Source: a virus. Taken from it: a stretch of 64,000 nucleotides of DNA. The first letter of the stretch is position 1. Every line of letters starts with the position of its first letter. The stretch is taken from the IMG/VR virus record IMGVR_UViG_3300030090_003995, positions 23,980-87,979 of that record. One strand, 5' to 3'. The translations under genes were made by a program, and so were the position numbers. This document shows, piece by piece, positions 1 to 64,000 of this stretch. A model generated the notes under the pieces. It was not told the origin of the DNA. It searched no databases and saw nothing but the letters and a program-made list of their open reading frames with translations.

Positions 1-1
1 T

Positions 2-73
2 GCGAGACATAAATGTAAAACTTGTAAAAGAGGCGATTATTCAGCAAGATGTATGGCTTGTAGGGATTGGTAA
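2..73 (+). CDS. 3' end of a small Cys-rich (Zn-finger-like) protein, truncated by the window edge
   Basis: Manual translation ARHKCKTCKRGDYSARCMACRDW*, two CxxC pairs. Confidence 0.5.
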   Translation, partial: ARHKCKTCKRGDYSARCMACRDW

Positions 74-75
74 TT

Positions 76-243
76 ATGTTAGGAATTGTGTTAGCATCAT
101 TAATTATTTTGGTTGCCATTTTTTGGTATAATTTTTGGGTTTCATTAAATGACCTTGTTGATGGTGTTATTGAAGTTGAGGCTGAGGAAATAACAGAAGA
201 GTTATGGAAAAGTCATAAATTATTAAGGAGGATTCATAAATGA
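76..243 (+). CDS. small membrane protein (55 aa)
   Basis: Manual translation MLGIVLASLIILVAIFWYNFW...; stop overlaps the portal start (ATGA). Confidence 0.6.
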   Translation: MLGIVLASLIILVAIFWYNFWVSLNDLVDGVIEVEAEEITEELWKSHKLLRRIHK

Positions 244-1883
244 GTGAGAAAAGAAGATGGAGGATTGGGAACTTTTTGCGAAGAAAAACTCCTAAACCTG
301 GAGACCGTAAAGTATTTAATTTAGGAATACAGGAAAGAGAAGCAAATTATTTAATGACAACACCTCTATTATATAACGTTGCATATAATTCAGTTATTAC
401 TCGAACCTGTATTACGCAATTGAAAAATGAAGTGTTTAGACGTGGTTATGAATGGAGAAAGAACTTTGCTCATAAATGTCAAGATTGTGGAAAACAACAT
501 GAGAAGCCAGTTGAAGAGTGTTCAGAATGTGGTTCTAGAAATTTAAAGAAACCTGACCAAAAACAATTAAAGTATGCCAAAAATATGTTTGAGGGTTATG
601 TCAATAAGTCTAATCAAATGTTGATTGATGTTCTTAAAGAACTTGAAGACGATTTAAATATTGTCGATGATGCTTACCTTGTTCTTGTTAAAGAGTATTA
701 TTTAGATGGTAACGGTGAAATTAAATTGCACCGTGTTAAAGAAATCTATCGTGCTGACCCAGTTACTATGGCTATTTATTCCGATGAAGTTGGAGAAAGA
801 GGAACCAAAGGGTTTACTGCTTTGAATGATAGAAATTATATTTCAGAAAATCAATTTGAGTGTCACCCTGAAACACAAGAAATTCTTTATCCTATACATT
901 ATGTAAATAGAGTGCATGGTGAAGACCAGTTCTTTATTGAAGGTGAAGTTTTACACTTTAGTAAATATTCTCCAACAAGGATGTATGGGCAATCTCCTGT
1001 TATTACATTGTTTAATCATATTACTACTCTTATTGCTATGGAGAACTATGTTAATCAGTCTTATACTAAAAGCCGTATGCCTAAAGGATTGCTCGCTGTT
1101 CAAACTAGAAACATTGAATCAATGAGAACTTTTTGGCGAGCGGTTAAAGAAAAGATGGAAGAAGACCCACACTTCATTCCTGTTATGGGTATTGAAGCAG
1201 AAAATGGAAAGGGTTCAGTTGAGTGGATTAAATTTATGGATTCATTGAAAGAGATGGATTATGTTGCAGTTAAGGAAGATTTGCGAGATAGGATTGCTGC
1301 TTTCTATGGGGTTAGTAAAATCTTTATGGCAGACAATTCATCAAGTGGTGGATTGAATAATGAAGGTATGCAAATTCTTGTTACAAATCGTGCGGTAGAA
1401 ATGGCACAGAACGTTTACAATCATTATGTCTTCCCTTGGTTTGTTGGAGAATTTGGAATTACAGATTGGAAGTTAGTATTGCCACCATCAGAAGAAGAAG
1501 ATGAAATTGCAGTAATGCGAAAGCGAGAAATTGAAGTTAATATTGCCGCTTCAATTAAAAATCTTGGATTTATTGTTGATATGAATGAAGATGGTGAATT
1601 TACATTCAAGAAAGAACCACCTGCACCACCGGCAGGACAACCACAACAAGGTGATAAAGGTGATAAAGGCGGTAAAATAGAAACCGACCCTTATGCGGGA
1701 ACAAATATTGATGCAAGTCAATTAGGGCAAATGCAAGAACAAATGATGGCGGGTGGAAAAGATTCATCCGGTGGAGGCACAAGGAATAAACCCTCTATGA
1801 GCGTTGGACCTGATAAGAGAGCCACAGGCTTACCAAAAGAAGCCGGAAACCAAAATGTCGATAAAAGAACAGAAAGAAGGTGA
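240..1883 (+). CDS. portal protein with Zn-ribbon insertion
   Basis: Portal-like segments (DDAYLVL, GEVLHF, YGQSP, RIAAFYGV); first gene of the head module; CQDC...CSEC insertion; low-complexity C-terminal tail. Confidence 0.85.
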   Translation: MSEKRRWRIGNFLRRKTPKPGDRKVFNLGIQEREANYLMTTPLLYNVAYNSVITRTCITQLKNEVFRRGYEWRKNFAHKCQDCGKQHEKPVEECSECGSRNLKKPDQKQLKYAKNMFEGYVNKSNQMLIDVLKELEDDLNIVDDAYLVLVKEYYLDGNGEIKLHRVKEIYRADPVTMAIYSDEVGERGTKGFTALNDRNYISENQFECHPETQEILYPIHYVNRVHGEDQFFIEGEVLHFSKYSPTRMYGQSPVITLFNHITTLIAMENYVNQSYTKSRMPKGLLAVQTRNIESMRTFWRAVKEKMEEDPHFIPVMGIEAENGKGSVEWIKFMDSLKEMDYVAVKEDLRDRIAAFYGVSKIFMADNSSSGGLNNEGMQILVTNRAVEMAQNVYNHYVFPWFVGEFGITDWKLVLPPSEEEDEIAVMRKREIEVNIAASIKNLGFIVDMNEDGEFTFKKEPPAPPAGQPQQGDKGDKGGKIETDPYAGTNIDASQLGQMQEQMMAGGKDSSGGGTRNKPSMSVGPDKRATGLPKEAGNQNVDKRTERR

Positions 1884-1887
1884 TTAA

Positions 1888-2331
1888 ATGAGTTGGTTTG
1901 ATATATTAAAAGCCCAACAAAGGTTATTTAGCGAACCCCCTTTAACAGAAGAAGAGGAAGCAGTTTTAGATGAAGGATTGGAGGAAAATCCATTCTTGAG
2001 ACCAAGGGAAGGTAAAGTCTTAGCAGCGACCGAAGACCATAAAAAGCCTAAAAAATCAAAACAATTAAAACTTCCGGGTGCGCCTATTAGAACAAAAGTT
2101 CCTATATCTGAATTTAGAGATGGTTCTAGTCCAACAGGTGATGATACAAAATTAACCGTTCAACAACAAACAAGACTGGCTCAAAAAGAACCTAGAGGGC
2201 ATTTTAAAGAATTAGCCAATGAAATGACAAGATTGGCATTACGTTCTCAAAATTCTGATGGTCAAAAACAAAAGAAATTATTAGGGCGTATGAGAATGCG
2301 ATTAGAAGAAGAAAATATACCGAGGGCTTAA
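1888..2331 (+). CDS. MSW-ILK leader protein (putative internal virion cargo)
   Basis: Starts MSWFDILK after a GGTGAT RBS. Confidence 0.7.
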   Translation: MSWFDILKAQQRLFSEPPLTEEEEAVLDEGLEENPFLRPREGKVLAATEDHKKPKKSKQLKLPGAPIRTKVPISEFRDGSSPTGDDTKLTVQQQTRLAQKEPRGHFKELANEMTRLALRSQNSDGQKQKKLLGRMRMRLEEENIPRA

Positions 2332-2332
2332 T

Positions 2333-2551
2333 ATGACAAGTAGAGAAGATGTAGCAAAAATTCGTAGGGAACTACAAGAAACTGAGAGAGTGCTAACTTT
2401 AGCAGAACAGAAAAAAACTATCAATAAAAATCATGCACCTGTGCAATTACCTGATAAAAAGACTCATTATAATGAGAGGACTTCATCCAATCAAATTGAT
2501 TATGTTGTTCATTTGCCTAAGAAGCAAAAGCGTAGCGAAAATAAGTGGTGA
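2333..2551 (+). CDS. hypothetical protein (72 aa)
   Basis: ORF track; tightly packed in the operon. Confidence 0.6.
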   Translation: MTSREDVAKIRRELQETERVLTLAEQKKTINKNHAPVQLPDKKTHYNERTSSNQIDYVVHLPKKQKRSENKW

Positions 2552-2556
2552 GTAAA

Positions 2557-5500
2557 ATGACATTACTAAAAGCCTATCTAATGAATAAGCGTGACCCGTT
2601 TACATTAGCGAAGGCTTTCCTTGATGTGCTTAAAGATGAACAAGCATGGAGAGAAGAACAATTAGGTGAGTTAGGTGCAAAATATTTCAGTGATGCGATG
2701 GAGTTTTATGAAGATGAACTTGCTGAAATCAATGGTAAGATTGTAGAAAATAATTCTAAAATTAAAGAGATTAGAACAAGACTTGCCCCTAATTATACTT
2801 TTGAAGATAAAATTGAGTATGAGGGTCCAGATGGTGAAACCTTTATTCGTAGAGAAACTAGAGGTCTTACTGATGAAGAATCTAATTTGGAGCGTTTAGA
2901 ACTAGAAAGTGCTGAATCTCTTAATAATGATTATGCTGAAATAAGGGAGTCTGTCAACGGTCACTTATCTGATTTAACTACACACTATACTAATTTAACA
3001 GGTGAGGAATACGATAGAAGTGATGAAAATAAAATACGTTTGACCTTAAAGGGGTTAAAAATATTAGCAGATAGAATAGATGATTTAGGTGAAATTAAGC
3101 CACCCGATTCTATAAAACAATTGGATGCTAATTTAGAAAATGCTAAGAAACTTTACGAAAGGTCATTAGAAGAATTAAAATCAGATTTACAGGAAAAAAA
3201 TGCTCCCCAAGATATTATTACTAATGCAACTGCTAAATTAAAACGCAAGTTTGATACAAAAATGTCTACATTAGAATCATCAAGAAGTGGTATGTCTAAG
3301 AGTTATGAATCTTTACTATCTCAAAAATATAAACTTGAACAAAGAATTATTAGAGGAAAAAAAGATTTAGAAAGAATGGGTATTGATGTAAAGGAATACG
3401 GCCCGAAATATTCAAAAGAATCAGACTTTAAAAAACCACAGTCTAAACCTGAAACAGCGGAAGAGAAGAAGGCTAGAGAAGAAAAAGAAGAACAGGAAAA
3501 TCTTGAAAGAAGAATAGATTTGAAAAAACAAGCGTTAGTCCGTTTAGCAAAAAGAGCCCTTGAATGGGAAAAACAAGGTTTTATTCCTGGCCCTAAATAC
3601 AAAGCGGGAAGAAGAAAAACTACGGGAAAATTAGATAGAGATTATGCTCGCCCAATTAAAAGTGGAAAATACAAAGGCATTACCCTTAAAGGCGATGAGG
3701 TAGAATTAGATGCAAAAATGACTAAACTGGTAAATGATAGCAATATTGGTGTCAATGAACTTATTAGTCAGGTTAATAAACTTAATCCAAATTTAACTAT
3801 TTCTCTTCCTGAAACACAAAAAACTGTTGACGTAAAGAGGGATATTAGAGGGCTTCCAATAAGAGATAAGGATGGGAATGAAATACCAGTTAAATTTGGT
3901 GAAAATAAACCATACACTCAAGAAGAAATATCTCGCGCTAAGAGTCAAGAACAGAAAGAATATATGGTGCGTATGAATAATTTAGGTATCGGTAAGGGAA
4001 AAAGAAAAGTTAAACAAACCGCTGGTAATTTAAAAAATTGGAAAGAGTGGAGAGAAGAGTTTTCAAGAGTAGTAAGTGATGAAAATCTTCAATTAATGCG
4101 CAACCAATTAAATGATTTCTTTAAAGATTTAGACCCTGAAGTTATGCGTTTATTTGATAAAGATGCACATTCCACTGACACTACTAGATTTGGTTTGGCA
4201 TCAAGCAAAGAAGGTTCAGATGGTAACATTAAATGGACTAAACATGTTAGCAGAAGAAAAACATTACAAATATTAGGTAAGATTTTTTCTGAGGCACTAA
4301 GGACTGATATTTTATCTGATATACAAAAAGTTAATGCAGAGAAAATTCTGAATGCTATTGACGAGGAGTTAGGGATTTCTGGCGGAAAACAAATTAGAGA
4401 ACAACCGGTTGCTGACCAGCAAGTTACTAATATGATGGAATTACTACAAGATTTTTATGATGAGACTCAAATTCTTTTAGAATCTGATACTGATGATGAA
4501 TGGAATGAAGAACCAGTTGAAAGGTTAGAAGATTTAACTGAAGAAGTTGCACAATTATTACAGGATATGGATGAAGAAAATCCTTCACAAGAAGATTATG
4601 TTAATTTATTAATTAGATACCATTTAATAAATGTCACAATTAGGGAATTGGGTAGAGAATTACCAAATCAAGCCTTACAAGCAAAACGTTCTTTAAGAGA
4701 ATATTTAGATTCATTAGAGAATAGATATGAAGATATGTATGGTAATATTGCTGATGATAAGTTACAATCTTTGCAACGTCTTGCTCAAGATTCAACTGAT
4801 TCCGAAGAAGATAAAAGAAAATTAGAACAAGAAATTAGAAGAACATCTACTAAAACTTCTTGGAAACCACCTAAAGGTTATCATGATAAAGATGATACTG
4901 TTAGAAGAAGAGAAAGGGTAAAATTACATAAAGCAGAATTACAGATGCATATTGATATATTTAAACGGTTATCTGAAGGTGGAGAGGTAAAGATAACTAA
5001 ACCTATTAGACACCCTGACCAAACTGATAAAGAATATGCAGAAGCAAAACGTAGGTTTGAACCTAAAGTAATTTCAGGTAAAAAAATTCCTAAAAGGCAA
5101 GGTAATCAAAGACCTCTAAAACAGTTAGCAGAAATGGTAATTCCTAAATTTAAAGTGGATATGGAAAAATCTAGACAAAAGCGATTGTATGGTAAAATTT
5201 TAACTCAAGAACGTATTGATGGTATTAGAAATAATTTGGTTGCAGAATTAGGAAGAGGTGAAGAAGTTGATATTGAGAATTTTGATAGTTTATATTCTTC
5301 AGCGGTAGATATTATAGGGCCAAAATCTTATACTGATAGATATAAACAGGTTAAGACTCTAACAGGTAAAGAATTAGAACAACTTGGTTTAGAGGATGTT
5401 AAAGAAGAGTTTTTAGCAAGAAGAGTTAGAGGTGAAGGTACTGATGACGAAGAATTTATTCCTGATTCTGAAATTAGTGATGCCGATGAATTTGATGCCG

Positions 5501-5937
5501 CTAATACATTAATGGACCAAGCAACTGCTATGGTTATGAATTACAAAGATGACGATGGTAAGATTGTTGAAATACCTGAAGATGCAGCGCCTTATTTAGA
5601 AATAGTAGAACAACGATTTAAACAGGCTAGAGATGAGGCTTTAAAGGTTCAAGCAGAAAGTGAAGATGATGAACTTCCTAAAGAGTTCCGTTCTAAATCT
5701 GGCACAACAATTAATTTTGATGAGTGGTTACAAAATATAGAATCGGCAAAGGCTGAAGCGCAATCTAAGAAGTTAGATGAAAGAAAATATGGTGAAGATA
5801 AAAAGGTTAAGAGAAAACCTAAGAGACCTGTTGTTAAATTACCAGAAACAAGAACAATTGATGAAGAGAGAGAAAGAGGAGAAAATTTGTTAGACCCTTC
5901 AATTCTAAGAAGACCTGAACAGGAGGAAGAAGAATGA
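2557..5937 (+). CDS. large, highly charged coiled-coil protein, possibly an internal head protein
   Basis: About 1126 aa, K/E/D/R-rich and helical; ATG 2557 after GGTGAG; no recognised catalytic motif. Confidence 0.7.
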   Translation: MTLLKAYLMNKRDPFTLAKAFLDVLKDEQAWREEQLGELGAKYFSDAMEFYEDELAEINGKIVENNSKIKEIRTRLAPNYTFEDKIEYEGPDGETFIRRETRGLTDEESNLERLELESAESLNNDYAEIRESVNGHLSDLTTHYTNLTGEEYDRSDENKIRLTLKGLKILADRIDDLGEIKPPDSIKQLDANLENAKKLYERSLEELKSDLQEKNAPQDIITNATAKLKRKFDTKMSTLESSRSGMSKSYESLLSQKYKLEQRIIRGKKDLERMGIDVKEYGPKYSKESDFKKPQSKPETAEEKKAREEKEEQENLERRIDLKKQALVRLAKRALEWEKQGFIPGPKYKAGRRKTTGKLDRDYARPIKSGKYKGITLKGDEVELDAKMTKLVNDSNIGVNELISQVNKLNPNLTISLPETQKTVDVKRDIRGLPIRDKDGNEIPVKFGENKPYTQEEISRAKSQEQKEYMVRMNNLGIGKGKRKVKQTAGNLKNWKEWREEFSRVVSDENLQLMRNQLNDFFKDLDPEVMRLFDKDAHSTDTTRFGLASSKEGSDGNIKWTKHVSRRKTLQILGKIFSEALRTDILSDIQKVNAEKILNAIDEELGISGGKQIREQPVADQQVTNMMELLQDFYDETQILLESDTDDEWNEEPVERLEDLTEEVAQLLQDMDEENPSQEDYVNLLIRYHLINVTIRELGRELPNQALQAKRSLREYLDSLENRYEDMYGNIADDKLQSLQRLAQDSTDSEEDKRKLEQEIRRTSTKTSWKPPKGYHDKDDTVRRRERVKLHKAELQMHIDIFKRLSEGGEVKITKPIRHPDQTDKEYAEAKRRFEPKVISGKKIPKRQGNQRPLKQLAEMVIPKFKVDMEKSRQKRLYGKILTQERIDGIRNNLVAELGRGEEVDIENFDSLYSSAVDIIGPKSYTDRYKQVKTLTGKELEQLGLEDVKEEFLARRVRGEGTDDEEFIPDSEISDADEFDAANTLMDQATAMVMNYKDDDGKIVEIPEDAAPYLEIVEQRFKQARDEALKVQAESEDDELPKEFRSKSGTTINFDEWLQNIESAKAEAQSKKLDERKYGEDKKVKRKPKRPVVKLPETRTIDEERERGENLLDPSILRRPEQEEEE

Positions 5938-6287
5938 GTTGGAAAAAGATATTAAAATTTCAATCTGACGGTTTAGATGAACATAATGTGGATGAACTTC
6001 TTGTTCATCCAATTGAGCGATTAGGTTTCCGATTACAAACGAATGAGTCATATATAGTTGGTGATAATCCAGAATCAGGAGAAGCCGGATGGAATACCGG
6101 ACAGTATTCTTTGGATTTTGCCCACACAACAGGAACGCGATATACTGTAAAAAGGACACATATACGTGCTACCCCCACATCTCCCCAATATTATATTTTT
6201 AGGGGTAATGAGGGAATTGTTGGTAAACCTTTCAATTATATAGAAGTAGTAGATTGGTTTGAACACGAAGCGGAGAGTTTATCATGA
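5934..6287 (+). CDS. MSW-ILK leader protein
   Basis: Starts MSWKKILK; ATGA overlap with the upstream gene. Confidence 0.7.
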   Translation: MSWKKILKFQSDGLDEHNVDELLVHPIERLGFRLQTNESYIVGDNPESGEAGWNTGQYSLDFAHTTGTRYTVKRTHIRATPTSPQYYIFRGNEGIVGKPFNYIEVVDWFEHEAESLS

Positions 6288-6616
6288 CGTGGTTTGAAGT
6301 AATTAAAGAAGATAGTCCGGCTTTGGCTAGTCTATCACAAAAAGAAAAAAAGAAACTCAAAAAGGTTTTGCAAGCAGCCGAACCTTCAGAATACTTTGGT
6401 CAAGACTTTACAAGAATGGGAGAATTGATTGAATTAATGAGAGAATTAGATTTGGTTAAGGGAGATAAAAAAATGCAAAAGAAAATGAAATCTATTTCTG
6501 AGCAAAATGTAGATGTTGTCGCTATGGCTGCTAAATTGCGAAAAGAATATGAAGAAATGTATAGACAACTTCGACAAATTGTATATCCTAAAAGCAAGGG
6601 GTTGAGAAAGAAATGA
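6284..6616 (+). CDS. MSW-ILK leader protein (helical)
   Basis: Starts MTWFEVIK. Confidence 0.7.
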   Translation: MTWFEVIKEDSPALASLSQKEKKKLKKVLQAAEPSEYFGQDFTRMGELIELMRELDLVKGDKKMQKKMKSISEQNVDVVAMAAKLRKEYEEMYRQLRQIVYPKSKGLRKK

Positions 6617-6876
6617 GTTGGGAAAATATAATTAAAATGAGAAGAATTATTCCTGAAGTAGAGGAAGTCATGCCCTATTATAATGGGTTAGATGAATTAC
6701 TCACTATGGTTAAAAAAGATATGGAAGAAGTTGTAAGTTTTATTATGAATGATGATTTAGAAAGGGCCGAAATTAAGTGGGATAAAATGAAAGGAGGCAT
6801 TCTCGATTTAGAAGGAACCTTTACTGGAATTAAAGACGTTAATGCGTTTATTACTAGATTATTAGGTGATGCTTAA
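6613..6876 (+). CDS. MSW-ILK leader protein
   Basis: Starts MSWENIIK. Confidence 0.7.
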   Translation: MSWENIIKMRRIIPEVEEVMPYYNGLDELLTMVKKDMEEVVSFIMNDDLERAEIKWDKMKGGILDLEGTFTGIKDVNAFITRLLGDA

Positions 6877-7022
6877 TGAGTAAAATGGATTTCGCTAAAG
6901 CGAATAAAGAACTTAGACATCATATTATTTTAATGCTTGACCATTTTGATAATCAAGATGAAGAAGGTTGGAACAAACTACTTAAAATTGCAAGATTTGT
7001 GGTGGAGGTAGATTATAAATGA
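6876..7022 (+). CDS. hypothetical protein (48 aa)
   Basis: Manual translation MSKMDFAKANKELRHH...GWNKLLKIARFVVEVDYK*; overlaps both neighbours and fills the gap exactly. Confidence 0.6.
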   Translation: MSKMDFAKANKELRHHIILMLDHFDNQDEEGWNKLLKIARFVVEVDYK

Positions 7023-7264
7023 GCGAAAATAAAGATGAAACGCTAGAAGTTCTGAAATTATTAGTGGATAAAATCCAAAAATTAGAAGAAACTGTCTATA
7101 ACAATGACAACGTATTAATGAAAGCGGGTCTTGTAAAGGTTGATAGTCCAACACCAAGTATGGGCGGTGGAGATGGGGTTATTCCTGATTCTAAGGCTAT
7201 TGCTAAGATGAGTTGGGATGAAATCAATACATTGGTTACTCGATTAGGAGGCGGAACAATATGA
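7019..7264 (+). CDS. small protein with a scaffold-like C-terminal helix
   Basis: N-terminal coiled coil; C-terminal IPDSKAIAKMSWDEINTLVTRL resembles the C-terminus of the protease-scaffold. Confidence 0.65.
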   Translation: MSENKDETLEVLKLLVDKIQKLEETVYNNDNVLMKAGLVKVDSPTPSMGGGDGVIPDSKAIAKMSWDEINTLVTRLGGGTI

Positions 7265-7779
7265 ATACTGAAGAAATCTTGAAAAAGTTAAAAGAGATTC
7301 AAGTCGAGGCGATTAATAATCTACATAGTGATGATAAAGAAAGTCAACTTCAAGTCGCTGATAAAGAAAAATTACCGAATGAAGAACTTGTTGGTGGAGA
7401 AGAAGTTAAGATTAAAAGACCAAAGGCTGAAAATGTTAAAGTTCCTGATAGTTTAAGTCGAACAACACCAATGGCCGGCCCAACAAAATTCAATACGCCT
7501 GAAGAGGTTTATACAAGTGGTGAAAAGAAAAGCATTACAATTGAATCAATCCAAGCACAATTAGACGATTTAAAAAAGGATATGAATGCTGATAGATGGG
7601 GCGGAGAATTAGGTAATTTATTAATGGAGGCTGAATCATATTTAACTGAGCATGAGCAAAACAGGCGAGAAGGTAAAATTAAATATGACCAACAGGATAT
7701 TGATGAATTAAGGATTGAAATTAATAGAAATCCTCCTAGCCCTGGCAATATTAGAAATGTCTTAGCCCGATTTCCGTGA
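7261..7779 (+). CDS. hypothetical head-module protein
   Basis: ORF track; starts MNTEEILK (leader variant). Confidence 0.65.
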   Translation: MNTEEILKKLKEIQVEAINNLHSDDKESQLQVADKEKLPNEELVGGEEVKIKRPKAENVKVPDSLSRTTPMAGPTKFNTPEEVYTSGEKKSITIESIQAQLDDLKKDMNADRWGGELGNLLMEAESYLTEHEQNRREGKIKYDQQDIDELRIEINRNPPSPGNIRNVLARFP

Positions 7780-7784
7780 TTAGT

Positions 7785-10340
7785 ATGCCATTAAGCGGTC
7801 TTAGTTTTAGAAAAGAGAAAAACCCTCTTTCTAGGCGTATTCAACGCCTATTTGAACAGATTAGGGCCGACTATCTATCTGCTAAACAACAACCTAAAGA
7901 ATTCGCTAAAGATTGGGAAAAGGCAGTTGATAAACTAATAAACATTTATTCAGATATTGACGACCTTTCTTCTCAATTAAAAACTGTATTAGAAGAGAAA
8001 GATTTGAATTCTTCTGAAGCGAAGGATGCTACCTCTTCAACTGCCCAAAAAGTGTATAATGCTGTTAAAACTTTAAGATACGACAGTGACTACGTTAGAG
8101 ACCCCTTTGTTAAAAAGTTTGGTAAAGAGGTTCTTGAGAAATTATTAGAGAGTAAAGCCCATCTTGCTCTATTTATCCATTGGTGTCTTAGAAATGACCG
8201 AAATGCACTTCCTAGAGAGTTTTGGGAGGAATACCTGCCCGAAGGTGACAAAATAACTGACGGGTATGAGGGTCTTGACCTACATGAGAAGGCGATAGTA
8301 CCCTTCATTACTGAACATTATGGGGATGGAAAAAATAGTCAAGGTGTTAAAGCAAAAGTTAAGGGGTCTATGGCCTTATTTAAGGATTTATACACACGTT
8401 TCTATTCCAAATCCGAGTGGGCCGAGTTACTTGGCCTCGATATTGAGAAGTCTGAAAAAGATAAAAGCGATATTAACTTCATGGTTCCAAATAAACCAAT
8501 GTATAGGATTTTTGAGATTGATGATATTAAAGAGTTACGCGGTTTTACTGGAGATTGGGTTGTTCAAGAAAAATATGATGGTATGCGAATACAATTACAT
8601 AAAATTGATAATAAGGTGAAAATCTTCTCATTTAATGGTAATGATATTACAGATAAATGTCCAGAACAAGTTAAAATTCTCAAAGAAAAGAAGTTTGGGG
8701 AATGTATCTTAGATGGGGAGTTAATGTTATCAACGAAAGAAAAGCCTCTTCCCCGCGCTCAAGTTATTGCTCATGTATTTAAGAATAAAGAAGTTGATGG
8801 GGAGTTAAAGGTTCATGTTTTTGATATTATGCGCCATAATGACCGTGATTTAGCAGATTCTCCTTTACAAGATAGAATTAACATTTTATTTCAAAATTAT
8901 TCCATCCATTCGGATGAAAAATTAGCGTTCCCATCTAAGAAAGACACGCGAATTGCAGATAGTTTAGAAGATATTCAACGTTATGGTAAAGAAATTATGA
9001 AAATTCCAACATCTGAGGGTGTTGTCATTAAAGATTTAACTTCTACTTACATTAAAGGTGCGAAAAAGAATCCTAAGTGGATAAAATGGAAAAAATTTGT
9101 TGATTTGGACCTTATTGTTTTAGATAAGAAAACAACTAAGTCTAATCTAAATTCTTATACTCTTGGGGCTGGCCCATTAACTATGGAACAGGCTCGCAGT
9201 TTACAATCTGAGAAGATAAATGATAGATATTACTTAAATGTTGGGAAGGCTCTTAATACTAAGATAAATGTTGAAGTTGGTAAAATTGTTCGTGTGACTG
9301 TTGATGAAGTTAAGAAGAATAGAAAGGGCCAATATCGAGTATTTACTGCAAAAGTCATTGAGATTCCTGAAGTCGAACATCCTGATAAATTAATCACTTT
9401 AGAGTTGTTAGCCGGTGAAGGTGAAGTTAAAAATTATAAGGCTAAAGCATTAGAAAAGGGATATTCTATTACCGACGATATACATGGTGAAACAGAAGTT
9501 ATTCTTAAGCATGATTTAGACGGCTTTACAATTTATGGATTTAAAGATAATAACTTAATGTCAAAGAACGCGTTAGTAGATTTAGACCTTGTTAAAGAGC
9601 AAATTTCTGAATTAATAACAAAATATTCTAATCAAATGAAATCATTAATTATGACCATAATTAGAAGAAATGGTAATAAAATGACTTTAGAAGATATTAT
9701 AGAAGAAGGGTTAAGAGATAAGAATTTTAAGAAGATTTATGAAAAACACTATGGTAGTCCTAAAGAATTAGGAAAGGCTATGAAAGATGACAAAATGGAT
9801 GGTATAATTTTATTAGACAATATTCATTTTTCTACAGCAAATGAGAAGGAAGCCGAAAAAGTAGAAGTTGAGACTAACCCTGATGTTATTGTTAAGGAGT
9901 ATAAAACTCCTGAAAAGTATAGAAAAGGTAATTTTAAATTGTATCTTAGAAAAGATGAAAACTTAAATTTAACCTTTCAATTAGGGGAAGAAGTTATTGG
10001 TTGGGAAATTCAAATTGACTCAATTGATAATGTATTTGATTTATTTGGTAAAGCAGGTAAGTACCCTGCTAGGATTCAAGAAACAGTTTCAAAGGAAAAA
10101 CTAATTGATAAAGGTTCTGTTGAGTTAGGCGTACAAAGACATGGTTATCACGAATACATCTTAAAAGGCGAAAAGTTTGATACTAAACTTCATTTAAGAG
10201 TTGTCCCATTAAAGGACCAAAAACAATGGATAGCGTTTTCTAGTTTTGTAAAGGAACCTGTTGAACCCTCCACAGATGATGGTATATGGGATATTAGAGA
10301 GGATGAGAACAAGGATTTGTCCTTTGAAAGTCTTGAATAG
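7785..10340 (+). CDS. multidomain ATP-dependent DNA ligase in the head module (N-terminal helical domain + adenylation/OB domains + degenerate LigD phosphoesterase-like C-terminus)
   Basis: Motif I QEKYDGMR, III ILDGEL, IIIa VFDIM, IV EGVVIK, V WIKWK; C-terminal LIDKGSVE...YILKGEKF...WIAF. Confidence 0.85.
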   Translation: MPLSGLSFRKEKNPLSRRIQRLFEQIRADYLSAKQQPKEFAKDWEKAVDKLINIYSDIDDLSSQLKTVLEEKDLNSSEAKDATSSTAQKVYNAVKTLRYDSDYVRDPFVKKFGKEVLEKLLESKAHLALFIHWCLRNDRNALPREFWEEYLPEGDKITDGYEGLDLHEKAIVPFITEHYGDGKNSQGVKAKVKGSMALFKDLYTRFYSKSEWAELLGLDIEKSEKDKSDINFMVPNKPMYRIFEIDDIKELRGFTGDWVVQEKYDGMRIQLHKIDNKVKIFSFNGNDITDKCPEQVKILKEKKFGECILDGELMLSTKEKPLPRAQVIAHVFKNKEVDGELKVHVFDIMRHNDRDLADSPLQDRINILFQNYSIHSDEKLAFPSKKDTRIADSLEDIQRYGKEIMKIPTSEGVVIKDLTSTYIKGAKKNPKWIKWKKFVDLDLIVLDKKTTKSNLNSYTLGAGPLTMEQARSLQSEKINDRYYLNVGKALNTKINVEVGKIVRVTVDEVKKNRKGQYRVFTAKVIEIPEVEHPDKLITLELLAGEGEVKNYKAKALEKGYSITDDIHGETEVILKHDLDGFTIYGFKDNNLMSKNALVDLDLVKEQISELITKYSNQMKSLIMTIIRRNGNKMTLEDIIEEGLRDKNFKKIYEKHYGSPKELGKAMKDDKMDGIILLDNIHFSTANEKEAEKVEVETNPDVIVKEYKTPEKYRKGNFKLYLRKDENLNLTFQLGEEVIGWEIQIDSIDNVFDLFGKAGKYPARIQETVSKEKLIDKGSVELGVQRHGYHEYILKGEKFDTKLHLRVVPLKDQKQWIAFSSFVKEPVEPSTDDGIWDIREDENKDLSFESLE

Positions 10341-10347
10341 GTTTCGC

Positions 10348-10355
10348 TTTAAGTA
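10348..10355 (+). promoter_or_regulatory. putative archaeal TATA box for the protease/capsid operon
   Basis: TTTAAGTA in the short intergenic gap, ending about 22 nt upstream of ATG 10377. Confidence 0.4.
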
Positions 10356-10376
10356 GTCAATCGGAGATGGTGATTC

Positions 10377-11714
10377 ATGGCGAGCGCAACGCTTCAACAA
10401 AGTGCGACAATTAGAACAAATAATCCTTCTGATTTTCAAATAATTAAATCTGATGATTTATACATTGGTGGATATGCTTCTATTGAATTAGTAGATAAGC
10501 AAAACGATTTAATTACATTAGAAGCATTAAATGATGCTGTTAAAAAATTCATGCAAGCACCAAGATACAGAAACGTTATGAATAATCATTCAAATGTTCA
10601 AGTTGGTGAAGTAGTCAAAGAATATCGAGATAAGACAGGAAAATTATGGAAAACTGATGTTGATGATGTTGGTTTTTTTGTTGTAATAAAATTAAGAGAT
10701 GATATTGAGAAGGCTAAAGAAGTTAGTCGGGACATTAGAAAAGGTACTCTTCGTTCTTTCAGCATTGGGGGTCAAGCACTCGAAAAGCGTAAACGAGAGA
10801 ATGATGAATTAGGAAAGTTTAATGAAATTAGTAAATTGGAATTGCATGAAGTAACTATTTGTGAAAAAGGCATTAATCCAGAAGCAAAATTTGATATTCT
10901 AAAACAAGACAGTGGTGATAACATGACCGAAGTTACAAAAGCGTTAGAAGAACTAAACTCTCTCTTAAAAGAAATTAGAGGAGAAAGTGTATCAAAAGCC
11001 CCTAATCCAAAATCGGAAGAGGGATTTGAAATGCAAGAATTACCGGAAGGTGAAGAAAAAATGACAAGTGAATATTTAGACACTGAAGAAGAAACTGAAG
11101 AATCACCTGAAATGCTAGAAATGGCAGAAGGTGAAGAAGAGGAAATGATGGAATTAGCCTCAAGCGAAGAAGATGACCCTGAAAAGGAATTAAAGAGCAA
11201 AACAAGCCATACCCATGAAACACAATTAGTGGATGAGGCTGGTCTAGAAGTTGTAGTGGGTGGACAACCTTCAACAAAACATGGACAGCGTAAAGATATG
11301 GGGATTCCTGCCGGAACTGAAACCAAAAAGTCCATTTATGGTGGAGATACACCAACACTCGATTTGAGTCCTGAGAATCTTGAAAAGGCTTATGCTGAAT
11401 TTAAGGCTGAGCAAATGGAAAAAATGGCTTACAATGATATTAAGTCGTCTTTCCAAGCACGATTCGATGCTGAAGTTGCAGCAAAAGCAGATTCAATCGA
11501 GAAGGCAAACTATGACCCACGAAGTGAGGTCAACGAACTTAAAAAGCAGTTTAGTGAGTTAATTGACACACTAAAGGGTGAGAAGGAAAATGTTATCCGA
11601 AAGCAACAAGAGGCTGTTGATAACCTAAACATTCCTTCAGGTGATGATTTGGCTAAGATGGATTGGAATGAAGTCCATTTGGCTATGGCTCGACTAGAGC
11701 GCAATTTCCGCTGA
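10377..11714 (+). CDS. HK97-family prohead protease fused to an acidic/coiled-coil scaffold
   Basis: IGGYAS..VDKQND, MNNHS (His), SFSIGG (Ser), LHEVTI...NPEA; immediately upstream of the capsid gene. Confidence 0.9.
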   Translation: MASATLQQSATIRTNNPSDFQIIKSDDLYIGGYASIELVDKQNDLITLEALNDAVKKFMQAPRYRNVMNNHSNVQVGEVVKEYRDKTGKLWKTDVDDVGFFVVIKLRDDIEKAKEVSRDIRKGTLRSFSIGGQALEKRKRENDELGKFNEISKLELHEVTICEKGINPEAKFDILKQDSGDNMTEVTKALEELNSLLKEIRGESVSKAPNPKSEEGFEMQELPEGEEKMTSEYLDTEEETEESPEMLEMAEGEEEEMMELASSEEDDPEKELKSKTSHTHETQLVDEAGLEVVVGGQPSTKHGQRKDMGIPAGTETKKSIYGGDTPTLDLSPENLEKAYAEFKAEQMEKMAYNDIKSSFQARFDAEVAAKADSIEKANYDPRSEVNELKKQFSELIDTLKGEKENVIRKQQEAVDNLNIPSGDDLAKMDWNEVHLAMARLERNFR

Positions 11715-11742
11715 ATACGGATTAAAAAAAAGGTGATTAAAA

Positions 11743-13107
11743 ATGGTAAAATATATTAACACTATCGCTGACCTTGAACAAGCCACTTACGGTACGTTTG
11801 GTGGAAATAGCGACATTCTGAAAAGTGGTGGGTCTTTACTCGGACTTCACACAGCACACGATACAAACGCAACAAACGCATTTGTTGGAACTGCGGCTTC
11901 AAACCTCAGTAACTTGTATAACGTAATTTATGGACAGAAAGTTTGGTCAATGCTCAATCAAGAGATTAACCCACTTTCTATTCTTCCTAAGCGACCATAC
12001 ACTTCAAGCGGTTGGCGCGTATTAATTGACCGACCTGCTGGTGGAAGTGCTGCGGCTTTTGCGATTGGAACGCAAGATATTACTGCAACTCCAACTGCTG
12101 ATATGAGCGCACCTTCAGCCGATAGTATCGGTGGTGTGAAAGAAAACCACGCTTTGAATAGTGTTGGACTTTCTGAACTATCTCCAGAATATGCGACCTT
12201 ATTTATGAGTCCTAAGACTGTTGCGCATATGTTCGGTTATTCCGAAGTTGCAGCAGAAATGGCGAAAATTGATGATGGTATCGGTGATATTCGTAACATT
12301 GTTCGTGAAGATATGGGTAAATTCCACGCTGAGGTTCAGTCCAAAATGCTTGTAATGCCTCTTGAAAATTACGACCACTCAAGTTATGCAGATATTGAAT
12401 TAAACTACACTTCATTATTGAAGATTGTAGCAAGTAGTCAAGAAATGGAGGCTATGATTGATGCAGGTATGCACGGTTCAATGGGTGGTTCTTCATCAAC
12501 AGGCGGTTTAGTAGACCAAATGAGTTATTTGTATGGAAACAATTCTCGTGATTTGGTTGCAAATGCTTACAATGAATCATATATGGATGCTTATGTCAAT
12601 TATGGTAGTGGATATGCTGCTGGCGATGTTCGAGCATTAACTCTAACTTTGCTTAATACTACTTTGCAGAACCTCCGAACAAACGGTGGTACGCCAAAGT
12701 GTATCTTAACTGGATATGATACAATTCAAGCAATTGCTGATTTGTTACAGTCCCAAGAACGATTTATGGAGCGAAAAGAAATTGTTCCTACACATAATGG
12801 TGTTCGTGGTGTAAAGGGCCGAGAAGTCGGTTTCCGAGTAGCGACATATTTCGATATTCCGCTAATTCCATGTAAAGATATGGCAAGCACAGGTGAAGCA
12901 ACAGGTAAACTAAGCGATTTATTGTTCTTAGACACTGACCATCTTTGGATGGCTGTAATGAAACCAACTCAATACTTTGAGGATGGTATTAATTCTGGAA
13001 ACCCATTCGGTGTTGGCGCACTTGGAAACAAGGCCATGTTCCGAACAATGGGCGAAACTGGCTGTACTTTCTTTAAGGGACAAGGCAAGATTACTAACGT
13101 GAACTGA
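11743..13107 (+). CDS. major capsid protein (HK97 fold)
   Basis: Position after the protease; 454 aa; YGQKVWSMLNQE, IPLIP, LLFLDTD, QGKITN patterns of archaeal tailed-virus MCPs; AGGTGA RBS. Confidence 0.85.
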   Translation: MVKYINTIADLEQATYGTFGGNSDILKSGGSLLGLHTAHDTNATNAFVGTAASNLSNLYNVIYGQKVWSMLNQEINPLSILPKRPYTSSGWRVLIDRPAGGSAAAFAIGTQDITATPTADMSAPSADSIGGVKENHALNSVGLSELSPEYATLFMSPKTVAHMFGYSEVAAEMAKIDDGIGDIRNIVREDMGKFHAEVQSKMLVMPLENYDHSSYADIELNYTSLLKIVASSQEMEAMIDAGMHGSMGGSSSTGGLVDQMSYLYGNNSRDLVANAYNESYMDAYVNYGSGYAAGDVRALTLTLLNTTLQNLRTNGGTPKCILTGYDTIQAIADLLQSQERFMERKEIVPTHNGVRGVKGREVGFRVATYFDIPLIPCKDMASTGEATGKLSDLLFLDTDHLWMAVMKPTQYFEDGINSGNPFGVGALGNKAMFRTMGETGCTFFKGQGKITNVN

Positions 13108-13142
13108 GGCTTTTTAGTCATTAAAATAAAAGGTGATTAAAA

Positions 13143-13493
13143 ATGACAACACATACGGTAACTATTTTAACAGACCATAAAGGTGTAGCAAAGCCAAAAG
13201 TTAGTGGAGATGAATACGTCGTTGATGTTTGTGTAGATAGCACAAATATGCCATCAGGTGGAGTGACAGTTTCAGCATCAGAATGTGGATTAGCAACAAT
13301 TCACTGTGTAACAGTAACAGGGGCAGAGAACGGTAATCATTACAAAATTGTTCCAGAAATTGCGGCAGAAACAGGGGCTTATGCTTCATCATCATCATTT
13401 AAACTACATTATGCTGATGATTTAAGTAGCGGTTCAACAACAAGCGATACTAACGTAGGTTCAGTAAGGGTTCGTGTTTGGGGCTTAATTTGA
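13143..13493 (+). CDS. putative minor capsid/decoration protein
   Basis: Small beta-rich S/T/G/V protein directly after the MCP, same RBS context (aaaggtgattaaaaatg). Confidence 0.55.
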   Translation: MTTHTVTILTDHKGVAKPKVSGDEYVVDVCVDSTNMPSGGVTVSASECGLATIHCVTVTGAENGNHYKIVPEIAAETGAYASSSSFKLHYADDLSSGSTTSDTNVGSVRVRVWGLI

Positions 13494-13504
13494 GGTGATT
13501 TGGT

Positions 13505-13885
13505 TTGGCTAGACTATTGCTAAAAGACAGTAATCCAGAAAAATACGTGACAACACGTAAAACTGGAAGATTGAAAAGAGGTGAGTCTGCTGAATTATCT
13601 GCTGATAACATTGTAGCGTTCTTAGGAACGGAACATTGGGAAGTAACATTGAGTGAAGAAGAAGTTAATGGGTTAAGTGATAAGAAATTAGCATTAGCAC
13701 AAAGACTACTTAATTTGAAATCGAAAGAAGCGGTGTTAAACGCACTACTTCCTGAAAAGACAATCGTTCAAACGGTTACTTCAGCAGTTACTTCAACGGT
13801 AAAATCAGTAACGCCCACTTTGAATAAAAAGGTGACTAAGGAAGAAACTTCGGATGAGGCTATTTTAGCCGATGATTCCGAATGA
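13505..13885 (+). CDS. hypothetical protein (TTG start)
   Basis: GAGGTGAT RBS upstream of TTG. Confidence 0.65.
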   Translation: MARLLLKDSNPEKYVTTRKTGRLKRGESAELSADNIVAFLGTEHWEVTLSEEEVNGLSDKKLALAQRLLNLKSKEAVLNALLPEKTIVQTVTSAVTSTVKSVTPTLNKKVTKEETSDEAILADDSE

Positions 13886-13911
13886 TTCCGAATGGTTAAT
13901 ATGGTGGTCTG

Positions 13912-13934
13912 CCTCTCCCCAATACGGGGAGGGG
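13912..13934 (+). terminator. GC-rich hairpin after the capsid operon
   Basis: CCTCTCCCC-aatac-GGGGAGGGG stem in an AT-rich intergenic gap. Confidence 0.5.
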
Positions 13935-13960
13935 TGGCCCCAATTAAATAGGTGATAAAA

Positions 13961-14305
13961 ATGAGTCATGCAGGATGTAGAAGTAGTGGTTTAATTACCG
14001 CAGATACGTTAGTTAATACAGGTCAATGTAAGTTAATTAGTTTTCATGGTTATAATAATCATGCGACCGATGCTTGCACAATTAAAATTTATGATAATAC
14101 TGCCGCAAGCAATCCACAAATAGCAGAAATTTATTTGCCCGGAAAATTGTCATCTGTTATGGATGATACATCAGGTGGCGACCAAGAGGCTAGGACCGCA
14201 ACGGCGGTTAATTTTGAATGTGATTTTCATGCTATTCTTTGTAGAAATGGAATTTATGTTGATGTAACAGGTGGAACACCTCGAATATTTATTGAGTTTG
14301 CATAA
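13961..14305 (+). CDS. small beta-rich putative virion protein
   Basis: AGGTGAT RBS; alternating beta-strand pattern (IKIYDN, NGIYVDVTG). Confidence 0.55.
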   Translation: MSHAGCRSSGLITADTLVNTGQCKLISFHGYNNHATDACTIKIYDNTAASNPQIAEIYLPGKLSSVMDDTSGGDQEARTATAVNFECDFHAILCRNGIYVDVTGGTPRIFIEFA

Positions 14306-14314
14306 GGTGGTTAA

Positions 14315-14689
14315 ATGGCAGCAATTAATAAAGATACTAGACTAGTTATGACGATTTTATTCGTCGGTGCAGTAAGTGGAATGAATGTGTATTTCTATGC
14401 CAATTATGGCGCAGAATTACCTTGGACACCATTAAGTCATGCTGTGTTATTTTCTCTAATTACGATTGGGTTTGTAATGGGAATTAAAGCAGTATTTGAC
14501 TTAATTATGAACGACAGGATGGAATTATGGTTACTTGATAGAAAAATTAATATGTATTGGGAAAAGCGCAAGAGAGAAGAAACTCAACGAAATAAAATTG
14601 TTGATTCTATGCGCCAATATAATATGAACCCGTATATGCAAAATAACCAAGAAGTGCCAGCAGTTTTTCTTGAAGGTATTGAGCCTTGA
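14315..14689 (+). CDS. two-TM membrane protein (holin-like topology)
   Basis: Two hydrophobic helices followed by a charged coiled-coil tail. Confidence 0.65.
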   Translation: MAAINKDTRLVMTILFVGAVSGMNVYFYANYGAELPWTPLSHAVLFSLITIGFVMGIKAVFDLIMNDRMELWLLDRKINMYWEKRKREETQRNKIVDSMRQYNMNPYMQNNQEVPAVFLEGIEP

Positions 14690-14701
14690 TGGGGAATAGA
14701 T

Positions 14702-14914
14702 GTGCTTTTAGACTTATTTGGTTTAGATGAAACGTCTGTTGCTTATGATATGACAAGAGCGCATTCTGCTGATATATTATTTCTAAAAATGAGAGCAATT
14801 ATGTGGTGTATAACAACAGGTGTTGGGGCATTATTAATTGGTAATATATGTGGAGTATTTGGAATTAATTTCTTTGGTATGACTTGGGAATGGTTAACAG
14901 GGTTGTGGCATTAA
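14702..14914 (+). CDS. small membrane protein
   Basis: Hydrophobic Gly-rich segment followed by a Trp-rich amphipathic C-terminus. Confidence 0.6.
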   Translation: MLLDLFGLDETSVAYDMTRAHSADILFLKMRAIMWCITTGVGALLIGNICGVFGINFFGMTWEWLTGLWH

Positions 14915-15270
14915 TGAGTTGGCAAGATATTTTAAAGAATGATGAAAGAAACCCTAAATTTAGGGAAGGAGATGAATTGGAGGGCTATTGGATTAGTGAT
15001 TATATTAGTGATTATATTTTTGAGGGAAATAAATTACGCTCGGGTAATAGTTGGTGGGAAGAAGCCGCTGGTGAAGATTACTTGGATAAGTTATTAAAAG
15101 AATTCATAGAAAGTGGTGAAGAATATACTAAAGAAGCAGTAGATAAATGGTTGGAGAAAAATATAAGTCAAGAAGAATTTAATAGAATGGCTAAAGAAAT
15201 TAGAGATGATGATTACGGCCCAGACTATGAAGATTTTGGACCGGTTGAAGGATATAAAGATTATTATTAG
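14914..15270 (+). CDS. MSW-ILK leader protein (acidic)
   Basis: Starts MSWQDILK at ATG 14914 (TAATG overlap). Confidence 0.7.
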   Translation: MSWQDILKNDERNPKFREGDELEGYWISDYISDYIFEGNKLRSGNSWWEEAAGEDYLDKLLKEFIESGEEYTKEAVDKWLEKNISQEEFNRMAKEIRDDDYGPDYEDFGPVEGYKDYY

Positions 15271-15279
15271 GTGATTAAA

Positions 15280-15453
15280 ATGAGTTGGTTTGATACATTA
15301 AAAATGCACTGTGGAACTAAACAGAAAGTAGATGATGATTTTGAAAAAACAAAAGGAATTGCTAGACAGTTACGGCCTGATTTCAAACCTGATTTTAAAG
15401 AAAAAGATACCAAAAAGTACGGAATTAAACATCAAATACGTAGAGGTCAATAG
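15280..15453 (+). CDS. MSW-ILK leader protein (basic)
   Basis: Starts MSWFDTLK after taggtgattaaa. Confidence 0.65.
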   Translation: MSWFDTLKMHCGTKQKVDDDFEKTKGIARQLRPDFKPDFKEKDTKKYGIKHQIRRGQ

Positions 15454-15463
15454 GTGATTTCAT

Positions 15464-16132
15464 GTGTCAGTTGTTGCAGGTTTCGCAATTGTTTGTTTAG
15501 AAGCGGCAGGTTCATTTTGGAAAAAATTTCACGCAATTAATTTTGGAGTCTATGGTGCATCAAGAGTTGGAAAAACTACTTTACATAGACAATTACGAAC
15601 AAGAGGAGAAGTACCTGAAATCAAAAAAAGAACGGTCGGTTTAGAAAGAGCAACAAGAAAACTGGTTAAAATTGATAAAGATATGCACACAATCAAAGCC
15701 GCAGATATTGGAGGAGAATCAGCATATTGGAATCTTTGGAAAAAAGATATGAGAAAAAGAAAACCAAAACACGTTATATTCATGATAGACCATCGGCATT
15801 TAGAAAGTAATGTAAATATGGATAACCAATTAGCATGGCAGTATTTTGTTGATTTAATTTGTGACCCATATTGGAGAGATGGAAAGAAAAAGAAAAGAAA
15901 AAAGGATAAAGATTATCCAAAGTCTATTGGTATATGGGCAAATAAATACGATTTATGGGGGAAAGAAAATGGATTCAACGACATTTCAAAACACCCTATT
16001 TTTGAACCATTCGCGTATGGAATGCAACGACTTAATGAAATTGGAATACCTTGTTTCAAATATGTCGTTAGTGCAAAATCCGACCCTGAAATGGTATATC
16101 GCGGAGTAATGACAATGTGTGATGATTATTAA
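15464..16132 (+). CDS. Arf/Sar1-like small GTPase (Ras superfamily)
   Basis: G1 GASRVGKT, G2 RTVG, G3 DIGGE, G4 NKYD, G5 SAK; hydrophobic N-terminal extension. Confidence 0.85.
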   Translation: MSVVAGFAIVCLEAAGSFWKKFHAINFGVYGASRVGKTTLHRQLRTRGEVPEIKKRTVGLERATRKLVKIDKDMHTIKAADIGGESAYWNLWKKDMRKRKPKHVIFMIDHRHLESNVNMDNQLAWQYFVDLICDPYWRDGKKKKRKKDKDYPKSIGIWANKYDLWGKENGFNDISKHPIFEPFAYGMQRLNEIGIPCFKYVVSAKSDPEMVYRGVMTMCDDY

Positions 16133-16142
16133 GGTGATTAAA

Positions 16143-16406
16143 ATGAGTTGGCAAGATATATTAAAGGATGATGCAAAATGGGGCAGAATCCATCAACATC
16201 TAAAAGATAAATTAGAAGAATATAAACGTGACTACCCGTCTGCAAACACTTTAAGTTTTAATAAATTTGACGAAATTTATGAAGATATTATACAGGCGGC
16301 TATTGAGGATGAACAACGTCTACAAAAATTGGCTAAATATGCAGGATTTAGTCATTTTAATCCTCAACATCAAGGAAAAAGTGATGTGGTGGCGTTTTAC
16401 TATTAG
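16143..16406 (+). CDS. MSW-ILK leader protein
   Basis: Starts MSWQDILK after taaggtgattaaa. Confidence 0.7.
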   Translation: MSWQDILKDDAKWGRIHQHLKDKLEEYKRDYPSANTLSFNKFDEIYEDIIQAAIEDEQRLQKLAKYAGFSHFNPQHQGKSDVVAFYY

Positions 16407-16415
16407 GTGATTAAT

Positions 16416-16607
16416 ATGAGTTGGGATGATATATTAAAATTAGAAACTCCCCTACAAAAACCATTGAATGAAGCGTTAAGATTGTTAGAACCAACCACGC
16501 GCTATGAGATGGATGAAAGCAAGCAACAATACCAAGATTTAAGGAATGCTATTACTAAATTTTTAGAATGGGAACAAACGTTTCTACTGAGCCAAAGAAA
16601 TAGGTGA
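16416..16607 (+). CDS. MSW-ILK leader protein
   Basis: Starts MSWDDILK after taggtgattaat. Confidence 0.7.
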   Translation: MSWDDILKLETPLQKPLNEALRLLEPTTRYEMDESKQQYQDLRNAITKFLEWEQTFLLSQRNR

Positions 16608-16612
16608 TTAAA

Positions 16613-17170
16613 ATGGGTTGGGAAGATATTCTAAAATTAAGATACAAGCCACCGAAAAAATTTGGATACGAAAGTGATGCAGATTTCAAGAGAAGATTGG
16701 CAGCATACGACCGAAAATATCAAAGTGACAAAAGTAGAGGTGTTTTAGGAACAAGAGAAGAAATTGAAGCCGATGAGCAACGTAAGAAAGATAAATTTGC
16801 TCAAAATCAAAAAGAATTAGAGGAATCATCAATTGATTGGAATAAAGCACTAAACACTATGGTTTTGCTAGAAAAAGAAGTAAAACGTAGATTTGAACCG
16901 AGAGGTAATGACCCCGGAGAAAGGATGTTACAAAATGTATTTATAAATGCGGCTAATAAACCAATGCGAGAATTAGCAGATATTTACCTCGCTCAACCTA
17001 AAGGTTCAGAAGGCGGAATAAAAGAATGGAATAGAGCAAGAAGGTATCTTGCTCAAGTTTTACTTGACCCTCGATATGTTGGTCTGTTAAATAATTTAAG
17101 ATTAGCGCGTGATGATGAGTCATTAGAAAGGTTTCTTGAAAATAATGGGTTTGGAGATGGTTCTGAATGA
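16613..17170 (+). CDS. MSW-ILK leader protein
   Basis: Starts MGWEDILK after taggtgattaaa. Confidence 0.7.
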   Translation: MGWEDILKLRYKPPKKFGYESDADFKRRLAAYDRKYQSDKSRGVLGTREEIEADEQRKKDKFAQNQKELEESSIDWNKALNTMVLLEKEVKRRFEPRGNDPGERMLQNVFINAANKPMRELADIYLAQPKGSEGGIKEWNRARRYLAQVLLDPRYVGLLNNLRLARDDESLERFLENNGFGDGSE

Positions 17171-17823
17171 GTGTTAGTTATTCACCTTCAAATTTAATTG
17201 GGATGGGCCAAGGTCAAAATTCAACAATGGGATTCACACCATTACAAATTGCTAGAATGCCCGGCCCTATTTCACCATACGAATATAAAAATATCAAAGA
17301 AAAAAAACAATTAAAGGAGATTCGTAAAGTACTCAGTCCCGAGAAAAAGAAATTTTTATTTTTAAAATACGGTTTTAAATTCAATGTTAAACATAGATGT
17401 GTTGTTTGTGGTTCATATCACGAATGGGAAGCATCAGATACAATGAGGCCACCAATTCCATTATCAGAGGTTCATAAAGGTAGACCATTAAAAGGTACAT
17501 TATGTCCTAAACACGCGTCAATGTACATTCAAATGGAGACTTTAGAACAACAAATTCTCGCAAACAATCACGGTTTAGAATTTAAAAAATACATTCCAAA
17601 GGCGAAAGTCCCTAAAATGATGCAAAGGGGTCCATTAACAGATTTATCGCCAGCAGACGTTACAACTCTAGTATCAGCAGGTTGGGTTGTTGAACCACCA
17701 AAAGGAACAAAAGAAACACCACATATGCAATATACTAGAATTATGTTGGAAGTTCAAGGGAAACTTTCACAGATACAAAAAATTATTCCTTTAATTGAGG
17801 TTGAAGAAAATGGTGAGAAGTAG
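17167..17823 (+). CDS. Zn-finger-containing hypothetical protein
   Basis: CVVC...CPKH ligands; basic, with a C-terminal helix. Confidence 0.65.
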   Translation: MSVSYSPSNLIGMGQGQNSTMGFTPLQIARMPGPISPYEYKNIKEKKQLKEIRKVLSPEKKKFLFLKYGFKFNVKHRCVVCGSYHEWEASDTMRPPIPLSEVHKGRPLKGTLCPKHASMYIQMETLEQQILANNHGLEFKKYIPKAKVPKMMQRGPLTDLSPADVTTLVSAGWVVEPPKGTKETPHMQYTRIMLEVQGKLSQIQKIIPLIEVEENGEK

Positions 17824-18463
17824 TACATTAAACTCGGCACTGGCGGATTCTCAGAATCAAAGTTTTAAGAGCATGAACAATCTCTTAACTTTGCAAGAGA
17901 ACCATGTAGAAGAATTTTTCCAATATCACGGGCCTGAATTTATGAATGCCCTTGAAAAGTTAATGGAAGATGTTGTTCAAAGAGTAGTATCAAATATGTT
18001 AGCAAGTTTGGAATTTGTTTTAAACCCAGCATCAAACCATATTACATTACAAGAAAAATGTCTTTCAGAATATCAAAAAATTACTCAAGAAAACATTGAC
18101 TTAGATATTCAAACTATTCTTGCTACGGCAGTAAATAGTGAAGTTATTCATCAACGTAAGATGGCTAAACAACAATATCTTGAAAGTCAAGGATTTAGCC
18201 CGCAAACAACTGGACAACAATATACAGTTGCTCAAGGTGTTGGAATGGGCGCAACATCCGGTGGAATGGCCGGAGGTGTAATGGGTATAAATCAAGGAAT
18301 GCAGAGTGGTTATCCAATTCCGCCTAATGGTTACGACCAAATGAATAATCCTTATTGGATTGACCCACAAACAGGCCAAATGTCATATACCCCGCCTAGT
18401 GGTGGAATTGGCTTAGGCCAAAAAATGGCTAAAGCAGCAGCATGGGCAAAGTGGCTAGTGTGA
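17810..18463 (+). CDS. coiled-coil protein with G/M/Q/P low-complexity tail and amphipathic C-terminus
   Basis: Helical N-terminal half; GMGATSGGMAGGVMG; ends KMAKAAAWAKWLV. Confidence 0.65.
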   Translation: MVRSSTLNSALADSQNQSFKSMNNLLTLQENHVEEFFQYHGPEFMNALEKLMEDVVQRVVSNMLASLEFVLNPASNHITLQEKCLSEYQKITQENIDLDIQTILATAVNSEVIHQRKMAKQQYLESQGFSPQTTGQQYTVAQGVGMGATSGGMAGGVMGINQGMQSGYPIPPNGYDQMNNPYWIDPQTGQMSYTPPSGGIGLGQKMAKAAAWAKWLV

Positions 18464-18477
18464 GGGGGTAAAATTGG

Positions 18478-20247
18478 ATGGCTCTCAAATATTCTTGGTT
18501 TAAACTTGACAAAGATGAAAAGTTTGAAAGCCATAATTTTGAGCAACAAGAGATTACTGAACCCAAATTAAAATATATTTTTGGTTTGTACTTGTTTGAT
18601 TTAAAAAATAAAGCGGAGTTAGATATTGTTCCTGCTAGATTAAAAGATATTAAATCTAGAACTATTGGCGACTATACAGATATTGACGTTAATAATCCGC
18701 CTGATTCTGTTTGGTCTGATGACCATACCACAGAATTGTTGAGCAAAATTGATAATGCTAGGCGAAGCCTTCTTCAAATGGATTTAGATGATGCGATTAA
18801 AAATTATACCGGTGCAAAACATAAAGTAAATGTTGGTGGAAAAGAAGAAGAAATATTAGAAGCGTTATATTTAGATGTAGATGAAAAAAGTTGGGATGTT
18901 GAGGATGTTGTCAACGAGGAATTACATGAAATGTTTTATAGACCAGTTTTTACTACTAAAGATGAAAAATTAAAGAAAAAGCAATTGATGTTATTAAATC
19001 CTATAGAGGTTGAAAATAAACAAGATTATAAGAGATTAGTTAAATTAGATTTAGATGATTGGCAGAAGATAATTGATTCTAATATTAATATGCCTAAATT
19101 TATAAATATTGTTAAAGGTAAAAAGGGAAATAAAATAACCCTCACATTAAATATAGATTTCTCAAGTTCAGATGCACAAATTAATGCTGTTAAAAAAATC
19201 TTTCCCGGCCAAAAAGTAAAATTTATGCCTTCTAGAGAAGAACTTAAATCTACTTCAACTGTTGCACAAATTAGAATGCCAGCGCAAAATGCTGAAGGGG
19301 CTAAAGGAGAGTATAAACGTGAATTGGCAAGTCCTGACGAAATTAGAGATTACAATTATCACGCCTTGGAAGATGCTGTAGATTTAAATGAAGATGAAGA
19401 AGGGTTAAAAAATGTATTGATGGCACTAAATGAATTTTCAAAAGAATCACAGATACAAGAGTCTCTACCGCCCCTAAAAACAACAAGAGTCAAAACTACT
19501 TACGGAGATATATTAGTCCAAGGTGTTCCATTTGATGCTGAAGATTACATAGATGGTTTAGAAGTTGAAATTTCTGATAAAGATAGTGGTGAAATACTCG
19601 AAACAGTTTTTGGTACTTTAGAAGAATTGAAGAAAGACCCTAGATTTGAGAAAGTTTTGGCTAAATATGAAACTTCTAAAAGAAAAGCAGATAGATATAT
19701 TGATAAACTAAAAAAGGATGCTAAAAAAATAAGAGATAATTTAGCAAAAACTAAGAAAAAAAGACAAGAGATTAACTTCACTGGCACTTCAAATGTAGCA
19801 CTAAAAGAAATGTTTCAGAGCGAAAGTCAAGAGTCTTTAAAGGATATAACATTAAATTGGATAAGAAATATAAATTCTGATGGTAGTTTGTATAGATTAT
19901 TTCAACAAATACTTTTACCAATGAGTGTAACTTCTCAAGGTGATTACAAAATAGTTATTCAATTGAATAAGAAAGGTTTAAATTATTCCGGACAAGTTAA
20001 AAGGTGGCAATATATTCAAACTGCAGAATTAGATACTAAATTTTTAAGTATGCCTTCAGGCCGCCAATCAAGGGTTAAATTAGATATTGGTAGAAAAACC
20101 GATAAAGGAAAAACTGAAAGTATGCGGGGTGATTATCGTACAGATATGGGTTTAGGGTATAATCCAGTAAGACAGTTTTTAACTAAATTTGTAACAAATA
20201 GGCTATCAAAACTAGATAAAGCAATCGAATCTTTAAGGAGGAATTAA
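18478..20247 (+). CDS. hypothetical charged protein (589 aa)
   Basis: ORF track; GAGGGGG RBS; no recognised motif. Confidence 0.7.
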   Translation: MALKYSWFKLDKDEKFESHNFEQQEITEPKLKYIFGLYLFDLKNKAELDIVPARLKDIKSRTIGDYTDIDVNNPPDSVWSDDHTTELLSKIDNARRSLLQMDLDDAIKNYTGAKHKVNVGGKEEEILEALYLDVDEKSWDVEDVVNEELHEMFYRPVFTTKDEKLKKKQLMLLNPIEVENKQDYKRLVKLDLDDWQKIIDSNINMPKFINIVKGKKGNKITLTLNIDFSSSDAQINAVKKIFPGQKVKFMPSREELKSTSTVAQIRMPAQNAEGAKGEYKRELASPDEIRDYNYHALEDAVDLNEDEEGLKNVLMALNEFSKESQIQESLPPLKTTRVKTTYGDILVQGVPFDAEDYIDGLEVEISDKDSGEILETVFGTLEELKKDPRFEKVLAKYETSKRKADRYIDKLKKDAKKIRDNLAKTKKKRQEINFTGTSNVALKEMFQSESQESLKDITLNWIRNINSDGSLYRLFQQILLPMSVTSQGDYKIVIQLNKKGLNYSGQVKRWQYIQTAELDTKFLSMPSGRQSRVKLDIGRKTDKGKTESMRGDYRTDMGLGYNPVRQFLTKFVTNRLSKLDKAIESLRRN

Positions 20248-20249
20248 TA

Positions 20250-21344
20250 ATGGTTAAGTTATCATCACCATCTGACTATACGGCAGTAAATCCTAACTAT
20301 GCTATTGGGCAAGGGTATTACACTAACGAAGATAAAATAGCAGATTTACTACAAATACCATCTTTCTCCGCCACGACCAATCCATCTTACGACCAAGTGG
20401 GCGACATTATTAAGGATGTAGAAGACGAAATAGATGAAAAAACCGGAATGTCGTTTAGACCAATCATTTACGCGAATGAGATGCACAATTTTCGTAGTCC
20501 AACGGGCGGGTCTTTGCGAAAGTGGCCCTCATGGTGGTCAGACTACGTTGGTTTTTGCCAACTAAACCACAGACATATCCGCAAAATGATTAGAATAGAA
20601 GTTTGGCAGGGAAATAGGTGGACAGACCTTTGTTCGGCAACTGCAAAGGTTAGCGTGTCTAATGACCAAGTTGGTTCTAGCGGTTCTATTACACTAACAT
20701 TACCTAATAACGTAACATTCGTTTTAAATAAAGGAACGACAAATAGCCAATACAATAATGCCTATGGTGCTAAAACTATTGCTCAAGAAATTTGTCATTT
20801 AATAAATGAAACCTTTCCTTCAATAACTGCTAGATTTACAGGTGCTACTGCTTCTAAATCTTTAGTGGGTTCAGATGGAACTAATGTTTCTGATTTCTTT
20901 TATGCTACTGTAAATACAGAAGATGAAACTGAAGTTATAATTTCTTCATTATTACCCGGCGATGATGGGTCACAATGTTCTATTGCAGTAACAGGTTCGG
21001 GTTTAACTAAAAGCGATTTTACAGATAATGAAGAAATGAAACGTCTTGGTACATGGTGGAAAGTAGATGAAGAAGGCCGTATTTTCTTTAGAACCAAATT
21101 TCCTTATATGGAAAAAAATTCAATTCGTATGACTTATATTGCAGGTAATCCTAGAGTTCCCGGAATTATTTCTCAAGCAGCAACAAAAATGTCAGCGATG
21201 GAAATTTTACGGCATGATGACCAAACAGTGTTAATTGCAGAATCAGGTTCACAAATTGATATTAAAACTAAATACGACTTGTTAAAACAAGAAGCCGCAG
21301 AATTATTGAAACTTACAAGAGAAACTATCTTTTTGATTGAGTGA
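20250..21344 (+). CDS. putative head-tail adaptor with an inserted domain
   Basis: N-terminal YT...IADLL / IKDVEDEIDEKTG and C-terminal IRMTYIAG..VPGIISQAA pattern of connector proteins; lies between head and tail genes. Confidence 0.6.
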   Translation: MVKLSSPSDYTAVNPNYAIGQGYYTNEDKIADLLQIPSFSATTNPSYDQVGDIIKDVEDEIDEKTGMSFRPIIYANEMHNFRSPTGGSLRKWPSWWSDYVGFCQLNHRHIRKMIRIEVWQGNRWTDLCSATAKVSVSNDQVGSSGSITLTLPNNVTFVLNKGTTNSQYNNAYGAKTIAQEICHLINETFPSITARFTGATASKSLVGSDGTNVSDFFYATVNTEDETEVIISSLLPGDDGSQCSIAVTGSGLTKSDFTDNEEMKRLGTWWKVDEEGRIFFRTKFPYMEKNSIRMTYIAGNPRVPGIISQAATKMSAMEILRHDDQTVLIAESGSQIDIKTKYDLLKQEAAELLKLTRETIFLIE

Positions 21345-21349
21345 TTAAT

Positions 21350-21754
21350 ATGTCATGGACTAATATTCTAAAAAATGAGTCTCATTTTATTTGGAATGCA
21401 GATATATTTTCTTGGTCTGATAAGCACAAAGAGTGGCTTGAAAGTTTAGATTGGGGTCAAATTAGACAATACAAAACAGGATTTCCAATTTGGCAGATAG
21501 AAAAACACTTCAATTCTCAAATTACTGACTTAAAGGGAATTATGGATAAGGCATGGGAAGCCCTTTCAGAAAATCTTGAAGATAAAAAAGAGTTACAGCA
21601 ATTAAGTGATAGTTTAGGTAATCAATATCAAGAGATGATAACAGGGATTCTTAATCATGCTAATGATGCATTTAGACAAATAGCAGGAATTCAATATGAT
21701 TTGGCAAGTCAAGATGAAGCAACAGGAGCAGTTAAACTAAAGTGGGTGGAATAA
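21350..21754 (+). CDS. MSW-ILK leader protein
   Basis: Starts MSWTNILK. Confidence 0.7.
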   Translation: MSWTNILKNESHFIWNADIFSWSDKHKEWLESLDWGQIRQYKTGFPIWQIEKHFNSQITDLKGIMDKAWEALSENLEDKKELQQLSDSLGNQYQEMITGILNHANDAFRQIAGIQYDLASQDEATGAVKLKWVE

Positions 21755-22032
21755 TGACGTGGGATACTGTTCTTAAAGTTAGAAGAAAAATAAATATGCC
21801 TCATTTAAAAAGAATTGTAGACCATATTTTACCAAACATGGTTGAAGATGAATTTGCGTTATCAGATTTAGCAAAAATGGTTACAACGACTTATTTAGAA
21901 TATAATCCTAATACTAAACGGGCGTTAAATATATCCTCTATTTTAAGTCAAATGTTACAAAATAGAGGATATGAGCAGTTTTATAAATATTCTAAGGGTC
22001 AACGTTTAACTTATTATAGGAAAGTGCAATAA
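21754..22032 (+). CDS. MSW-ILK leader protein (possible winged helix)
   Basis: Starts MTWDTVLK; three helices followed by a beta-hairpin pattern. Confidence 0.65.
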   Translation: MTWDTVLKVRRKINMPHLKRIVDHILPNMVEDEFALSDLAKMVTTTYLEYNPNTKRALNISSILSQMLQNRGYEQFYKYSKGQRLTYYRKVQ

Positions 22033-22241
22033 TGGTTACAATTAAAGATATAGAAATTAGACTTAGAAATGGTCAAACTTTAATTGATGATTTAATTAAA
22101 AAGGAGAGAGACTTGGAAACTCTTTATCAAGAAACTATGGGCGTTTCATTTGAAATAGATGAAGATAAAATAGCACAAAAGTTTTATGATGAAATATTAA
22201 AAGATTTACAAAAATTCGCAAAAGAGCGGGGGATTTATTAA
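22032..22241 (+). CDS. hypothetical protein
   Basis: ORF track; translationally coupled. Confidence 0.6.
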   Translation: MVTIKDIEIRLRNGQTLIDDLIKKERDLETLYQETMGVSFEIDEDKIAQKFYDEILKDLQKFAKERGIY

Positions 22242-22822
22242 TGGATGAAACTACATATTTAGTGGCATTAATTGACCCATCAGGTTATTCAGATGATGGC
22301 GCAACAGTATCTTCAATAAATGGTGCTGCTTTCTCTTCGACAAATACTTGGGCTAAATCAGCAGAAGCAGTATTAGGTGGTTCTTGGGCTACTTTAGTAG
22401 GAACACCAACAGTGGTTGATATTAGAAATATGACTAAAAATAAAGCCATGCGATATGATTTATCAGCAGGTGATATTATTATTGTATATGAAAGTGGTCA
22501 AACGATTGAATATCCTACTATTTCTTGGGATGTTCGTAATGAATTTTATAACATGACAATAGATATTAGAACCCTTCAAGACGAAAGAGGTGCTTCCGAC
22601 GCAAACTTTGCCCGCAGCAGATTGGAAAACCTTTACAAAGTCTTACGACATAGATTGGAACAGAACCGCAAGGGTGCGACAATTACATTATCCGATGGCG
22701 AATCTTTAAAGATGAATCAATTATTTGTAGGAAATAGAACTGAATCAAATAATAGAAACAAAAGATTATTCGGATATAAATTAACCGCTGATATGAAAAA
22801 GTACGCGGTGGCTTTACCTTAG
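22241..22822 (+). CDS. putative tail terminator/completion protein
   Basis: Directly upstream of the tail tube gene; size and alpha/beta pattern fit. Confidence 0.5.
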   Translation: MDETTYLVALIDPSGYSDDGATVSSINGAAFSSTNTWAKSAEAVLGGSWATLVGTPTVVDIRNMTKNKAMRYDLSAGDIIIVYESGQTIEYPTISWDVRNEFYNMTIDIRTLQDERGASDANFARSRLENLYKVLRHRLEQNRKGATITLSDGESLKMNQLFVGNRTESNNRNKRLFGYKLTADMKKYAVALP

Positions 22823-22850
22823 TAAGTAAGTAAAAAAAAGGTGATTAAAA

Positions 22851-24389
22851 ATGGCAATTAATAGCGAAGTATTTCTGGGTAGTGGCGCAAGTTTAATGTT
22901 TGTGCCAGAATTAGATTTTTATGTGAAACCAAGCGCAAATCCGGCAACAGATGATACATCAGTTGCTTTCCATAGTGATATAACTTGGGCTAAATTAGTA
23001 ACTAATTTATACACTGGTTGTACATTAGAACTGCGTAATGCTTCAAATAATTTTATTTCCTCACATAAAGTAACTAGTAATACATATAATACTCTACATT
23101 TTACACCAAAAGTTACTGCAACAGGAACATTAACTAATTATTACTATATTTTAAAAGGTTTTGCTGCTCCATTACCCGCACCTGATGGTTCAGGACACGC
23201 AAGACTATGTGCAGACAATTGGTTAGGTTTAGTAGAAAGTGCTACTTTTCCTAACATTGATATTGAAATGAGACAAATGAATAATCAATTAGGTGGGACT
23301 AGAAATTTTAGTCATCAATTTAAAGGGATTGAAACTACTTCAGGAGGAAATCTTGGACTTGTTCTTACTCACCCATGTTGGCTATATTATTTCTTAGGCA
23401 AAGCCGGGACTGTAACACCTCATACTGATTTAATTACTGCTAACACAGGTCTTAATTCTGATGTTAGGGCATCATCTACAAATGGTTTATTTATTGATAA
23501 TGGGGCGCATTTAGCACAAGGTCCGATTTTCTACCGTTCTATTGGTGATAAAGTAGTTCCACCACTTATGAAAGGGGCAGATGCTTATGGAAGTATGGAT
23601 TTAGTGGCTTTACCAACATTGGCTAATAAATTAATTACATACGCTTTTACAGAAGCAAATGGTGTAAGTTTACCTTCCTTTTCACTTGAACAAAATTTAA
23701 GTAAATTGGAAGATAGTGATGCGTATGTTGATTCTACTGAAACTAATGAATCTCATAACTTTGTTCGAATCGCAAGAGGAAATAGAGTTAATACATTGAC
23801 ATTAACTGCTAATGAAAATGAAGAAGTTAAAATGACTTTAGATTTAAATAGTAGCACTATTGATACACCAACAACTGATTATACATATCAAGGGAGAAGA
23901 GGTGTAACTGCTGATTCTAGTTTATTTAACAATAATGCTAGCCAAGATTCATATAATGAACCATATTTCTTTACTGACGGTGTTATTTCTATTTATGGTC
24001 AAACCTTTTTAAAGATTCAATCTTTCTCATTAACAATGAATAATAACTTAATGGATAAGAGATATGTTGGTATGGCAAATAAAAAAGTCAAAGATTCTAT
24101 CCCAGCACAAAGAACATATGAAATATCATTCAGTGCTTTAGTTACAGATTCAAAATTATTTAATGAATTAAGACAAGCCGGTGAAAATACTAGTAATGAT
24201 ATGACATTGACCTTTACTAAGGCAAATAATACTAATGAAACATTTAATATTACTTTCCAAAATTATATCACAAATTCTGCAAATTGGACTATTCCGGAAG
24301 ATAGAGGCCCAGTTACTGTTGATATGACAGTAAATCCTAGAACGATGAGTAGTTGCACAGCAACAACAAATTGGGTTTTACAGGGGTGA
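22851..24389 (+). CDS. major tail tube protein (siphovirus type) with insertions
   Basis: PSFSLE, GNRVNTLTLT, SFSLTMNNNL motifs; upstream of chaperones and tape measure; strong RBS. Confidence 0.75.
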   Translation: MAINSEVFLGSGASLMFVPELDFYVKPSANPATDDTSVAFHSDITWAKLVTNLYTGCTLELRNASNNFISSHKVTSNTYNTLHFTPKVTATGTLTNYYYILKGFAAPLPAPDGSGHARLCADNWLGLVESATFPNIDIEMRQMNNQLGGTRNFSHQFKGIETTSGGNLGLVLTHPCWLYYFLGKAGTVTPHTDLITANTGLNSDVRASSTNGLFIDNGAHLAQGPIFYRSIGDKVVPPLMKGADAYGSMDLVALPTLANKLITYAFTEANGVSLPSFSLEQNLSKLEDSDAYVDSTETNESHNFVRIARGNRVNTLTLTANENEEVKMTLDLNSSTIDTPTTDYTYQGRRGVTADSSLFNNNASQDSYNEPYFFTDGVISIYGQTFLKIQSFSLTMNNNLMDKRYVGMANKKVKDSIPAQRTYEISFSALVTDSKLFNELRQAGENTSNDMTLTFTKANNTNETFNITFQNYITNSANWTIPEDRGPVTVDMTVNPRTMSSCTATTNWVLQG

Positions 24390-24393
24390 TTAA

Positions 24394-24522
24394 ATGGGTA
24401 AAGGATATTCATATGATGAAATTGTTAAACGTAATTTGGCTGAAAAAAGTAAGCCAAAAAAGAAATCAATTAATAAAAAAACTGAAACTAAAAAGGAGAC
24501 TGAAGAGAAACCTGAAGAGTAA
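24394..24522 (+). CDS. small Lys/Glu-rich protein (42 aa)
   Basis: GGGGTGAT RBS; MGKGYSYDEIVKRNLAEKSKPKKK...EEKPEE*. Confidence 0.55.
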   Translation: MGKGYSYDEIVKRNLAEKSKPKKKSINKKTETKKETEEKPEE

Positions 24523-24579
24523 ACATAATTTTCCACCACAGTATGTGTGTATGTAAAAGTGGTAGGTGGAAGTGATGAA

Positions 24580-24951
24580 ATGTTTGATGAAAAGAAAATT
24601 GTAACGAACAAAGAGACCTTATTTGTGTTGAATGAGAGTGAACTACATTATATTAAAGTAGCACCTGATTCAGAAGAATATTTAAAAATATGGATTAAAC
24701 AACCAACTTGGCTACAAGTAGAACAAGCAGTTAATTCTGTTCTAAAACTTAATGCTAGGACTCAAGACATGGATTTAGATTTAAACGCCATGTATAAATA
24801 TATGGTTGATAATTTTATTGACAAGACTGAGCCTCATCTCAGTTCTGTCGATTTACTACGACTCACGCCCTTTGTGGGCAATCAGATTAAAGAGATTCTC
24901 CCAAATCCTTTCAAGGATTTACAGGGGGATGAAGTAAAAAACGAAGATTGA
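24580..24951 (+). CDS. tail assembly chaperone (G-like)
   Basis: Between tail tube and tape measure; slippery site at the 3' end. Confidence 0.75.
   Translation: MFDEKKIVTNKETLFVLNESELHYIKVAPDSEEYLKIWIKQPTWLQVEQAVNSVLKLNARTQDMDLDLNAMYKYMVDNFIDKTEPHLSSVDLLRLTPFVGNQIKEILPNPFKDLQGDEVKNED
24936..24942 (+). promoter_or_regulatory. -1 programmed ribosomal frameshift site (A AAA AAC)
   Basis: GTA AAA AAC GAA GAT TGA; the -1 frame reads K-K-R-R-L-K-A-A into ORF 24948-25154. Confidence 0.8.
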
Positions 24952-25154
24952 AGGCGGCGATTAAAGGTGGAAAATCCACACCTCAAGACGCTTCCCTAAT
25001 TATCGTTTATACCTTAGCGAAAGCATTAGCAATTAGCCCATTAGAAGTTTATAAGATGCCGGCACCATTAGTGCAAGATTTATTATCAGTTCATTTTGTT
25101 ATGGAAGAAATTAAATCTGATGAAATGCAAAAATCTTTAAAAAGTGTGAAGTGA
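24942..25154 (+). CDS. tail assembly chaperone frameshift extension (GT-like)
   Basis: In the -1 frame of the upstream chaperone; LAKALAISPLEVYKMP pattern; no RBS or ATG of its own. Confidence 0.7.
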   Translation, partial: RRLKAAIKGGKSTPQDASLIIVYTLAKALAISPLEVYKMPAPLVQDLLSVHFVMEEIKSDEMQKSLKSVK

Positions 25155-25159
25155 TTTAT

Positions 25160-27211
25160 ATGGCAGCGGAGCAAAAAGAAATGCTAGAAGCGTTAAACAC
25201 TTTAATTGGCTTGCATAAAGACGCAGCGAAAAAAACAGAACAACATAGAATAGAACAAGAAAAAGCAGAATTGGGATTAGTCGCATACAAAGATAGTATG
25301 AGAGGTCTGTCTGCTGAAATTCAAAATGTTAATAATTATTCAAAAGAAATGGGCCGAACAATGGCTCAAGCCGCTCAAGAAAGTAAAGTTTGGACCGCTG
25401 CTTCTCGGCTGCTATCGGGAACAGGGCTATGGTCTATTCAAAATGGTATTCGTGGTATTATTGACGTGTTTGCTATTTATGACACTTCACAACAAAAAGC
25501 AATGAATAGACAAAATCAGGCTGCTAAAGTAATGGAAAACTACGCTGATGTTCTTGAAAAATATAAAGAAGAACAAATCAAATTAAACGACGCTATTGAA
25601 GCGGGTGCTGATGCAACATATTGGGAAACAAATGCTGCATATAAATTAATGAAAGCAAAGGGTATTTCTCATGAAACCTCCATTAAACTTCTTAAAGAAG
25701 AAATGGATGTTATGGATGATATGATTAAAAAACAAAAACGTTTAATAGAAGGAAGTTGGTTTTCCAAAAAAACAGCGGATTTGAGGGCAAGAATTGGATT
25801 AAAAATTAGAGGAAGACTAAAAAAGGATTTTCAAGATAGGGAAAAATATATTGAACAAGTCAATAAAGGTAGATTTTTAGTAAATCAGGGTTCTGTCAAT
25901 ACCGGCGCAAGGGTAACAGCATATCATGGTCAGGATGCTAAAGCACTACATCATTTTACGGAAATGATTAAACCATTTGAAATGGGTTTATCGGCAATAG
26001 GAAAAACTGCGGAAATGTTAGGTAAAGGTGCTACAAAGGGGGTTTCACAAGCATTTGGTGTAGGTAAAGCGATTTGGGATATGGGGCCGGATAGTTCAGA
26101 ACAAAGACGAGCAAAAAGACTAGAAAAACAAAAAATGGCTGAATTTAAAGAGGGGCAAGGAATAGGGTTTAGTGGTCAACAATTCGCTAACTTGTTTGAT
26201 ATTCCTGATGTTAAAGCAAAAAAACCCGGAGGATGGGATAGTTGGGCTAATTTCAAAAAGCGTGTGGCATTTGAAAGAGGACAATTTAATAGAAGTAAAT
26301 TTGGTAAAAAAATGTTGGAGTTTCAAGAATTTATAAAAAAGAAAGTTATTCCCAATATAATGTTCGTGTTTAGTAAATTAAAAATGGCTATGCTTTATTT
26401 CGTAGCAGCATTAGTAGTTGTTATGGCACTAATGCCATTAATTAAAAGTTTATGGGAAGGTGTAAAAGAAACGGCTGGGTTATTATCAGCAATAGGAATT
26501 GGAGTATGGGACCAAGTAAAGAGTATTTGGGGAGATGCTGTTAAATTACTTGAAGTAACATGGGGTATGATTTATTCAGCATTTACTGGAGATGCGGAAG
26601 CACTTGTAGGTTATACTTTAGACTTTTTATGGGTAAGTGCTAAATTGATTTTTAAACTTGCCGCATTAACATTTACTGTGGCAATTGGCGCGGCAGTAGC
26701 ATTAGGATTAGGTATTTGGAATTGGATTGTAACTAACGGTCCCGGCAAATTAATAAAAATCTTACTATATGCAGGACTCATTTTAATTGTTTATCATATA
26801 GCAGCACAAGCAATAGCGATGATTGCTTCAATAATAGCAGGTATTATTGGTGTAATTCCTGTTGGTATTGCTTTGCTTGTTATTGCACTTGGCGTTGTAT
26901 TGCATCAATTTGGTCGATGGATTGGGAAAAATTTATTTGGATTTTCAGAAGGTGGTGTGGTCAATCATACCGGAATGTCTTTAGTTGGTGAAAAGGGTCC
27001 AGAATTTGTAAACTTACCAAGGGGTTCTAGAGTCTTCAGTAATAAAGATAGTAAAAAAATGGTTGGTGGTAATGTAACTAATAATATTTCAGTAAATGTT
27101 CAAGGAAGAGTGGGCGCATCAGATTCAGAAATTAGAGATATTGCTAGAAAGGTTGGTGTTCAGATTAATAGAGAAATAAATAGGACAACATCTTCAGCAA
27201 CAAGGTCGTGA
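25160..27211 (+). CDS. tail tape measure protein
   Basis: Coiled-coil N-terminus, several hydrophobic helices, C-terminal FSEGGVV...LVGEKGPEFV motif. Confidence 0.85.
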   Translation: MAAEQKEMLEALNTLIGLHKDAAKKTEQHRIEQEKAELGLVAYKDSMRGLSAEIQNVNNYSKEMGRTMAQAAQESKVWTAASRLLSGTGLWSIQNGIRGIIDVFAIYDTSQQKAMNRQNQAAKVMENYADVLEKYKEEQIKLNDAIEAGADATYWETNAAYKLMKAKGISHETSIKLLKEEMDVMDDMIKKQKRLIEGSWFSKKTADLRARIGLKIRGRLKKDFQDREKYIEQVNKGRFLVNQGSVNTGARVTAYHGQDAKALHHFTEMIKPFEMGLSAIGKTAEMLGKGATKGVSQAFGVGKAIWDMGPDSSEQRRAKRLEKQKMAEFKEGQGIGFSGQQFANLFDIPDVKAKKPGGWDSWANFKKRVAFERGQFNRSKFGKKMLEFQEFIKKKVIPNIMFVFSKLKMAMLYFVAALVVVMALMPLIKSLWEGVKETAGLLSAIGIGVWDQVKSIWGDAVKLLEVTWGMIYSAFTGDAEALVGYTLDFLWVSAKLIFKLAALTFTVAIGAAVALGLGIWNWIVTNGPGKLIKILLYAGLILIVYHIAAQAIAMIASIIAGIIGVIPVGIALLVIALGVVLHQFGRWIGKNLFGFSEGGVVNHTGMSLVGEKGPEFVNLPRGSRVFSNKDSKKMVGGNVTNNISVNVQGRVGASDSEIRDIARKVGVQINREINRTTSSATRS

Positions 27212-27215
27212 TTAA

Positions 27216-27965
27216 ATGGTTAGTAATAGTTCAATAGGTGATGTTGGCGGGCATTCTGTGTTGTTAAATTTGGCATCGAGGTCAGGTTTAAGTTCTGGAG
27301 AAAATTGGACTCAAAATAGAATTTCGTTAAAGGCGGATAATATCACCTTTAACACTTCAAAAGATGTTCTCGCTTTACCATTACCTTTGAGCGGTTGGGC
27401 AACAGGTGAATCAACAAAAGTAGCATTAGATTTTGGCGTTGCCACTAAAAATATTTCACTTAGCGGGATTATTACCGAACAAAATATTCTTAAGAAGTTT
27501 AAAGATGACGATACTTCTTATAATAGATTCATGACAGCACATGAAGTTTCTCAACTGATTCATTCTTATGTTGATTCATCTTTTCTACAACAGCAGCAAA
27601 ATCTAAATTCAATTATTATTTTGATGCCTTCTAGAGTAAATAAAAATTGGGATTATTATACTACATCTGTTGATGGTGTCTCAGCAAATGTAGATGCAAA
27701 CACCGCAACTGAAGATGCACCATTAATTCCTTTTTCATATAAAGTCCGTGGTGGCGGTTCTTCAGGTTCAGGTATTACTTCTCGTAGCACTACCTTTGAT
27801 GCCGCACCTTTACAATTAGGAAATTTTCCTGTTCCAGTTACAACCACTGATGAATCAGAAAATTTAGAAGGATTTATTAGAAACTTTAGCACAACTATGG
27901 TGGGTGGACAACCATATCTTGATTTTACTATGGATTTTGAAATAGCAAAGAGTCCTTTGGGGTGA
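27216..27965 (+). CDS. putative distal tail (Dit-like) protein
   Basis: Immediately after the tape measure gene; beta-rich (KNISLSGII, DFTMDF). Confidence 0.55.
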   Translation: MVSNSSIGDVGGHSVLLNLASRSGLSSGENWTQNRISLKADNITFNTSKDVLALPLPLSGWATGESTKVALDFGVATKNISLSGIITEQNILKKFKDDDTSYNRFMTAHEVSQLIHSYVDSSFLQQQQNLNSIIILMPSRVNKNWDYYTTSVDGVSANVDANTATEDAPLIPFSYKVRGGGSSGSGITSRSTTFDAAPLQLGNFPVPVTTTDESENLEGFIRNFSTTMVGGQPYLDFTMDFEIAKSPLG

Positions 27966-27969
27966 TTAA

Positions 27970-29163
27970 ATGTCTTATCAGGTGTTAATTGGTGAAAGGA
28001 AATCATTAGTATTTCCTGTCATGTGTTATGGTTATTTAACTGTTGATTATGATGATGAGATTGCCGGACAAAATTATGGTTTATTTGGTCACGACGATTC
28101 GATAACTTTACAGGCTATTATTACACCTTATGATATAAATGGTTTCGGGCATGAATATACAGGATTAGACAATGCGATTGGTGAACATGGAATTGTTGAT
28201 TCTGTTAAAACTTTGCCCGCTAGACAGGCCCGCGATGATGCTTCATCAGCATTATATTACAAAAAAAATGGTACGGGTTCGACAGAAGTTATAGAGACCA
28301 AGACTCAAAGATATAATTATTTAACACCGGCTGCTGCTTTAACACATGAAATGACTATTTTTTACAATGAAGTTTTTCATTTATCACTATTAAACGCTAC
28401 AAGTGTTCATACTAACCAGCCAGCAGAATATAAATTAAGACTAAGAGTTGCCGCTGATGGTGTAGTCGATACTTTAACAAGTGATATTGCAATATCAGCA
28501 GATTTTGAATTATTGAAAAGTGCAGATATTGGCGTTGAAACATACCATAGTAGTAGCCTAGTTAGCAAATATAAAGGTTTAGCAACAATTGAATCTAGCG
28601 GAAATAGCGGTGTTAGTGGGAATACAATTAAAATTACTGGCGGAACTAATACTGATGAGTTATTTTATGTGGACCAAAAACTCTATACTTTAAGTGGACA
28701 AACTTTTACACACGCGGCAACGGTAGCAAGTGTTGGTACAAATGTAAAAACCTTTACAGTAGATTCTTCTCCAACTCACTCATTGACAAATGACGCAATA
28801 ATTTATACTGAAATTCCAAAAGAAGCATTATATTTAGAATCAGCAATTCATATTGCCGCGTCTTTTAATCCAGCAACAGGAAGAATGGCAGTATTTAGAG
28901 GTGGTAATATGATAGCGAATAAAGTCCATAGTGCCGCACCAATTTCCCAATTTCAACTTGCTGGGCAAGATTCATACATAGGTGCAAAAATTACTGGGGA
29001 ATCTGCTGATGCAAATGCTAGTGATAGACAACAATTTATGGGAGAATTGCATGAATTATCTATTAGTGGAAATGATATTCAAAGTTTTCTTAGTACAGAA
29101 ACTTTAACACCACAATACTCAGACTTGTTATTATATTTTAGATTTGAAGAGGTGGATTTATAA
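27970..29163 (+). CDS. tail protein with a split concanavalin A/LamG-like domain
   Basis: ITLQAII, HIAASF..MAVF, YIGA, FMGELHELSI, LLLYFRFEE. Confidence 0.6.
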   Translation: MSYQVLIGERKSLVFPVMCYGYLTVDYDDEIAGQNYGLFGHDDSITLQAIITPYDINGFGHEYTGLDNAIGEHGIVDSVKTLPARQARDDASSALYYKKNGTGSTEVIETKTQRYNYLTPAAALTHEMTIFYNEVFHLSLLNATSVHTNQPAEYKLRLRVAADGVVDTLTSDIAISADFELLKSADIGVETYHSSSLVSKYKGLATIESSGNSGVSGNTIKITGGTNTDELFYVDQKLYTLSGQTFTHAATVASVGTNVKTFTVDSSPTHSLTNDAIIYTEIPKEALYLESAIHIAASFNPATGRMAVFRGGNMIANKVHSAAPISQFQLAGQDSYIGAKITGESADANASDRQQFMGELHELSISGNDIQSFLSTETLTPQYSDLLLYFRFEEVDL

Positions 29164-32100
29164 TGACTAATGATAAGTTATTTATTATGAAAAAAGGGTC
29201 AAAACCCGGTGACACACCAACATTAGGAACAAACGTGTACTACGATACTGCAACAAATCCATTAGTTATTTGTGATGATGACACAATTGATGATGCTGCT
29301 ACTATCGCTTGTTATGAAGTTAGAAATGATTGGGTTTTACCGCTTAAAGGAATAAGAACTCATACTTCAGGTGTTGCAGTTGATAATGGAAGTGGTTATG
29401 CTACAAGTGTTGATACGATTAATGTTGATGGTGGCGACCCAAGAGATTTACTTGAAGTAGGTTGGCATACATACAAAAGTGATGGAACATTTATTGGGAC
29501 TATCAAAAGTATGGCTTATGATGGAACACATGGAACAATCGTTTTTACAACAAATATACAAACTGCTTTAGCAAATAATGATGTTATTCATAGAGCATGG
29601 GGTGTATCTAATTCTAAAACTTACAATGTATTAAATAGAATATACCCAAATGATTCAACAAGTGTTGATTTATATTTAGAAAATTTAAACAATACACCTG
29701 GATATAGAATTGATTGCGCATCATACAAAAGTGATGGTTCTACATTAAGTGTGGGTGTATCATTGGCATCATTAGATATAGCAACAAATGATTATTTTGT
29801 TATGATTAACAATTTAGACCCATTGAAACATCACATCGCTAAAATAACAGAAATTACAACTAATGATGTTGCTGGGGATTCTTTTGAGTTTAGCCCTAAA
29901 TACGGTTCAGAAATTCCTAAAGGGACTAAATTTGCTATTTATAAGGGTCCACTTGTAACTGATACAGGCGTTGTTGCTGTTGGTTACGGGTTATATGGAA
30001 ATACTCAAAATTATGGAACTGATTCTGATGAAACCGATGGAACAGGAACGGCTACTGATGCAAGACACGCAGGATTAACACAAATTTCTGCACCTAATTT
30101 TTACTTCTATAATGATAGGCTAAACAAAAAAAATGAATTAAATCATAATACAAAATATATGCTTCATTATTCTAGGACTACAAGTGCGGCTACTCATTAT
30201 TTTAGAGCATTTTTAACTTGTCAAGATTACGGACTGAAAGTTGTTGATTATGGGCCATACACAATGAACGCAACACTAACAGATAAATCTAGAGAATTTG
30301 ATTCTATTAGTTCTACTCCACAATCTACTGACCATTACTCGGCTTCAGTAAGTGAAACATACACTGTTGATGTTGAGGATTGGGATAGATGTTTTACAAA
30401 TAATAAAAGGAATACAAAAAATTTAATTAGACAGTGGTCTAATAATAGAGTTTTTACTGCCACTTCACAAGATGCAAATGCTTATCCTGAAGGAACCTTT
30501 ACAGGCCCAACGAGATATTTACATTATACTACTTCACCAAATGCTTGTAGTTCTATTCCTGATGTATTAGAAATGGAAGTTTTTGATTCTATTAATGAAA
30601 GTGGAAGTTATGTAGATATGGTTATTGCTGATGCGAAAAGAATATATGGTAGAAAATTAAAACAGCATGATAAAATTACAATTAAAAAAATAATTGGTAG
30701 AGACAATTTAGATGAAAATTTTAAAGCACTTCCCGGAAAATGGAGTGGAAATTCTGGCGGAACTGATTTTACTGTCGAATTAGATACAGGTCAAGATTTA
30801 AGAATTTTATTACAAAAAACGACAGCATCAGGAACAAAATATGAAACGTTTTTAATTGGTAATTATTACTATTTTATCACCGGCATAGACGCCCCTGTTA
30901 ATGCTAATATTAGAACACAATCAATTACAATAGGTGGATATAAAGGTAAAACTGATGCAGAATTTGTTGGTGGGGGAACCATTCAGGAAACATTTACAGA
31001 TAGTACAGGATATAGGAGAGCATGGTCAGTTTTAACTGAATCATTACTAACAGATGTATCAATTGATACAGATGTTACATATAGTAATATTGGAACCGCC
31101 ACACAATCTTCAACAATCACTTATGCAAATCAGACTATTAGTTCTAATAATTCTAGACTATATAATTCAGAATTACTTTTACAAGGAGGTTACCTTTTTA
31201 ATTATTCTATACCAATAGAGTATGGGGATAAAACTCATAAAATTTTAAAATTACAATCGCCTAGAAAACAAATGTACCAAGATGAAACTTTAGGTAATGA
31301 AAGTTTACTAGAATATTTTATTGGTGATTATGCTATAATGAAGACAATATTTGTTGGTAGAATTGAAAGTTTAGAGGATTATATTGAACAAGGAATGTTT
31401 AAATATAAATTATCGGGAAGAGGAAATATAAATAAATTATTGGGCCCAATTGTAAATAAAGATTATAAGCATACGGAAGATATTATATATTCTACTTATG
31501 GTCCTATTTTCAATATGAAAGATAGTGGTTATGATGTTAATTTATCTACTGGAGCATACGCTTGGTCGCCTACTCCAGTTATTTTTGATGGAAGTGGTTC
31601 TTGGGGCTCAACAGTAAAAAGGTTATTATTTAAACAAGATGGAAATTTACTCGGTAATGTTTCTAGCACATCATCTAACCAATTAAACTTTGTTGGTGCT
31701 AGTGGGGCGTTACAAACATCAGTTGATAATAACGATTCTATTTATGAAGGTTTAACAGATAGAAATATTATTAGTCTATCAAAGTCTTTAGAAGCCAATC
31801 CAACATTGAATATTTCCCCCTTGTCTTTACGAGGAACTGCTGGAAAGGGGTTAATTTTTACATCTGGCCAAAAATTAGATGTTAATGATTATGGGGTTCC
31901 AACAACGGAATTATCTACTTTAGTTGGGACTTCCGCCCATTCTCATTCTAGGGCTTTAGGTTATAATATTCATAATCCACAGTCGGTAAATGAAGGTGTT
32001 GATTTACCATTTATGTTTAATGTTAAAGATGAAGTAACTACTGGTGGAACATTTTCTAAAATAAATACAGTTAATAGTTTAACAGAATATGAAGTCGTTA

Positions 32101-35100
32101 GTATAGATTCTGGCGTAGGCTCATCAATTATAGAAATAGCACCTAATTGCCCAGTAATTATGGGTAGAGTAGATGATAACCCTAATGATGTTAGGTTTGA
32201 AACGTTAACCGCCACAACTATAAACCCTGACGATAATTATGCTATTGGTCATAATTATGCTATTGAGGTGAATGATAATTATTCCAATACAAACTCAGCC
32301 ATTAATGGTAAGTATATTTACAATTCTGCTGGAATTTTATTAGGAAAGGTGTTAAATGTTATTGATGATGGGGATTCTGGTTATGGGTGTTTAATAATAT
32401 TAGATAGACCATTAACAGTTGCCATCACCACTTCTACTTTATTTTACACTTCAACTAGTAAAACTCATGGTTTGTATTTAATTAATACTCAAGGATTAAG
32501 AAATGGCGGAATATTACAATTAACTAATTCTATATTAAACACTTTATATCAACCAACAATTTTTAACCTTTCGCAAACACCTGATGGTACACACACATTA
32601 GATGCTCTTAACCGTCATTATTGTGCAGTAGATAGATATGGTTCATATTTTTGGAGATATTTGGATTTACAAAAAGGAAAAAAGGGTTCAATTTCCTACG
32701 CTAAAAGGCAAAATATTAGTGGAGATTTAACTGATATTTATTCTGCGCAATTAGGTGAATTTAATGCTTACGCACCAGCATTTAGATTTAATCCCGGAAG
32801 CGACGTATCTCTTAATTTAACAGATTTTAATTATGATTCAGATTATAGTAATGATTACCAAAAAATGGGTTCCCATGAAACTAGAAATGTATTTCCGGTA
32901 TTGGGTAGTAATTTTGCTGATTATGATAAATATAGTTCTAATTCTGCAACACACCCAACAGGTTATAATTTAATACCTAAAAAGTATAGTACAACATTAG
33001 GTGGGCCTTGGAATATTGATTGGGATGGCGCAGTATGGGATTCAACGGCTATTAGAAAGGTTGCTTCAGGAATAAAGGCTAATGCTGTTAAAGCAACTAG
33101 GGATAGGCTAGAACTTATTGACCCTAAAGTAATAACACCATTTTTATTTACAACCGCTGATTTATTTCCCGATAGCCTAACAAGAACAAATCATATTGGG
33201 AATGTTGAGAGAGATTTTAGTAATTATAGTATTATGTTAAAATCAAAACCGACTCAAATTAAAAGTTCCACAGAACATGATAAATATGTTGGTAAATTAA
33301 ATCAATTAGAATTAAGTGATGATTCTTACGAAACGTTATTAATTAATTCCGCATCAATTAAAACTAATCAAATGAGAAGATTAGGTTTAATGCGATTAAC
33401 AGAAATTACATTTGATTGGCATTTTAATATGATTGACCCTGAAAATATTAAAGAAAAGGATAAAAACAATGTACCTTTTTTCAAATACGCTAGATATCAA
33501 AAAGTAACTGATAGTTCAGAAACAATTAGTAGTATTTCAGGGGCAGTAATTACTTGTACAAATTCCGTTACTGCTAGTAAATTCCCTGACGGTTCTTATG
33601 TTTTTGATTCTAATGGTAATTACTTGGGTACAGTTAATTCTAGCGGTGTAAGCGGAAGTAATATTACACTTACCGCTGATGTTAAATTAGTTAATGGTGC
33701 GGCAGCAACTGGTAATTTATATTATATAGAAAAGGGCCACACTAATAATCAGTCATACTATGAGTATTTTATTGGCGGAAAGGATGGAGATGACTCATTT
33801 ACAAACTTTACTGAAGAATCAGCAAACAGTACTAATGATGCTGATGATTCATGGGGTAATACTCCAAGACCATTAAATATGTTACAGATGGCTATTTTTA
33901 ATGGTTATGGTTCTTGTACTGAAACTCTTAATGAATCTACATCTTCTGCTGAAGAGGCTAATAATGAAGGATATGGAGCATCAGATTCTAGTGCATTTAA
34001 AAAATATTTTATTAGAAAAATGGATATGGCTGCAAATGGTAATCATGAAATAGGTTATTTAAATCATATTACTTTACCACCTGTTTTTGAAGGATTTGTT
34101 TTAGAAAAATTATATCAAGCAGGTTCTTCAGGAACAAGATTAAGACCATCAGGTTCAGGAAGTTATATTAGCGGAACGACTATCGCTACAAATGGTGCAT
34201 CACAAGGAGATATTCAAAATCAACTTAAGTATGGTGATAAAATTTATACTGATAATGGAGAATTCGTTGGAACATTCGCTTCAGTCGATGCAAGCGCAGT
34301 AATTACTATCGTTGAAAATTTAAATACAACAACCACTTTAAATCGTGGTGGAGATGATGCTACTTTCTTATGTAAGGGTGGTACACAAATAACAGATTAC
34401 CATTCATCAGGTAATCATATTGATATTGCAACAGGTAAAGGTGGTAATGAAAGTGGTGGACACGCATTATCATCTAAAGAACACGTTGCTAAATATTCTT
34501 ATGCTGCTACTGCTTCTACAATTCCTGATGCAGAATATGTTCATCCTTCAAGAGTTTTAGAAGGAATTTTTAACTTTTTCCAAGATACTAGAATACAAAA
34601 CCCATATGCTAACTTAAGAGCAGTAGCACTAACTAGACATAAAGTAGAAAATAGTGGAGGAAAATTGGGTTGGAATGTAACAGAAGATATTAAACCGAAA
34701 ATAGGCGCGGGAATGTCTGCATTATTAGGTTCAGTTGGAAATGGTGGAGGACTAGATGGTGAGGACAAGCAACAACAATTAAAAATAAAAGTTGGGTCTG
34801 ATTTAGACTATGTTCAACAGGATTATCCACCAATGTTTATTGCTGCTAGATTATTTGATAGTCATACTTTTCCAGATGGTTTTTCTACTCACGATGACTT
34901 TAGGGGAGAATTTGCTAAATTTACTAGAACTAAATCTGCAACAGGACAAGTTTTCAAAAATAGGGGTGAACAGGGTGGAAAACAAACCCTTTGCGATGGT
35001 GGAGAATTTGTATTTAAGCCTATATTTAACACTCAAGGAACAAATACTAGTATTACTTATGATACTACAACGCCAAATGGAAGTAGTATGGCTAGAATTA

Positions 35101-36812
35101 GAATTCGCCCAGATACAGATGGTAAGATGGCTTGGCTCGCTTATTCACCAAATTTAACTGGTTGTTATTTAGTTTCTACTGATGCAAAGGAATGGGACAG
35201 TACAGATGTTAGTTCCGATAATCTTTTCTCAGATTCTACACATAATAGAATACCTAAATACATTTCATACATTATTTCACATGAAATAAGTAGAACTGAT
35301 AGTATAATATATCATGACTTTATTGTTGATAATATGGGCTCAGCGACTAAACAAAATAATTATAAGATAATGCGCCCTAATCACGTCTGCTTTTATCCTG
35401 AAAGTCCGAATGAAATTGATTTATACAAATTAGATTATTCTTACACAAAACGTGCAGATAGTAATGAAATGTATTCTAGAATCCCACATTTAAGATATTG
35501 GGAAGATGGTTGGAAACATGATGATGTTGGAGAACCTGATTATGGAGAAGGAATACAATCTATGTATGTAGTAATTAATCCGGACCATACTTCAACTGAG
35601 AAATTTTTGATACCAAGAGTTCACACAGGAGGTTATACACATGATGATTTATTATTCGGTTCAGGAAAAACTTTTGAAGAAGGTTCATATGATATGTTAG
35701 CAAGTGACGGTGTTAATAAAGAAAGAAAGACTCTAAACATTTCAAAATCAAGCGGTTGGGGTTCACAGAATGGAACAACAATTAGATTCAATGAAAAATT
35801 TGATAAAAAAATGTCAGGAGTTGTTTCTTTAGGAGAAATCTTTTCAATAGAAACAGCGACACCGGTTTCATTACAAAATGTAGAATCCGCAACAATAGGA
35901 ACTGGAGTCACTATCGGAGAAGAAGTAGAAGATATAGTAAATGATATTTTAGAAACTAATAGTATTGTTTATACAAAAACTGATAGAGAATTCCCATATG
36001 TTACAGCACCGAATATTCAAGGTGCAGATGTGTATAATTCAGTTAAATATTTAGGAACTTTAAAGGACAAAGAGTTATCTTTTAACAAAGATAAGATTGA
36101 ATTTATACCAAAAGATTATACATATAGACAGTCTAATATAGAACTTTCTGAAACAAATAGTGACATACAAGTTGTGGAGTTATCTAGAAATAAATCAGGG
36201 TTTGATATTTATAATGAAATAATTGTTTATGGTCATGGTGTGAAATCTACCAAAAGAGATAGTAAAAGTATCAAAGAAATAGGAAAGAAAACTCTAGAAG
36301 AGTTTGATGATAAACTAATGACACAACCCGAAGTTGATGAAAGAGCAAGAGGATTATTACAATTACATTCAGCAGACTCACAAAGAATTACTTTTAGAGT
36401 TTCAGAAAAGAATTTAGAATTATTACAATCCGGAGACATAATTACAGTTGAATGGCCCAGTCAACATATTCCAAGAAGCAACTTTATAGTTTTAGAAATA
36501 AGACATTCTATCAATGGATTATTAGAAATTGAAGCAGGTTCATTTAAGAAAGGATTAGAAGGCACTCTCGCCCAAATGATAGTTCAACAGAAAAAAGTAG
36601 ATTCCTTTTTAAGAAGTGATAGGTTTAAAGCACCTGTTGTAGATGAAGGACATTTTGAATCCTTTAGGGTTAAACCAATTAAACTAGTGATTAAAAAGAC
36701 TTCAACATCAGGTTCAACGCAGATAGGTTTAACTACTGCGCTAGGGTTCACAACAACGCTTGACATAGGGACTACAACAGTTACAGAAGAATTAAATGAG
36801 GATTATACATGA
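29163..36812 (+). CDS. giant tail hub/adhesin protein (2549 aa)
   Basis: S/T/G/N-rich beta protein; hub-like segments (IFVGRIE...LSGRG; YNEIIVYG...LQSGDIITV); internal repeats. Confidence 0.7.
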   Translation: MTNDKLFIMKKGSKPGDTPTLGTNVYYDTATNPLVICDDDTIDDAATIACYEVRNDWVLPLKGIRTHTSGVAVDNGSGYATSVDTINVDGGDPRDLLEVGWHTYKSDGTFIGTIKSMAYDGTHGTIVFTTNIQTALANNDVIHRAWGVSNSKTYNVLNRIYPNDSTSVDLYLENLNNTPGYRIDCASYKSDGSTLSVGVSLASLDIATNDYFVMINNLDPLKHHIAKITEITTNDVAGDSFEFSPKYGSEIPKGTKFAIYKGPLVTDTGVVAVGYGLYGNTQNYGTDSDETDGTGTATDARHAGLTQISAPNFYFYNDRLNKKNELNHNTKYMLHYSRTTSAATHYFRAFLTCQDYGLKVVDYGPYTMNATLTDKSREFDSISSTPQSTDHYSASVSETYTVDVEDWDRCFTNNKRNTKNLIRQWSNNRVFTATSQDANAYPEGTFTGPTRYLHYTTSPNACSSIPDVLEMEVFDSINESGSYVDMVIADAKRIYGRKLKQHDKITIKKIIGRDNLDENFKALPGKWSGNSGGTDFTVELDTGQDLRILLQKTTASGTKYETFLIGNYYYFITGIDAPVNANIRTQSITIGGYKGKTDAEFVGGGTIQETFTDSTGYRRAWSVLTESLLTDVSIDTDVTYSNIGTATQSSTITYANQTISSNNSRLYNSELLLQGGYLFNYSIPIEYGDKTHKILKLQSPRKQMYQDETLGNESLLEYFIGDYAIMKTIFVGRIESLEDYIEQGMFKYKLSGRGNINKLLGPIVNKDYKHTEDIIYSTYGPIFNMKDSGYDVNLSTGAYAWSPTPVIFDGSGSWGSTVKRLLFKQDGNLLGNVSSTSSNQLNFVGASGALQTSVDNNDSIYEGLTDRNIISLSKSLEANPTLNISPLSLRGTAGKGLIFTSGQKLDVNDYGVPTTELSTLVGTSAHSHSRALGYNIHNPQSVNEGVDLPFMFNVKDEVTTGGTFSKINTVNSLTEYEVVSIDSGVGSSIIEIAPNCPVIMGRVDDNPNDVRFETLTATTINPDDNYAIGHNYAIEVNDNYSNTNSAINGKYIYNSAGILLGKVLNVIDDGDSGYGCLIILDRPLTVAITTSTLFYTSTSKTHGLYLINTQGLRNGGILQLTNSILNTLYQPTIFNLSQTPDGTHTLDALNRHYCAVDRYGSYFWRYLDLQKGKKGSISYAKRQNISGDLTDIYSAQLGEFNAYAPAFRFNPGSDVSLNLTDFNYDSDYSNDYQKMGSHETRNVFPVLGSNFADYDKYSSNSATHPTGYNLIPKKYSTTLGGPWNIDWDGAVWDSTAIRKVASGIKANAVKATRDRLELIDPKVITPFLFTTADLFPDSLTRTNHIGNVERDFSNYSIMLKSKPTQIKSSTEHDKYVGKLNQLELSDDSYETLLINSASIKTNQMRRLGLMRLTEITFDWHFNMIDPENIKEKDKNNVPFFKYARYQKVTDSSETISSISGAVITCTNSVTASKFPDGSYVFDSNGNYLGTVNSSGVSGSNITLTADVKLVNGAAATGNLYYIEKGHTNNQSYYEYFIGGKDGDDSFTNFTEESANSTNDADDSWGNTPRPLNMLQMAIFNGYGSCTETLNESTSSAEEANNEGYGASDSSAFKKYFIRKMDMAANGNHEIGYLNHITLPPVFEGFVLEKLYQAGSSGTRLRPSGSGSYISGTTIATNGASQGDIQNQLKYGDKIYTDNGEFVGTFASVDASAVITIVENLNTTTTLNRGGDDATFLCKGGTQITDYHSSGNHIDIATGKGGNESGGHALSSKEHVAKYSYAATASTIPDAEYVHPSRVLEGIFNFFQDTRIQNPYANLRAVALTRHKVENSGGKLGWNVTEDIKPKIGAGMSALLGSVGNGGGLDGEDKQQQLKIKVGSDLDYVQQDYPPMFIAARLFDSHTFPDGFSTHDDFRGEFAKFTRTKSATGQVFKNRGEQGGKQTLCDGGEFVFKPIFNTQGTNTSITYDTTTPNGSSMARIRIRPDTDGKMAWLAYSPNLTGCYLVSTDAKEWDSTDVSSDNLFSDSTHNRIPKYISYIISHEISRTDSIIYHDFIVDNMGSATKQNNYKIMRPNHVCFYPESPNEIDLYKLDYSYTKRADSNEMYSRIPHLRYWEDGWKHDDVGEPDYGEGIQSMYVVINPDHTSTEKFLIPRVHTGGYTHDDLLFGSGKTFEEGSYDMLASDGVNKERKTLNISKSSGWGSQNGTTIRFNEKFDKKMSGVVSLGEIFSIETATPVSLQNVESATIGTGVTIGEEVEDIVNDILETNSIVYTKTDREFPYVTAPNIQGADVYNSVKYLGTLKDKELSFNKDKIEFIPKDYTYRQSNIELSETNSDIQVVELSRNKSGFDIYNEIIVYGHGVKSTKRDSKSIKEIGKKTLEEFDDKLMTQPEVDERARGLLQLHSADSQRITFRVSEKNLELLQSGDIITVEWPSQHIPRSNFIVLEIRHSINGLLEIEAGSFKKGLEGTLAQMIVQQKKVDSFLRSDRFKAPVVDEGHFESFRVKPIKLVIKKTSTSGSTQIGLTTALGFTTTLDIGTTTVTEELNEDYT

Positions 36813-37210
36813 TAACCGATAAAATGAAAAGAAAAATAGCATTGTTCTTGAAAGACCAAGTAACTAAAGCCAATATGGGAACAGGCGGAAACGCAAGTTT
36901 TCCAACAACAGAACAATTAGATGTTCCAATTTTAACCACATTAGTAACTACTGTAAACTCAGAATCAAATGATAACACTATTGACTTTAAAGCAACATTT
37001 ACAGGTAGTAGTTTGTTAGGAAATACTATTAGAGAAATTGGGTTATTTAGTGATACTATGCCAGCAGATGACAAATTTGATGAATTACGTGGAGGTTCCA
37101 GTATCGGGACAACAGACACAACAATGCTAACTCGTATAAATTTTGACCCAATTGGGCCTTTTTCGGCATCAGATGAAATCGAATTTATATTTACAATAGA
37201 GGTGGAATAA
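36809..37210 (+). CDS. small tail/baseplate protein
   Basis: MGTGG, IREIGLF, MLTRINF pattern typical of fibre-attachment proteins. Confidence 0.55.
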   Translation: MITDKMKRKIALFLKDQVTKANMGTGGNASFPTTEQLDVPILTTLVTTVNSESNDNTIDFKATFTGSSLLGNTIREIGLFSDTMPADDKFDELRGGSSIGTTDTTMLTRINFDPIGPFSASDEIEFIFTIEVE

Positions 37211-37211
37211 T

Positions 37212-38879
37212 ATGGTAACAAGTGTAAACGAAGGAATGTATACAGAAATGGATTCTGCTGGAACACCAATTCAGGGAATTAGAGATACTAATGACTTTAT
37301 TCATTCAGGAATAATTAAAGGTCTGAGCGCAGGAATTAGAGGGCATTATGCTATAAAAAATGGTGCTTACAACGGAAGTGTTGGATTTGAAATAGTTCAA
37401 GGTAATTCTGGAGGAAAAACTACATTAGCAGTTGCGGCTGGAAAAGTATTCAGAGATGGTGCGTATAATTCCGTGGCTACTGTAACATTTACTGCTAATT
37501 CCAGTCCATCTACTTTTGATGAACCAAGTTCAGGCACATCATATTTTATGATAGTAGCCGACGCTTCAAACGTTTTAAAAATTAGAGGGGATAAAGCCAA
37601 TACAAATTCTCTTCCCGTCAATAAACATACAAGTTCATCAGCAACAGATATTCTTACAGGTGACGTTCCAATTGCTATTGTTAAAATGGCTAATGGTGGA
37701 ACGGTTGATGCAAGACCAATTCAATTTTTAACAACAGACCAAGATGAAAAAACTGTTACTATTGGTCATACTACGACTAATGCCTTTGTTGAGGCTATGT
37801 CAATTTCAAGCACCGCTTCTGTTACTACTTTTGAGAATAAAGTAAGTGATGCTGATATTGTTTTTCAAGTAAAAGATGGAAGTTCGGCTAGTCAAGAAGT
37901 ATTAAGAATAGATGCTGCTGCCCAAAGAATTGGAATTAACGCTTCTTCACCTTCATCCGATTTACATATTGATAGTTCAGGTGTTACTGAATTAAGAGTA
38001 AGTTCAACACAAGATACTAATTATAGTGTAGCAAATATTATTTGCCACACAATTAATGATTATAGAGGTAGCGGTTTATACATATCTGCTGATGATGATA
38101 GCGGTGATGCTCAAGACCAAACTTGGGCTATTGGAACAGCATATTCTAAAGATGATTTACAAATCGGTTTTTATCAAGATAAATATGATGATGTAGTAAA
38201 TAGTGCTAATGACCCCTTAGACCCAACTCAAGGTGTAGTTAGAATTACTACTGGCGGTAATGTTGGAATTGGTTTATTTGATGGTGGAGATACCCCAAGC
38301 GCACCTGAATATATGTTACATCTAGTTTCAATGACAGACCAAAGACCTCAATTAATGTTAGAAAATAGAAACACAGATGAAAACGCAGGAAATGAACCTG
38401 AAATTATTTTTAAAAGACAGGCTACACCTTCCGCAGAAGGCGACCACGATTCTTTTGATATAGGAAACATTAAATGGAATGCAAGGGACCATAATGGTAA
38501 TTATCTTACTTTTTGTCAAGTAATGGGTGATATTGTCGATGATTCTGATGGTTCTGAAGATGGTAGATTAGTTTTCTATATGCAAGCAGGTGGCACTAAT
38601 TCAGAACATTTTAGAGTAGGCGGTGGTGCTGTTACAGTTAATAGTCAAGGACTTAGTAATATTGATTTTATTGTTGAGTCTGATACTTATAATGTTATTA
38701 ATGTTGATGCTAGTAATGATTCAATTTCTATCGGTGGAAACGATTCTGCTAAAATCGGATTTTATGGCGCAACACCAATTGTCTGTGCAACAGTATCCGC
38801 TGGTGATATTGCTAGTAGTCCTGAAGCGGTAGTATTGGCTACTGCTTTATCAAATCTAGGATTAATTAATGTAGCATGA
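37212..38879 (+). CDS. tail fibre / receptor-binding protein
   Basis: RIGINASSPSSDLHI and RITTGGNVGIG fibre repeats; last late gene. Confidence 0.7.
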   Translation: MVTSVNEGMYTEMDSAGTPIQGIRDTNDFIHSGIIKGLSAGIRGHYAIKNGAYNGSVGFEIVQGNSGGKTTLAVAAGKVFRDGAYNSVATVTFTANSSPSTFDEPSSGTSYFMIVADASNVLKIRGDKANTNSLPVNKHTSSSATDILTGDVPIAIVKMANGGTVDARPIQFLTTDQDEKTVTIGHTTTNAFVEAMSISSTASVTTFENKVSDADIVFQVKDGSSASQEVLRIDAAAQRIGINASSPSSDLHIDSSGVTELRVSSTQDTNYSVANIICHTINDYRGSGLYISADDDSGDAQDQTWAIGTAYSKDDLQIGFYQDKYDDVVNSANDPLDPTQGVVRITTGGNVGIGLFDGGDTPSAPEYMLHLVSMTDQRPQLMLENRNTDENAGNEPEIIFKRQATPSAEGDHDSFDIGNIKWNARDHNGNYLTFCQVMGDIVDDSDGSEDGRLVFYMQAGGTNSEHFRVGGGAVTVNSQGLSNIDFIVESDTYNVINVDASNDSISIGGNDSAKIGFYGATPIVCATVSAGDIASSPEAVVLATALSNLGLINVA

Positions 38880-38914
38880 TTAATAGATTTAATTTCAAAA
38901 TGGATTTAATTACT

Positions 38915-39022
38915 ATGCCCCCTCACGGCCCTTCTAACGCGATTGAGCATGGCGGTGGTGGTGATACCTACCCGACCTATTGGATGCGCTTAGAGGCCAT
39001 CTTACGGGCCTTTAGAGGGCAT
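38915..39022. repeat. GC-rich imperfect inverted repeat in the convergence gap
   Basis: Nested complementary pairs ATGCCC/GGGCAT, GGCCC/GGGCC, TCTAA/TTAGA. Confidence 0.5.
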
Positions 39023-39093
39023 TCCAATTGAAGATTCGGGATAACTGATAGTGTTAGATTTTAGCAACAAAAAATAACATGGTAAATTTGACC

Positions 39094-39142
39094 AAAAAAA
39101 ATTTAGGCCGAGGGAACCGAAATTCCCCCGACCTTTATTTTT
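39094..39142. terminator. putative bidirectional terminator
   Basis: AGG-CCG-AGGGAA-ccgaaa-TTCCC-CCG-ACCT hairpin with an upstream A-tract and a downstream T-tract where the two operons converge. Confidence 0.55.
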
Positions 39143-39279
39143 GTCTTATTAGACCACAAAGCAAAACATTCCCTGCATTCCCAGACTTTAATCGAATCTG
39201 CCGACCCAACATATACCCCAATAATTCTCTTGGGTATTGTCTGCATATTGCATACAGGACACTTTTGCTTTAAACTCAT
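39103..39279 (-). CDS. small Zn-ribbon protein (58 aa)
   Basis: Manual translation MSLKQKCPVC...VWECRECFALWS... Confidence 0.6.
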   Translation of the reverse strand: MSLKQKCPVCNMQTIPKRIIGVYVGSADSIKVWECRECFALWSNKTKIKVGGISVPSA

Positions 39280-39431
39280 TATTTTTCACCGCGTTTAATT
39301 TTTTGCATGATGTTTTCCATATATTCTTCAATTGTATCTTCAGTGATGCTTGTTTGACCAAACGCCGCAAAAAATAAAATCGAAATGATACATAGGAAAA
39401 CTAACCATGCGAATACTTCACCTGTTTCCAT
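39279..39431 (-). CDS. small membrane protein (50 aa)
   Basis: Manual translation METGEVFAWLVFLCIISILFFAAFG...; GGTGAT RBS. Confidence 0.6.
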   Translation of the reverse strand: METGEVFAWLVFLCIISILFFAAFGQTSITEDTIEEYMENIMQKIKRGEK

Positions 39432-39435
39432 TTTA

Positions 39436-40035
39436 TCACCACTCCATTTTCATTTCTACAAATTCTTCTTTTTCTATACTAAAGCCCTTAATCATGTTAT
39501 CTAATCCATGCATATACAAATCATACACCAATTTACAATCTTTAAGGCAATAGTCTACTACTTCTTGATATTCACCCGCTTTCCAAAGAGCAGGGGCCAT
39601 AACACTCTCTAATGATTTAGTTTCTCCCAATGTATTATCCACTAAATTTTGTAGAGAAAATCTTTCACCATATTGTTTAGTCAATTCTCTACTAGTGTCA
39701 ATATATTGCTCATCATTTAAAAACTTTCTAACACAATAAATATCCATTGAGTCTCTTAATACTGGCAAATCAAATGTAGCAATATTGTGACCCAATAGTT
39801 TAGTGCCACTTTTATACATATCATCTAAATCGTATTTCAATTGGCTCAGCGGTAGCACTTTAGTATTACCCTTTTCTATAACTTTATCAACTAATTCTTT
39901 TTCTACATATGTTTTTCCAATTGTTCCATCCCACGTTGCCACCGTCGAGACAAGAAACATATGAGTATTTCCCCAACCACCAATTTCCGTAGAAAGGTTT
40001 TTAGTTTCAATATCAAATGCAACTACATTACCCAC
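39436..40035 (-). CDS. DnaQ/RNase H-like 3'-5' exonuclease
   Basis: ExoI AFDIET, ExoII GHNIATFD, ExoIII YCLKD. Confidence 0.85.
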   Translation of the reverse strand: MGNVVAFDIETKNLSTEIGGWGNTHMFLVSTVATWDGTIGKTYVEKELVDKVIEKGNTKVLPLSQLKYDLDDMYKSGTKLLGHNIATFDLPVLRDSMDIYCVRKFLNDEQYIDTSRELTKQYGERFSLQNLVDNTLGETKSLESVMAPALWKAGEYQEVVDYCLKDCKLVYDLYMHGLDNMIKGFSIEKEEFVEMKMEW

Positions 40036-40039
40036 CCTT

Positions 40040-40270
40040 TCAGCCCCAAAGTTTGTTAAGTTCTTTTTGCTTATCTGACTTTTTATCAGGCATAATATAT
40101 GTTGCTTTTGCTAAGAAAAATACTATTTTTTCTCCACTAACATTTACAGTTGCGGTTGTTACCCAACCATCTTTACCTCTAGCGTTTAATGCTTCAATAA
40201 TGGCCGCCGGCCCTTGTGAAATATCAAACACTATCATATCATTTTCATACGTTGCTTTCATATTATTCAT
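40040..40270 (-). CDS. small hypothetical protein (DUF4177-like)
   Basis: LNARGKDGWV motif. Confidence 0.5.
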   Translation of the reverse strand: MNNMKATYENDMIVFDISQGPAAIIEALNARGKDGWVTTATVNVSGEKIVFFLAKATYIMPDKKSDKQKELNKLWG

Positions 40271-41741
40271 CCTCCTTTACCTTTACTAATACTGTTTTAC
40301 CATGTTTTTTAGTATCAAATTTATGTGCAATTTTAGGCCAAGTTCTATAAAATTTAGCGTGTGGAATGTTATACTTTTCTTCCAATTCTATTCTTAGCAC
40401 AGATTTTGTTACCCAACCATCCTCTTTCTTATCAGGAGAAATGTTGTAAAAGCAATTAATATAATCATTCATCCCTGCGGTTTCCGCCACAGTTTGCCGT
40501 TTTACCTTCAGTGCCGTAAGCATCCAAGCGACGAGACTCATATAACCTTGTCGGACAATTGCAGATGATTGTTTAACGTTTCTTGCAGTTACAACCCATT
40601 TTTCGGCATCTTTGCGACCCGGAGTTTCAGTGATAGCACACAATACTGCAAATTTAGTAATATAAATCAAAGAGTTTGTTTCAAACAAACTTACAATTCT
40701 TCTCACTTCATCAGGAACCTTTGTCAAAAATGCAACCATGTTATCGTATTCTAATTGAACCAATTCTTGAACACCATCACCCCAAATCATCATTTCTTCT
40801 GACGGACAATTAAAACGTTCATCTTCGGGCAAGTCGGCCATTCTATCATCAAAATCTAAAGCCAACATATCATGCCTTTCTTTTGCACATTCATACAATG
40901 TAACAAACGCCTGACTAAATCTGTTCTTTGGCGTTGTTCGTCGTTTAATAGTGCCAATAGAAGAAATTAGTTCTGAACGCATTTTATTCAATACTTCTTG
41001 TGGAACATCATTTACATATAAAAACATTCTTTGTAAGACACCCTTATCAGCAATAGTTTCAGTTAAGTGTTCAGGGAAATAAGAAGTTGCCCAAACCGAC
41101 CTTTGGCAATCAGTTGTGGCAATAGGTTTTCCTGTCAATACTCTTCTAATTAAATAACCATCAGTAGTTAGAGTATTCATCATTTTTTGAAAGAAAGTAA
41201 CCATACTATCTTTGTTTGACATTTTCTTGAAGATACCGCTACTTTCAAACTCATCAAAAAGTAAAAGGCCGCTACCTTCAATATGACCCTTAACTTCATT
41301 CCAAATTGTATCGGGTTCACCTTCTTCTCCCCTATCTGGATTTCTAACTTCAACATAACTACTTACTAAAGCAGAATCTGTAAAATCGACACAATCAAAT
41401 GTATCAAACTTTGTATCATGCCTTAATTCTACTTGTTGCCATGTAAGTTTAGCCACCTCATTTAAAAAATCATTCAATACAGATTTTCCACTACGTGCAG
41501 TTTGAATCCAACAAACGTGTATTCTAGTATCTTCAATTGTGAATCCGTAAGGAATTCTTACGAAATCTTTTGTTAGTTGGCCCAACATTGTAAAGTATGC
41601 TAAAATTGCTGGGAATTCATTATATCTTGACACTTGGCCGAAAGTTTCAGTCCAAGTATTCACTAATTCAGGTAATTTTTCTTGGTCAGATACATCAGTC
41701 CAATTGACTGTGTATTCTGATAAATCTACTTGTTCATTCAT
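40263..41741 (-). CDS. MCM-related AAA+ ATPase, putative replicative helicase
   Basis: Walker A TARSGKS, Walker B LLLFDE, Arg finger VLQRM, C-terminal winged-helix pattern. Confidence 0.65.
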   Translation of the reverse strand: MNEQVDLSEYTVNWTDVSDQEKLPELVNTWTETFGQVSRYNEFPAILAYFTMLGQLTKDFVRIPYGFTIEDTRIHVCWIQTARSGKSVLNDFLNEVAKLTWQQVELRHDTKFDTFDCVDFTDSALVSSYVEVRNPDRGEEGEPDTIWNEVKGHIEGSGLLLFDEFESSGIFKKMSNKDSMVTFFQKMMNTLTTDGYLIRRVLTGKPIATTDCQRSVWATSYFPEHLTETIADKGVLQRMFLYVNDVPQEVLNKMRSELISSIGTIKRRTTPKNRFSQAFVTLYECAKERHDMLALDFDDRMADLPEDERFNCPSEEMMIWGDGVQELVQLEYDNMVAFLTKVPDEVRRIVSLFETNSLIYITKFAVLCAITETPGRKDAEKWVVTARNVKQSSAIVRQGYMSLVAWMLTALKVKRQTVAETAGMNDYINCFYNISPDKKEDGWVTKSVLRIELEEKYNIPHAKFYRTWPKIAHKFDTKKHGKTVLVKVKEDE

Positions 41742-42436
41742 TGTTTCACCTTCTCATTCGAGTTTAATACATTATTAATTCTATCTGCTACTTTATTTCC
41801 GATTCCTTTAACTATTGTTAACTCTTTTAAATTACTATCTCCAATTTCCATAATACATCCATGCTCTTTCAATAAATTTTTCGCTTTCGTTTCACTTACG
41901 CCTTTAATTGTTGTCAACATATCCACTCTAACGTCATCAGTTGCTGTTCTAGTTGGTATTGACGGGTTAATCATTTTTCTTTCTATTGGGGCCATTTTTG
42001 CTATTGTTAATATTTCATCCACTACATCAGTAACATTATCTCTCCAAATAACACCAATGTCATAATCTAATCTAAGTCTACCAATAGCACCTTTGAATCT
42101 TAATTTATAAGTTTGTTTTAATTGTTGTGGGTTAACATTTGAATTTAGTTTTGTAATATATTTCATATTAGATAAAGCGTCATCCAATGAACCATAAATA
42201 ACTACAAAATTCTTATGATACCATTTATCCATATTATCTATTTGAGTCCAAATCCTGTTATTTATTACCGATTGCATAAAGTCAACCGCTGATTTGGCTT
42301 CAAAACATACGGTTCCAATAACATAATCACCAACCTCTAACCATTTTTTCTCATTTACAATTCCCATTTTATTTGCTCTCTGCTCTATTAATTTTGCTAA
42401 TTCTGAATTTTCTCTACTATCTATAATCAATTTCAT
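41738..42436 (-). CDS. XPF/ERCC4 endonuclease with HhH domain
   Basis: IIDSRE, LEVGDY, FEAKSAVDF, HhH repeats IKGVS and VKGIG. Confidence 0.9.
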   Translation of the reverse strand: MKLIIDSRENSELAKLIEQRANKMGIVNEKKWLEVGDYVIGTVCFEAKSAVDFMQSVINNRIWTQIDNMDKWYHKNFVVIYGSLDDALSNMKYITKLNSNVNPQQLKQTYKLRFKGAIGRLRLDYDIGVIWRDNVTDVVDEILTIAKMAPIERKMINPSIPTRTATDDVRVDMLTTIKGVSETKAKNLLKEHGCIMEIGDSNLKELTIVKGIGNKVADRINNVLNSNEKVKQ

Positions 42437-43446
42437 TTTTCAACCTCCGGATAACGCCAACATTTTCCTACACAATAACCTTCACTAATTAATTTTTCAC
42501 AAGTCGGTGCTAAATACCCACCATCATTTGACACAGTATATTGTGCATGATGACGAGTTACACTTTCATCCCAATCTAACCAAACCCCATCTTTAGAAGC
42601 AATATTCTTAATTTCTTCCATAATGATTTCTAACATCTTTTGCTGTTCTGCATAATCATAACACTTTTGGTTATTAGCCAATAATGTTCTAAACCATGAT
42701 ACAAGGTAAACTCTTGCTTCATGTGTTGGATTCTCCACCATGATGCTATTATTCAAACAAGGAATAATTGGCAGTTTTCCAACCCGCTCAACCGTAGCAA
42801 TCTCAATAGGTGCATACGCAAATAGAGGGGCATTGGGCCACGCGACCTTACTTTTTCCATAGCGTTTTGGCGCGGAGAAAGGTGGATTCTTCGCTAGAGC
42901 AATTATTTCATCCATAGTGGTCAATTGTTCCCGCGTTAAAGGAATACAATACAGAAAATCTTTAGTGTTCATATTCACTGTATTTGGAACCCTTCGCAAT
43001 CTTCGCGTTTGAACGCCCGATTTATCTAATGTCTTGTTTGTGGCAATAGGATAAAGTTTATTGAAAAACTGTTGAATATCTCTAATTGAAGATGCAACTT
43101 CGCCAAATACAAAAACGTGAAAACCGTTTCCACTAAAGTAGATTTCAAATTCATAATCTTTTTCAAGTAGATAATTCACGACTAGTTTGGTATCTTGTAA
43201 AGATAAATCCAAAGGCTTTCCATGTGAATCAAAATCTAAAAATAATCTATCTAAGATTACAGAAGAAGTAAATGCTTGACTATCCCCAAATCTTTTGTAA
43301 TCATATACGCTCGTATAACAATTCATTTTATTATTGAATCTTTGTAAGAACGTAGCAAACTCTTCTCTATCTTGAACAATTTGCCTTTTTAACTGTTGCT
43401 TTTTAGTTAAATGGCTACCTGCCCAAACTTCTCTTGGAAATTTCAT
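42433..43446 (-). CDS. archaeo-eukaryotic primase, PriS-PriL fusion
   Basis: FLDFD, FSGNGFHV, RRLRRVPNTVN; C-terminal PC...HEAR...TC....C...C Fe-S ligands. Confidence 0.85.
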   Translation of the reverse strand: MKFPREVWAGSHLTKKQQLKRQIVQDREEFATFLQRFNNKMNCYTSVYDYKRFGDSQAFTSSVILDRLFLDFDSHGKPLDLSLQDTKLVVNYLLEKDYEFEIYFSGNGFHVFVFGEVASSIRDIQQFFNKLYPIATNKTLDKSGVQTRRLRRVPNTVNMNTKDFLYCIPLTREQLTTMDEIIALAKNPPFSAPKRYGKSKVAWPNAPLFAYAPIEIATVERVGKLPIIPCLNNSIMVENPTHEARVYLVSWFRTLLANNQKCYDYAEQQKMLEIIMEEIKNIASKDGVWLDWDESVTRHHAQYTVSNDGGYLAPTCEKLISEGYCVGKCWRYPEVEK

Positions 43447-43862
43447 AATCTTTCAACACCTGGCGGTAAATCAGTTCCATCGGTATTTTTAGTTTTTTCG
43501 TATTTTGGTATCTGTTTTTTGTTAATTGTCTTCGGTTTTGGTGGTAAAGGTAGTTCTTCCACAATCCCTTTTTGGTCCTGTAATAGAGTTGGTGGGTCAA
43601 AACTAACAGTCGCAGATTCAAAGTATTTTTTGAATGCATCCATAACTTCTTGTGTTAGATATTCCATAGCCAAATTTTTATACAATTGACCAAATGATAT
43701 TCCATCAGCCACTTCAATTCTCTTACTCCATAAGTTATTAATCATATCAATAACTGTTATTTCCTCATACAATTCTTCAGCAACCCTTTTAGAAGTTTCA
43801 GTTAACTGCAATAATTCTCCAAATTTCCACTCTTTACTCATAATATATTCTTCAATGTTCAT
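43443..43862 (-). CDS. hypothetical protein
   Basis: ORF track; coupled to both neighbours. Confidence 0.6.
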   Translation of the reverse strand: MNIEEYIMSKEWKFGELLQLTETSKRVAEELYEEITVIDMINNLWSKRIEVADGISFGQLYKNLAMEYLTQEVMDAFKKYFESATVSFDPPTLLQDQKGIVEELPLPPKPKTINKKQIPKYEKTKNTDGTDLPPGVERL

Positions 43863-44788
43863 AACCATCCACTCCCTCTATTTAACTCTGCATCCATCGC
43901 CGCCGGACAAATACCAACATACGAACAATGCTCACATTTCTTATGAAAATAACTAGGCTTAAAATATCCATTTTCATATGAATAAATTAATTCAGCCAAG
44001 GATTTTTTCATTGCAGTTTCAGACCGCTTATTGACTTCTTCCACATACACATAATTACTAGCGGGATAATACCATCCCCAATGTGTTATTGTCCCATCCC
44101 AATCAGGGGAAGATTCCATTAGTAATTTATAATATGCCATTTCTCTTCTCATTGTTGTTTTCTTACTATCCTTCCAAACACCAGTCTTTAATTCAAAAGG
44201 AATAGAATATCCATCTTCCGTATAAACTCTATCAATGATACCTTGAAGGTGAACGATATAATCTCTACTTAAAGGGAATTTAGGGTTGTCATTTGCACCA
44301 ACAGTAATTTCTGCATTAAGCATAATTTCATTACCTTCAGGCATCCATTCTTCTATCTTATCTTGATTGCGAGCATCAACAAATCTTTGTGCCTCAAATG
44401 CGGCAATAGTATCTGTCATATCGGAATATTCAGTAATAGGAAATAATCCTGTAATATACTCGTTAACTTCTAAGAAAGACATATTTTCCATTTTATTAAT
44501 GTCTGCCTCTTTGTACATATCTTCATAAGCATCGTGGATAATAGTTCCTTTTAACATAGCCTCAGTTTGGTCTTGAGGTCGTCTATCAATATAGGAAAAT
44601 TCATATTGTTTATTACACCATTTAAAGGAACCAAGTGAAGATTTCGTAATTTTTAAAATTGGCTTATCTTCATCATCAGCCCATTCATGGTTCCATTGAT
44701 ATGTATATTCATCATCAGGTTTTGGAACAGGTCTAACCCATTCCCCATTTTCATTTTCGTGTCCGTATGTTCTTTCATAACTCATCAT
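43859..44788 (-). CDS. Cas4/RecB-like PD-(D/E)XK nuclease with Fe-S ligands
   Basis: KWC, GTIIH, GIIDRV, ELKTG, CEHCSYVGIC. Confidence 0.85.
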   Translation of the reverse strand: MMSYERTYGHENENGEWVRPVPKPDDEYTYQWNHEWADDEDKPILKITKSSLGSFKWCNKQYEFSYIDRRPQDQTEAMLKGTIIHDAYEDMYKEADINKMENMSFLEVNEYITGLFPITEYSDMTDTIAAFEAQRFVDARNQDKIEEWMPEGNEIMLNAEITVGANDNPKFPLSRDYIVHLQGIIDRVYTEDGYSIPFELKTGVWKDSKKTTMRREMAYYKLLMESSPDWDGTITHWGWYYPASNYVYVEEVNKRSETAMKKSLAELIYSYENGYFKPSYFHKKCEHCSYVGICPAAMDAELNRGSGWL

Positions 44789-45576
44789 AACCACTCTCCT
44801 AAACTTTTTTGATTTTCATCTACAATAAATTCTTTTACGTTCCAACCCATCGCTAGGAATATGGGTGACGCTTTTTGAATAATAGATTTTTGGGCATACG
44901 CATTCCAATCTACTAAAAACCTTTCATCAAACTCTTTCATCTCTTTCACCGCCACATATTTTGCTATTCGTTCTTTACCATTAGGTAGTATAAAATTTTG
45001 CGGACCATCAATATGTGAACACTCTATATAAAAATAAGAATCCGTAATTGGGTCATCGGGATTAATATGCTGATTGTAATAACATAGTCCTGCCGTTCCA
45101 CCTGATATAGATTTATATTCATCAATATTTCTTCGTAATCGACTACGTTTAACAATACCTTCTATACCAACTCGGCCCTTTCTAACATCATTATATCTGT
45201 TTTGGCAATATTCTAAAATTTCAGATTTAGATTTTTGTCCTGCCCACATTTTAAGTAACTCACCTTGAAACTCTTTTCCAACTTTATTTTCACTGATACG
45301 TTTAGTAGAATAACCAGTTACAACAAATTGGTGTTCATCTAAGTATTTACCATCTTTCCAAGAAATGAAGCCGGCATTTCTATTACGTTTAGCACCAACC
45401 CCAAGACCTTCATAATACTTTTCAAATTCTAAGGTAACTGGGTGATTTTCTAAACCCAAAAGATTTGGGAAATGTTCACGCATTTTAGAATTCAAAAGTT
45501 TACAAATCTCTTCTGCTTTATCTATACTCTCAATTGGAACATAAATTGAATCTGTGTGTGCATATACTACTTTCAT
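44785..45576 (-). CDS. polB: split family B DNA polymerase, C-terminal subunit (motif C + thumb)
   Basis: Starts MKVVYAHTDSIYV; LEFEKYY; KRNRNAG. Confidence 0.85.
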   Translation of the reverse strand: MKVVYAHTDSIYVPIESIDKAEEICKLLNSKMREHFPNLLGLENHPVTLEFEKYYEGLGVGAKRNRNAGFISWKDGKYLDEHQFVVTGYSTKRISENKVGKEFQGELLKMWAGQKSKSEILEYCQNRYNDVRKGRVGIEGIVKRSRLRRNIDEYKSISGGTAGLCYYNQHINPDDPITDSYFYIECSHIDGPQNFILPNGKERIAKYVAVKEMKEFDERFLVDWNAYAQKSIIQKASPIFLAMGWNVKEFIVDENQKSLGEWL

Positions 45577-45827
45577 TCTTCATCATCTCCTATCCATTTC
45601 CACATTCCCGGTTTTTTGTGAAATCTACAAAGTTGAATATACTCAACATTGGGGTTTTGTTTTAAGAGATTAGTTAATCTACCAATAGTTACTTGATGAC
45701 TTGTTTTACCATAACCATTCATATTGGGGTAATTATTTAGTATTACCAATAACTCATTTGTATAAAACTCCCTAAGTTTCCACGCTTCTTTATTAATTCG
45801 CTGTTTTACAATTTTATGTCTAACCAT
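45573..45827 (-). CDS. small basic protein inserted between the polB halves
   Basis: Overlaps both polB genes; winged-helix-like pattern. Confidence 0.6.
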   Translation of the reverse strand: MVRHKIVKQRINKEAWKLREFYTNELLVILNNYPNMNGYGKTSHQVTIGRLTNLLKQNPNVEYIQLCRFHKKPGMWKWIGDDEE

Positions 45828-47475
45828 CTAATCCTCTCACAATAAATGCCGCTTCTCTAATTGCTTCTCTTGCACTTGCAGTAATGGCCGCCGCTAATGT
45901 TACATTAGCCCAACCAAATCCTTGATAGGCAATAATTCCATAAAATGATGCCATAAGGCGTTTTACAGCCATTTGACTATTCTCCCACTTAGTATATTCA
46001 CGTTTATCAGTTGCGGCGTTTCTTCTACGTTTATATTCATCACGCAAAGTTTTTAATTCCAATACAGACCGAGGTAATAGTCCCAACTTATCTGTTTTGA
46101 AATAGACCATTTGCTTCTCGGTAACGGGCGAAAAATCGCGCGGTGTTTTCAAATTAACAGCAAAATCTGTTTTGGTTGGGGATATAGTTTCAAAACTAAT
46201 GTTTCTTGCCAACATCATTGATGGGTATAGTCCCGCATAATCAAATGCGGCAACCCCTAAATGTAATCCATTTGTTCCTTCACTCAATGGGTCATAAATT
46301 AATGCACCATCGTATTCTTCACGCATTTTAGATTTATCACCTGTTGGTGCTTTCCAATCAGCGTTACGCATGAAGTATATGCTACCCATATTTGAAGCAT
46401 AAAAACAGGCGTCGAATGGTGCGATTAGAAGCCTTTGTAGAGACAATATCCCTTCTGATAATCCCATCTCATCATCTATACGGTGAAGTAATTCAACATC
46501 CACTCTTGCATATTCAAGGTATCTTTCTGTATCTTCTAACCAACCTCTCTTGAAAAACTCGTTTTTATCAGGGAATTTTTCTGATACTAACTTCTTTGTT
46601 CCCAATACTGTTTCCGATACATAGTCAAGTGCTAATGATGGTAATGTTCCACGTTGCGAATCATTCCATTGTCGCTCAAATGCGAGGTCAAGATTCAATG
46701 TTATACGCCCCCGTATAGGTTGTGATACCGGAGAATAATTGTCCACCTTCTCAGTTACCTCGTTATATTTTACACCCTTAACTTCATTATACGGTGAAAG
46801 CCCTCTTGGGTCAATACCGTTATGGTGCATCCTATGAATCAATTTAGGTAAATCGAATTTAAGCCCAAACCACGCAATAAGCATATCAGGGTCTTGTTCT
46901 CGAATATCAGATAGGAATGCCTCAAGCATTTTCTTTTCACTATCATAACAATCTCCTAAAGAAGCAATATATCCGTTCTGAGGTTGCCAATAATAAATTG
47001 TATGTTTCTTTGTATAGTTATCATAAACTACAATACAAGTAATAGCATCACCATGTTCAGGGTCATCAGTAATCCATTCCATATCCCAATACCATTTGCG
47101 TAAATTATATTCTTTTAATTCTGATAATTCATCTACACAATAACGATTGTGAAAAGGTACATCGGCTTCATAAGTTTTAGACCAATGTTTTCTAGCCTTG
47201 TAAATGTCAGATGGTCTAGCAACAATAACCTTTTTTAATGACTTTCCGTGAAGGTTTCTCCAATCACCATATTCATATTTATATGGCATTTCTAATTTAA
47301 CTCTACGCCCATCAACATTCATATTAATTTGATAAAACGCAGGCTCATCTGAATTAGCAGAAACAAAGAAATAAGGCTCAAAATCCTGAACAGTTTCTTC
47401 TTGTCGCTTTTCATCTTCTCGCCACCTTAAATGTATTTTACCATCATTCTCAGTTTGACAAATAATCATACTCAT
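45820..47475 (-). CDS. polB: split family B DNA polymerase, N-terminal subunit (exonuclease + motifs A and B)
   Basis: YEADVPF, WDMEW, KFDLP, YARVD, FDYAGLYPS, KRLMASFYG. Confidence 0.9.
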   Translation of the reverse strand: MSMIICQTENDGKIHLRWREDEKRQEETVQDFEPYFFVSANSDEPAFYQINMNVDGRRVKLEMPYKYEYGDWRNLHGKSLKKVIVARPSDIYKARKHWSKTYEADVPFHNRYCVDELSELKEYNLRKWYWDMEWITDDPEHGDAITCIVVYDNYTKKHTIYYWQPQNGYIASLGDCYDSEKKMLEAFLSDIREQDPDMLIAWFGLKFDLPKLIHRMHHNGIDPRGLSPYNEVKGVKYNEVTEKVDNYSPVSQPIRGRITLNLDLAFERQWNDSQRGTLPSLALDYVSETVLGTKKLVSEKFPDKNEFFKRGWLEDTERYLEYARVDVELLHRIDDEMGLSEGILSLQRLLIAPFDACFYASNMGSIYFMRNADWKAPTGDKSKMREEYDGALIYDPLSEGTNGLHLGVAAFDYAGLYPSMMLARNISFETISPTKTDFAVNLKTPRDFSPVTEKQMVYFKTDKLGLLPRSVLELKTLRDEYKRRRNAATDKREYTKWENSQMAVKRLMASFYGIIAYQGFGWANVTLAAAITASAREAIREAAFIVRGLDG

Positions 47476-47636
47476 TCCACCTTATCTACACAAGGTTCTT
47501 CAGTTACATAGGCAATACTTATTCTATTGAGAATAGCATTACCATCAGCGAAAGTTTTCAGACTATTAACATAAGCCTGCAAATCCAACACTGAATTAGA
47601 TTCAATCTTAAATGTTACAATTTTTCCATATTTCAT
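47472..47636 (-). CDS. hypothetical protein (54 aa)
   Basis: Manual translation MKYGKIVTFKIES...; TAATG and ATGA overlaps on both sides. Confidence 0.55.
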   Translation of the reverse strand: MKYGKIVTFKIESNSVLDLQAYVNSLKTFADGNAILNRISIAYVTEEPCVDKVE

Positions 47637-48400
47637 TATACCACCACATAAGGGGCTCTTGCTACCAACAAATTCTCATTTTGCAATACAAGTAAAGAAT
47701 CATCATTAAAATGACAATTAACTAAACCAGATTTAAATGCTACATGAATCGGCCCACTATATTCTACTGTTGCATCATTACCCCAAATCGCCATAGGATT
47801 TACGCTTTCAGTATATTTTTCACGATTTCCACTTGATGAAGAAATTACCACACCATTGTTTACAACACATAATTTGTAAACCCCATGCCCGACAGATTCA
47901 CAAGATTTGATAATTGCTTGTAGGCTTTCTGCCGGAATAATAAAACCTGATGTTATTGGAAATTCTCCCCATTTAATTTCATTTACAGGTGTAACATTAA
48001 CTGAAGCCCTGAAAAAACTGTCACACGCCCCATCATTAGAATGAGAGTGATATGTTGCAAATTCCGCAGTTTTCATATCTGAAGTAAACATAGCACCATT
48101 ACCTAAATGCAAAGTAACGTTTCCATCATTAAAATTCTTAAGATAATTCTGCGCCTTAGCAATATCAATAACTGCCCAAGATTCGTTTTCTACTTCAAAG
48201 GGAACCCAATAATCTACAAACGTCTGATTGTTAGCATTAATAAAATGATACCCCCGTTTAGGGGCATCAGGTTTGGCAACAATTTTAACTAGGGTTCCCA
48301 ATTTATCAGATTTTAAACCTGTTGATGTAAACCATTTCCCCTTCAATTCTACGGCATTAAACGCATCTTGGAAGGTTGCCTTATCAAGTGTAATTTGCAT
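47636..48400 (-). CDS. pcn: PCNA-like sliding clamp
   Basis: About 254 aa with a two-domain alpha/beta pattern; near polB and RFC; ends LLVARAP. Confidence 0.65.
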   Translation of the reverse strand: MQITLDKATFQDAFNAVELKGKWFTSTGLKSDKLGTLVKIVAKPDAPKRGYHFINANNQTFVDYWVPFEVENESWAVIDIAKAQNYLKNFNDGNVTLHLGNGAMFTSDMKTAEFATYHSHSNDGACDSFFRASVNVTPVNEIKWGEFPITSGFIIPAESLQAIIKSCESVGHGVYKLCVVNNGVVISSSSGNREKYTESVNPMAIWGNDATVEYSGPIHVAFKSGLVNCHFNDDSLLVLQNENLLVARAPYVVV

Positions 48401-49242
48401 CAAAGTTCACCCGTCTGCATTTCTTCAATCGAAGTCCAAGTAACATCCCCGTCATCAATAGTTAAGAAATCAAATGATTTTCCAACTAACTCAGTGTTCG
48501 TTTTACTTGCTACAATTGTTGCAGTAGATGTTTGCTTTGTTCCTAACTTATTAGTCTTAACTTCAATCACTTGGTTCATCTTATCCATTGTAGATTCTTT
48601 GATATTTACTACACGCCCAATGGGATTCGGGTTATTATGTGCATACTCATCCTTCATGTGAGTAATAAAATATCGGTCACATTCCAAACCATCAGTAATT
48701 TTTTCAATTAGATTTTCATACTCAGTGTTCCGCTTTCCCCACTTCATAGGCATTTGTTTAACTTCTGTTGCTCTCTTATCAATACCCATAGCATACCAAC
48801 AAAGACGCAACCATCGGTCGCACCCATCAAATACAAACTTTACAGTTTTTCCTTCAGCCATGTATTCTTTAGCAATAACAATAAATGCTTCTGCTCTTCT
48901 GACTGTTCTATCTAAATCGGGAAAACCTTCTTCATCCCGAACAATAGGGTTTAGAATTTTGATATTTGGGTCAGAATTCCAGTTTGTTCTCCATGTAGGT
49001 TCACACCCATTATCAAAATCTAATACCATAACAATAGCGTCTTCATCTAATTCTTTTGGTGTTCTACAATCTAATGCTAATCCTGATTTTCCTGTCTTAG
49101 CATCACCGTAAATTAAACAACAGAGGTGCGCCCTTTGTCTTTCTAAGAGTGCCTCTAATTCTTGAGTAACTTCTGCTTTAATTATTTCTAATAGATTTTC
49201 TTTTGACACCGCTTGTGTCGTTGTTTGACTTGCCCAACTCAT
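48400..49242 (-). CDS. Sak4/RadB-like RecA-fold ATPase (AAA_24-like)
   Basis: IYGDAKTGKS, VLDFDNG, FVFDG, FITH. Confidence 0.75.
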   Translation of the reverse strand: MSWASQTTTQAVSKENLLEIIKAEVTQELEALLERQRAHLCCLIYGDAKTGKSGLALDCRTPKELDEDAIVMVLDFDNGCEPTWRTNWNSDPNIKILNPIVRDEEGFPDLDRTVRRAEAFIVIAKEYMAEGKTVKFVFDGCDRWLRLCWYAMGIDKRATEVKQMPMKWGKRNTEYENLIEKITDGLECDRYFITHMKDEYAHNNPNPIGRVVNIKESTMDKMNQVIEVKTNKLGTKQTSTATIVASKTNTELVGKSFDFLTIDDGDVTWTSIEEMQTGEL

Positions 49243-49448
49243 TCTCTCATCTCCAATGTATCTAGTATTTCTTGTAATTGGTTTTCATACACTCTTCGTG
49301 TAAACTTTTTTCCACTTTTCATGTGAAATTGAATTTGGTATAATTCATCTCCCCTATCATCAGGTCTTTCATTTGATACCGAATTCCATTCCACCGCTTC
49401 AATTTCAGATTCTTCAATAATTGCTCTATGTACTTTAATAAAACTCAT
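49239..49448 (-). CDS. hypothetical protein
   Basis: ORF track. Confidence 0.6.
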   Translation of the reverse strand: MSFIKVHRAIIEESEIEAVEWNSVSNERPDDRGDELYQIQFHMKSGKKFTRRVYENQLQEILDTLEMRE

Positions 49449-49527
49449 TTAATCGCTTCCTATGGGGCTTCGCACCCCACCGAATGTCATTTGATGCGCC
49501 AACATTTACACACAATATTTGGTTTAA

Positions 49528-50742
49528 TTAAAACCAACCAGTGTAGGTTTCGCCACTATCTTGTGTTGTAGAGGGAGAACCATGCTTATCCAATACAATT
49601 ACACCAAATACATTGATGCTACATTGTCGCATTTCCCCAGTCTCTTGATTTTGTGACTGATTTGAACGACCGATAACCAAAATTTGGCTACCAATTCCAA
49701 AGTCCAAATCAACGTGTTCAGGAACCCAACATGGAGTTGCACCTTGCGGATTGTCGTAATCAAATTCAGAATTCAAATCTGAAATATACAATGTGCGATT
49801 TCCATTAGAGTTTGGGTTCATATACATATTTGTTACCGTTCCATCTGTAACAACAAGACGTTCCTTAGCAGGGCGATTCTTATTATTCACATGGTAATTT
49901 TCCAAATTAATTAATGGGCAAACAAATCCTCGCATATTTTCTGCAATCAGAGTTTGCAGATTATGGTTCGCAGGTTGTGGGTTCTCCAATTCATCATTAT
50001 ACATGATGGTTTCCAAATTTGGAGCATATAGATTTCCACTATCCAAATGGTCTTGAGTAGCAAATACATCAATGTAAACTGCTCGCTCGTTATCAACATT
50101 CCAATTCTTTGCCTTGTCACCCTTTAGACCAATTCTCCAATATTGAGTCTCCTTTCCTTCAAGGGAACCAATAAAGTGTACCCCTCGCTGAAAATTATTC
50201 AACGGTTTAGGATGACCATACTTCTTGTTTTCTTTACCAAACAGGAATTTTTGGTCATCAATAGGAACAATCAAATTTCCATTTACTTCCATTACAGATT
50301 CAGGAAGTTCAGTATTATTCAAAGGTCGGGTCAATACTTCATTATCCATAACTTGACTAACTTCATAGCCTGTTTCTGTTTTACGCAGACGCGCATATTT
50401 TCCGGCATTGAAAGTAGTGTTCTCATCACGAATAATTGCAGCCTTTAATTGGTCACGATTATATTGTTCAAAGTCTCGCAAATCCTCAACCGCAACAACA
50501 TATCCAAAAACGGTGTGATTATCATTACCTTTATTAGATTGTGTGGGTTCTACGCCTGTGTCCAATACTCGCTTTTTTCCAGCAAACCATTGTCTAAATA
50601 GAGTGATAGCAATTTGATTTTGCTCATCACCTAATCCATTTGTGGACTTAATTTCATTCCATTTTTCTTCAATTGCAGACAATTCCATATTTAGAATTCC
50701 TGCCGCTTTTGTCAGTTCATTTCTCACATTTTCATCGTTCAT
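49528..50742 (-). CDS. RPA-like OB-fold ssDNA-binding protein
   Basis: OB-like strands (VVTDGTV...LYISD...CWV...GIGSQILVIGRS...INVFGV); aromatic C-terminal tail; next to the Sak4-like gene. Confidence 0.6.
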   Translation of the reverse strand: MNDENVRNELTKAAGILNMELSAIEEKWNEIKSTNGLGDEQNQIAITLFRQWFAGKKRVLDTGVEPTQSNKGNDNHTVFGYVVAVEDLRDFEQYNRDQLKAAIIRDENTTFNAGKYARLRKTETGYEVSQVMDNEVLTRPLNNTELPESVMEVNGNLIVPIDDQKFLFGKENKKYGHPKPLNNFQRGVHFIGSLEGKETQYWRIGLKGDKAKNWNVDNERAVYIDVFATQDHLDSGNLYAPNLETIMYNDELENPQPANHNLQTLIAENMRGFVCPLINLENYHVNNKNRPAKERLVVTDGTVTNMYMNPNSNGNRTLYISDLNSEFDYDNPQGATPCWVPEHVDLDFGIGSQILVIGRSNQSQNQETGEMRQCSINVFGVIVLDKHGSPSTTQDSGETYTGWF

Positions 50743-50751
50743 TTTTTCACC

Positions 50752-51657
50752 TCAAATTTGGGCAATCATCCAAGACGCTACGATTCTTGGCGTCATGGTG
50801 TTACTTCTATATTCTGTTTCTCCTATAATTCTTAAGAATTTATATTTTAATTCGCTATCATATTCTCCCTTCAGTAATACGTCATGTAGACCATGACATA
50901 TATCTTTAACAGAATGGCCTGAAAACAACATATTTTGCATTTCAGTTAAAGCCTTACTATTTCTGTTAATCATTAGTTCCAGAAGAACCCTGTGTGTCGA
51001 GTCCCGCTCAGACTTATGGCTATTTAAGGGCTTGCCTCCGGCAGTAATTGCTTGAAGTTCCCCAATAGCCTTTCTTAAATCACCATGATGAGAAAGAGCG
51101 AATTTACTCAATTCAGTTGTTGAATCAATTTCAATCCCTTCATTCATTAAGATACGTTCAAGGGTAAACTCAATTATTTCTGGATGCACTAACTTAAAAT
51201 GATAACTAGCACATCTAGATTGAATTGGGTAAATAATCTTGTTTCTATCATTACAGGTAATAATGAACCTTACATTTGAATGATACCTCTCCATGACTCT
51301 TTTAAGAGCATTTTGAGCATCAAGAATCATTCCTTCCATTTCATCTAATAACACAATCTTAAATGGGACATTACCCATTTTTCCTGTTGCGGCGAAGTCT
51401 TTTATTTTCGTTCTTACCGCTTCTAATTTTCTATCATCACTAGCATTTAGTTCTAAAAAATTTGTACTAAAATCTTCCTTTAGAACATCTTTTGCTAATG
51501 CAATTCCGGCACTCGTTTTACCTGTTCCTGCCGGTCCGTAAAGTAATAGGTTAGGAATCTCATTATTTTCAATCCAACTCTTTGCATCTTCAACAAATAA
51601 TTCATTACCCATCACTTCATTAATAGTCTTAGGTCTATACTTTTCAGTCCATAGCAT
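50752..51657 (-). CDS. rfcS: replication factor C small subunit
   Basis: WTEKYRP, GPAGTGKT, LELNASD, LLDEME, PIQSRC, GDLRKAI. Confidence 0.95.
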   Translation of the reverse strand: MLWTEKYRPKTINEVMGNELFVEDAKSWIENNEIPNLLLYGPAGTGKTSAGIALAKDVLKEDFSTNFLELNASDDRKLEAVRTKIKDFAATGKMGNVPFKIVLLDEMEGMILDAQNALKRVMERYHSNVRFIITCNDRNKIIYPIQSRCASYHFKLVHPEIIEFTLERILMNEGIEIDSTTELSKFALSHHGDLRKAIGELQAITAGGKPLNSHKSERDSTHRVLLELMINRNSKALTEMQNMLFSGHSVKDICHGLHDVLLKGEYDSELKYKFLRIIGETEYRSNTMTPRIVASWMIAQI

Positions 51658-51946
51658 CTCTAATTTCCTCCTTTAAATCATAAACTTTACCTGCGGCTTT
51701 TCCTCTATCTTCAACAACAACAAATACATCCGTTCTTCCACCTAAAACAGTGTAAAGACTGTGCGCCGCAGGATAATATCTCCATCTTTTCTTCATTCTT
51801 TCTGTTAATTGTAAGTAATCTCCCGGCCCTTCATCTTTAATTACTTTAATAATCTTCCATAATGTTGAGGGCTTGGAAGATGTAATTCCCTCCGGTAATC
51901 TCATTCCGGATTGGGAACCTCTTGTTCTACCTTTTTTACTAACCAT
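51644..51946 (-). CDS. small basic protein, possible winged helix
   Basis: ORF track; helix-helix-hairpin pattern. Confidence 0.55.
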   Translation of the reverse strand: MVSKKGRTRGSQSGMRLPEGITSSKPSTLWKIIKVIKDEGPGDYLQLTERMKKRWRYYPAAHSLYTVLGGRTDVFVVVEDRGKAAGKVYDLKEEIRDAMD

Positions 51947-52782
51947 TAAAAATCCTCCAAAGTTTTTGTGTAATCTTTTTTGTACGACTTATTCACACGA
52001 TTTTTCTTTTCGCCGTAACCTAACATACGCCACTGTTGATGACTCACTTTAGTTTTAACAAAGTCTCTAACTTCTTTATCTTTCAACAAATCCTTAAGAA
52101 GATACCTCTCATTACTTCTCAACCCTATTTTTCTACAAATTTTATCCACTTCAGTATATTTACCCCTCTTCGGTGAATTTACATTATACCCTTTACCTTT
52201 GTGACCAAATGCCACTAATTCATAGATATAGTTCGTAGGCCACCTCCATTTAACATGGCCATCAATAAATGCTATTTTATTGGGGTGGACATTTTCATTT
52301 AACCAAATCATCAATTGGGGTATTGAAGGTTTGTTATATTTTAACATATCCGCAACGTAATTTCTATCGGTATTATTCACATACTGCCTCATCATCGAAT
52401 ACATATCTTTCTTAACTTCGTCTGGTTCATCTGAATTTGGCGCAATATTCATAATCTTATCTCTACCAATTTTTCCAGTCTGTCTACGCAACTTACATCT
52501 ATTTTTAATCTTCTTAGGCACATCCTTCTCATTGAGGGAAGTTAGAATAATTTTACCCTTATACGTTCTAAATATTTCTAGAATAGAATCGACGTTCGCT
52601 TTGTGGTGAACATCTTCGATTAAAATACCATTTTCTTTAGGAAAGGAATAACTATCAGTGGGAATTTCATTCGCATACATTATGATAGGTTCTCCTAATT
52701 CTTTAATCGCCCTTGTTGTTTTTCCAGTCATGGGTTTACCAACAATCAATTGTGGCTGTTCTTGTACATAATTTGTCAACAT
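51946..52782 (-). CDS. divergent RFC large-subunit-like ATPase
   Basis: IVGKPMTGKTT, ILIEDVH, IILTS, IWLNENV; adjacent to rfcS. Confidence 0.6.
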   Translation of the reverse strand: MLTNYVQEQPQLIVGKPMTGKTTRAIKELGEPIIMYANEIPTDSYSFPKENGILIEDVHHKANVDSILEIFRTYKGKIILTSLNEKDVPKKIKNRCKLRRQTGKIGRDKIMNIAPNSDEPDEVKKDMYSMMRQYVNNTDRNYVADMLKYNKPSIPQLMIWLNENVHPNKIAFIDGHVKWRWPTNYIYELVAFGHKGKGYNVNSPKRGKYTEVDKICRKIGLRSNERYLLKDLLKDKEVRDFVKTKVSHQQWRMLGYGEKKNRVNKSYKKDYTKTLEDF

Positions 52783-53180
52783 TACAATAGCCCCTTTAAT
52801 TTCAATAATTTATCTAAACCCACTTGGGTATTATGTTCTCCTTCATAAATAGTATCAAGCGCTAATTTAAAATAATCCCATTGAATTTTAGAATCGGGAT
52901 AATTTGGAACAAGACTTGCTAGACGGACTAGATTTGTTATTCCAGAAACCCATAAAACGGGTTTTGGTCGTACCTTACTTTCTGCTAATCTATATTGTGA
53001 CTCAATATTTTCTTCCTCTAACGCACCTTGAACATATTCTAAAAATGCAGAAGAATCAGCCCTAAAAAATACTCGCGCTCTAACTTCATACCCAAGATTC
53101 TTTTTCTCATTTCGGTAAATAGTCAATTCGGGCCGCGATGCCGCCAATAAAATTCCTTGTAATTGTTCTCTACTAAGCAC
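52782..53180 (-). CDS. degenerate single-domain LAGLIDADG protein
   Basis: LQGILLAAS helix lacks the acidic residue; GYEVRARVFF; C-terminal GEHNTQVGLDKLLKLK resembles the I-CreI-type tail. Confidence 0.55.
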   Translation of the reverse strand: MLSREQLQGILLAASRPELTIYRNEKKNLGYEVRARVFFRADSSAFLEYVQGALEEENIESQYRLAESKVRPKPVLWVSGITNLVRLASLVPNYPDSKIQWDYFKLALDTIYEGEHNTQVGLDKLLKLKGLL

Positions 53181-53526
53181 CCATATCACTTCCAAACACA
53201 CCAACATATTCATGTGGTAATCTAAGGTGGTCTAGACCATCACTAATCAACAATGGTATAAATTCATATTCAAAGTCACCCGGAAAAACCCATTGAAGAT
53301 TCCAACCTCTAGGCCAACTTTCTTCTTCATCATCCAAAGTTATTTCTCTAATAGATTGCATATATCTAGCAGTATCAAAACCTTCATCCAATAGAGTCAT
53401 AGTTAATCCTTTATTGATAATCGAATTATCCTTAACGGTATAAGCACCATAGACCATAAAGGTATATGTTGTTACAGAACCAAATCGCTCTACCCAATCC
53501 ATAATATCTTCATTAAACATCTTCAT
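53173..53526 (-). CDS. hypothetical protein
   Basis: ORF track. Confidence 0.6.
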   Translation of the reverse strand: MKMFNEDIMDWVERFGSVTTYTFMVYGAYTVKDNSIINKGLTMTLLDEGFDTARYMQSIREITLDDEEESWPRGWNLQWVFPGDFEYEFIPLLISDGLDHLRLPHEYVGVFGSDMGA

Positions 53527-54010
53527 CCCCTTCTCGCCTTTCTTCATCTAAATGAAACCAAATAGATTCTTTTCTAGCGTAATCATTTTGGTCCTCTTCA
53601 TAATACCTATAATTGTGGTTGTAATAAATTGGTCTGAAATGTGCCGGCATTAATCGCCTATCGCCATTATCAATAGCATTAGCGATACAATCATCTAATA
53701 CTCTATGTAATAAATCATCAATCATTTCATAAGCATACGCAATAAATTCCTTAGATACTTGAAATTCTTCACCGGAATTCTTTTTGAAAAAGGAACCCAA
53801 ATGTATCTTTGAATTAAACTTTGGCAACTTTTCCATTGTTGGTACAACTAATTTACCTTCATCAAAATATGGCACTTCTCGCCAATACATTTTCTTAGAT
53901 TTGCCACGCGCATTTGGTTGGCGCATATATACCCAACCATTATCAATCTTTTCAATCATATAAATATCTGCACCAATTGGCACAATATCTCCAACTTCTT
54001 GAGTTTTCAT
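53513..54010 (-). CDS. SH3-like N-terminal domain + histone-fold protein
   Basis: QVSKEFIAYAYEMIDDLLHRVLDDCIANAIDNGDRRLMPAHF fits the histone alpha2-L2-alpha3 layout. Confidence 0.55.
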   Translation of the reverse strand: MKTQEVGDIVPIGADIYMIEKIDNGWVYMRQPNARGKSKKMYWREVPYFDEGKLVVPTMEKLPKFNSKIHLGSFFKKNSGEEFQVSKEFIAYAYEMIDDLLHRVLDDCIANAIDNGDRRLMPAHFRPIYYNHNYRYYEEDQNDYARKESIWFHLDEERREGDEDV

Positions 54011-54011
54011 T

Positions 54012-54113
54012 CTACATCATCTCCAATACAATATTTACAAAGAATGCTAAACTGCCTAGACAGTAAAAACATACTCGCGAATAAAACATAACATTCTTTT
54101 TCGCATCACTCAC
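54012..54113 (-). CDS. hydrophobic micro-protein (33 aa)
   Basis: Manual translation MSDAKKNVMFYSRVCFYCLGSLAFFVNIVLEMM*; GTG overlaps the ligase stop. Confidence 0.45.
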   Translation of the reverse strand: MSDAKKNVMFYSRVCFYCLGSLAFFVNIVLEMM

Positions 54114-55636
54114 TACATCATCTCCTTTAAATCATCAATAGTATTAATATCACTTACAGGTTTGTCATCTCTAATTCTAACCAACCGTGGGAATCTTAGA
54201 CCGTAACCACCTTGTTCATTTGTAGTTACCATATCCGCTTTAATTTCTAATACAATTCTTGGCAATACATTATGTGTTCCATCTGTGTAATCAGTAACTA
54301 AAGGTTTTAATTGTTGGGTCATATTAATAAAATCCATATCTGAAAATCCTGTTCCAGTTGCACCAACATTAATAAATTGTGAACCATTAGAAACTGCAAT
54401 ATCAAAAGAAGCAAATACATTTGCTCTTTTACCATCTCCGTATCTAGCACCTGTTACCACTAAATCAAGATTAATTTGTGGTGGTTTATACTTGAACCAT
54501 TTGCGCTTTCCTGACTCATATTTACCATTTAGGTCTTTTACCATGATACCCTCGAATCCCCCTGCAATTGCTTCATTGTAAAATTCAATACTGTTTTTAC
54601 CTTCTTTTGCCCTTAAAGCCTGATATGGAAATCGCTCTATGGAGGCCATTCTGACGCGCAAAGACTCATCAATGAGGCTCACGCCCTCAACCATCAAAGC
54701 GTCAAACACGGCCACTGTTACAGGGCATTTTAGAGCGGCTTCAGCATGGTTCTTACTATGAAATCGGGTGTTCATCTTCTTGAATTCAGCAGGTCGCCCA
54801 TTTGTTAAAACGGGATATATTTCAGTATCAATAATAAAGTCCTTTATGTCACACTCATTCAAAAACATCTCAACAACATCAGGAAACTGTTGAGTTACAA
54901 TTTTACCACTACGGTTGAAAATAGTAATTTCATCCTGCTTTCGATGAATTTGGTATCTAGCCCCATCATACTTAATATCCATGAGTTTTTCTCTAGGCCA
55001 TTTATTACGAGGAACCTCTTTAGCCAACATTGGTTTTAGAAATGTTGCGTATGATAAATTATTACTAGGTTCTTCACCCGCTTCATACGCCTTTACAATA
55101 TCAGTGTAGGAATTAGTGGCCGCAGATTTTTTAACTTCCGAATCTTTTTTATCATAAATCTTACCCAAAAGTTTTCCGAAGTTCCCTTTACCAAAACCGT
55201 GACGAAGTGTTCTTGTCCAATAACGAACAAACCACTTCTTTTCCAACGCACTCATTCTATTGAATGCAAAATTCCAAGCATTAAAAGAATCCCCATCCAT
55301 TTTACTACAATCAAGAATAAGAACGTTATAGACTTGAAGAATACTAAATCCACTATCTTCACCATTTTCATCAAAGAAATAAACGCCTTCTCCTAAATCA
55401 CCATACATATTTGCATACTGTTCGATTTCATCATCAAACGCATCATAGTGACTAGTAATCCATTTAATTGCTTTCTTCTTACCCAAATTATTCTGTGGGT
55501 ACTCTAACGTCAATAGTGACGCCACAAGATGCTTTTCGGGTAAATTATCCCAAGACCTACGAATAACACCAATAGATGCCGTAGGTGTTAAATCCTCAAT
55601 CGCTTCATTCATTCTACAAAAATTAATCCAACTCAT
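54113..55636 (-). CDS. lig: ATP-dependent DNA ligase (replicative, with N-terminal DNA-binding domain)
   Basis: KPMLA, IKYDGAR, IIDTEI, VFDAL, EGIMVK, WFKYK, LRFPR; start placed at ATG 55636. Confidence 0.92.
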   Translation of the reverse strand: MSWINFCRMNEAIEDLTPTASIGVIRRSWDNLPEKHLVASLLTLEYPQNNLGKKKAIKWITSHYDAFDDEIEQYANMYGDLGEGVYFFDENGEDSGFSILQVYNVLILDCSKMDGDSFNAWNFAFNRMSALEKKWFVRYWTRTLRHGFGKGNFGKLLGKIYDKKDSEVKKSAATNSYTDIVKAYEAGEEPSNNLSYATFLKPMLAKEVPRNKWPREKLMDIKYDGARYQIHRKQDEITIFNRSGKIVTQQFPDVVEMFLNECDIKDFIIDTEIYPVLTNGRPAEFKKMNTRFHSKNHAEAALKCPVTVAVFDALMVEGVSLIDESLRVRMASIERFPYQALRAKEGKNSIEFYNEAIAGGFEGIMVKDLNGKYESGKRKWFKYKPPQINLDLVVTGARYGDGKRANVFASFDIAVSNGSQFINVGATGTGFSDMDFINMTQQLKPLVTDYTDGTHNVLPRIVLEIKADMVTTNEQGGYGLRFPRLVRIRDDKPVSDINTIDDLKEMM

Positions 55637-55716
55637 TCTAATTCTCTCCATTCTTTTATTATCCATAGTGCAAATGTTCCCCATATAAACAACATACACC
55701 AATACGCTTGGCTCAT
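55633..55716 (-). CDS. hydrophobic micro-protein (27 aa)
   Basis: Manual translation MSQAYWCMLFIWGTFALWIIKEWRELE*; TAATG and ATGA overlaps. Confidence 0.45.
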   Translation of the reverse strand: MSQAYWCMLFIWGTFALWIIKEWRELE

Positions 55717-56033
55717 TATTTTCGCCTCACGATTCTCTTTTTATTAGTAATATTTTTTGATAGTTTAGGAGGTCTATTTACATACTCCATACCCCTAGCA
55801 ACTTGGCAACAAAGCCGAATTTTTTGAGTAGATTCTAATTCCCAAAAAGAATCCTCTTTCCACCCAAACTTCTTTTCGATGTGGCGGCATAATTCTCTCC
55901 TCGATTTTTGTTGCAAGTCCATATCAATAGGGACTTTTAAAATTACATCTGTATCATGGTCAAGACCTTTATCTAACCAAACATACACATTTCCCATGAA
56001 GGAAATAATCTTTCGTCTAAGCCATTGACTCAT
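55716..56033 (-). CDS. hypothetical basic protein
   Basis: ATG 56033 after GGAGGAGG. Confidence 0.6.
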   Translation of the reverse strand: MSQWLRRKIISFMGNVYVWLDKGLDHDTDVILKVPIDMDLQQKSRRELCRHIEKKFGWKEDSFWELESTQKIRLCCQVARGMEYVNRPPKLSKNITNKKRIVRRK

Positions 56034-56263
56034 TCTTCCTCCTCCTTCATTTTTTGAATTTGTGGGTCCATCATGCCCATTAACATCTGTTGTACAATTG
56101 TTAAACAATCTCGCATTCCCATCATGTGGCCCAAAGCGAATGGTAATGATTCATAGTAAATTTCAATTAATTCTTCCAAAGATTTACCACTTTTCTCTTC
56201 CAAGAAGCCTTGTGCATCTTGAACGCCCTGTAACAATTCTTGAAAATTAATTTTACTCATCAT
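56030..56263 (-). CDS. hypothetical protein
   Basis: GGTGAG RBS upstream of MMSKINF. Confidence 0.55.
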   Translation of the reverse strand: MMSKINFQELLQGVQDAQGFLEEKSGKSLEELIEIYYESLPFALGHMMGMRDCLTIVQQMLMGMMDPQIQKMKEEEE

Positions 56264-56501
56264 TCTCACCATTAAATAAGTTAGGCCAGATTTCACCAAA
56301 TGCAGAATTTACATCGGTTACTAAAATTCTTTGTGGACCTTCGCCCCATCTTCTCCCCTTTGCATCTTGCGCTCTTTCCGCAAGAAACACCATCAACGAT
56401 TCAATATTTGCGATGAATGTTTTCTTTGCACCGCTTGTCCATTGGTCATTACTCTTCGATTTCTTTATTATTCTCTTCATTTCTAGTTCGCTCACCATCA
56501 T
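56253..56501 (-). CDS. single histone-fold protein
   Basis: MKRIIKKS...WTSGAKKTFIANIESLMVFLAERAQDA...RILVTDVNSAF parallels the alpha1/alpha2/alpha3 layout of archaeal histones. Confidence 0.6.
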   Translation of the reverse strand: MMVSELEMKRIIKKSKSNDQWTSGAKKTFIANIESLMVFLAERAQDAKGRRWGEGPQRILVTDVNSAFGEIWPNLFNGENDE

Positions 56502-56694
56502 TAATCCTCCCTAATATGTTTGCCAAATGTCTTAATTCTGTCATGTTAATCCTAATACCCTTCCGCGTAGGTTTACCATCCTTATGCCAACGAATATCTA
56601 CAATAGGAATATTCCAATATTTACCAGTTTTTATTAGTATTTCTTCCGTCGCTGTTCTTGGAATGCGACCTCTCACTTCAAAATCATCAGCCAA
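56449..56694 (-). CDS. PC4/YdbC-like ssDNA-binding protein
   Basis: VDIRWHKDGKPTRKGIRI signature. Confidence 0.85.
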   Translation of the reverse strand: MADDFEVRGRIPRTATEEILIKTGKYWNIPIVDIRWHKDGKPTRKGIRINMTELRHLANILGRINDGERTRNEENNKEIEE

Positions 56695-58249
56695 AGTATT
56701 TCACCTCACCTTCATCAAAATCCTCACCAACTAAAACTTCAGTGGTAAATACTAATCCCGCGATAGAAGCCGCAGTAACTAATGCACTTTTTGTAATCTT
56801 AACAGGGTCTAAAATTCCCGCTTCCCACATATCAGTGTAAACATCATTCTTTGCATCGTAACCATCACGTTTTGATAAATGGCTATAACTCAATTCATGC
56901 CCTGAATTTTCTGCTAATTGTCTAATAGGTGCTTTTAATGCTGAACGTACAATAGAACAGAGGCCTTTCGAGAAATCATCATTTACACAATTCCAAAGTG
57001 CTAATCCGCCACCAACAACAATTCCTTCTTGAAGTGCCGCCTTTGTCGCATTTAAAGCATCATCCAACCTTTCTTTAGTTTCTCGAATTTCAATATCGGT
57101 TGAACCTCCAACCTTAATCAATGCTACACCACCCAAAAGTCTACCTATTCGCTTATGTAATTTTTCTTTAAACCACTCATTAGTTTGTGATTTCATTTGG
57201 TTAGATAATTCTTTAGCGCGAGCAGTAATGTTTTCGCTTTCCTCATCTGTTGAATCGTGAATCATAGTAGTAGATAATTGACCAATTTTAACTTTATCAA
57301 CAACACCCAAATCTTCTAACTTCACATTAGAAATCTTCATTCCCAAATCAGCATTGAATACAGTACCCCCAATCATTGATTGAATATCCTTTAGAATTTC
57401 TACCTGCTCATCACCAAAGTCTGGAGTTTTCATAGCACACGCATTTACAATCTTATTATGCACATTTGCTAACAAATTAGGAAACGCGGTCCCTTCCAAT
57501 TCTTTACACATAATTAACAAAGGTTTCTTTTCTGACATAGAAATCTCTAGGGCCGGAAGCAATTCGTTAATGTTATTGATAGTCTCATTAGACATTAACA
57601 CCAAACAATTACTAAACTCACAATGAGTACCCTCTTCATTGTTAATCATAAGGTGACTCATATATCCTGAATCCAATTCCATCCCTTCAATAATATCAAA
57701 AGTGGTATCCAGACTTTGACCGTTCTCAATAGAAATAATTCCGTCACGACCAACCTTTTCTACAATATCAGCAATCAATACACCCAATTTAGAATCGTTG
57801 TTTGCGGCAATTGTAGCGACACCCTCTAATTCTTCTCGACCTTTGATTTTTGTAGCCATGCCATCTAATTTTTTCAAAACCAATCTAACATCACTATCCA
57901 TCATTTTCTTTAAATCGACAGGATTTTCTCCATCCTTTACCGCCGCTAATCCATAATGACATAATTGTTGAGCCATAATTGTTGCAGTAGTTGTACCATC
58001 CCCACTATTTTCTTGTGCTTGGGCGGCAACTTCTTGCATTAATTCTACACCCATTTGAACAAATTCATCATCAGATTTAATCGCCTTAGCAATAGTCACA
58101 CCATCATTAATTACGACAGGTTTACCATTCTGCTTAATTACCACTGTTCTTGCTTGTGGCCCCAATGTACATTTAATTGTGTTAGCCACTAAATTAATAC
58201 CATCCATTAGTGCATCTCTAGCCTCTTCATCATATAATATTTCACCCAT
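56687..58249 (-). CDS. groEL: group I chaperonin GroEL
   Basis: TLGP, NDGVTIAK, GDGTTTA, EGMELDSGY, IKVGG, GIVVGGG, GILDP. Confidence 0.95.
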   Translation of the reverse strand: MGEILYDEEARDALMDGINLVANTIKCTLGPQARTVVIKQNGKPVVINDGVTIAKAIKSDDEFVQMGVELMQEVAAQAQENSGDGTTTATIMAQQLCHYGLAAVKDGENPVDLKKMMDSDVRLVLKKLDGMATKIKGREELEGVATIAANNDSKLGVLIADIVEKVGRDGIISIENGQSLDTTFDIIEGMELDSGYMSHLMINNEEGTHCEFSNCLVLMSNETINNINELLPALEISMSEKKPLLIMCKELEGTAFPNLLANVHNKIVNACAMKTPDFGDEQVEILKDIQSMIGGTVFNADLGMKISNVKLEDLGVVDKVKIGQLSTTMIHDSTDEESENITARAKELSNQMKSQTNEWFKEKLHKRIGRLLGGVALIKVGGSTDIEIRETKERLDDALNATKAALQEGIVVGGGLALWNCVNDDFSKGLCSIVRSALKAPIRQLAENSGHELSYSHLSKRDGYDAKNDVYTDMWEAGILDPVKITKSALVTAASIAGLVFTTEVLVGEDFDEGEVKYFG

Positions 58250-58251
58250 AA

Positions 58252-58485
58252 TTATTCCTCCGTATACATTACATCTTGCCAATGAATACAAATATATCCA
58301 TTCATTGGTAGCGCAGACCTATGTTGTTTGTAATAAACTTTCTTACCTATCAGAGTTTTAAATTCTTCCGGGCATTCCTCACCGATAGAAATTACTTTCA
58401 TCGCCGCACCCTGATTAGTCACAATTCCAGACTCAGTAGTTTCTTCAACATGAGCCATTACTACCCAATTTCCATACGCTCTCAT
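58252..58485 (-). CDS. groES: GroES-like co-chaperonin
   Basis: GNWVV, EETTESGIV mobile loop, KVISIG, GKKVYY; directly upstream of groEL. Confidence 0.75.
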   Translation of the reverse strand: MRAYGNWVVMAHVEETTESGIVTNQGAAMKVISIGEECPEEFKTLIGKKVYYKQHRSALPMNGYICIHWQDVMYTEE

Positions 58486-58640
58486 TCTTCTTCACCAACT
58501 TCTTCTAACATACTTAATGCGATTGCATAGATAATATCATGCTTCTCTTCAGGCCATTCTTTATTTAGAATATCCCAAAGGATTACAGAATCCTCATCAC
58601 TTACTTTATTTGCTACTGCTTTTACTAAATCAATATTCAT
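58482..58640 (-). CDS. small hypothetical protein
   Basis: MNIDLVKAVANK... after GGTGG RBS. Confidence 0.5.
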   Translation of the reverse strand: MNIDLVKAVANKVSDEDSVILWDILNKEWPEEKHDIIYAIALSMLEEVGEEE

Positions 58641-58773
58641 TAAAACCACCACTCTCTTCATTTGTGTAACCACACTTACGACATTTCCAAAAATATACAA
58701 ATTGGACTTGTCTACCGTCATAACTTCTATCATGCTCTTCTCGCATATTTGCACCACACATAGGACACCTCAT
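58630..58773 (-). CDS. small Zn-ribbon protein (47 aa)
   Basis: Manual translation MRCPMCGANM...WKCRKCGYTNEESGGFNEY*. Confidence 0.6.
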   Translation of the reverse strand: MRCPMCGANMREEHDRSYDGRQVQFVYFWKCRKCGYTNEESGGFNEY

Positions 58774-59228
58774 TCTTCTTCACCTCCGACCCAATCAGGA
58801 ATTTCTACTCTTTGATAAAATACAGTTTGGGGTTCTCCCTTTCGCCATTCCATAGATTGATTGTCACCTAGAACAATTGCATAATTCATAATAGGTTCCC
58901 ACGTTTTAATTGTGTTCCAGTCTGTTCCTGAAAAATATGCTTGACCAAACGGATGAGTATGAATCCAACATTCGATAGGTAAAGTCATTCCCGTAGGTGG
59001 TTCTTTAAACCAAACAAATCCGGGGTCTCCGGCAGAAATATAAATATTCATCTTACCATCAATAACCACTTGCACTTCGCGCCCAATATCAAACGCGGTT
59101 AAACTCATTTCCCAAATAGTATCTAAGAAATTCTCGTCTACAAATTCAAAATTTCCATCAGCCCAAGCATTCTTAATCTGCTCTTCCCAATCTTCAATCT
59201 TCACTTCAATACTTTCACTTGACAACAT
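58770..59228 (-). CDS. JAB/MPN+ (JAMM) metalloprotease
   Basis: GREV...WIHTHPFGQAYFSGTD = E...HxH(x7)SxxD. Confidence 0.9.
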   Translation of the reverse strand: MLSSESIEVKIEDWEEQIKNAWADGNFEFVDENFLDTIWEMSLTAFDIGREVQVVIDGKMNIYISAGDPGFVWFKEPPTGMTLPIECWIHTHPFGQAYFSGTDWNTIKTWEPIMNYAIVLGDNQSMEWRKGEPQTVFYQRVEIPDWVGGEEE

Positions 59229-59434
59229 TAAATAATCCCTCCAATATTGTTGGCAACATAAATTCCAACCAATACTACTATTACACCCACAAGGAAATAC
59301 TTCCCATTGGATTCTGATTCTTGCTTTGTTTTATATTGTTGCCAATCGTCATGGCTAATAAAACGTACTTTACCATTTTCATCCTTTACATAAGGTCTTC
59401 CATTCTTCGCAATAAACACTCTTTTATCATTCAT
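59228..59434 (-). CDS. small C-terminally anchored membrane protein
   Basis: YFLVGVIVVLVGIYVA transmembrane segment. Confidence 0.6.
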   Translation of the reverse strand: MNDKRVFIAKNGRPYVKDENGKVRFISHDDWQQYKTKQESESNGKYFLVGVIVVLVGIYVANNIGGII

Positions 59435-59651
59435 TTACATACACCACCGGATGGTCAAATGCTTTTCCGCATCCACAATGTCCTTCTCTTCTCCACTTTT
59501 TTCTTCCTTTGAAATCATAACCGTCAAAAATCATACCACGGCCTGTTATATACAGGGCATCAGGCGTTAAAGCCCAAAGTCTACCGCATCCTTTTTCCGG
59601 ACATTCCCATCTTACTAGTTTCTTATTTCTTCCTAATCCTTTCAATGTCAT
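59427..59651 (-). CDS. small Zn-finger protein
   Basis: CPEKGC...CGCG. Confidence 0.55.
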   Translation of the reverse strand: MTLKGLGRNKKLVRWECPEKGCGRLWALTPDALYITGRGMIFDGYDFKGRKKWRREGHCGCGKAFDHPVVYVNE

Positions 59652-59779
59652 TTTAACACCACCATAACCAATACACACAACGTGATAATATTCACCACAT
59701 TGACTGTAATAATAATTCTATTTGTTTTTTCTATCAGAACATTTAACTTCTCTAATAGAATATTTGTATCATCCATCAT
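59648..59779 (-). CDS. small coiled-coil + TM protein (43 aa)
   Basis: Manual translation MMDDTNILLEKLNVLIEK...IITLCVLVMVVLK*. Confidence 0.55.
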   Translation of the reverse strand: MMDDTNILLEKLNVLIEKTNRIIITVNVVNIITLCVLVMVVLK

Positions 59780-59781
59780 AC

Positions 59782-60354
59782 TCACACATTCACAACCTTA
59801 AAATCTGCTACATCATCTTTTGCAAAATATCGGTGAATCCATTCAGCACCCATACCTGCGGCAATTACATGAGAAAAATGTTGTCCTTCTGTTGAACCAT
59901 CCCATGAATCACCTTGACAACTAAATGAACCTTCAGGTCCGGCTAACAAAGTATCATGTTTGTTTTTATCAGCCCTGTAAGAAATGTAAGCACAATTTCT
60001 ACCCTGCGCTCTCAAATCTAACCATTTAACATTAGAGCGATAAAGTAACCGGCGCACATCTAAATTGTCAGCACAACAGACTACCAAATCATACCCTTTA
60101 ATTTGCTTCTCAGTTAAAATTGGATAAGAAATATGCCTTGTAACAGATTCATAATTCCAACTCATTACCGATGCTTTATTCATTTCGTTCTCTTTTGACT
60201 TAAAATTCTGATAAGTTAAATTCTTTTTCTCAACATTATCAGGGTCAGCCACAACCATATCATATACCTTTGTCTTATCTAGAAGCGGAATCAAGTAACT
60301 TCCAATTCCACCTGCACCAATCATCAACATCTTTCTATTCTTTTTTCCTTGCAT
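59782..60354 (-). CDS. ThiF/E1-like adenylyltransferase
   Basis: IGAGGIGS, DPDNVEKKNL..Q, NKA, CCADN..VRR; SCQ as candidate thiolating Cys. Confidence 0.9.
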   Translation of the reverse strand: MQGKKNRKMLMIGAGGIGSYLIPLLDKTKVYDMVVADPDNVEKKNLTYQNFKSKENEMNKASVMSWNYESVTRHISYPILTEKQIKGYDLVVCCADNLDVRRLLYRSNVKWLDLRAQGRNCAYISYRADKNKHDTLLAGPEGSFSCQGDSWDGSTEGQHFSHVIAAGMGAEWIHRYFAKDDVADFKVVNV

Positions 60355-61315
60355 TCTTATGCACTCCTTCTACAAATTCATCAAACGTCATTAGTGGGGT
60401 CCACTTATCAAAAACGTCTTCTCTCGTTAGATTAACTAACTTCAATACTGCTATTAGATTATTTCTCAGGGTTACTTCAGTAATATTACAAACGTCAGAA
60501 ATTTCCATCTGCGTTCTCAAAGAACCAGTTGGGTTCAACCTACCCGCTAAATAAATACAAGCGGCAACAAAACCAGTATTTGCGGTAACATATTTACTTT
60601 CAGCAATCTCAATCATTAACATAGTTAATTTTACTGAGGCACTTGTCAAGTCGTTATCTGCCCCCAACAAATTGCAATATTTTTGCACTTCATCAGGAAT
60701 ATTTCTTTGCGAGAGAATCCACGGCTTTCTAAAGAAAGTAGCAATTCTTCTTGCACTTTTAGCAACTTGTCTAGGATGTGCGCTATTTTTAGCACAAATT
60801 TCATCAATAGTCCTAGAAATACCATTATCCTTAAATGTGTAATATACTAAGGCCGCCGCTCTAACTTCCAACGACATTCCTGATAATATTCTTTCTCTTT
60901 GGGTTGTCTTATAGTTCCATAAAACTTGGTCTCTTAAACTTTTACCCGCACCAAATTCTGATGCCAACATATTACATAACACTAACCCCTTTGATAGATT
61001 TCTTTCATGTGTAGTTTTATGATTTATCGCGTGTGTTCTTCTTAAGATTCTCCCAATTTTTGAATTATCTCTCGAACCATCTAAGTTGGTCATTCCTACT
61101 ACACTTCCTAACACAAAACCCTCTTGTGTCGGATTATGTGTTCTTGGAGAATTTGGGTCGTTTGGTCTTTCTTTGCCAGATGAAGTTGCCTCTAACATTT
61201 CATCTTGTAACACAAAACCACAATCTTCACAATACAACTCACCTTTATTAGAGTCTAATTTTAGATTTCTAGAATTACATTCTGTACATTTCACAATATC
61301 TTCTACGTCGGACAT
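60335..61315 (-). CDS. tfb: transcription initiation factor IIB (TFB)
   Basis: Zn ribbon CTEC...GELYCEDCGFV; two cyclin repeats (RTIDEI; RTQMEISDVCNITEVTLRN). Confidence 0.92.
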   Translation of the reverse strand: MSDVEDIVKCTECNSRNLKLDSNKGELYCEDCGFVLQDEMLEATSSGKERPNDPNSPRTHNPTQEGFVLGSVVGMTNLDGSRDNSKIGRILRRTHAINHKTTHERNLSKGLVLCNMLASEFGAGKSLRDQVLWNYKTTQRERILSGMSLEVRAAALVYYTFKDNGISRTIDEICAKNSAHPRQVAKSARRIATFFRKPWILSQRNIPDEVQKYCNLLGADNDLTSASVKLTMLMIEIAESKYVTANTGFVAACIYLAGRLNPTGSLRTQMEISDVCNITEVTLRNNLIAVLKLVNLTREDVFDKWTPLMTFDEFVEGVHKNARKKE

Positions 61316-61491
61316 TATTCCATCTCCTCTATTTTGTAAATAGCCACTTGTCTTCGTATATTTGACATAACATCGGCTAATTCTCGTATGTCTTTTTCGG
61401 CTTCAACCCATGCTTCTTCGTCTTCACAAATAACAATAGCAGTTATTACCTTTCTAATTTTAGTTGTGTCTAAACCACTTGGCGTTTTCAT
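61315..61491 (-). CDS. hypothetical protein (58 aa)
   Basis: Manual translation MKTPSGLDTTKIRK...; overlaps both neighbours. Confidence 0.55.
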   Translation of the reverse strand: MKTPSGLDTTKIRKVITAIVICEDEEAWVEAEKDIRELADVMSNIRRQVAIYKIEEME

Positions 61492-62702
61492 TTATTAATC
61501 ACTCCTTGTAAATCTTTCATTGAAATATTAGGCAAATGTAATCTAGCCTCAGTTTGACCATCGTAATGGTTGTCACTTAAATAATGGCTAATTGTGCTAA
61601 CAATTTCAATCGTCATCTTATCATTCAGTAATGCAAATGCTCTGGCCGCAAATTGGTCACCCACTGATGAATGTTTGGTCATGTTATCAATACAAATTGG
61701 TCCTTTAAGGAAACCATCATCAAATGGTATTTGACGGTGACTATCACCAATATCAAAAACATAAGTCGATACTGCTTGAATTTCGCTCTTGAATTGGTTA
61801 TCAGTAATTACCCAATCTGCCATTTTACCTTTAACAATAATTGCCTTAACAGTGTTATTATCCCAAAACACTTTCATTCTATCCTTGTAAGTAACAGACA
61901 TATCCTTAACTAATTGATAGGCTCTTTTCTGCACTAACTCATCAGTCCTGTTTTGTTGTAGGAATGCAACCATCATATTTTCTTGGGCAGTAGTTGGTAC
62001 TTCACCAATAAGTCTATGCCACAACTTTTTAGGCGTTAATCTAGCCTTAAACCAAGAAGATGATTTTTGACCATGTAAATAATAATTCATGTAAGTATTC
62101 ATTTTCTTAATTGAAATTGGAGCCCAGATTCCATCTGAAATCTCCATAGCGCATTCATCCGGCCCAATCATTTTAACATTGAATCTGACTTCAACCTTTT
62201 TACCCTTAAGATACCAATGATAGGGCGCACGATTTTCTAGAGCATATGAAACATTTTCAGGTAAAAGTATATTGTTAAAACAATATTCTGCCAACTTCTG
62301 CACATCTTCTTCAAAACATGAACGGTAAATAGTTCTTGCTATTGCAGTAACGGCAGTATCTTTTGTAGTTATCATTCCTTGAATCATATATTTATTTCCA
62401 TCTTTATGACAATGAATCTTAGCACCATTAATTATAATGAACCCACTAAAACTTGGGCGACCCTTTTTACCCCAACCCAAATAAGAATTCACCCACATTT
62501 TAATTGCCTTAATTGTGGGTTCTCTGTCGTTTCGATAATGGTTTGGGTTGATGGTATTAGATTGGTAAGTATGGTATCTACGACTCCACGCACCATAATT
62601 TGGTGTTTGAAACCAAGTCATATTCTGACCTTCCACATCAATAGTGGTTTTATATTTTTTACCAGAATCATCTGGCGCATTAATTTCTAAATTTATACTC
62701 AT
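61488..62702 (-). CDS. hypothetical protein with a possible E2-like C-terminal motif
   Basis: 404 aa; GPICIDNM resembles the E2 G-x-ICLD catalytic loop (weak). Confidence 0.5.
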   Translation of the reverse strand: MSINLEINAPDDSGKKYKTTIDVEGQNMTWFQTPNYGAWSRRYHTYQSNTINPNHYRNDREPTIKAIKMWVNSYLGWGKKGRPSFSGFIIINGAKIHCHKDGNKYMIQGMITTKDTAVTAIARTIYRSCFEEDVQKLAEYCFNNILLPENVSYALENRAPYHWYLKGKKVEVRFNVKMIGPDECAMEISDGIWAPISIKKMNTYMNYYLHGQKSSSWFKARLTPKKLWHRLIGEVPTTAQENMMVAFLQQNRTDELVQKRAYQLVKDMSVTYKDRMKVFWDNNTVKAIIVKGKMADWVITDNQFKSEIQAVSTYVFDIGDSHRQIPFDDGFLKGPICIDNMTKHSSVGDQFAARAFALLNDKMTIEIVSTISHYLSDNHYDGQTEARLHLPNISMKDLQGVINK

Positions 62703-62866
62703 CTTAATCCTCTCGTTGTTCTTTTAAAATTCTTGTCACATTTATCGTGACGCTCTTTCTTTTGTTCTGTCGGGTCAAGTAATTGACCTCCACATATTCG
62801 ACACCTTGTTGCAATTCTTTTCATATACGACCGTTTACTTTTAGTGTATTCCGGGTCTTTACTCAT
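62699..62866 (-). CDS. small Zn-finger protein (55 aa)
   Basis: Manual translation ...TRCRICGGQLLDPTE...HDKC... Confidence 0.55.
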   Translation of the reverse strand: MSKDPEYTKSKRSYMKRIATRCRICGGQLLDPTEQKKERHDKCDKNFKRTTRGLR

Positions 62867-63195
62867 TCTTCCTCCTCCGTGTCTAGTAAATATTTATACA
62901 ACATGACACGCAGTAAATCAGCAGGGTAGCGTTTTAATTCTCCCCAAGTATATTCTTCATCACCAATAATAGGGCGGTATCTTGCCATATCTTGCCCAGT
63001 GCGTTCTTTGGTGTAAAAGGAAGTCAATGTATATTCATACAATCCACCCCTAATATCCTTTCTAACAACGGTTCTAGTTTCAGTCCAAACTCGTTGACCA
63101 CCTCTAGTTCTGTCAGGGTTAACCTTATCTTTAAACAGGTTAATCATGTCACTCTTTTTCATATCTTTTAATTCTTCATATCCTTCAAAATTCAT
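62863..63195 (-). CDS. hypothetical protein
   Basis: ORF track. Confidence 0.55.
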   Translation of the reverse strand: MNFEGYEELKDMKKSDMINLFKDKVNPDRTRGGQRVWTETRTVVRKDIRGGLYEYTLTSFYTKERTGQDMARYRPIIGDEEYTWGELKRYPADLLRVMLYKYLLDTEEEE

Positions 63196-63481
63196 TTTCT
63201 TCACCTTCCGGGTTCTTCTTGTAATAGTCTAACCTATCTTCTATTTTTTTCGCCAACGCCAAGAAATACGTATAAGCAAATTTATTCGATGGGAATTTAA
63301 ACCCATCAAGTATTCTAGTTAGTGTAAAATCTACACGGTCCCTAGTAATATCTGTAAATTCATGCGCATCAGTTAAAACATCCTCTACGAATTCACCATC
63401 TGTAAACATTCCTTGGTCTACCATATCCAAAATTATAGCATCAAACATTTCCCAATCTTTGAACCTATTCTTCCACCACAT
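63185..63481 (-). CDS. hypothetical protein
   Basis: ORF track. Confidence 0.55.
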   Translation of the reverse strand: MWWKNRFKDWEMFDAIILDMVDQGMFTDGEFVEDVLTDAHEFTDITRDRVDFTLTRILDGFKFPSNKFAYTYFLALAKKIEDRLDYYKKNPEGEENEF

Positions 63482-63483
63482 GA

Positions 63484-64000
63484 TTATCCACACTCAGAAT
63501 GTCCACATTTATCGCAGGTGGCGCAACCACCTTGAAATACCATATTGCCATCTTCACAAGTATGACAAGTTTCAGTATAGGGGTCATCACTTCTTGATGC
63601 AAATTCTTTTAGAACGTTTGAAATCTGTGCAACGGTTCCACGCATAGAACCCTTTGACTTCTCCAATTGCTCAATCAACTTATCAAGTGGGATATGATAC
63701 CTTAGACCCACTGAAATAAGTCTAGAAATGCTATCCAATTGCTCACGCCTTTGAGTGTGTTCAATTGTTGGCCGATTCAAATACGGATAGTTCACGAACA
63801 TCTCAATAGGAGTATTCTCATAATGAGATACAGTAATGTAAATGTATTCATCCTCAAGACCTTCAGCCGGTAATCGGAATCTAACTGCTTCGCTAATATC
63901 ATCTAAATCTTTAGGTTTAGTTTTACTTTCGCTAGTATTCAATACTTGAACCGACTTTGACCCATCACGATAAATAGTCACACCTTTACAATTATTCTCC
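63484..64000 (-). CDS. nrdJ: class II ribonucleotide reductase, 3' end (runs off the window)
   Basis: Frame is open to the window edge: NCKGVTIYRDGSK; TSCPD-type domain (ISRLISVGLR); C-terminal CHTC...GGCATCDKCGHSECG. Confidence 0.85.
   Translation of the reverse strand, partial: ENNCKGVTIYRDGSKSVQVLNTSESKTKPKDLDDISEAVRFRLPAEGLEDEYIYITVSHYENTPIEMFVNYPYLNRPTIEHTQRREQLDSISRLISVGLRYHIPLDKLIEQLEKSKGSMRGTVAQISNVLKEFASRSDDPYTETCHTCEDGNMVFQGGCATCDKCGHSECG

Follow-up and report, generated by a model that had tools for sequence, protein, structure and literature searches.

What does a peptide of eight residues do when it opens one gene after another in the head region of a virus, while the proteins behind it look unrelated? 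This question is raised by a stretch of 64,000 nucleotides (the window; coordinates below refer to it unless the genome is named), which corresponds to bases 23980-87979 of a viral genome of 87,979 bp. Magroviruses are tailed viruses of Marine Group II / Poseidoniales archaea, and both they and these hosts rank among the most abundant of their kind in surface oceans. To our knowledge, neither the viruses of this group nor their hosts have been cultured, and most of the viral genes have no assigned function. The genome analysed here carries replication and expression genes for a split PolB, RFC, an ATP-dependent ligase, a thermosome-type chaperonin and TFB, and its major capsid protein (MCP) matched only halovirus and methanogen-virus capsid proteins in the phage collection, at 25-31% identity. 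The genome is magrovirus-like, matching the published combination of a halovirus-like head module with a near-complete archaeal-type replication module (PMC5434244). We infer that its host belongs to the Marine Group II / Poseidoniales archaea. More than 598 relatives were found in IMG/VR, many of them on records of 86-98 kb.

A preliminary description of the window had listed eleven open reading frames (ORFs) beginning with M[STG]Wxx[IVT][LI]K. A six-frame scan and a DNA pattern search recovered exactly these eleven, all on the plus strand and each heading an ORF of 57-185 aa, against 0.12 matches expected from 100 shuffles, none of which gave more than one. The first, MSWFDILK (1888..2331, 147 aa), directly follows the portal gene, and its body family has only two members among 81 genomes or loci. 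MSWKKILK (5934..6287, 117 aa) heads a singleton body family, MTWFEVIK (6284..6616, 110 aa) a basic, all-helical protein, and MSWENIIK (6613..6876) a protein of 87 aa. They are followed by MSWQDILK (14914..15270, 118 aa; acidic, pI 4.2), MSWFDTLK (15280..15453, 57 aa; basic), a second MSWQDILK (16143..16406, 87 aa), MSWDDILK (16416..16607, 63 aa), MGWEDILK (16613..17170, 185 aa), MSWTNILK with TCA as its serine codon (21350..21754, 134 aa) and MTWDTVLK (21754..22032, 92 aa). The last of these is the final tagged gene before the tail tube gene, which starts at 22851 and is untagged. Since an SD-like GGTGAT or GGAGG lies 5-12 nt upstream of ten or eleven of the 11 starts, the ATG of the tag is taken to be the real start.

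Upstream of the window, the genome contains 13 further tagged ORFs, among them the register variants MWxxVLK, MTNWNDILK and MEEWFNTLK, which brings the genome-wide number to 24. All 24 lie on the structural strand before the tail genes: 24 of the 51 plus-strand ORFs at genome 7.4-46.3 kb are tagged, compared with none of the 11 tail-module ORFs and none of the 38 minus-strand ORFs (Fisher p = 4e-9). The earlier claim that the tag is confined to the late virion strand therefore holds in this genome, and it nearly holds in related viruses, since 41 of 42 pattern matches in five relatives that are 92-100% complete were on the capsid-gene strand (reversed-pattern control, 0). Related beginnings occur at one more locus. 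A large variable protein (2545..5937, plus strand, 1130 aa) has its probable start at 2557, from which it begins with MTLLK↓A, a form of the tag that lacks Trp (arrows mark candidate cut positions), and a second site, FLDVLK↓D, is found at 2617-2634. The very divergent proteins that occupy the same slot in 27 relatives all start with xLLK↓A, SFMDILRK or FFTILK.

The bodies behind the tag had been called unrelated, with similarity ending abruptly after Lys8, and both statements were confirmed. The best blastp match between bodies had an E-value of 0.013 in a tiny database, and phmmer gave nothing at E ≤ 1; in alignments and in a logo of 121 unique tags, conservation passed from near-invariant to background exactly at residue 8. 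The expected turnover of the bodies was also observed, as 145 tagged ORFs in 80 related loci fell into 83 body families, nearly all of them singletons. Tagged genes form families of 1-2 members, compared with 20-123 for core head genes, and occupy fixed variable slots between the conserved head genes. The tagged proteins could in principle be one old paralogous family that is recognisable only at the N-terminus; many of them are small and probably helical, and distant common folds lie beyond the reach of sequence methods. Such a common origin is nevertheless exceedingly improbable, given lengths of 47-458 aa, pI values of 4.2-10.5 and 0-10 cysteines, the lack of any significant pair in the blastp and phmmer searches, the 83 separate families across relatives, and a drop in conservation exactly at residue 8 that is unlike normal divergence.

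Only one tagged body family, that of ORF 6284..6616, is conserved across relatives (37 members). Its AlphaFold2 (AF2) model has a pLDDT of 80 and places residues 3-8 in a separate short helix, with pLDDT below 50 for residues 1-5; a comparison of the model with the PDB gave no match at E ≤ 0.001. The 185-aa protein (16613..17170) has only six homologues among 5.8 billion proteins, and the four whose sequences were examined, down to 43% identity, all keep the tag. The 345-aa and 457-aa tagged bodies have 4 and 9 relatives, respectively, all unnamed, and the full-length relatives examined likewise keep it; overall, homologues at 26-49% identity retain the tag. When 21 of the genome's 24 tagged proteins were compared with Pfam, all matches were below the Pfam cutoffs, and 60 tagged proteins from relatives gave single matches only (DUF5754, PAP2, SHOCT, GvpG, B-box). 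A PHROGs search with all 24 tagged proteins yielded four families, each with unassigned function, and an ESM Atlas search with the two largest tagged proteins yielded nothing. The bodies contain no recognisable domain in these comparisons, and the earlier idea that they act as anti-defence or host-takeover effectors is a conjecture. A membrane-like segment, defined as a 19-residue window with a Kyte-Doolittle mean above 1.6, was found in none of 139 unique tagged proteins. Sec, Tat and class III signal peptides were considered for the tag and rejected, as they need a hydrophobic core of at least 10 residues after a charged N-region and the tag consists of eight amphipathic residues.

Is the conserved unit the peptide or the nucleic acid that encodes it? 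Lys8 is K in 113 of the 121 unique tags and R in only one, and the residue that follows is varied (K, E, A, N, R, L, S, D). The motif keeps its W-xx-phi-L-K spacing even where it is displaced by 1-2 residues relative to the ATG, and synonymous codon use at Ile6, Leu7 and Lys8 is close to background. Selection on the peptide had previously been argued from the serine codons, and this argument turned out to be weak: AGT encodes Ser2 in 73 of 76 tags, a clear excess over the 54% for second-codon serines of untagged genes. Peptide selection is better shown by the background-like codons at residues 6-8 together with the register-shifted variants, and the AGT excess implies that the tags also share DNA ancestry or a constraint of initiation context.

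The same excess would be expected if the conserved unit were DNA or RNA, namely a late-mRNA initiation or regulator site or a recombination junction for cassettes, with the peptide as a by-product. The position-2 variants ACT, AAT and GGT, each one step from AGT, a stop-GGTGATTAAA-ATG junction common to several tagged genes, and the behaviour of tagged genes as cassettes in variable slots agree with this idea. We hold it to be highly improbable, however, on account of the background codon frequencies at Ile6, Leu7 and Lys8 and of a peptide spacing that is preserved when the distance from the ATG changes. In addition, GGTGATTAAA is a generic strong ribosome-binding site that also precedes the untagged MCP and tail tube genes, and the peptide motifs are also internal in scaffold, protease and capsid proteins. 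Common 5' ends can favour the exchange of cassettes, as in the T-even ip loci, and this is compatible with a capsid-targeting role of the peptide.

Among the proteins with internal copies of the motifs is a prohead serine protease of the S78 type fused to an acidic scaffold (10377..11714, plus strand), recognised by Pfam (Peptidase_S78, 38 bits; cutoff 21) and PHROG (head maturation protease, 2e-18). It contains two candidate cut sites, FQIIK↓S (10434-10448) and FDILK↓Q (10890-10904), and the S78 domain borders in relatives read FxILK↓S and an invariant NPEAKFDILK↓Q/E, conserved in 22 distinct relatives. A PDB sequence search with the protease domain returned nothing meaningful. In halovirus HVTV-1, the nearest cultured relative, the protease domain ends in AKFGVVSK↓A, similar to the S78 border described here, and the head module of HVTV-1 contains no MSW-type tags. 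The protease-scaffold has the docking-type motif MDWNEVHLAMARLE at its C-terminus (11658-11711), and 63 of 70 protease-scaffold proteins carry the C-terminal motif. An 81-aa mini-scaffold (7019..7264, plus strand), found in nearly all relatives, clusters with the protease-scaffold family, and its C-terminal helix (7208-7261) reads MSWDEINTLVTRL..., which corresponds to the first six residues of the tag. Within the last 32 residues, M.W..[IVL] occurs in 109 of 117 scaffold-family proteins, with the consensus M[SDE]Wx[DEQ][IV] and without LK.

The third protein is the MCP itself (11743..13107, plus strand; Pfam SU10_MCP, PHROG major head protein). Its residues 1-27 (11743-11823) end in SDILK↓SGG and represent a probable propeptide with a cut site after Lys27. 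The pattern [ILV][LI]K followed by [SAGQ][SAG]G was found in 80 of 80 relatives, the stretch preceding it varies in length, and K27 is invariant in the capsid protein alignment. An AF2 model of the MCP from 30 close relatives had a mean pLDDT of 39 and was unusable for placing Lys27. A complex prediction of the MCP with residues 1-40 of a tagged protein scored 0.00; it was run without controls and weighs neither way.

From the tags, a position-specific scoring matrix (PSSM) was derived and scanned over all proteins, covering 275,174 internal positions. With tag positions 4-8, 85 of the top 100 internal matches were the S78 protease border, and with positions 1-6, 84 of the top 100 were scaffold C-termini. 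The whole tag exceeded 14 bits at only 8 of the 275,174 positions, of which six were C-termini of the scaffold family. The remaining two look like miscalled tag starts. The tag consists of two halves, MSWxDI, which resembles the C-terminal motif of scaffold and mini-scaffold, and xDILK, which resembles the S78 domain border. The earlier proposal of a modular tag, one short peptide on the head-side strand joined to many fast-changing and unrelated bodies, stands on the sequence evidence, and it is strengthened by the recurrence of the tag halves in the scaffold C-terminus and at the Lys-ending sites of protease and MCP.

These matches suggest that the leader is probably, though far from certainly, a capsid-targeting peptide that copies the docking motif of the scaffold and is cut after Lys8 by the prohead protease. 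The (M)SWx[DE][IV] half would imitate the C-terminal motif of the protease-scaffold fusion and the 81-aa mini-scaffold, and tagged proteins would dock where the scaffold does, inside the assembling procapsid. The docking site would most likely be the inner face or the N-arm of the HK97-type MCP; the portal and the scaffold core are less likely candidates. The [IVT][LI]K half would be the recognition site of the S78 protease, which would cut after Lys8 at the step when the MCP is trimmed after Lys27 and the protease itself is freed from the scaffold. The freed bodies would then remain trapped in the head with the DNA, and some of them may reach the host along with the genome. The bodies are small, soluble and either acidic or basic to a marked degree, and they vary from one related virus to the next, as would fit accessory internal proteins. 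Some observations count against capsid targeting: 13 of the tagged genes precede the terminase gene and are remote from the core head genes, and 24 tagged cargo species with a total of 3,561 aa are many for one capsid. Furthermore, the sites in the MCP and at the N-terminal border of the protease are followed by S, A or G, unlike the varied residue after Lys8, and cleavage of the tag would need loose P1' specificity because that residue varies so widely.

It is also conceivable that docking and cleavage are not both functions of the tag. It might be an uncut docking handle in which ILK serves as a hook, or else a propeptide that the protease removes, which would hold proteins inactive or flag them for processing and would have no part in head targeting. 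The scaffold of phage 80alpha and CpmB bind the MCP via a helix plus a RIIK hook (PMC5644958), and the C-terminal motif of the scaffold here, being without LK, indicates that the tag halves are separable. A single job is unlikely, however: the halves are almost always joined in the tags, the ILK-type motif lies exactly where maturation cuts are expected from position and conservation (the MCP N-terminus and the protease borders), and the strong preference for K (113 tags, against one with R) is more in keeping with a Lys-specific protease than with a hydrophobic hook.

A partner outside the capsid was considered as well, with the tag as the recognition sequence for a modifying enzyme (RiPP-like or an N-acetyltransferase), a thermosome-type chaperonin or a host system. 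A GNAT acetyltransferase gene adjoins the terminase gene, and the virus encodes a Cpn60/TCP-1 chaperonin (56687-58291); no radical-SAM match was found among the proteins scanned, a subset of the genes. GNAT is absent from two of the five near-complete tagged relatives, which bear 8 and 12 tags, and was therefore rejected as an obligatory partner enzyme of the tag. Recognition by a non-capsid factor also leaves unexplained why both tag halves recur in the protease-scaffold, why the Lys motif stands at the MCP N-terminus and why tagged genes are placed on the head side only, and it appears quite improbable.

A broader form of the capsid-targeting proposal is held more tentatively, as a possibility that the sequences suggest: a portable eight-residue address, composed of the docking motif of the scaffold and the cut site of the head protease, may bring a wide and fast-changing set of unrelated small proteins into the capsid, to be delivered with the DNA. 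As part of the same tentative joint reading, this repertoire would number as many as about 24 proteins in one genome, and in the sample studied here it would span at least 83 families. Should the tag prove to be a capsid address, it would assign a functional class, virion-internal and probably delivered, to one in four genes of this genome as well as to many orphan families elsewhere in the virus group. It would be the first system for capsid targeting to be described in an archaeal virus. The tagged proteins may represent a pre-made effector library for an arms race with archaea that are among the most abundant in the ocean, and the tag could then serve as a convenient marker by which to find such effectors in metagenomes. 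The T4 principle of loading internal proteins would extend to archaeal viruses with an HK97-type protease, such tags might have originated by copying a scaffold docking motif that was then joined to a protease site, and protein loading into HK97-type shells would gain a minimal peptide. Term searches of the magrovirus literature and wider literature searches found no passage on a shared N-terminal motif in the portions of text that they returned.

Several known systems place proteins inside HK97-type shells by means of short peptides. Encapsulin cargo-loading peptides are short and terminal; they attach to the inner side of an HK97-fold shell and bring in cargo proteins that are unrelated. Encapsulins, however, have no portal, terminase, protease processing or DNA, and the peptides, as a rule at the C-terminus, stay on the cargo, whereas the locus described here is a complete tailed-virus head module. 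A C-terminal targeting tail of the HK97 gp4 protease was reportedly described by Duda et al. in 2013. In phage P1, DarB carries an N-terminal capsid localisation signal that was mapped within about 30 residues (PMC9024508). In both cases, a terminal peptide suffices to bring proteins, reporters included, into HK97-type capsids, as is proposed for the tag, and the P1 Dar proteins are packaged anti-restriction cargo. Unlike the tag, these signals were described on individual proteins rather than on many unrelated ones, and the DarB signal has neither a shared consensus nor a protease site.

In phage 80alpha, the short, amphipathic C-terminal helix-and-hook of the scaffold binds the N-arm of the MCP, and CpmB of SaPI1, an otherwise different protein, copies it and occupies the same site (PMC5644958). 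The likeness is that one short motif is found on the scaffold C-terminus and on other proteins, here MSWxDI on scaffold, mini-scaffold and tags; the RIIK hook moreover resembles ILK, which by analogy could be a hook instead of a cut site. In contrast to the tag, the 80alpha motif is C-terminal on both proteins and functions in capsid size control rather than in cargo loading, whereas the copy here is N-terminal on dozens of proteins.

A close parallel is the capsid targeting sequence (CTS) of T4, a peptide of about 10 residues that ends in Glu, is carried by IPI, IPII, IPIII and Alt, and is removed by the prohead protease gp21. The internal proteins of T-even phages are a diverse defence-countering set that has only a conserved CTS in common and is brought by it into the scaffolding core (PMC3012670). 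The T4 CTS works on foreign proteins as well (Mullaney and Black, as cited in PMC9024508). As in T4, a short N-terminal peptide is the sole common part of diverse, fast-evolving proteins, here on 24 ORFs, and the genes occupy variable loci of the late region. The peptide ends in a motif that is also found at the MCP N-terminus and at the protease borders, which are putative cut sites in the present genome and would make a further parallel. On the other hand, the tag sequence is unrelated to the CTS, with 8 residues ending in Lys, the protease is of the S78 type (HK97-type; Pfam Peptidase_S78 / XkdF-type) rather than the gp21 type, the host is archaeal, and 24 tagged genes in an 88-kb genome compare with a handful in T4. 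The tag also copies the C-terminal motif of the scaffold, and such copying is undescribed for T4. Taken together, these comparisons suggest by analogy that the tag probably works like the T4 CTS without being homologous to it or a member of the T4 system.

A six-frame scan of the window for M[STG]Wxx[IVT][LI]K, the eight-residue N-terminal leader of MSWxxILK type (hereafter the tag), returned eleven starts, exactly those listed in the preliminary description, all on the + strand (11/11) and each opening an ORF of 57-185 aa. A degenerate DNA pattern for the tag matched 11 times in the window, against 0.12 matches expected from dinucleotide-preserving shuffles, so that both searches bear out the eleven shared leaders. 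Because an SD-like GGTGAT or GGAGG lies directly 5' of almost all of these ATGs, the tag ATG was taken as the true start. The 24 kb upstream of the window holds 13 further tagged ORFs, some of them large (209, 345, 457 and 458 aa), with register variants in which Trp lies one residue closer to or farther from Met (MWxxVLK, MTNWNDILK, MEEWFNTLK). Of the 51 + strand ORFs lying from 7.4 to 46.3 kb in the genome, 24 carry the tag, versus 0/11 tail-module ORFs and 0/38 minus-strand ORFs (Fisher p = 4e-9), in agreement with the earlier claim that it is restricted to the structural strand and absent from the other. The core structural proteins (portal, neck, GTPase-like, tube) carry no tag. Genome positions 1-7400 (L081, a part of the same genome upstream of the window) contain only short ORFs, scattered over the two strands, and no clear array of genes precedes the first tagged gene, at 7470.

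The window belongs to a single 87,979-bp virus record, as bases 23980-87979. On the + strand, a terminase is encoded upstream of the window. In the window, the portal gene (240-1883) precedes that of a large variable protein (2545-5937). An acidic scaffold with an S78 prohead protease fused to it (10377-11714) is followed by an HK97-class capsid protein (11743-13107), neck genes and the gene for a tail tube protein (22851-24389). Encoded on the minus strand are a split family-B DNA polymerase, whose two ORFs flank an 84-aa ORF (44785-47475), a normal three-domain ligase (54113-55702), a thermosome-type chaperonin (56687-58291; Cpn60_TCP1, 2e-43), a TFB-like transcription factor (60335-61315) and RFC. 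Despite the separate minus-strand ligase, the head module includes, directly 5' of the protease gene, a gene (7776-10340, + strand) whose 854-aa product contains an entire ATP-dependent DNA ligase domain (Pfam 1e-31); this product belongs to a family of 67 in relatives with a conserved N-terminus, xSG[VL]SFEK. Matches of the capsid protein in the phage collection were limited to capsid proteins of haloviruses and methanogen viruses (25-31% identity), and more than 598 relatives were found in IMG/VR, several on 86-98 kb records. The genome content agrees with what has been published on magroviruses, which infect Marine Group II archaea (PMC5434244), and we infer that the host belongs to this group.

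Among the 24 bodies of the genome, that is, the protein remainders after Lys8, no significantly similar pair was found (best blastp E 0.013; no phmmer match), and the tagged proteins range from 47 to 458 aa with pI 4.2-10.5. In the genome and 80 related loci, 145 tagged ORFs (139 unique), 145/145 of them on the capsid-gene strand, fell into 83 body families, 58 of which were singletons. Families of tagged genes have 1-2 members, versus 20-123 for core head genes. These data uphold the earlier view of unrelated bodies under one leader, and the survey of relatives that it had proposed revealed both turnover of the bodies and confinement of tags to the capsid-gene strand. The tagged proteins differ so widely in size and composition, and conservation falls off so abruptly at residue 8, that they are unlikely to be diverged paralogues of one family. 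Tagged genes occupy a few fixed slots: upstream of the terminase, between the portal and F12 (as we call a family of conserved 72-79-aa proteins), between the large protein and an 81-aa coiled-coil protein (7019-7264, hereafter the mini-scaffold), between the mini-scaffold and the ligase, around the GTPase-like gene, and before the tail genes. The GTPase-like gene, in the 14315-16132 region, encodes a 222-aa protein (a family of 57 in relatives) with weak Ras/Roc/Arf-type matches, all below Pfam cutoffs; it follows two small membrane proteins, between head and neck genes, and has tagged genes on either side in this genome.

No membrane-like segment was detected in the 139 unique tagged proteins, Pfam and named PHROG matches were almost absent among those examined, and fold, family and atlas searches returned no function for any body. 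Deep homology searches with three bodies found 4-9 relatives each, and all full-length relatives inspected were tagged, some at only 26-35% identity. The only widely conserved tagged body family is that of window ORF 6284 (37 members), which is basic and helical; in its predicted model the tag forms a short helix of its own at the N-terminus, where residues 1-5 are of low confidence (pLDDT <50). Two proteins of this type in related loci (L074:4395-4937 and L021:3541-4083) have about 70 additional Cys-rich residues (CDECG...CESC) between tag and body and keep a second Lys-ending motif, TLEK/AD (the slash marks a candidate cut), at the old tag-body junction; they look like fusions of two tagged units. 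Directly before the portal (genome 23355-24052; L082:9355-10052), two tagged proteins are Cys-rich (10 and 6 Cys) with 31% Lys+Arg; one has a weak DUF5754 match, and a relative's tagged protein matches DUF5754 at 3e-11. These Cys-rich basic proteins could be DNA-condensing internal proteins.

Synonymous codons at tag Ile6, Leu7 and Lys8 follow genome background usage, and the W-xx-phi-L-K spacing is kept despite shifts relative to the ATG, which argues for selection on the peptide. These codon data, together with internal copies of the peptide, contradict a purely nucleic-acid signal. The upstream GGTGATTAAA is a generic strong ribosome-binding site that also precedes the untagged capsid and tail tube genes. 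As stated previously, Ser2 is mostly AGT (73/76 tags in the window and the 80 loci, versus 54% at second-codon Ser of untagged genes and 24% within genes), and the codon 2 variants ACT, AAT and GGT are each one step from AGT. This pattern suggests that the tags share DNA ancestry too, which would suit spread by recombination at the 5' end; it also makes the lone TCA codon, previously cited for peptide selection, poor evidence. AGT is the commonest second codon of untagged genes as well (51/377), suggesting that this virus group generally prefers A at +4.

The protease-scaffold fusion and the mini-scaffold share a C-terminal end that resembles the start of the tag, (A/S)K-M[SDE]W[DGSN][DEQ][IV][HN]xL, present in 109 of 117 such proteins. 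Capsid protein residues 24-30 read [ILV][LI]K then [SAGQ][SAG]G in 80/80 relatives, with preceding residues of varying length and K27 invariant in the alignment. The protease domain is bordered by a conserved FxILK/S directly before it and an invariant NPEAKFDILK followed by Q/E at its end. These Lys-ending motifs are of the same type as the end of the tag and stand where maturation cuts would be expected. A version of the tag without Trp (MTLLK/A, SFMDILRK) opens the large variable protein encoded after the portal in 27 divergent relatives. Across all proteins, 275,174 internal positions were scored with a position-specific scoring matrix (PSSM) derived from the tags. The whole-tag PSSM gave only 8 internal sites above 14 bits, 6 being scaffold-family C-termini and the other 2 apparently miscalled tag starts; with positions 1-6, 84 of the top 100 internal matches were scaffold C-termini, and with positions 4-8, 85 of the top 100 were the protease-domain border. 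This unbiased scan confirms both links, that of the tag start to the scaffold and that of the tag end to the Lys-ending sites, and shows the scaffold resemblance to be specific. In halovirus HVTV-1, the protease domain of the prohead protease-scaffold fusion (L083:9085-10998) ends MNQKAKFGVVSK/A, much like NPEAKFDILK/Q here, so the Lys-ending border may predate the tag system; the head module of HVTV-1, the nearest cultured relative examined, contains no tag.

In tailed phages, the coat protein is bound by the scaffold's C-terminal helix. Since the tag joins scaffold-type and cleavage-type elements, it may be a docking motif that is followed by a protease site. We infer docking and the later steps as follows: within the procapsid, tagged proteins would assemble along with the scaffold; the S78 protease would next remove their tags by cleavage after Lys8, shorten the capsid protein by cleavage after Lys27 and release itself from the scaffold; the bodies would then stay in the head. 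The predicted capsid protein model was too poor in quality for use. That the tag serves docking only, or is only a propeptide, seems less likely to us. A leader for another factor is a weakened alternative, since the nearby GNAT is missing in two near-complete relatives carrying 8 and 12 tags, and the scaffold, protease and capsid-protein matches would be left unexplained. Beyond loading by docking and cleavage, the T4/P1 analogy and the charge and turnover of the bodies hint that these proteins may also enter the host and may act there in anti-defence or takeover.

Among passages of the magrovirus and wider literature retrieved by term search, none concerned a shared N-terminal motif. The 80alpha scaffold C-terminus forms a helix-and-hook on the coat protein N-arm, and SaPI1 CpmB copies it and uses the same site (PMC5644958); the tag would likewise repeat a scaffold C-terminal docking motif in other proteins. 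The diverse internal proteins of T4 have a single feature in common, a short N-terminal capsid targeting sequence with the gp21 cleavage motif at its end (PMC3012670), and the tag likewise ends in a candidate head-protease motif. A similar signal of P1 DarB brings a reporter into the capsid (PMC9024508). The loading principle is already known from T4 but would be new in archaeal viruses and with an S78-type protease. The tag system is unusual in scale, and the shared motifs trace the origin of the tag back to scaffold and protease site.

Follow-up and report, generated by a model that had tools for sequence, protein, structure and literature searches.

Short hydrophobic peptides ending in lysine recur in the head genes of the virus studied here, at the start of the major capsid protein (MCP), at both edges of the prohead protease domain and at the end of a leader carried by small proteins, raising the question of whether these are the places where the head protease cuts. 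The DNA analysed, a stretch of 64 kb hereafter called the window, represents a magrovirus head module. Magroviruses, tailed viruses that infect Marine Group II archaea, belong to the most numerous viruses of the surface ocean, and none has been cultured. Two papers describe their head genes, by homology only and with no mention of maturation sites or leaders (PMC5434244, PMC11706807).

Head genes and recurrence of the motif

The gene at positions 10377-11714 (+ strand) encodes a 445-amino-acid prohead protease (S78) fused to a scaffold. It matches the Pfam families PF04586 Peptidase_S78 (38.2 bits, cut-off 21) and PF14550 (24.3 bits, cut-off 24), as well as PHROG families of head maturation proteases, down to 2e-18. 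The neighbouring gene, at 11743-13107 (+ strand), encodes a 454-amino-acid MCP of the HK97 fold family, recognized by Pfam SU10_MCP and by phrog_24667 (PHROG major head protein), and the module also holds the portal gene (240-1883). These matches bear out the identities that an earlier note on this DNA had assumed for protease and MCP, and translation places the three junctions that it had described, FQIIK|S, FDILK|Q and SDILK|S, exactly where it had located them. FQIIK (10434-10448) corresponds to residues 20-24 of the protease-scaffold protein and is followed by Ser, FDILK (10890-10904) to residues 172-176, followed by Gln, and the MCP carries DILK at residues 24-27 (11812-11823), between Ser23 and Ser28. 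Based on conservation, the protease gene (+ strand) can be divided into a predicted N-terminal propeptide ending in FQIIK (aa 1-24, 10377-10448) and the protease domain proper ending in FDILK (aa 25-176, 10449-10904), followed by an acidic linker and scaffold part (aa 177-445, 10905-11711) with the tail MDWNEVH at 11658-11678; the predicted MCP propeptide spans aa 1-27 (11743-11823, + strand). The small ORF 1888 starts with the leader MSWFDILK (1888-1911, + strand), whose end is identical to the FDILK of the protease, as had also been pointed out. Translation revealed 11 such MSW leaders in the window, each on the start of a small ORF; the other ten, all on the + strand, are at 5934-5957, 6284-6307, 6613-6636, 14914-14937, 15280-15303, 16143-16166, 16416-16439, 16613-16636, 21350-21373 and 21754-21777.

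DILK is found seven times in the window proteome (20,731 aa) against 0.5 expected, at five leader ends and at the two proposed non-leader sites (MCP aa 24-27 and protease aa 173-176), and ten times in the whole 87,979-bp genome against 0.8 expected (seven leaders, the two sites and one other). Likewise, F-x-I-[LIV]-K occurs three times against 0.8 expected, in leader 1888 and at both protease edges. No enrichment is seen for the loose pattern [ILVM][ILVM]K, which occurs 108 times against 94 expected in the window and 144 against 126 in the genome, and these near-expected counts led us to reject the generic hydrophobic-hydrophobic-Lys (hhK) as a motif. The recurrence could be a coincidence in a proteome rich in Lys, Ile and Leu, and the commonness of the unenriched generic pattern agrees with that. 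Nine of the ten DILK copies nevertheless fall at leader ends or at the two sites, and conservation is complete over two clades (see below) while synonymous codons change freely, data by which coincidence was tested and rejected, its probability being negligible. The same freedom of synonymous codons at the motif positions (up to six for Leu, both for Lys) excludes a nucleotide-level explanation, and selection at the motif acts on the peptide.

Other hhK sites lie within the conserved core or are not kept. Conserved copies inside folded regions (VIK103-105 in the protease, LLK225-227 and VMK405-407 in the MCP) would need protection from cutting, a point against the cleavage reading. Cuts within an 854-amino-acid ligase-like protein found no support, eight of its nine hhK sites being poorly conserved and one conserved.

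Conservation at the capsid protein and the protease edges

The earlier note had singled out conservation of ILK in relatives as a check on its proposal, and the result is positive: about 60 distinct relatives, and a second magrovirus clade (clade 2) as well, retain all three sites, each of them as a conserved island beside a variable stretch. The distant loci were retrieved with an 8-sequence alignment; a query of 51 sequences was too diverse, and one distant protein alone yielded a single short locus.

The MCP keeps [ILVM][LI]K in 60/60 relatives, with flank identities of 0.19 and 0.39, and its predicted propeptide consists of a conserved helix, a Gly/Asn-rich linker of variable length and DILK. 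The clade 2 MCP, only 35-38% identical, reads [DE][IL]LK|ADAP. Further away, h-x-K (hydrophobic P3, any P2, Lys) is kept in 82 of 88 distant MCP cluster representatives, with at most two cases of Arg, in most cases 16-17 residues upstream of the first core motif (YG..VW). In this wider family P2 is free and the residue after Lys is A, D, S or T; together with the HK97 site TFNK|S, the free P2 makes the family rule h-x-K, not hydrophobic-hydrophobic-Lys. Thus, of the hydrophobic-hydrophobic-Lys rule first proposed for this protease, Lys and the hydrophobic P3 stand, but hhK is too loose for the genome and too narrow for the family.

A profile of the distant MCP relatives matched the capsid protein of Mic1 (6J3Q, E = 9e-10), which PDB sequence and profile searches with the MCP clade itself did not reach, giving no match. 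The Mic1 MCP begins at about residue 51 of the window MCP, and residues 1-27 therefore lie outside the shared core; it is devoid of the entire N-terminal module, and for its phage a scaffold gene but no protease has been reported. We infer that the mature MCP starts at Ser28 (11824-11826). The strongly conserved N-terminal helix fits a propeptide with a role in assembly, and would equally fit a part that is retained. Moreover, the wider family also conserves the stretch that follows Lys (ADAPVLTSTTG), and Lys could therefore belong to a structural element of the N-arm. The AlphaFold2 model of the MCP had a pLDDT of 45.5, too low for a fold search or for judging strand against linker.

At the N-terminal edge of the protease, F-x-I-[LIV]-K-S is kept in 57/58 relatives, downstream of a part that varies in length and sequence (identity 0.31) and that carries a further hhK at about aa 6-9 in 36 of 59 relatives. 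At the C-terminal edge CEKGINPEA[KR]FDILK is invariant (58/58), and right after Lys176 identity falls to 0.22, in a variable, acidic linker that leads to a C-terminal part that is helical and has a conserved tail. The clade 2 protease has [LIV]LK at both edges, in the form F[RSK]ILK at the C edge. In the 27 sequences of alignment A2 neither His71 nor Ser129 varies, and their counterparts in HK97 gp4 are the catalytic residues of that enzyme, His in the motif NHK and Ser in the motif MSVG.

This intact pair bears on the idea that the sites are cut by a protease of the Marine Group II host whose natural substrate the viral peptides imitate. Such mimicry exists in staphylococcal phage 80alpha, in which the host enzyme Prp cleaves capsid and scaffold proteins that mimic the N-terminal end of ribosomal protein L27. 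The leader and the MCP site recall this case by their short N-terminal position; nothing specific points to a host enzyme here. 80alpha-like phages are without a prohead protease, whereas this virus encodes its own S78 enzyme with catalytic His and Ser in place, the same motif brackets that enzyme, and Lys at P1 agrees with the one known S78 specificity. We thus regard cutting by the host as very improbable.

A stronger alternative is that the motifs are kept for folding or docking and stay uncut. FxILK and FDILK would then open and close the S78 fold as its first and last beta-strands, the LLK of the MCP would be part of the N-arm or of a surface that docks on the scaffold, and the W..ILK of the leader would be no more than an address helix that remains on the cargo. 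Motifs at the protease edges are indeed general among S78 proteases: AAMK|SVDG in HK97 gp4, VVSK|ADGD in HVTV-1 and TSVK|S in an Oceanotoga phage end the domain in the same way. The edge motifs could therefore be structural; the Pfam S78 model, moreover, reaches about 7 residues beyond Lys176, and the conserved residues after the MCP Lys point the same way. The AlphaFold2 model of protease residues 1-215 (alignment A2; pLDDT 40.9) was too low in confidence for a fold search or for telling strand from linker, and PDB sequence and profile searches with the protease gave no match. Against a purely structural role, a structural Lys usually tolerates Arg, which is nearly absent from four independent kinds of site, and on one side of every site conservation ends exactly at Lys. 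To our knowledge a cut has been mapped for one S78 protease only, that of HK97, and it likewise follows a Lys in an h-x-K|S setting. In favour of cleavage, proteases with N-terminal extensions of about 90 to 170 aa (L085, CRP-6, HVTV-1) keep hhK 7-9 residues before the first core strand. Taken with the evidence of the leaders given below, the reading without cuts deserves weight but is less likely than cleavage.

The leader, the scaffold tail and a proposed mechanism

In 80 related loci, 112 ORFs with MSW-type leaders were found, 97 of them distinct. Their consensus is M-[ST]-W-[EKQF]-[DEN]-[IV]-[LI]-K, and conservation is nil after Lys8. The last position is Lys in 91/97 and Arg in 1/97; counted over two sets (91/97 and 42/46), Arg ends the leader once altogether. 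Clade 2 has a different leader, M..AWx[LIVF][LI]K (AWxhLK), whose 67 matches in 38 loci include roughly 40 distinct ORFs on the + strand judged genuine. The only features common to the two leaders are W and the h-L-K end, which is hard to reconcile with uncut address helices. No in-frame copy of the leader was found inside a protein, where it would point to a polyprotein.

Such strictness, with almost no Arg, would also be expected if the Lys were kept for some other covalent chemistry, such as an isopeptide cross-link or a lysine modification. The Lys that forms the cross-link in HK97 is in the E-loop, however, and not before the N-arm, and a capsid cross-link would make no sense for the protease or for the hundred or so unrelated small proteins that carry the motif. 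Although cross-linking through a Lys is known from HK97-like capsids (PMC12749128), we consider this explanation highly improbable.

The C-terminus of the scaffold reads M[SD]W.[DE][IV][HN] in all relatives of both clades, with a core that is the same as the MSWxDI part of the leader and without L-K. A second copy of this tail motif, MSWDEIN (7208-7228, + strand, from translation), lies near the C-terminus of an 81-amino-acid ORF (7019-7264) that has 42 orthologues in the related loci. The W-x-x-[IV] core of the tail without L-K means that a docking role exists independently of cutting, and in this respect favours a docking motif; the absence of L-K from a tail that ends the protein, and so needs no release, speaks against the view that the motifs stay uncut. 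The leader had been proposed to be both an address and a cleavage signal, a view that the scaffold tail and the AWxhLK leader support, with the cut itself being predicted.

The motif is strictly conserved at the MCP start, at the protease edges and at the leader end, and the Ile/Leu-Leu-Lys sites are therefore most likely where the head protease cuts. From the motifs, their positions, their conservation and their strictness for Lys, we infer the cutting, the enzyme responsible and the docking, as follows. The S78 protease, made as a fusion with the scaffold, would cut after Lys with a hydrophobic P3, P2 in this clade being also Leu or Ile, to give the site [IVL]-[LI]-K. A cut after Lys27 of the MCP would remove the propeptide of 27 residues (conserved helix and flexible linker), a cut after Lys24 of the protease would take off its N-propeptide, and a cut after Lys176 would part the protease from the acidic linker and scaffold. 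At least 11 small late proteins would likewise be cut behind Lys8 of their MSWxDILK leader. The first part of this leader, M-S-W-x-D-I, copies the C-terminal tail of the scaffold, and the cargo would for this reason be brought to the same docking place in the procapsid, where the L-K end would allow the protease to set it free. To this explanation as a whole, cleavage after Lys together with scaffold-tail docking, we give a probability of about 0.55.

A more far-reaching form can be put forward tentatively. The leader may be a composite of a copied scaffold docking tail (M-S-W-x-D-I) and a Lys cut site (I-L-K), by which a library of fast-changing small proteins would be loaded into the procapsid, released there and delivered with the DNA into Marine Group II archaea. 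It might then represent the first capsid cargo-loading code for an archaeal virus and for an HK97-type protease, and the h-x-K cut might be ancestral to the large capsid family of marine archaeal viruses. If the leader works in this way, it marks magrovirus proteins that are likely to travel inside the capsid, and it becomes a testable two-part code for loading and release. The h-x-K rule (here [IVL]-[LI]-K) also predicts exactly what the mature MCP, the active protease and the freed scaffold should be; in HK97 and D3, cutting by the protease has been tested through two-gene expression in E. coli.

Comparison with known maturation systems

The nearest cultured relative is HVTV-1 (Druskaviridae), a haloarchaeal virus whose protease domain is about 33% identical. 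In its protease PVFK|S, ahead of the core strand, and VVSK|A, at the domain end, align with the motifs described here, and its MCP has GGMSK|ADNLLD, 17 residues before the YG anchor. It differs by the longer N-terminal extensions of the protease (about 170 aa) and of the MCP (about 100 aa) and by a P2 that is not hydrophobic. The literature on ChaoS9, P1, D3 and haloarchaeal viruses (the last from a review) gave no Lys-site data for relatives.

Phage P2 gpO combines an N-terminal protease and a C-terminal scaffold in one chain, cleaves that chain between them and shortens the capsid protein gpN by about 30 residues. The polypeptide described here has the same layout, with the S78 domain (aa 25-176) followed by an acidic linker and a helical C-terminal part, and its self-cleavage is predicted after Lys176, where conservation ends. 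As far as known, gpO belongs to a different protease family with a different specificity, and P2 has no cargo leaders.

HK97 has a protease of the same Pfam family, with aligned catalytic His and Ser and a gene that adjoins the MCP gene. The cut in its gp5, TFNK103|S104, has the same h-x-K|small form as DILK|S, and the domain end of gp4, AAMK|S, aligns with FDILK|Q. In contrast, its MCP carries a scaffold (delta domain) of 102 residues (PMC12749128), whereas here the predicted MCP propeptide has 27 residues and the scaffold is on the protease, and HK97 has no library of leader-tagged proteins.

In the giant phages phiKZ, 201phi2-1 and SPN3US many head and ejection proteins are cleaved at S/A-x-E sites, and propeptides end in the protease motif, often with more than one site (PMC9026906), similar to the two hhK of 36/59 protease N-propeptides here. 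These are jumbo phages of bacteria, however, with gp21 homologues and Glu at P1.

A parallel in working is phage T4, which has a three-residue motif, a capsid targeting sequence of 10 residues and a protease with its own motif near both ends, and in which an N-terminal tag of roughly 10 residues ending in the site suffices to load unrelated proteins into the head (PMC9026906). The L/I-x-E site of gp21 has the same form as that of the magrovirus, with a hydrophobic P3, a free P2 and a charged P1. One rule applies to the capsid protein, the scaffold or core proteins and the protease, gp21 itself being processed at its C-terminus and having a site near its N-terminus, and one short N-terminal peptide is found on unrelated proteins, here on 11 ORFs of the window and 112 in related loci. 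At the sequence level, the magrovirus tag ends in the motif that marks the positions in capsid protein, scaffold and protease. The differences are Glu at P1 and a gp21-type protease in T4 against Lys at P1 and an S78/HK97-type protease here, along with an archaeal host, a scaffold fused to the protease and a leader that copies the scaffold tail, in a system known from sequence. An S78 protease with Lys in place of gp21 with Glu makes the magrovirus system T4-like in its working, not a member of the T4 type. If our reading is true, the Glu logic of T4 arose with Lys in another protease family and another host domain. We thus propose, as a well-supported but unproven prediction, that the magrovirus motif set is a Lys-type analogue, in archaeal viruses, of the cleavage and targeting code of T4.

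Position and frequency of the DILK motif

The window (G+C, 34.6%) carries on its plus strand a tailed-virus head module that includes a portal gene (240-1883), a gene that joins an S78 prohead protease and a scaffold in one chain (10377-11714) and an HK97-fold major capsid protein (MCP, 11743-13107), with an archaeal-type replication set encoded on the opposite strand. Among named viruses, those of haloarchaea, e.g. HVTV-1, have the protease and MCP closest to these, and the gene content published for magroviruses, which infect Marine Group II archaea, agrees with that of the window (PMC5434244). Neither this description nor a 2025 survey (PMC11706807) mentions maturation sites or leaders.

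The earlier note had proposed that hydrophobic-hydrophobic-Lys (hhK) is the site of the head protease and that mature MCP starts at Ser28. Translation of the window confirmed all its coordinates: on the plus strand, FQIIK (10434-10448) corresponds to protease residues 20-24 and is followed by Ser, FDILK (10890-10904) to residues 172-176, followed by Gln, and DILK (11812-11823) to MCP residues 24-27, flanked by Ser23 and Ser28, while ORF 1888, also on this strand, starts with the leader MSWFDILK. Eleven ORFs of the window share the leader start M-[STG]-W-x-x-[ITV]-[LI]-K. DILK occurs seven times in the window proteome (0.5 expected), at five leader ends and at exactly the two proposed DILK sites, and 10 times in the whole 87,979-bp genome (0.8 expected), nine of them at leader ends or the two sites. 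The single stray copy belongs to a 291-amino-acid protein (..LAKDILKDWEEC), 12 residues short of its C-terminus; this locus (whole genome G000:C1, 19721 onwards) precedes the start of the window by 4258 bases. In contrast, the looser [ILVM][ILVM]K shows no enrichment, with 108 occurrences in the window (94 expected) and 144 in the genome (126 expected); therefore, the signal is carried by the particular motif and by where it lies, and not by the general hhK rule. Separately, hhK was found in the first 20 residues of 20 of 43 late-strand ORFs (1-39100, plus strand) vs 4 of 36 early-strand ORFs (39279-63981, minus strand), some of the late-strand cases stemming from upstream alternative start codons.

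Conservation of the sites

Among 80 closely related IMG/VR loci, with MCPs 60-95% identical, the lysine motif is kept at the MCP and at both protease edges. The MCP tripeptide is [ILVM][LI]K in 60/60 distinct MCPs, after a Gly/Asn-rich linker of variable length; identity is 19% in the five preceding residues and 39% in the five following. The protease N-site, F-x-I-[LIV]-K-S, is retained in 57 of 58 relatives, and the segment upstream of it differs in length and sequence; in 36 of 59, this N-terminal stretch also contains another hhK, at around residues 6-9. The C-site, CEKGINPEA[KR]FDILK, is invariant (58/58), identity falling to 22% directly past the Lys. Synonymous codons vary freely at these sites, where Leu is encoded in six ways and Lys in both, so that selection acts on the peptide. 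Elsewhere, hhK is either not retained or, at protease VIK103, MCP 225, MCP 405 and two portal positions, part of a conserved core. An 854-amino-acid protein with an ATP-dependent DNA ligase domain (7776-10340), encoded directly upstream of the protease gene, was also considered as a processed polyprotein; this idea is unsupported because eight of its nine hhK sites are not kept among relatives, the exception being VVIK417-419.

Alignment of more distant MCPs gave access to a second magrovirus clade of 80 loci, whose MCPs are 35-38% identical to that of the window and consist of a helix, a variable linker and then [DE][IL]LK/ADAP (the slash stands after the Lys, the point at which HK97 gp5 is known to be cut). 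In their proteases, the first core strand is preceded by [LIV]-[LI]-L-K, and F-[RSK]-I-L-K marks the end of the domain. Across the distant MCP clusters, 82 of 88 full-length representatives carry a Lys whose P3 residue is hydrophobic, in most cases 16-17 residues ahead of the conserved YG..VW motif; P2 is unconstrained (Q, R, A, T, M, L), and the Lys is usually followed by Ala, Asp, Ser or Thr. Arg almost never replaces this Lys, in MCPs and leaders alike.

Leaders and the scaffold tail

MSWxxILK leaders are absent from the second clade (L086-L162), which has M(xxx)xAWx[LIVF][LI]K instead, more specifically M(NP[IF][DE])xAWx[LIVF][LI]K. Searching this clade for W-x-h-h-K gave 67 matching ORFs, 49 of them distinct and a few spurious, spread over 38 loci and nearly always on the strand of the MCP (e.g. 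L098:9139-9594, L091:5087-5338); of the 46 distinct A-W forms, 42 carry the terminal Lys. The leaders of the two clades have nothing in common but the Trp and the h-L-K end. All relatives, whichever their clade, end their scaffold with M-[SD]-W-x-[DE]-[IV]-[HN] (L001-L162; window 11658-11678), and a second copy stands near the end of an 81-amino-acid ORF, 7019-7264 (MSWDEIN, 7208-7228, within KMSWDEINTLV). The MSW leader is this core plus L-K, which the scaffold tail lacks; the common core and the added L-K suggest, as the earlier note had argued, that the leader may be a joint address and release signal.

Further short N-terminal peptides were observed. ORF 7261 starts with MNTEEILKK (7261-7284), leader-like without the W and kept in four orthologues. 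For ORF 7019 (7019-7060), 42 orthologues show conservation of E-[ML]-[LM]-x-L-[LM]-K at about residue 8-13, but also of the helix that follows. In two divergent relatives, 88-89-amino-acid proteins encoded just downstream of the MCP gene (L084:11095-11364, L084:11377-11643, L083:9509-9775) start with M-x-x-x-Y-T-E-[IL]-[LF]-K, another such peptide ending in hhK, followed by ASPLRGG. Six leader genes are preceded by a near-identical junction, (G)GTGATTAA(A/T)ATG (15265-15282, 16128-16145, 16401-16418, 16598-16615, 21335-21352 and 1873-1890), with a Shine-Dalgarno-like GGTGAT that contains the stop codon of the upstream gene.

Proposed maturation pathway and characterised systems

In the proposed mechanism, the shell under assembly would bind the scaffold tail and the leaders on its inner face, where the conserved N-terminal helix of the MCP might, as a guess, be the partner. 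The activated protease would then cut off its own N-propeptide after Lys24 and part from the scaffold by a cut after Lys176, the MCP would be trimmed after Lys27, leaving Ser28 as the predicted mature N-terminus, and the cargo would be freed by a cut after Lys8 of the leader. We consider cutting at these sites, taken together, slightly better than an even bet (about 0.55), and more likely at the MCP and leader sites than at the two protease edges. The domain-end motif is general in the aligned S78 proteases, as in HK97 gp4 (AAMK/SVDG), HVTV-1 (VVSK/ADGD) and an Oceanotoga phage (TSVK/S). In the N-extended proteases of L085 (a related locus), CRP-6 and HVTV-1 (extensions of about 90 to 170 residues), hhK precedes the first core strand by 7-9 residues. 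Such placements would fit ancient self-processing by these enzymes and equally two structural strands.

Within the MCP family, the one homologue with a solved structure is that of cyanophage Mic1 (6J3Q); it begins at about residue 51 of the window MCP, and a scaffold gene but no protease has been reported for this phage; thus, the N-terminal module lies outside the shared core and is absent where a protease is unreported. In HK97, whose capsid protein loses a scaffold domain of 102 residues (PMC12749128), the gp5 site TFNK103/S104 has the same form as that of the window-family MCPs, h-x-K followed by a small residue. Phage T4 provides a precedent for every element proposed here for the magrovirus: it follows an L/I-x-E rule, uses a capsid targeting sequence of 10 residues and has a protease in which the protease's own motif occurs close to each end (PMC9026906).

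Follow-up and report, generated by a model that had tools for sequence, protein, structure and literature searches.

Introduction

Small GTPases of the Arf family are defined by an amphipathic N-terminal helix that is freed to the membrane upon GTP binding (bioRxiv 10.1101/2024.02.28.582541). The ArfR proteins have been reported to be nearly exclusive to Asgard archaea, whereas the GTPase described here is encoded by a virus of Poseidoniales. In the ArvABC system of Haloferax volcanii, the small GTPase ArvA, also with an N-terminal helix, drives vesicle formation jointly with ArvC, a Zn-ribbon protein and proposed GAP, the output being membrane deformation (PMC10927574). Virus-encoded Ras-superfamily GTPases are found as well in giant eukaryotic viruses, as mimivirus Rab (PDB 5XC5) and the Rab, Ras and Ran proteins of Klosneuviruses and pithoviruses, among others. 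Those genes were captured recently from the Rab, Ras or Ran of their hosts, whereas the magrovirus GTPase forms a deep-branching family of its own within a fixed membrane cassette. Phage holin lysis cassettes and PVAP are GTPase-free, and we know of no phage or archaeal-virus egress system that needs a GTPase. A 2024 review describes the players in the egress of tailed archaeal viruses as "completely uncharacterized" (PMC10791045).

The stretch of DNA analyzed here (64,000 nucleotides, hereafter the window) belongs to the 88-kb genome of a magrovirus, a tailed virus of Poseidoniales. Its nearest named relative is Poseidoniales virus YSH_150918, which bears out the archaeal host initially proposed. 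Marine Group II are abundant ocean archaea, and magroviruses, whose hosts are uncultured, are among the most abundant viruses of the surface ocean. The GTPase cassette of the window, of which no mention was found in the searchable literature, is an undescribed candidate for magrovirus action on the host membrane, perhaps for exit through it.

Organization of the Cassette

The five genes listed in the initial annotation were all found on the + strand, at the coordinates given there and with the architectures described, apart from corrections to two helices given below. Gene 1 (TM2, 14315–14689) encodes a 124-aa protein with two predicted TM segments (hydrophobic at residues 10–28 and 39–66 by hydropathy) and a charged C-terminal tail. 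It has the small size, one to three TM segments and charged C-terminus of holins and is holin-like by architecture only; it matched no holin or lysin family and belongs to no Pfam or PHROG family. Gene 2 (TM1, 14702–14914) encodes 70 aa with one predicted TM segment (hydrophobic at 32–61) and a conserved RAHSAD-type motif at the N-terminus. Gene 3 (15464–16132) encodes the 222-aa GTPase, a divergent Arf-like protein with motifs G1–G5 and a hydrophobic N-terminal helix, and gene 4 (ZnF, 17167–17823) a 218-aa CCCH protein, putatively zinc-binding. Gene 5 (CC) ends at 18463 and starts at 17795 or 17810, the ATG at 17810 matching an ESM Atlas record; its product has predicted long helices, a Q/G/M-rich linker and a conserved C-terminal end.

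As initially claimed, the cassette is interrupted by inserted MSW-leader genes, five in number and all on the + strand. By motif scan, two lie between TM1 and the GTPase, at 14914–15270 (MSWQDILK..., outside the core cassette) and 15280–15453 (MSWFDTLK...), and three between the GTPase and gene 4, at 16143–16406, 16416–16607 and 16613–17170 (MGWEDILK..., 185 aa). Inserts at the cassette junctions are missing in most relatives: the TM1/GTPase gap is longer than 150 nt in 2 of 79, with no insert at this junction in the other 77, and the GTPase/ZnF gap does so in 6 of 71.

Both in the window's group and in the second group described below, the TM proteins, the Cys/His protein and the Q/G-rich protein have no family in PHROGs, NCBIfam or Pfam, and the cassette proteins did not match any holin, lysin, pyramid-forming egress protein or PHROG family. 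The membrane proteins of the cassette resemble those of holin cassettes and PVAP in their small size, their one or two TM segments, their charged tails and their place in or beside the late operon, and host lysis is assigned to no other gene of this virus; the differences are the missing sequence match, the missing adjacent wall-degrading enzyme and the presence of a GTPase. The earlier statement that the window has no recognizable endolysin holds for the larger ORFs, which are those that the check covered. Other small TM ORFs are present in the genome, so the cassette is not its sole membrane-protein locus.

Conservation in Related Viruses

Relatives were chosen in two ways, by the GTPase (n = 80) and by the capsid gene with enough downstream sequence. 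All relatives chosen by the GTPase (80/80) have the order g117-TM2-TM1-GTPase-ZnF-CC, most gaps falling between −14 and +60 nt; gene 1 directly follows the g117 homologue in 78 of the 80, and gene 2 begins 0–15 nt past gene 1 in all relatives. Selection by capsid gave the same result, with TM2 present in 44/44 loci, TM1 in 38/38, the GTPase in 37/37, ZnF in 31/31 and CC in 26/26.

In a second magrovirus group, with a GTPase about 30% identical, the block reads TM-TM-GTPase-ZnF-Q/G-rich-2TM; its internal gaps have medians of 0–9 nt, and about 100 nt separate it from its flanks. Instead of adjoining the capsid gene, this block is found upstream of a homologue of G13102 and the large terminase. 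The same block is present in a third lineage (an 81-kb contig of 46% GC), and in both the cassette has 6–7 genes and other neighbours. Between groups, hhalign detected the three soluble proteins with E values of 3e-44, 5e-13 and 8e-7; the second corresponds to gene 4 against the gene after the GTPase (97.9%), whose third-lineage counterpart is also homologous, and the third to the helical domain of gene 5 against the Q/G-rich protein (91.6%). For the TM proteins, homology between groups was undetectable by hhalign (probability ≤5%), so that what is conserved of them is position and architecture only.

The five genes therefore co-occur in both directions of selection and across three lineages, and they are inherited as a genuine unit. 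A lack of co-occurrence among relatives, named initially as an outcome that would refute the proposal, was not what the comparison gave. This unit moves between genomic settings. Its initial placement between head and neck genes is right for the window's group only, and since the cassette of the second group lies upstream of packaging genes, it is not a head/neck feature.

Motifs and Predicted Membrane Features of the GTPase

The complete set of G1–G5 motifs reported at first was confirmed, and the motifs are invariant in 23–26 relatives. The P-loop (G1) is G31ASRVGKT38, with G31, G36 and K37 invariant among 32 extended-family sequences. T57 is the switch I Thr (G2), and G3, G4 and G5 are D81IGGE, N160KYD and S203AK, with T57, D81, G84, N160, K161, D163 and S203-A204-K205 invariant in the group; D81, G84, N160 and K161 are also invariant across the extended family, all of which retains G1–G5. 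W92, at +7 after E85 of G3, is nearly invariant in this family, and IFMID109 follows beta-4, with D109 invariant. The position of the catalytic Gln is occupied by Glu in most of the window's group and by Gln in a minority. Judged from the aligned motifs, the GTPase retains all residues required for GTP binding and hydrolysis.

The claimed hydrophobic N-terminal helix was also found, with hydrophobic residues 1–19 and a helix predicted at 2–22. Over the first 18 residues, the Eisenberg <H> is 0.6–0.75 and the hydrophobic moment is low; thus, the helix is hydrophobic and TM-like rather than clearly amphipathic, and, like that of SRbeta, may serve as a TM anchor. The hydrophobic N-terminus is kept across the extended family. 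In addition, the polybasic stretch KKKRKKDKDYP (residues 142–152) belongs to a 20-residue insert before beta-5.

Family Placement of the GTPase

The AF2 model (pLDDT 73, with 63–69 for the N-terminal helix; pTM 0.73) has a G-domain fold, matching 240 PDB representatives at Z of at least 8. The top small GTPases reach Z 12.9, where SRbeta, Arf6 and Arl2 are tied (rmsd 2.8–4.8 over 155–176 residues), and Ras, Rab and Rho score only about 2 Z units lower (Ras/Rab around 11, mimivirus Rab 11.0). Foldseek gave G-alpha Ras domains at E 8e-8. Among the best 50 BFVD matches of the model, the only viral look-alikes were GTPases of giant viruses, with none from a phage or archaeal virus.

The extended-family profile matched the whole of Arl3 (E 1e-12) and Arf1 (E about 1e-12), then Arl1, Arl2, Arl8, ArfR 8OUN and G-alpha, and EhRabX3 was the sole Ras/Rab protein in its top rows; the group-only profile matched Ras and Arl8 equally (E 1e-3). 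In Pfam, all matches of the window GTPase are sub-threshold (Roc, Ras, MMR_HSR1, Arf), with 16.5 bits for Arf (PF00025) against a cut-off of 22.3. Its distant relatives P0157, P0187, P0199 and P0206 pass this cut-off at 25–37 bits.

The closest relatives are thus the Arf family (Arf1, Arf6, Arl1/2/3/8, Sar1, SRbeta and the Asgard ArfR of PDB 8OUN/8OUM; bioRxiv 10.1101/2024.02.28.582541), with G-alpha next. Shared features are DxGG at G3, Trp at +7 after Gln/Glu, hhFMID after beta-4, NKxD, SAK and a helix ahead of the P-loop. The viral GTPase differs in having mostly Glu for Gln, no Gly2, the polybasic 20-residue insert and a TM-like helix where that of Arf is amphipathic. The Arf/Sar1-like assignment made initially is therefore supported by motif, profile and predicted fold, though the protein is no typical Arf: it falls short of the Pfam cut-off and its group mostly has Glu in place of the catalytic Gln. 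By sequence and model, the protein is Arf/Sar/SRbeta/Galpha-like, a divergent relative of the Arf family and not a member of it.

The family is small and almost wholly metagenomic or viral, with 94 representatives among 1.84 billion proteins. Homologues with 58–95% identity were found in 170 viral contigs, and the conservation of the GTPase equals that of the capsid protein. By tblastn, there was no match in 50,697 phage records, a set that may omit near relatives of the window. The distant relative P0129 was unmatched among viral contigs and found in metagenome contigs, and a homology search with P0187 returned P0187 itself only.

The Cys/His and Q/G-rich Proteins

In the gene 4 product, always encoded 3′ of the GTPase, C78, C81, C113, H116, R30 and R94 are invariant in the alignment of relatives, as is an RPPIPL motif, and there is a basic segment, KKQLKEIRKVL. 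The CCCH protein matched no Pfam family at E up to 1 (DUF2072 included) and no PHROG or NCBIfam family, and the third-lineage homologue has lost its Cys/His ligands. A predicted complex of the Cys/His protein with the GTPase, GTP and Mg scored 0.00 in two runs without controls, which is evidence neither way.

The gene 5 protein consists of a helical N-terminal domain, a variable Q/G/M-rich linker and a conserved GYPxPPxGYD..NPYWIDPxTGQxxYTPP segment, and it ends in a nearly invariant AAWAKWL(A/V). This end had been described as amphipathic; it is weakly so, with muH of 0.2–0.37 for KMAKAAAWAKWLV. The model has a pLDDT of 56, and its best PDB match (Z 5.9) is not meaningful. ESCRT-III/PspA-like and WW-like would be our guess for the conserved parts; the WW family of Pfam gave no match at E up to 1. 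ESM Atlas gave no usable result for either the Cys/His or the Q/G-rich protein.

The likeness to ArvABC, by description only, consists in a zinc-type protein encoded beside a small GTPase whose N-terminal helix is hydrophobic. Several components differ: ArvC is a DUF2072 Zn-ribbon, whereas the Cys/His protein of the virus hit nothing in Pfam; ArvB (OapB, PF09846) had no match in the 88-kb viral genome, with the control genomes of Haloferax and Methanosarcina positive; and genes for TM proteins, of which the viral cassette has two or three, are missing from the Arv operon, as is a Q/G-rich protein.

Proposed Function

Our leading reading, to which we give somewhat less than an even chance, is a module that is switched by GTP and acts late in infection at the host cytoplasmic membrane, with egress as its most likely output. 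Late expression is suggested by the shared strand and near-zero spacing with head genes, and the link to the membrane by the two or three TM proteins and the hydropathy of the GTPase N-terminus. The GTPase would be held at or brought to the membrane by its hydrophobic helix and polybasic loop and would switch between GTP and GDP, probably governed by the adjacent Cys/His protein as a candidate GAP or effector. This cycle would set the time and place of assembly of the small membrane proteins, two or three in number, and of the Q/G-rich helical protein, and the most likely result would be a breach or remodelling of the membrane that frees the progeny, as a GTP-timed egress device in a host without a murein wall. 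A late GTP-switched membrane system had been proposed initially; the co-inherited unit, the Arf-like GTPase and the archaeal host on which it was built all stand, and we infer the function itself. A site just upstream of packaging genes is common for phage lysis cassettes, for example in lambda, and the cassette of the second group sits likewise. Co-inheritance and the precedent of ArvA with ArvC also favour this reading. Against it count the absence of holin, lysin, PVAP or PHROG matches, the undetectable homology of the TM proteins between groups, the Cys/His ligands lost in the third lineage, the other small TM ORFs of the genome and the GTPase-free nature of known egress systems. The more specific proposal of an egress machine of tailed archaeal viruses, with the Arf-like GTPase as a nucleotide-gated timer upon whose signal the small membrane proteins and the Q/G-rich protein open or vesiculate the wall-less host envelope, is possible though rather doubtful.

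The position within the structural operon equally fits a role in morphogenesis or in the virion. The proteins might be assembly factors tethering head/neck assembly or packaging to the membrane, or minor virion pilot or ejection proteins with membrane-opening TM segments, since the cassette shares the strand of the structural operon, between head and neck in one group and beside packaging genes in the other. Tailed-phage ejection proteins likewise bear TM segments and are encoded in structural modules, and the cargo-like MSW-leader genes insert preferentially at cassette junctions. We nevertheless consider this role unlikely, because related haloviruses that share the capsid type have seven small genes from capsid to tail tube and no cassette, its neighbours differ between groups while head and neck genes stay, its proteins resemble no structural PHROG and, to our knowledge, a Ras-superfamily GTPase occurs in no tailed-virus virion or assembly pathway. 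About equally improbable is a non-lytic manipulation of the host membrane, in which an ArvA- or Arf-like switch would produce vesicles, membrane proliferation, a membrane-bound assembly site or a block of superinfection or cell division. Genes for host takeover and exclusion tend to be early ones, whereas the cassette is embedded in late genes, and tailed viruses need no envelope. The Arf-like fold and motifs, the hydrophobic helix with the polybasic loop and the precedent of ArvA/ArvC, a GTPase and a zinc protein driving vesiculation in Euryarchaeota (PMC10927574), speak for such a role; the absence of OapB/ArvB from the genome and of any Pfam match, DUF2072 included, for the zinc protein speaks against it.

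A soluble regulatory GTPase for translation, signalling or nucleotide sensing, with its N-terminus packed on the protein or a partner and its membrane neighbours incidental, would agree with the sub-threshold family matches, the moderate model confidence of the N-terminal helix and a membrane claim based on hydropathy alone. TM genes are, however, its fixed neighbours in three lineages, even where identity is about 30% and the surroundings have changed, and the hydrophobic N-terminus is kept across the extended family, which makes this explanation quite improbable.

Conclusions

The conserved, self-contained cassette of 5–7 genes around a GTP switch is a concrete object for the question of how tailed archaeal viruses leave the cell. 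If the egress reading is true, it would represent a lysis principle without a bacteriophage counterpart; if the function is assembly or entry, a GTPase in tailed-virus morphogenesis would be equally unprecedented, as we know of no such case. An Arf-like membrane GTPase is now placed in viruses of non-Asgard archaea, which bears on the origin and spread of Arf-type switches.

Cassette genes and their setting in the window

The IMG/VR virus record from which the window was taken (bases 23980–87979) is 87,979 bp long, with a completeness rating of 93%. Head, tail and replication-related genes were located as portal (240–1883), an ATP-dependent ligase inside the head module (7776–10340), prohead protease (10377–11714), HK97-type capsid protein (11743–13107) and tail tube (22851–24389). 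Among 50,697 phage records, the capsid protein matched only tailed viruses of haloarchaea and methanogens. The small GTPase shares 64% identity with a hypothetical protein from Poseidoniales virus YSH_150918, which is the type virus of Aoguangviridae (PMC10768690). From these relatives, the source virus was classified as a magrovirus, one of the tailed viruses that are assigned to archaea of Marine Group II. A second ligase within the head module is a published trait of magroviruses (PMC5434244).

The five ORFs proposed as a membrane module in the initial annotation were all found: TM2 (14315–14689), with two hydrophobic, predicted transmembrane (TM) segments and a charged tail; TM1 (14702–14914), with one hydrophobic segment; the GTPase (15464–16132), with G1–G5 motifs; ZnF (17167–17823), a Cys/His protein in which C78, C81, C113, H116, R30 and R94 are invariant in the alignment of relatives; and CC (17810–18463), with long predicted helices followed by a variable Q/G/M-rich linker. 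Outside the cassette, four further small ORFs each have one strong TM segment; they lie at 67–243 (+), directly preceding the portal gene, and at 39279–39431, 59228–59434 and 59648–59785 (all −), and are other possible membrane actors.

The alignment of CC revealed that a GYPxPPxGYD..NPYWIDPxTGQxxYTPP segment is conserved and that the C-terminal AAWAKWL is nearly invariant. The tail had been described as amphipathic; according to its hydrophobic moment it is so to a weak degree only. Residues ~165–195, which carry the conserved segment, resemble a short WW-type hairpin; the WW model of Pfam did not match this segment. An RPPIPL motif is invariant in ZnF, the protein encoded before CC, and these sequence features hint that the two proteins touch each other in a WW/PP-type manner. 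A 589-aa gene (18478–20247, +) separates the cassette from the neck genes, and the slot that it fills ranges from 1.0 to 2.8 kb in relatives. This gene, judged to be fast-evolving or replaceable, has no family match and detectable similarity only in the closest relative, L003 (32%).

Five + strand genes between the cassette members (starting at 14914, 15280, 16143, 16416 and 16613) begin with MSW/MGW-x-[DE]-x-L-K. They occupy the TM1/GTPase and GTPase/ZnF junctions, the only ones with inserts in relatives' cassettes (2 of 79 and 6 of 71, respectively). The leader, M-[SG]-W-x-[DE]-x-L-K, is shared with a sixth + strand gene at 1888. In four of the six (15280, 16143, 16416 and 16613), V-I-[KN] stands in frame directly 5' of the start, preceded in three of these four by a stop.

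Co-inheritance of the cassette

Close relatives of the GTPase (58–95% identity) are encoded on 170 viral contigs, from which 80 loci were taken. Every sufficiently long locus has the order capsid – g116 – (g126) – g117 – TM2 – TM1 – GTPase – ZnF – CC – variable gene – g364 – g193 – tube (g numbers denote neighbour gene families), with spacing inside the cassette of mostly −14 to +60 nt. A further 80 loci were selected by capsid protein to remove the bias of picking by GTPase. Where enough downstream sequence was available, TM2 was present in 44/44, TM1 in 38/38, GTPase in 37/37, ZnF in 31/31 and CC in 26/26.

When 1.84 billion representatives were searched with a GTPase profile, only 94 relatives had E up to 0.001. 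One branch of these, with a GTPase that is ~30% identical, makes up a second magrovirus group; at least 80 further viral contigs, the longest of 118 kb, carry it. Its block invariably consists of a 143–201 aa protein with 1–2 TM, a 73–99 aa protein with ~1 TM, the GTPase, a 292–357 aa ZnF homologue, a 190–235 aa protein (41–57% Q/G/M/N/P) and a 77–94 aa protein with 2 TM, with internal gaps of 0–9 nt (median) and flanking gaps of ~100 nt. No capsid gene occurs within 9 kb upstream, while downstream there is a homologue of window ORF 13102–13764 and, 7 kb further, the large terminase (Terminase_6C). A third lineage, an 81-kb contig of 46% GC (L174), has 2TM – 1TM – (acidic insert) – GTPase – ZnF-like – Q/P-rich – 2TM, with neighbours that differ from those in both other groups.

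Profile–profile comparison of the first and second groups established homology of the soluble proteins (GTPase, E 3e-44; ZnF, E 5e-13; CC helical domain, E 8e-7), while the TM proteins, with hhalign probability ≤5%, correspond to each other by position and architecture alone. Co-occurrence of the five genes across relatives, on which the initial annotation had staked its proposal, was upheld in GTPase-selected, capsid-selected and distant loci. The cassette's location between head and neck genes is correct for the window and close relatives and does not extend to the second group and third lineage, where the neighbours are others; by its gene order, the cassette does not count as a head or neck feature. 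Since order and composition are kept in three lineages despite changed surroundings, the cassette is an old unit, inherited together.

Within the second group, one subgroup has a 48-aa ORF of ribbon-helix-helix-like sequence (L085:8136–8282, +; …VVMPDDLFAKVEAARGRESKSSFV…) directly upstream of the cassette, in the same place in L083–L092, and this ORF could be a dedicated cassette regulator. In L093, L094, L096 and L097, the region ~20–100 nt ahead of the first cassette gene contains a GC-rich hairpin, clearest in the first two, and then, just 5' of the cassette, an AT-rich stretch with a common GTGATAC motif. Such an arrangement would fit a terminator followed by a promoter of the cassette's own, and in that group the five to seven genes may thus form an independent operon. 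The third-lineage ZnF homologue (L174:8802–9533, +; BLAST E 1e-27 to the second group) apparently lacks the CxxC...CxxH ligands, and therefore zinc binding may not be essential to the ZnF family. The same contig carries large ORFs upstream (L174:1822–5117, +) and an ORF with a serine-recombinase-like start (L174:13984–14721, −; MKAAIYVRVSTEEQ…).

Motifs, family and fold of the GTPase

The complete set of G1–G5 motifs reported initially was confirmed: G1 (G31ASRVGKT), switch I T57, G3 (D81IGGE), G4 (N160KYD) and G5 (S203AK) are invariant in 23–26 relatives, as is W92, at +7 after the Glu of G3. Judged by sequence, the enzyme is catalytically complete, and its conservation level is about that of the capsid protein. 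The predicted N-terminal helix is plainly hydrophobic, as described initially, with a mean Eisenberg hydrophobicity of 0.6–0.75; its hydrophobic moment is low, and in appearance it is closer to an anchor of the SRbeta type than to the amphipathic helix of classical Arf proteins.

Taken alone, the window GTPase reached no curated family threshold (Pfam scores in bits: Roc, 22.1; Ras, 19.1; MMR_HSR1, 18.5; Arf, 16.5, with an Arf cut-off of 22.3), and the close-group profile matched Ras and Arl8 in the PDB equally weakly (E ~1e-3). Throughout the extended family, DxGG, Trp at +7 from the Gln/Glu position and Asp after beta-4 (IFMID) are kept. Distant members recruited by the viral profile exceed the Pfam Arf threshold over their full length (25–37 bits). 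The profile including them retrieved Arl3 along its full length (E 1e-12), as well as Arf1, Arl1/2/8, Asgard ArfR (8OUN) and G-alpha; among the best 60 matches listed, EhRabX3 was the sole protein of Rab type, and no Ras protein appeared.

The AF2 model (pLDDT 73) is closest to SRbeta, Arf6 and Arl2 (Z 12.9), followed by Gs/Gi (12.4–12.6) and Sar1 (11.9); Ras, Rab and Rho, at Z ~11, fall below the Arf-type folds by a small margin. The top Foldseek matches were G-alpha Ras domains, with a long N-terminal helix. In a comparison with predicted viral structures, the similar proteins were all copies of Rab, Ras or Ran from giant viruses of eukaryotes, and none of the best 50 matches was a phage or archaeal-virus protein.

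Motifs, extended-family profile and predicted fold point to the Arf/Sar/SRbeta/G-alpha branch, and to that extent the Arf/Sar1-like assignment stands, qualified by the score below the Pfam Arf cut-off. Unlike Arf, the viral protein has Glu instead of the catalytic Gln in most of the first group, lacks Gly2, has a TM-like N-terminus and carries a conserved polybasic insert, KKKRKKDKDYP, before beta-5. Given these departures, and because the defining Arf property is a helix released via the interswitch toggle (bioRxiv 10.1101/2024.02.28.582541), the viral GTPase was labeled divergent Arf-like and not an Arf-family member.

Possible role of the cassette

Genes for two or three small TM proteins and for two soluble partners consistently adjoin that of the GTPase, and the cassette lies on the strand of the late genes with spacing near zero. 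It would act at the host membrane late in infection, governed by a GTP switch. Poseidoniales have no murein and hence no endolysin substrate. The means by which tailed archaeal viruses lyse the host cell are uncharacterized according to PMC10791045. For these two reasons egress was ranked first among the readings, as a tentative assignment somewhat short of even probability. A part in morphogenesis or entry is unlikely, as is, to the same degree, non-lytic manipulation of the host membrane by the cassette, and a soluble regulatory role is quite improbable.

The best precedent is the Haloferax ArvA/ArvB/ArvC operon, in which vesicles form through the action of ArvA, a small GTPase that has an N-terminal helix, and for which the Zn-ribbon protein ArvC has been proposed as GAP (PMC10927574). 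The viral Cys/His protein is a candidate GAP or effector of the GTPase. Membership of the cassette in ArvABC was ruled out, since ArvB is missing from the viral genome and the viral Cys/His protein matches no Pfam family.

The word "GTPase" is absent from the main text of the magrovirus papers PMC5434244, PMC10160649, PMC11706807, PMC10768690 and PMC8651126, and holins are treated in PMC11706807 only for another order. Some members of the GTPase family were auto-annotated by JGI as "GTPase SAR1 family protein". Overall, the module and its Arf-likeness hold at the sequence level, and the membrane-machine interpretation is partly supported, with the function a candidate one. The Arf-like cassette is an undescribed version of a known type of switch in an unexpected place, and is worth bench work.

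What the first reader, a model, noticed from the sequence alone, without database searches (positions are those of the whole stretch)
14911..16636. Leader genes behave like DNA cassettes with a repeated stop-RBS-leader junction
Seen: near-identical junctions of about 35 nt: taggtgattaaaatgagttggtttgatacattaaaa (15268), taaggtgattaaaatgagttggcaagatatattaaag (16130), taggtgattaatatgagttgggatgatatattaaaa (16404), taggtgattaaaatgggttgggaagatattctaaaa (16601). The cassettes sit as tandem runs that interrupt another module on both sides of the GTPase. Inference: the repeat gives microhomology for gain, loss and shuffling of cargo genes, possibly through the virus's own Sak4-like annealing protein. 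This would be an integrase-free cassette array.
Basis: partly seen in the sequence, partly recalled or inferred. Interest (0 to 1): 0.7.

Follow-up and report, generated by a model that had tools for sequence, protein, structure and literature searches.

The report
Leader-bounded swappable gene cassettes, archaeal virus
In this ocean archaeal virus, small accessory genes that all begin with the same eight-residue peptide are added, dropped and moved between near-identical strains, with the DNA joints lying inside that shared start sequence and no integrase gene detected in the genome.

Summary
Observation confirmed. Four 35-43-nt junctions (stop, GGTGAT ribosome site, ATG, leader MSWxDILK) lie at 15268, 16130, 16404 and 16601; a fifth leader lies at 14914. 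Chance expectation is 0.03.

The window is a magrovirus-like archaeal tailed virus. Most relatives have the core order E-GTPase-H with nothing between. In 153 related loci, 30 of 42 inserted ORFs carry the tag, against 0 of 1242 core ORFs.

Strains with 95-100% identical GTPase carry different cassette sets:
- T1 (366 nt) is absent in L203; the flanks share only aATGAGTTGG.
- T3+T4 (471 nt) are absent in L203 and in contigs of four runs from four studies. The joint lies in the repeat.
- T4 and T1 homologues sit on the opposite side of the GTPase in L205 and L214.

Its synonymous-site test is negative (p=0.33). The stop-SD half of the junction is generic, equally common before untagged genes.

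Best reading: the leader is a peptide tag, probably for capsid targeting and cleavage. Its codons also act as short homology for recombination. No integrase was found; a Sak4-like gene is present, but its role is untested.

Closest known systems are T4 PeSL cassettes and the T-even internal-protein locus. The scan noted the same tag system earlier in other magrovirus genomes.

The parts
14702..14914 (+). core gene E (small membrane protein), upstream anchor of slot E|GTPase
   Evidence: Conserved next to the GTPase in 91 distinct configurations, 83 with nothing between.
14914..15270 (+). cassette T1 (118 aa, MSWQDILK leader); its ATG overlaps the stop of E and it has no GGTGAT site
   Evidence: Absent in L203 and run X4: precise 366-nt indel with a 10-nt overlap. 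An 86% aa / 92% nt homologue lies downstream of the GTPase in L214.
15268..15303 (+). junction 1: TAG stop fused to GGTGAT SD, ATG, leader codons of T2
15280..15453 (+). cassette T2 (57 aa, MSWFDTLK)
   Evidence: Homologues in L203 (91%), L204 and L205, with different neighbours.
15464..16132 (+). core gene: Ras/Arf-like small GTPase, used as the anchor to fetch relatives
   Evidence: Weak Roc/Ras/Arf Pfam hits, below cut-offs. 170 viral and 206 metagenome relatives.
16130..16166 (+). junction 2: GTPase TAA stop, GGTGAT SD, ATG, leader of T3
   Evidence: The same stop-SD-ATGAGT precedes core gene H directly in L002. Left end of the 471-nt indel.
16143..16406 (+). cassette T3 (87 aa, MSWQDILK)
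   Evidence: Absent from L203 and from contigs of X4, X14, X16 and X18.
16404..16439 (+). junction 3: TAG, GGTGAT, ATG, leader of T4
16416..16607 (+). cassette T4 (63 aa, MSWDDILK)
   Evidence: A 90% aa / 94% nt homologue sits upstream of T2 and the GTPase in L205. Homology runs from 16408 to 16621, from one junction to the next.
16601..16636 (+). junction 4: TAG, GGTGAT, ATG, leader of T5; right end of the 471-nt indel
16613..17170 (+). cassette T5 (185 aa, MGWEDILK); its stop overlaps the ATG of H
   Evidence: Follows the GTPase directly in L203 (99% aa). Six homologue clusters at 43-97% identity all keep the tag.
17167..17823 (+). core gene H, downstream anchor of slot GTPase|H
   Evidence: Homology with relatives resumes at 17165-17181.
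21350..22032 (+). two more tagged cassettes (134 aa MSWTNILK, 92 aa MTWDTVLK) in a third slot, after core gene K
   Evidence: the slot is empty or filled differently in relatives.
1888..2331 (+). tagged gene (147 aa, MSWFDILK) after the portal gene, with GGTGATTAA SD
5934..6876 (+). three consecutive tagged genes (117, 110 and 87 aa)
10377..11714 (+). prohead protease-scaffold protein. F.ILK lies before the protease domain (10434-10448) and FDILK after it (10890-10904). A tag-like KMDWNEVH lies 18 residues from the C-end (11658-11675).
   Evidence: Pfam S78. Motifs are invariant or conserved in relatives.
11743..13107 (+). HK97-type major capsid protein with conserved [ILV][IL]K at residues about 25-28 (11812-11823)
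7019..7264 (+). 81-aa protein whose C-terminal part (KMSWDEIN, 7208-7225) copies the scaffold C-terminal motif
48400..49242 (-). Sak4-like candidate single-strand annealing protein
   Evidence: phrog_124 E 2e-6. AAA_24 at 26.4-27.1 bits against a cut-off of 27.
43859..44794 (-). PD-(D/E)XK nuclease, possible resection partner
   Evidence: PF12705 E 1.3e-15.

Best explanation
The five genes around the GTPase are accessory cassettes of a magrovirus-like archaeal tailed virus. Each is a promoterless unit made of ATG, the leader MSWxDILK, unrelated cargo, a stop and the next ribosome site, set between core genes of the late operon. The repeated junction is the product of two ordinary constraints: a strong GGTGAT Shine-Dalgarno site fused to the upstream stop, used by many late genes, and the codons of a conserved N-terminal peptide. 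The peptide is most likely a capsid-targeting and cleavage tag. Its core copies a conserved motif near the scaffold C-terminus, and its ILK end matches conserved sites at the protease borders and the capsid N-terminus. This part is inferred. Because the leader codons recur as direct repeats of 10-35 nt within arrays and between co-infecting genomes, recombination inside them deletes, inserts and relocates whole cassettes in frame. The outcome is shown by comparison; the recombination itself was not observed. The enzymes are unknown. General homology-directed or annealing recombination, for example the virus's Sak4-like protein with its PD-(D/E)XK nuclease, is the inferred route. No integrase is present.
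For: Tag census: 18-23 tagged + strand ORFs in the 88-kb genome, with cargo not paralogous. In the fetched loci, 632 tagged ORFs fall into 335 cargo clusters. Accessory status: across 153 loci the slots C|D, E|G, G|H and H|I are occupied in 29 of 420 distinct configurations, 17 of them in G|H. Of 42 inserted ORFs, 30 are tagged, against 0 of 1242 core ORFs. Breakpoints: window against L203 (GTPase 100% aa, flanks 95-98% nt) shows T1 missing with flanks sharing only aATGAGTTGG, and T3+T4 missing with a chimeric junction. The joint 16129->16601 is present in contigs of 4 runs from 4 studies. The joint 14912->15279 has 10 letters fitting both sides. In X16 the T1 cargo is replaced by 639 other letters between 14936 and 15268. 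Loose ends pile up at the leader edges. Relocation: T4 lies upstream of the GTPase in L205 and T1 downstream in L214, each bounded by junctions. Tagged families have many neighbour contexts, e.g. 10 contexts for 16 members. Selection on the peptide: T5 homologues down to 43% identity keep the tag. Tag function: the scaffold C-terminal M[SD]W.[DE][IVL] is conserved in 39 relatives. Only one M.W.[DEN][ILV] elsewhere in six frames is neither an N-terminal tag nor one of the two C-terminal scaffold-type copies. FDILK and F.ILK are invariant at the protease borders, and [IL]LK is conserved in the capsid N-terminus. There are no integrase or resolvase matches. Sak4-like, PD-(D/E)XK and ERCC4 genes are present.
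Against: There is no excess synonymous identity among the clustered leaders: 29/43 against 264/422 for other leader pairs, permutation p 0.33. The AGT serine bias is a general codon-2 purine preference, since untagged genes use AGT in 5 of 7 cases. Only ATA isoleucine (8/14 against 20%, p 0.002) is left over. Because every cassette carries the leader, alignments must end there wherever the true crossover lay, and selection for intact ORFs would also favour precise borders. Whole-slot replacement can be explained by crossovers in the conserved flanking genes alone. 12 of 42 inserted ORFs lack the tag. Nothing shows that the tag is cleaved, that cargo is packaged, or which recombinase acts. All relatives are metagenome contigs.
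Confidence: 0.7

Rival explanations
1. The leader has no mechanical role. Cassette differences arise from ordinary homologous recombination in the long conserved flanking core genes (E, GTPase, H), plus rare illegitimate events. Selection for intact, tagged, translatable ORFs makes the surviving borders look precise.
For: Flanks are 92-98% identical over hundreds of bases and would dominate recombination. There is no synonymous-site excess in the leaders. The stop-SD half of the junction is generic.
Against: It does not explain partial changes inside an array where both retained neighbours are cassettes (T1 lost and T2 kept; T3+T4 lost and T5 kept). It does not explain the 10-nt overlap and the chimeric junction, or the movement of T1 and T4 across the GTPase with junction-to-junction homology.
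Confidence: 0.15
2. Losses only: replication slippage or microhomology-mediated deletion between direct leader repeats removes cassettes. Gains come by unrelated routes, so this is not a two-way cassette system.
For: The two cleanest events are indels between direct repeats 366 and 471 nt apart, with overlaps of 10 nt and of about 13-30 nt. Their direction cannot be told.
Against: The same cargo occurs in different slots and neighbourhoods. At least 15 different cargoes occupy the one G|H slot. In X16 the cargo is replaced between two leader edges.
Confidence: 0.1
3. The variants are metagenome assembly chimeras formed at the repeated junction.
For: All relatives are assembled contigs, and repeats can misjoin contigs.
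Against: The longest exact shared stretch is 19 nt, shorter than usual final k-mers and than the 31-letter words of the run index (k-mer sizes of the assemblies are my own knowledge, not checked). The same joint recurs in four runs from four studies and in independent assemblies. Variant flanks differ by 2-8% in sequence, so they are different strains.
Confidence: 0.02
4. A site-specific recombinase, integron-like and viral or host-encoded, recognises the junction.
For: Promoterless cassettes in tandem with a repeated border resemble an integron array.
Against: No tyrosine or serine recombinase match in the record. The borders are direct repeats of coding sequence, with no attC-like inverted repeats or hairpins. 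Crossover positions vary within the leader, from ATG+7 to +36.
Confidence: 0.03

Closest known systems
PeSL + ORFan cassettes of T4-type phages (Arbiol et al. 2010, PMC2839356; PMC4122927)
   Same: Short conserved motifs flank accessory ORFs in plastic regions between core genes. Insertions, deletions and replacements between close relatives have their ends in the motifs. The proposed mechanism is homologous recombination at the motifs without an integrase.
   Different: PeSLs are non-coding early promoter plus stem-loop elements. Here the repeat is a ribosome site plus the first eight codons of the gene, in a late operon of an archaeal virus, with no promoter or hairpin. Excised minicircles, shown for PeSLs, could not be looked for.
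Capsid targeting sequence (CTS) and polymorphic internal-protein locus of T-even phages (Rao and Black 2010, PMC3012670, citing Repoila et al. 1994)
   Same: A short conserved N-terminal peptide sits on otherwise diverse small proteins, and the locus is highly variable between relatives. From my own knowledge, the T4 CTS ends at the prohead-protease cleavage site. Here the tag ends in the ILK motif conserved at head-protein borders.
   Different: There is no sequence similarity to the T4 CTS. The protease family differs (S78 here). There are hundreds of cargo families rather than a handful, scattered over several slots. Packaging, cleavage and injection are not shown here.
Integron gene cassettes
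   Same: Promoterless single-gene units in tandem arrays with repeated borders, drawn from a large shared pool.
   Different: No IntI-type integrase. No attC hairpin sites. The border is a translated direct repeat, and each cassette brings its own ribosome site and protein tag.
Encapsulin cargo-loading peptides
   Same: In principle, a short terminal peptide addresses unrelated proteins to the inside of an HK97-fold shell (own knowledge; encapsulin-virus link in PMC13669383, listed).
   Different: From my own knowledge, those peptides are usually C-terminal, unrelated in sequence and not cleaved. No cassette shuffling has been described for them.

Membership tests
Short-repeat-mediated modular shuffling (PeSL type) | Accessory ORFs flanked by copies of one short conserved motif | tested here: met
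   4 copies of a 43-nt family plus a fifth leader.
Short-repeat-mediated modular shuffling (PeSL type) | Indel, replacement and relocation ends between close relatives lie in the motif | tested here: met
Short-repeat-mediated modular shuffling (PeSL type) | The motif is a promoter plus stem-loop regulatory element | tested here: not met
   Stop + SD + coding leader. No terminator or promoter enrichment and no hairpins. Archaeal promoters are not covered by the scan.
Short-repeat-mediated modular shuffling (PeSL type) | Excised circular cassette intermediates | not testable with these tools
   Needs inverse PCR or raw reads from infected cells. Only contigs were available.
T4-type CTS-tagged internal proteins | Conserved N-terminal peptide of about 10 aa on unrelated proteins | tested here: met
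T4-type CTS-tagged internal proteins | The tag ends at the prohead-protease cleavage motif and is removed | tested here: inconclusive
   The same [F/W]..ILK motif is conserved at the protease-domain borders and the capsid N-terminus. Cleavage itself was not observed.
T4-type CTS-tagged internal proteins | Proteins packaged in the head and injected | not testable with these tools
   Needs virion proteomics.
T4-type CTS-tagged internal proteins | Sequence homology to the T4 CTS, IP genes or gp21 | tested here: not met
   No Pfam or PHROG hit for the cargo. The protease is S78. The tag is unlike the T4 CTS (own knowledge of that sequence).
Integron | IntI tyrosine recombinase next to the array | tested here: not met
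   PF00589 and PF00239: no match in the 88-kb record.
Integron | attC imperfect inverted repeats at cassette ends | tested here: not met
   Only direct repeats lie at the borders.
Magrovirus (Poseidoniales tailed viruses) | HK97 structural module related to haloviruses, plus its own replication set (PolB, RFC, primase, ligase, chaperonin) | tested here: met
   compared with the description in PMC5434244. No named magrovirus record was available for direct comparison.

The most novel reading that the evidence does not exclude
The eight-codon leader is a dual-use element: a protein address and cleavage label, and also the DNA recombination site of an integrase-free cassette system. Any ORF captured behind it would at once be translated late, loaded into the capsid and made exchangeable. 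That would give abundant ocean archaeal viruses a community-wide pool of hundreds of deliverable effector genes, which they rearrange on the time scale of strain divergence.
Probability: 0.4. Interest if true: 0.8.

Novelty: new variant of a known kind. Interest (0 to 1): 0.62.

Why it matters
Magroviruses are among the most abundant archaeal viruses in the surface ocean, and most of their genes are unannotated. The magrovirus papers searched here mention none of the terms used for this: N-terminal, motif, GTPase, cassette, hypervariable, accessory.

The result gives a simple rule for sorting their late genes into core and exchangeable accessory genes. It also shows a concrete route by which the accessory genes turn over between strains that are otherwise 95-100% identical.

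If the tag is a capsid address, the cassettes are probably virion-delivered proteins, and candidate counter-defence factors against uncultured Poseidoniales hosts. The leader would then be a natural handle for loading foreign proteins into an archaeal virus head.

More generally, this extends motif-guided modular shuffling from non-coding regulatory motifs in T4-type phages to a translated leader in archaeal viruses.

Tried and rejected
Cargo annotation led nowhere.
- Pfam and PHROGs gave no credible hit for any of the tagged cargoes tested.
- The ESM Atlas gave nothing for T5.
- The AlphaFold model of T5 is low-confidence (pLDDT 67). It suggests a short helix at residues 3-10 followed by an 11-residue coil, which I do not rely on.

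Searches for cargo relatives were mostly empty.
- Back-translated scans of IMG/VR with T5, T1 or the T5 alignment found no relatives.
- T1 has only 2 homologue clusters and T5 six among 5.8 billion proteins.

The synonymous-site test was rejected as evidence for DNA-level homogenisation. The AGT serine excess (p 2e-5 against genome usage) vanishes against the codon-2 background. Clustered leaders are no more alike than dispersed ones.

The idea that the whole 35-nt junction is cassette-specific was rejected. Paralogy and tandem duplication of cassettes were rejected: no cargo pair scores below E 0.009. Integron and assembly-artefact readings were rejected.

Literature: Repoila et al. 1994 is not held. 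A motif text search returned only unrelated peptide papers.

Coverage gaps in the laid contigs are not used as evidence; only contigs that bridge a joint are.
Full report
**What is there.** Window 14911-16636 lies in the late, + strand structural operon of an 87,979-bp viral contig (34.5% GC, rated 93% complete).
- The operon encodes portal, prohead protease-scaffold, HK97-type capsid and tail-tube proteins.
- The opposite strand encodes a split PolB, RFC, archaeal primase, ATP-dependent ligase, a thermosome-like chaperonin and TFIIB.
- The capsid protein's only annotated relatives are tailed viruses of haloarchaea and methanogens, at about 30% identity.
- This matches the published description of magroviruses (PMC5434244). 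No named magrovirus record was available for direct comparison.

**The observation.** The four junctions are real and lie where stated.
- GGTGATTAAAATGAGTTGG occurs four times with at most one mismatch, against 0.03 expected.
- The repeat finder reports one family of 4 x 43 nt.
- Each junction consists of the stop of the upstream ORF fused to a GGTGAT Shine-Dalgarno site, a 4-nt spacer, ATG, and the codons of M-S/G-W-x-D-I/T-L-K.
- A fifth leader at 14914 overlaps the stop of the upstream gene and has no GGTGAT.
- The genome holds 18 ORFs with the strict tag and 23 with a slightly wider pattern. All are on the + strand, and 11 lie in the window.
- Their cargo parts are not detectably related to one another.

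**What the repeat is made of.**
- The stop+GGTGAT half is generic. The same GGTGATTAAA(A)ATG precedes the capsid gene, the gene after it and the tail-tube gene.
- In 201 related loci the stop-fused site is as common before untagged genes (9.6%) as before tagged ones (9.3%). A full GGTGA site is found before 22% and 21% respectively.
- The leader half is kept by selection on the peptide. T5 homologues down to 43% identity all begin MSW[AE][DEN][IV]LK.
AGT serine looks enriched against genome usage (11/13 against 27%), but untagged genes also prefer AGT and a purine at codon 2 (5/7; 36/44).
- Clustered leaders share codons no more than dispersed ones: 29/43 against 264/422, permutation p 0.33.
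- Two small residues remain. ATA isoleucine is used 8 times in 14, against 20% in the genome (p 0.002). The T1 and T3 leaders are 32/35 identical, including the rarer AAG lysine codon and three codons beyond the tag.

**Cassette behaviour among relatives.** I used the GTPase as an anchor to fetch 80 IMG/VR loci and 80 metagenome loci.
- In most of them the order is C-D-E-GTPase-H-I with nothing between.
- After removing duplicates, slots C|D, E|G, G|H and H|I are occupied in 3/80, 8/91, 17/81 and 1/73 distinct configurations. D|E is never occupied.
- 30 of 42 inserted ORFs carry the tag, against 0 of 1242 core ORFs. Tagged genes are therefore the main accessory class of this module, and G|H is a hot spot with at least 15 different cargoes.
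- Backbones with 95-100% identical GTPase differ in content:

| Locus | Arrangement |
|---|---|
| window | E / T1 T2 / G / T3 T4 T5 / H |
| L203 | C [78 aa, tagged] D E / T2 [125 aa] / G / T5 / H |
| L205 | E / [92 aa] T4 T2 / G / [88 aa] / H |
| L214 | G / [126 aa] T1 [121 aa] |
| L207 | E / G / [58 aa][62 aa] / H |
| L002 / L212 | no insertions |

**Breakpoints.**
- Against L203 (flanks 95-98% nt identical), the T1 indel is exactly 366 nt. The left flank matches up to ...cattaATGAGTTGG and the right flank from aaaATGAGTTGG onward, so only aATGAGTTGG is shared.
- The T3+T4 indel joins junction 16130 to junction 16601. The L203 junction is a chimera: ATGAGT as in T3/T4, then GAAGATATTCTAAAA as in T5.
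- Contigs of four runs from four studies were laid on 14300-17900. All four contain the joint 16129->16601 (471 nt skipped).
- X4 contains 14912->15279 (366 skipped, 10 letters fitting both sides).
- X16 replaces 14937-15267 with 639 other letters.
- Loose ends pile up at 16131-16134, 16165/16171, 15268, 14936, 16603 and 16629-16635, which are the edges of the leaders.
- T4 DNA (16408-16621, 94% identity) lies upstream of T2 in L205. T1 DNA (14913-15307, 92%) lies downstream of the GTPase in L214. In both, homology runs from one junction into the next.
- Across 3,603 ORFs of 282 loci, tagged families occur with many different neighbours, for example 10 contexts for 16 members.

**Limits of that inference.**
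- Every cassette carries the leader, so alignments must end there wherever the true crossover was.
- Selection for intact ORFs favours precise borders.
- Exchange of a whole slot needs only crossovers in the long conserved flanks.
- The cases that do need the leader are the two partial indels inside arrays and the two relocations.
- Assembly artefacts are unlikely. The longest exact shared stretch is 19 nt, and the joints recur in independent studies and assemblies.

**Mechanism.**
- No tyrosine or serine recombinase is encoded.
- The borders have no hairpins or attC-like inverted repeats, and there is no promoter or terminator signal.
- The virus encodes a Sak4-like protein (phrog_124 E 2e-6; AAA_24 at its cut-off), a PD-(D/E)XK nuclease and an ERCC4 nuclease.
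- I infer homology-directed or annealing recombination between leader repeats. Within one genome this gives deletions. Between co-infecting genomes it gives gain, replacement and relocation.
- It is established that phage annealing proteins can use short, imperfect homology (own knowledge). It is not shown for this virus.

**Why the leader exists (inferred, but with sequence support).**
- The tag core recurs internally only twice in the genome, each time 18 residues from a C-terminus: in the scaffold (KMDWNEVH) and in an 81-aa protein (KMSWDEIN). There is just one other match in all six frames.
- The scaffold copy is conserved as M[SD]W.[DE][IVL] in 39 relatives.
- FDILK is invariant at the end of the protease domain, with conservation stopping right after K. 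F.ILK precedes the domain. [ILV][IL]K is conserved at capsid residues about 25-28.
- The simplest reading is that the tag mimics the scaffold's shell-binding motif and ends in the prohead-protease cleavage site, as the T4 capsid targeting sequence does.
- Earlier first-reader notes on this genome proposed these motifs. Here I checked their conservation, not their function.

**Comparison and novelty.** The cassette logic is that of PeSL+ORFan cassettes in T4-type phages. The tag logic is that of the T-even internal-protein locus. Three things differ:
- the recombining motif is translated;
- the host domain is Archaea;
- the cargo pool is very large, with 335 clusters in this sample.

The magrovirus papers searched contain none of the terms I looked for (N-terminal, motif, GTPase, cassette, hypervariable, accessory). 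Follow-up agents of this scan reached similar readings on other magrovirus genomes; those are not independent evidence. I rate it a new variant of a known kind.

Noticed in passing
window 11658-11675 and 7208-7225: The scaffold C-terminus and an 81-aa ORF each carry an internal copy of the tag core (KMDWNEVH / KMSWDEIN), exactly 18 residues from the C-end. The scaffold copy is conserved in 39 relatives. Only one other match exists in all six frames outside N-terminal tags.
   Followed up: partly
window 10434-10448, 10890-10904, 11812-11823: F.ILK and FDILK bracket the protease domain and are invariant in relatives, with conservation ending right after K. The capsid N-terminus has a conserved [IL]LK. 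These are candidate Lys-specific maturation sites matching the end of the tag.
   Followed up: partly
L203:4612-4989, L204:3089-3475, L208:532-936, L001:4148-4696; L001:5768-5959, L206:1156-1347, L207:5862-6050: Two accessory families without the tag share the same slots in close relatives. MREVRKSIY... (125-182 aa) lies just before the GTPase. MYSGRFAKT... (62-63 aa, Cys-rich) lies just before gene H.
   Followed up: no
window 14913-14947 and 16142-16176: The T1 and T3 leaders are 32/35 nt identical, including the rarer AAG Lys codon and three codons beyond the tag. This hints that these two leaders share recent DNA ancestry although their cargoes are unrelated.
   Followed up: no
L082:3355-3780 (genome 23355-23780, just upstream of the window): The tagged WPSAY-domain protein (some hits carry PF19197) has more than 1000 homologues. 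These occur with this tag, with variants such as MTLWFEELKK, with a different leader MxFxEWxEL, or with none. The same cargo thus occurs behind different leaders.
   Followed up: partly
window 7776-10340 and 54113-55702: There are two ATP-dependent DNA ligase genes. One is an 854-aa form inside the head module directly before the prohead protease. The other is a standard three-domain form in the replication module.
   Followed up: no
window 58770-60354 and 60335-61315, 56687-58291: ThiF/E1-like and JAB-like genes lie close together, next to a TFIIB homologue and a thermosome-like chaperonin. This may be a ubiquitin-like modification pair in an archaeal virus.
   Followed up: no
window 49721-49812 (-): tRNA-Ser(UGA) is predicted inside the 404-aa ORF 49528-50742 on the same strand. 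Either the ORF is spurious or mis-started, or the tRNA call is false.
   Followed up: no
window 44785-45576 and 45820-47475 (-): The family-B DNA polymerase is split into two ORFs, separated by an 84-aa ORF (45573-45827).
   Followed up: no
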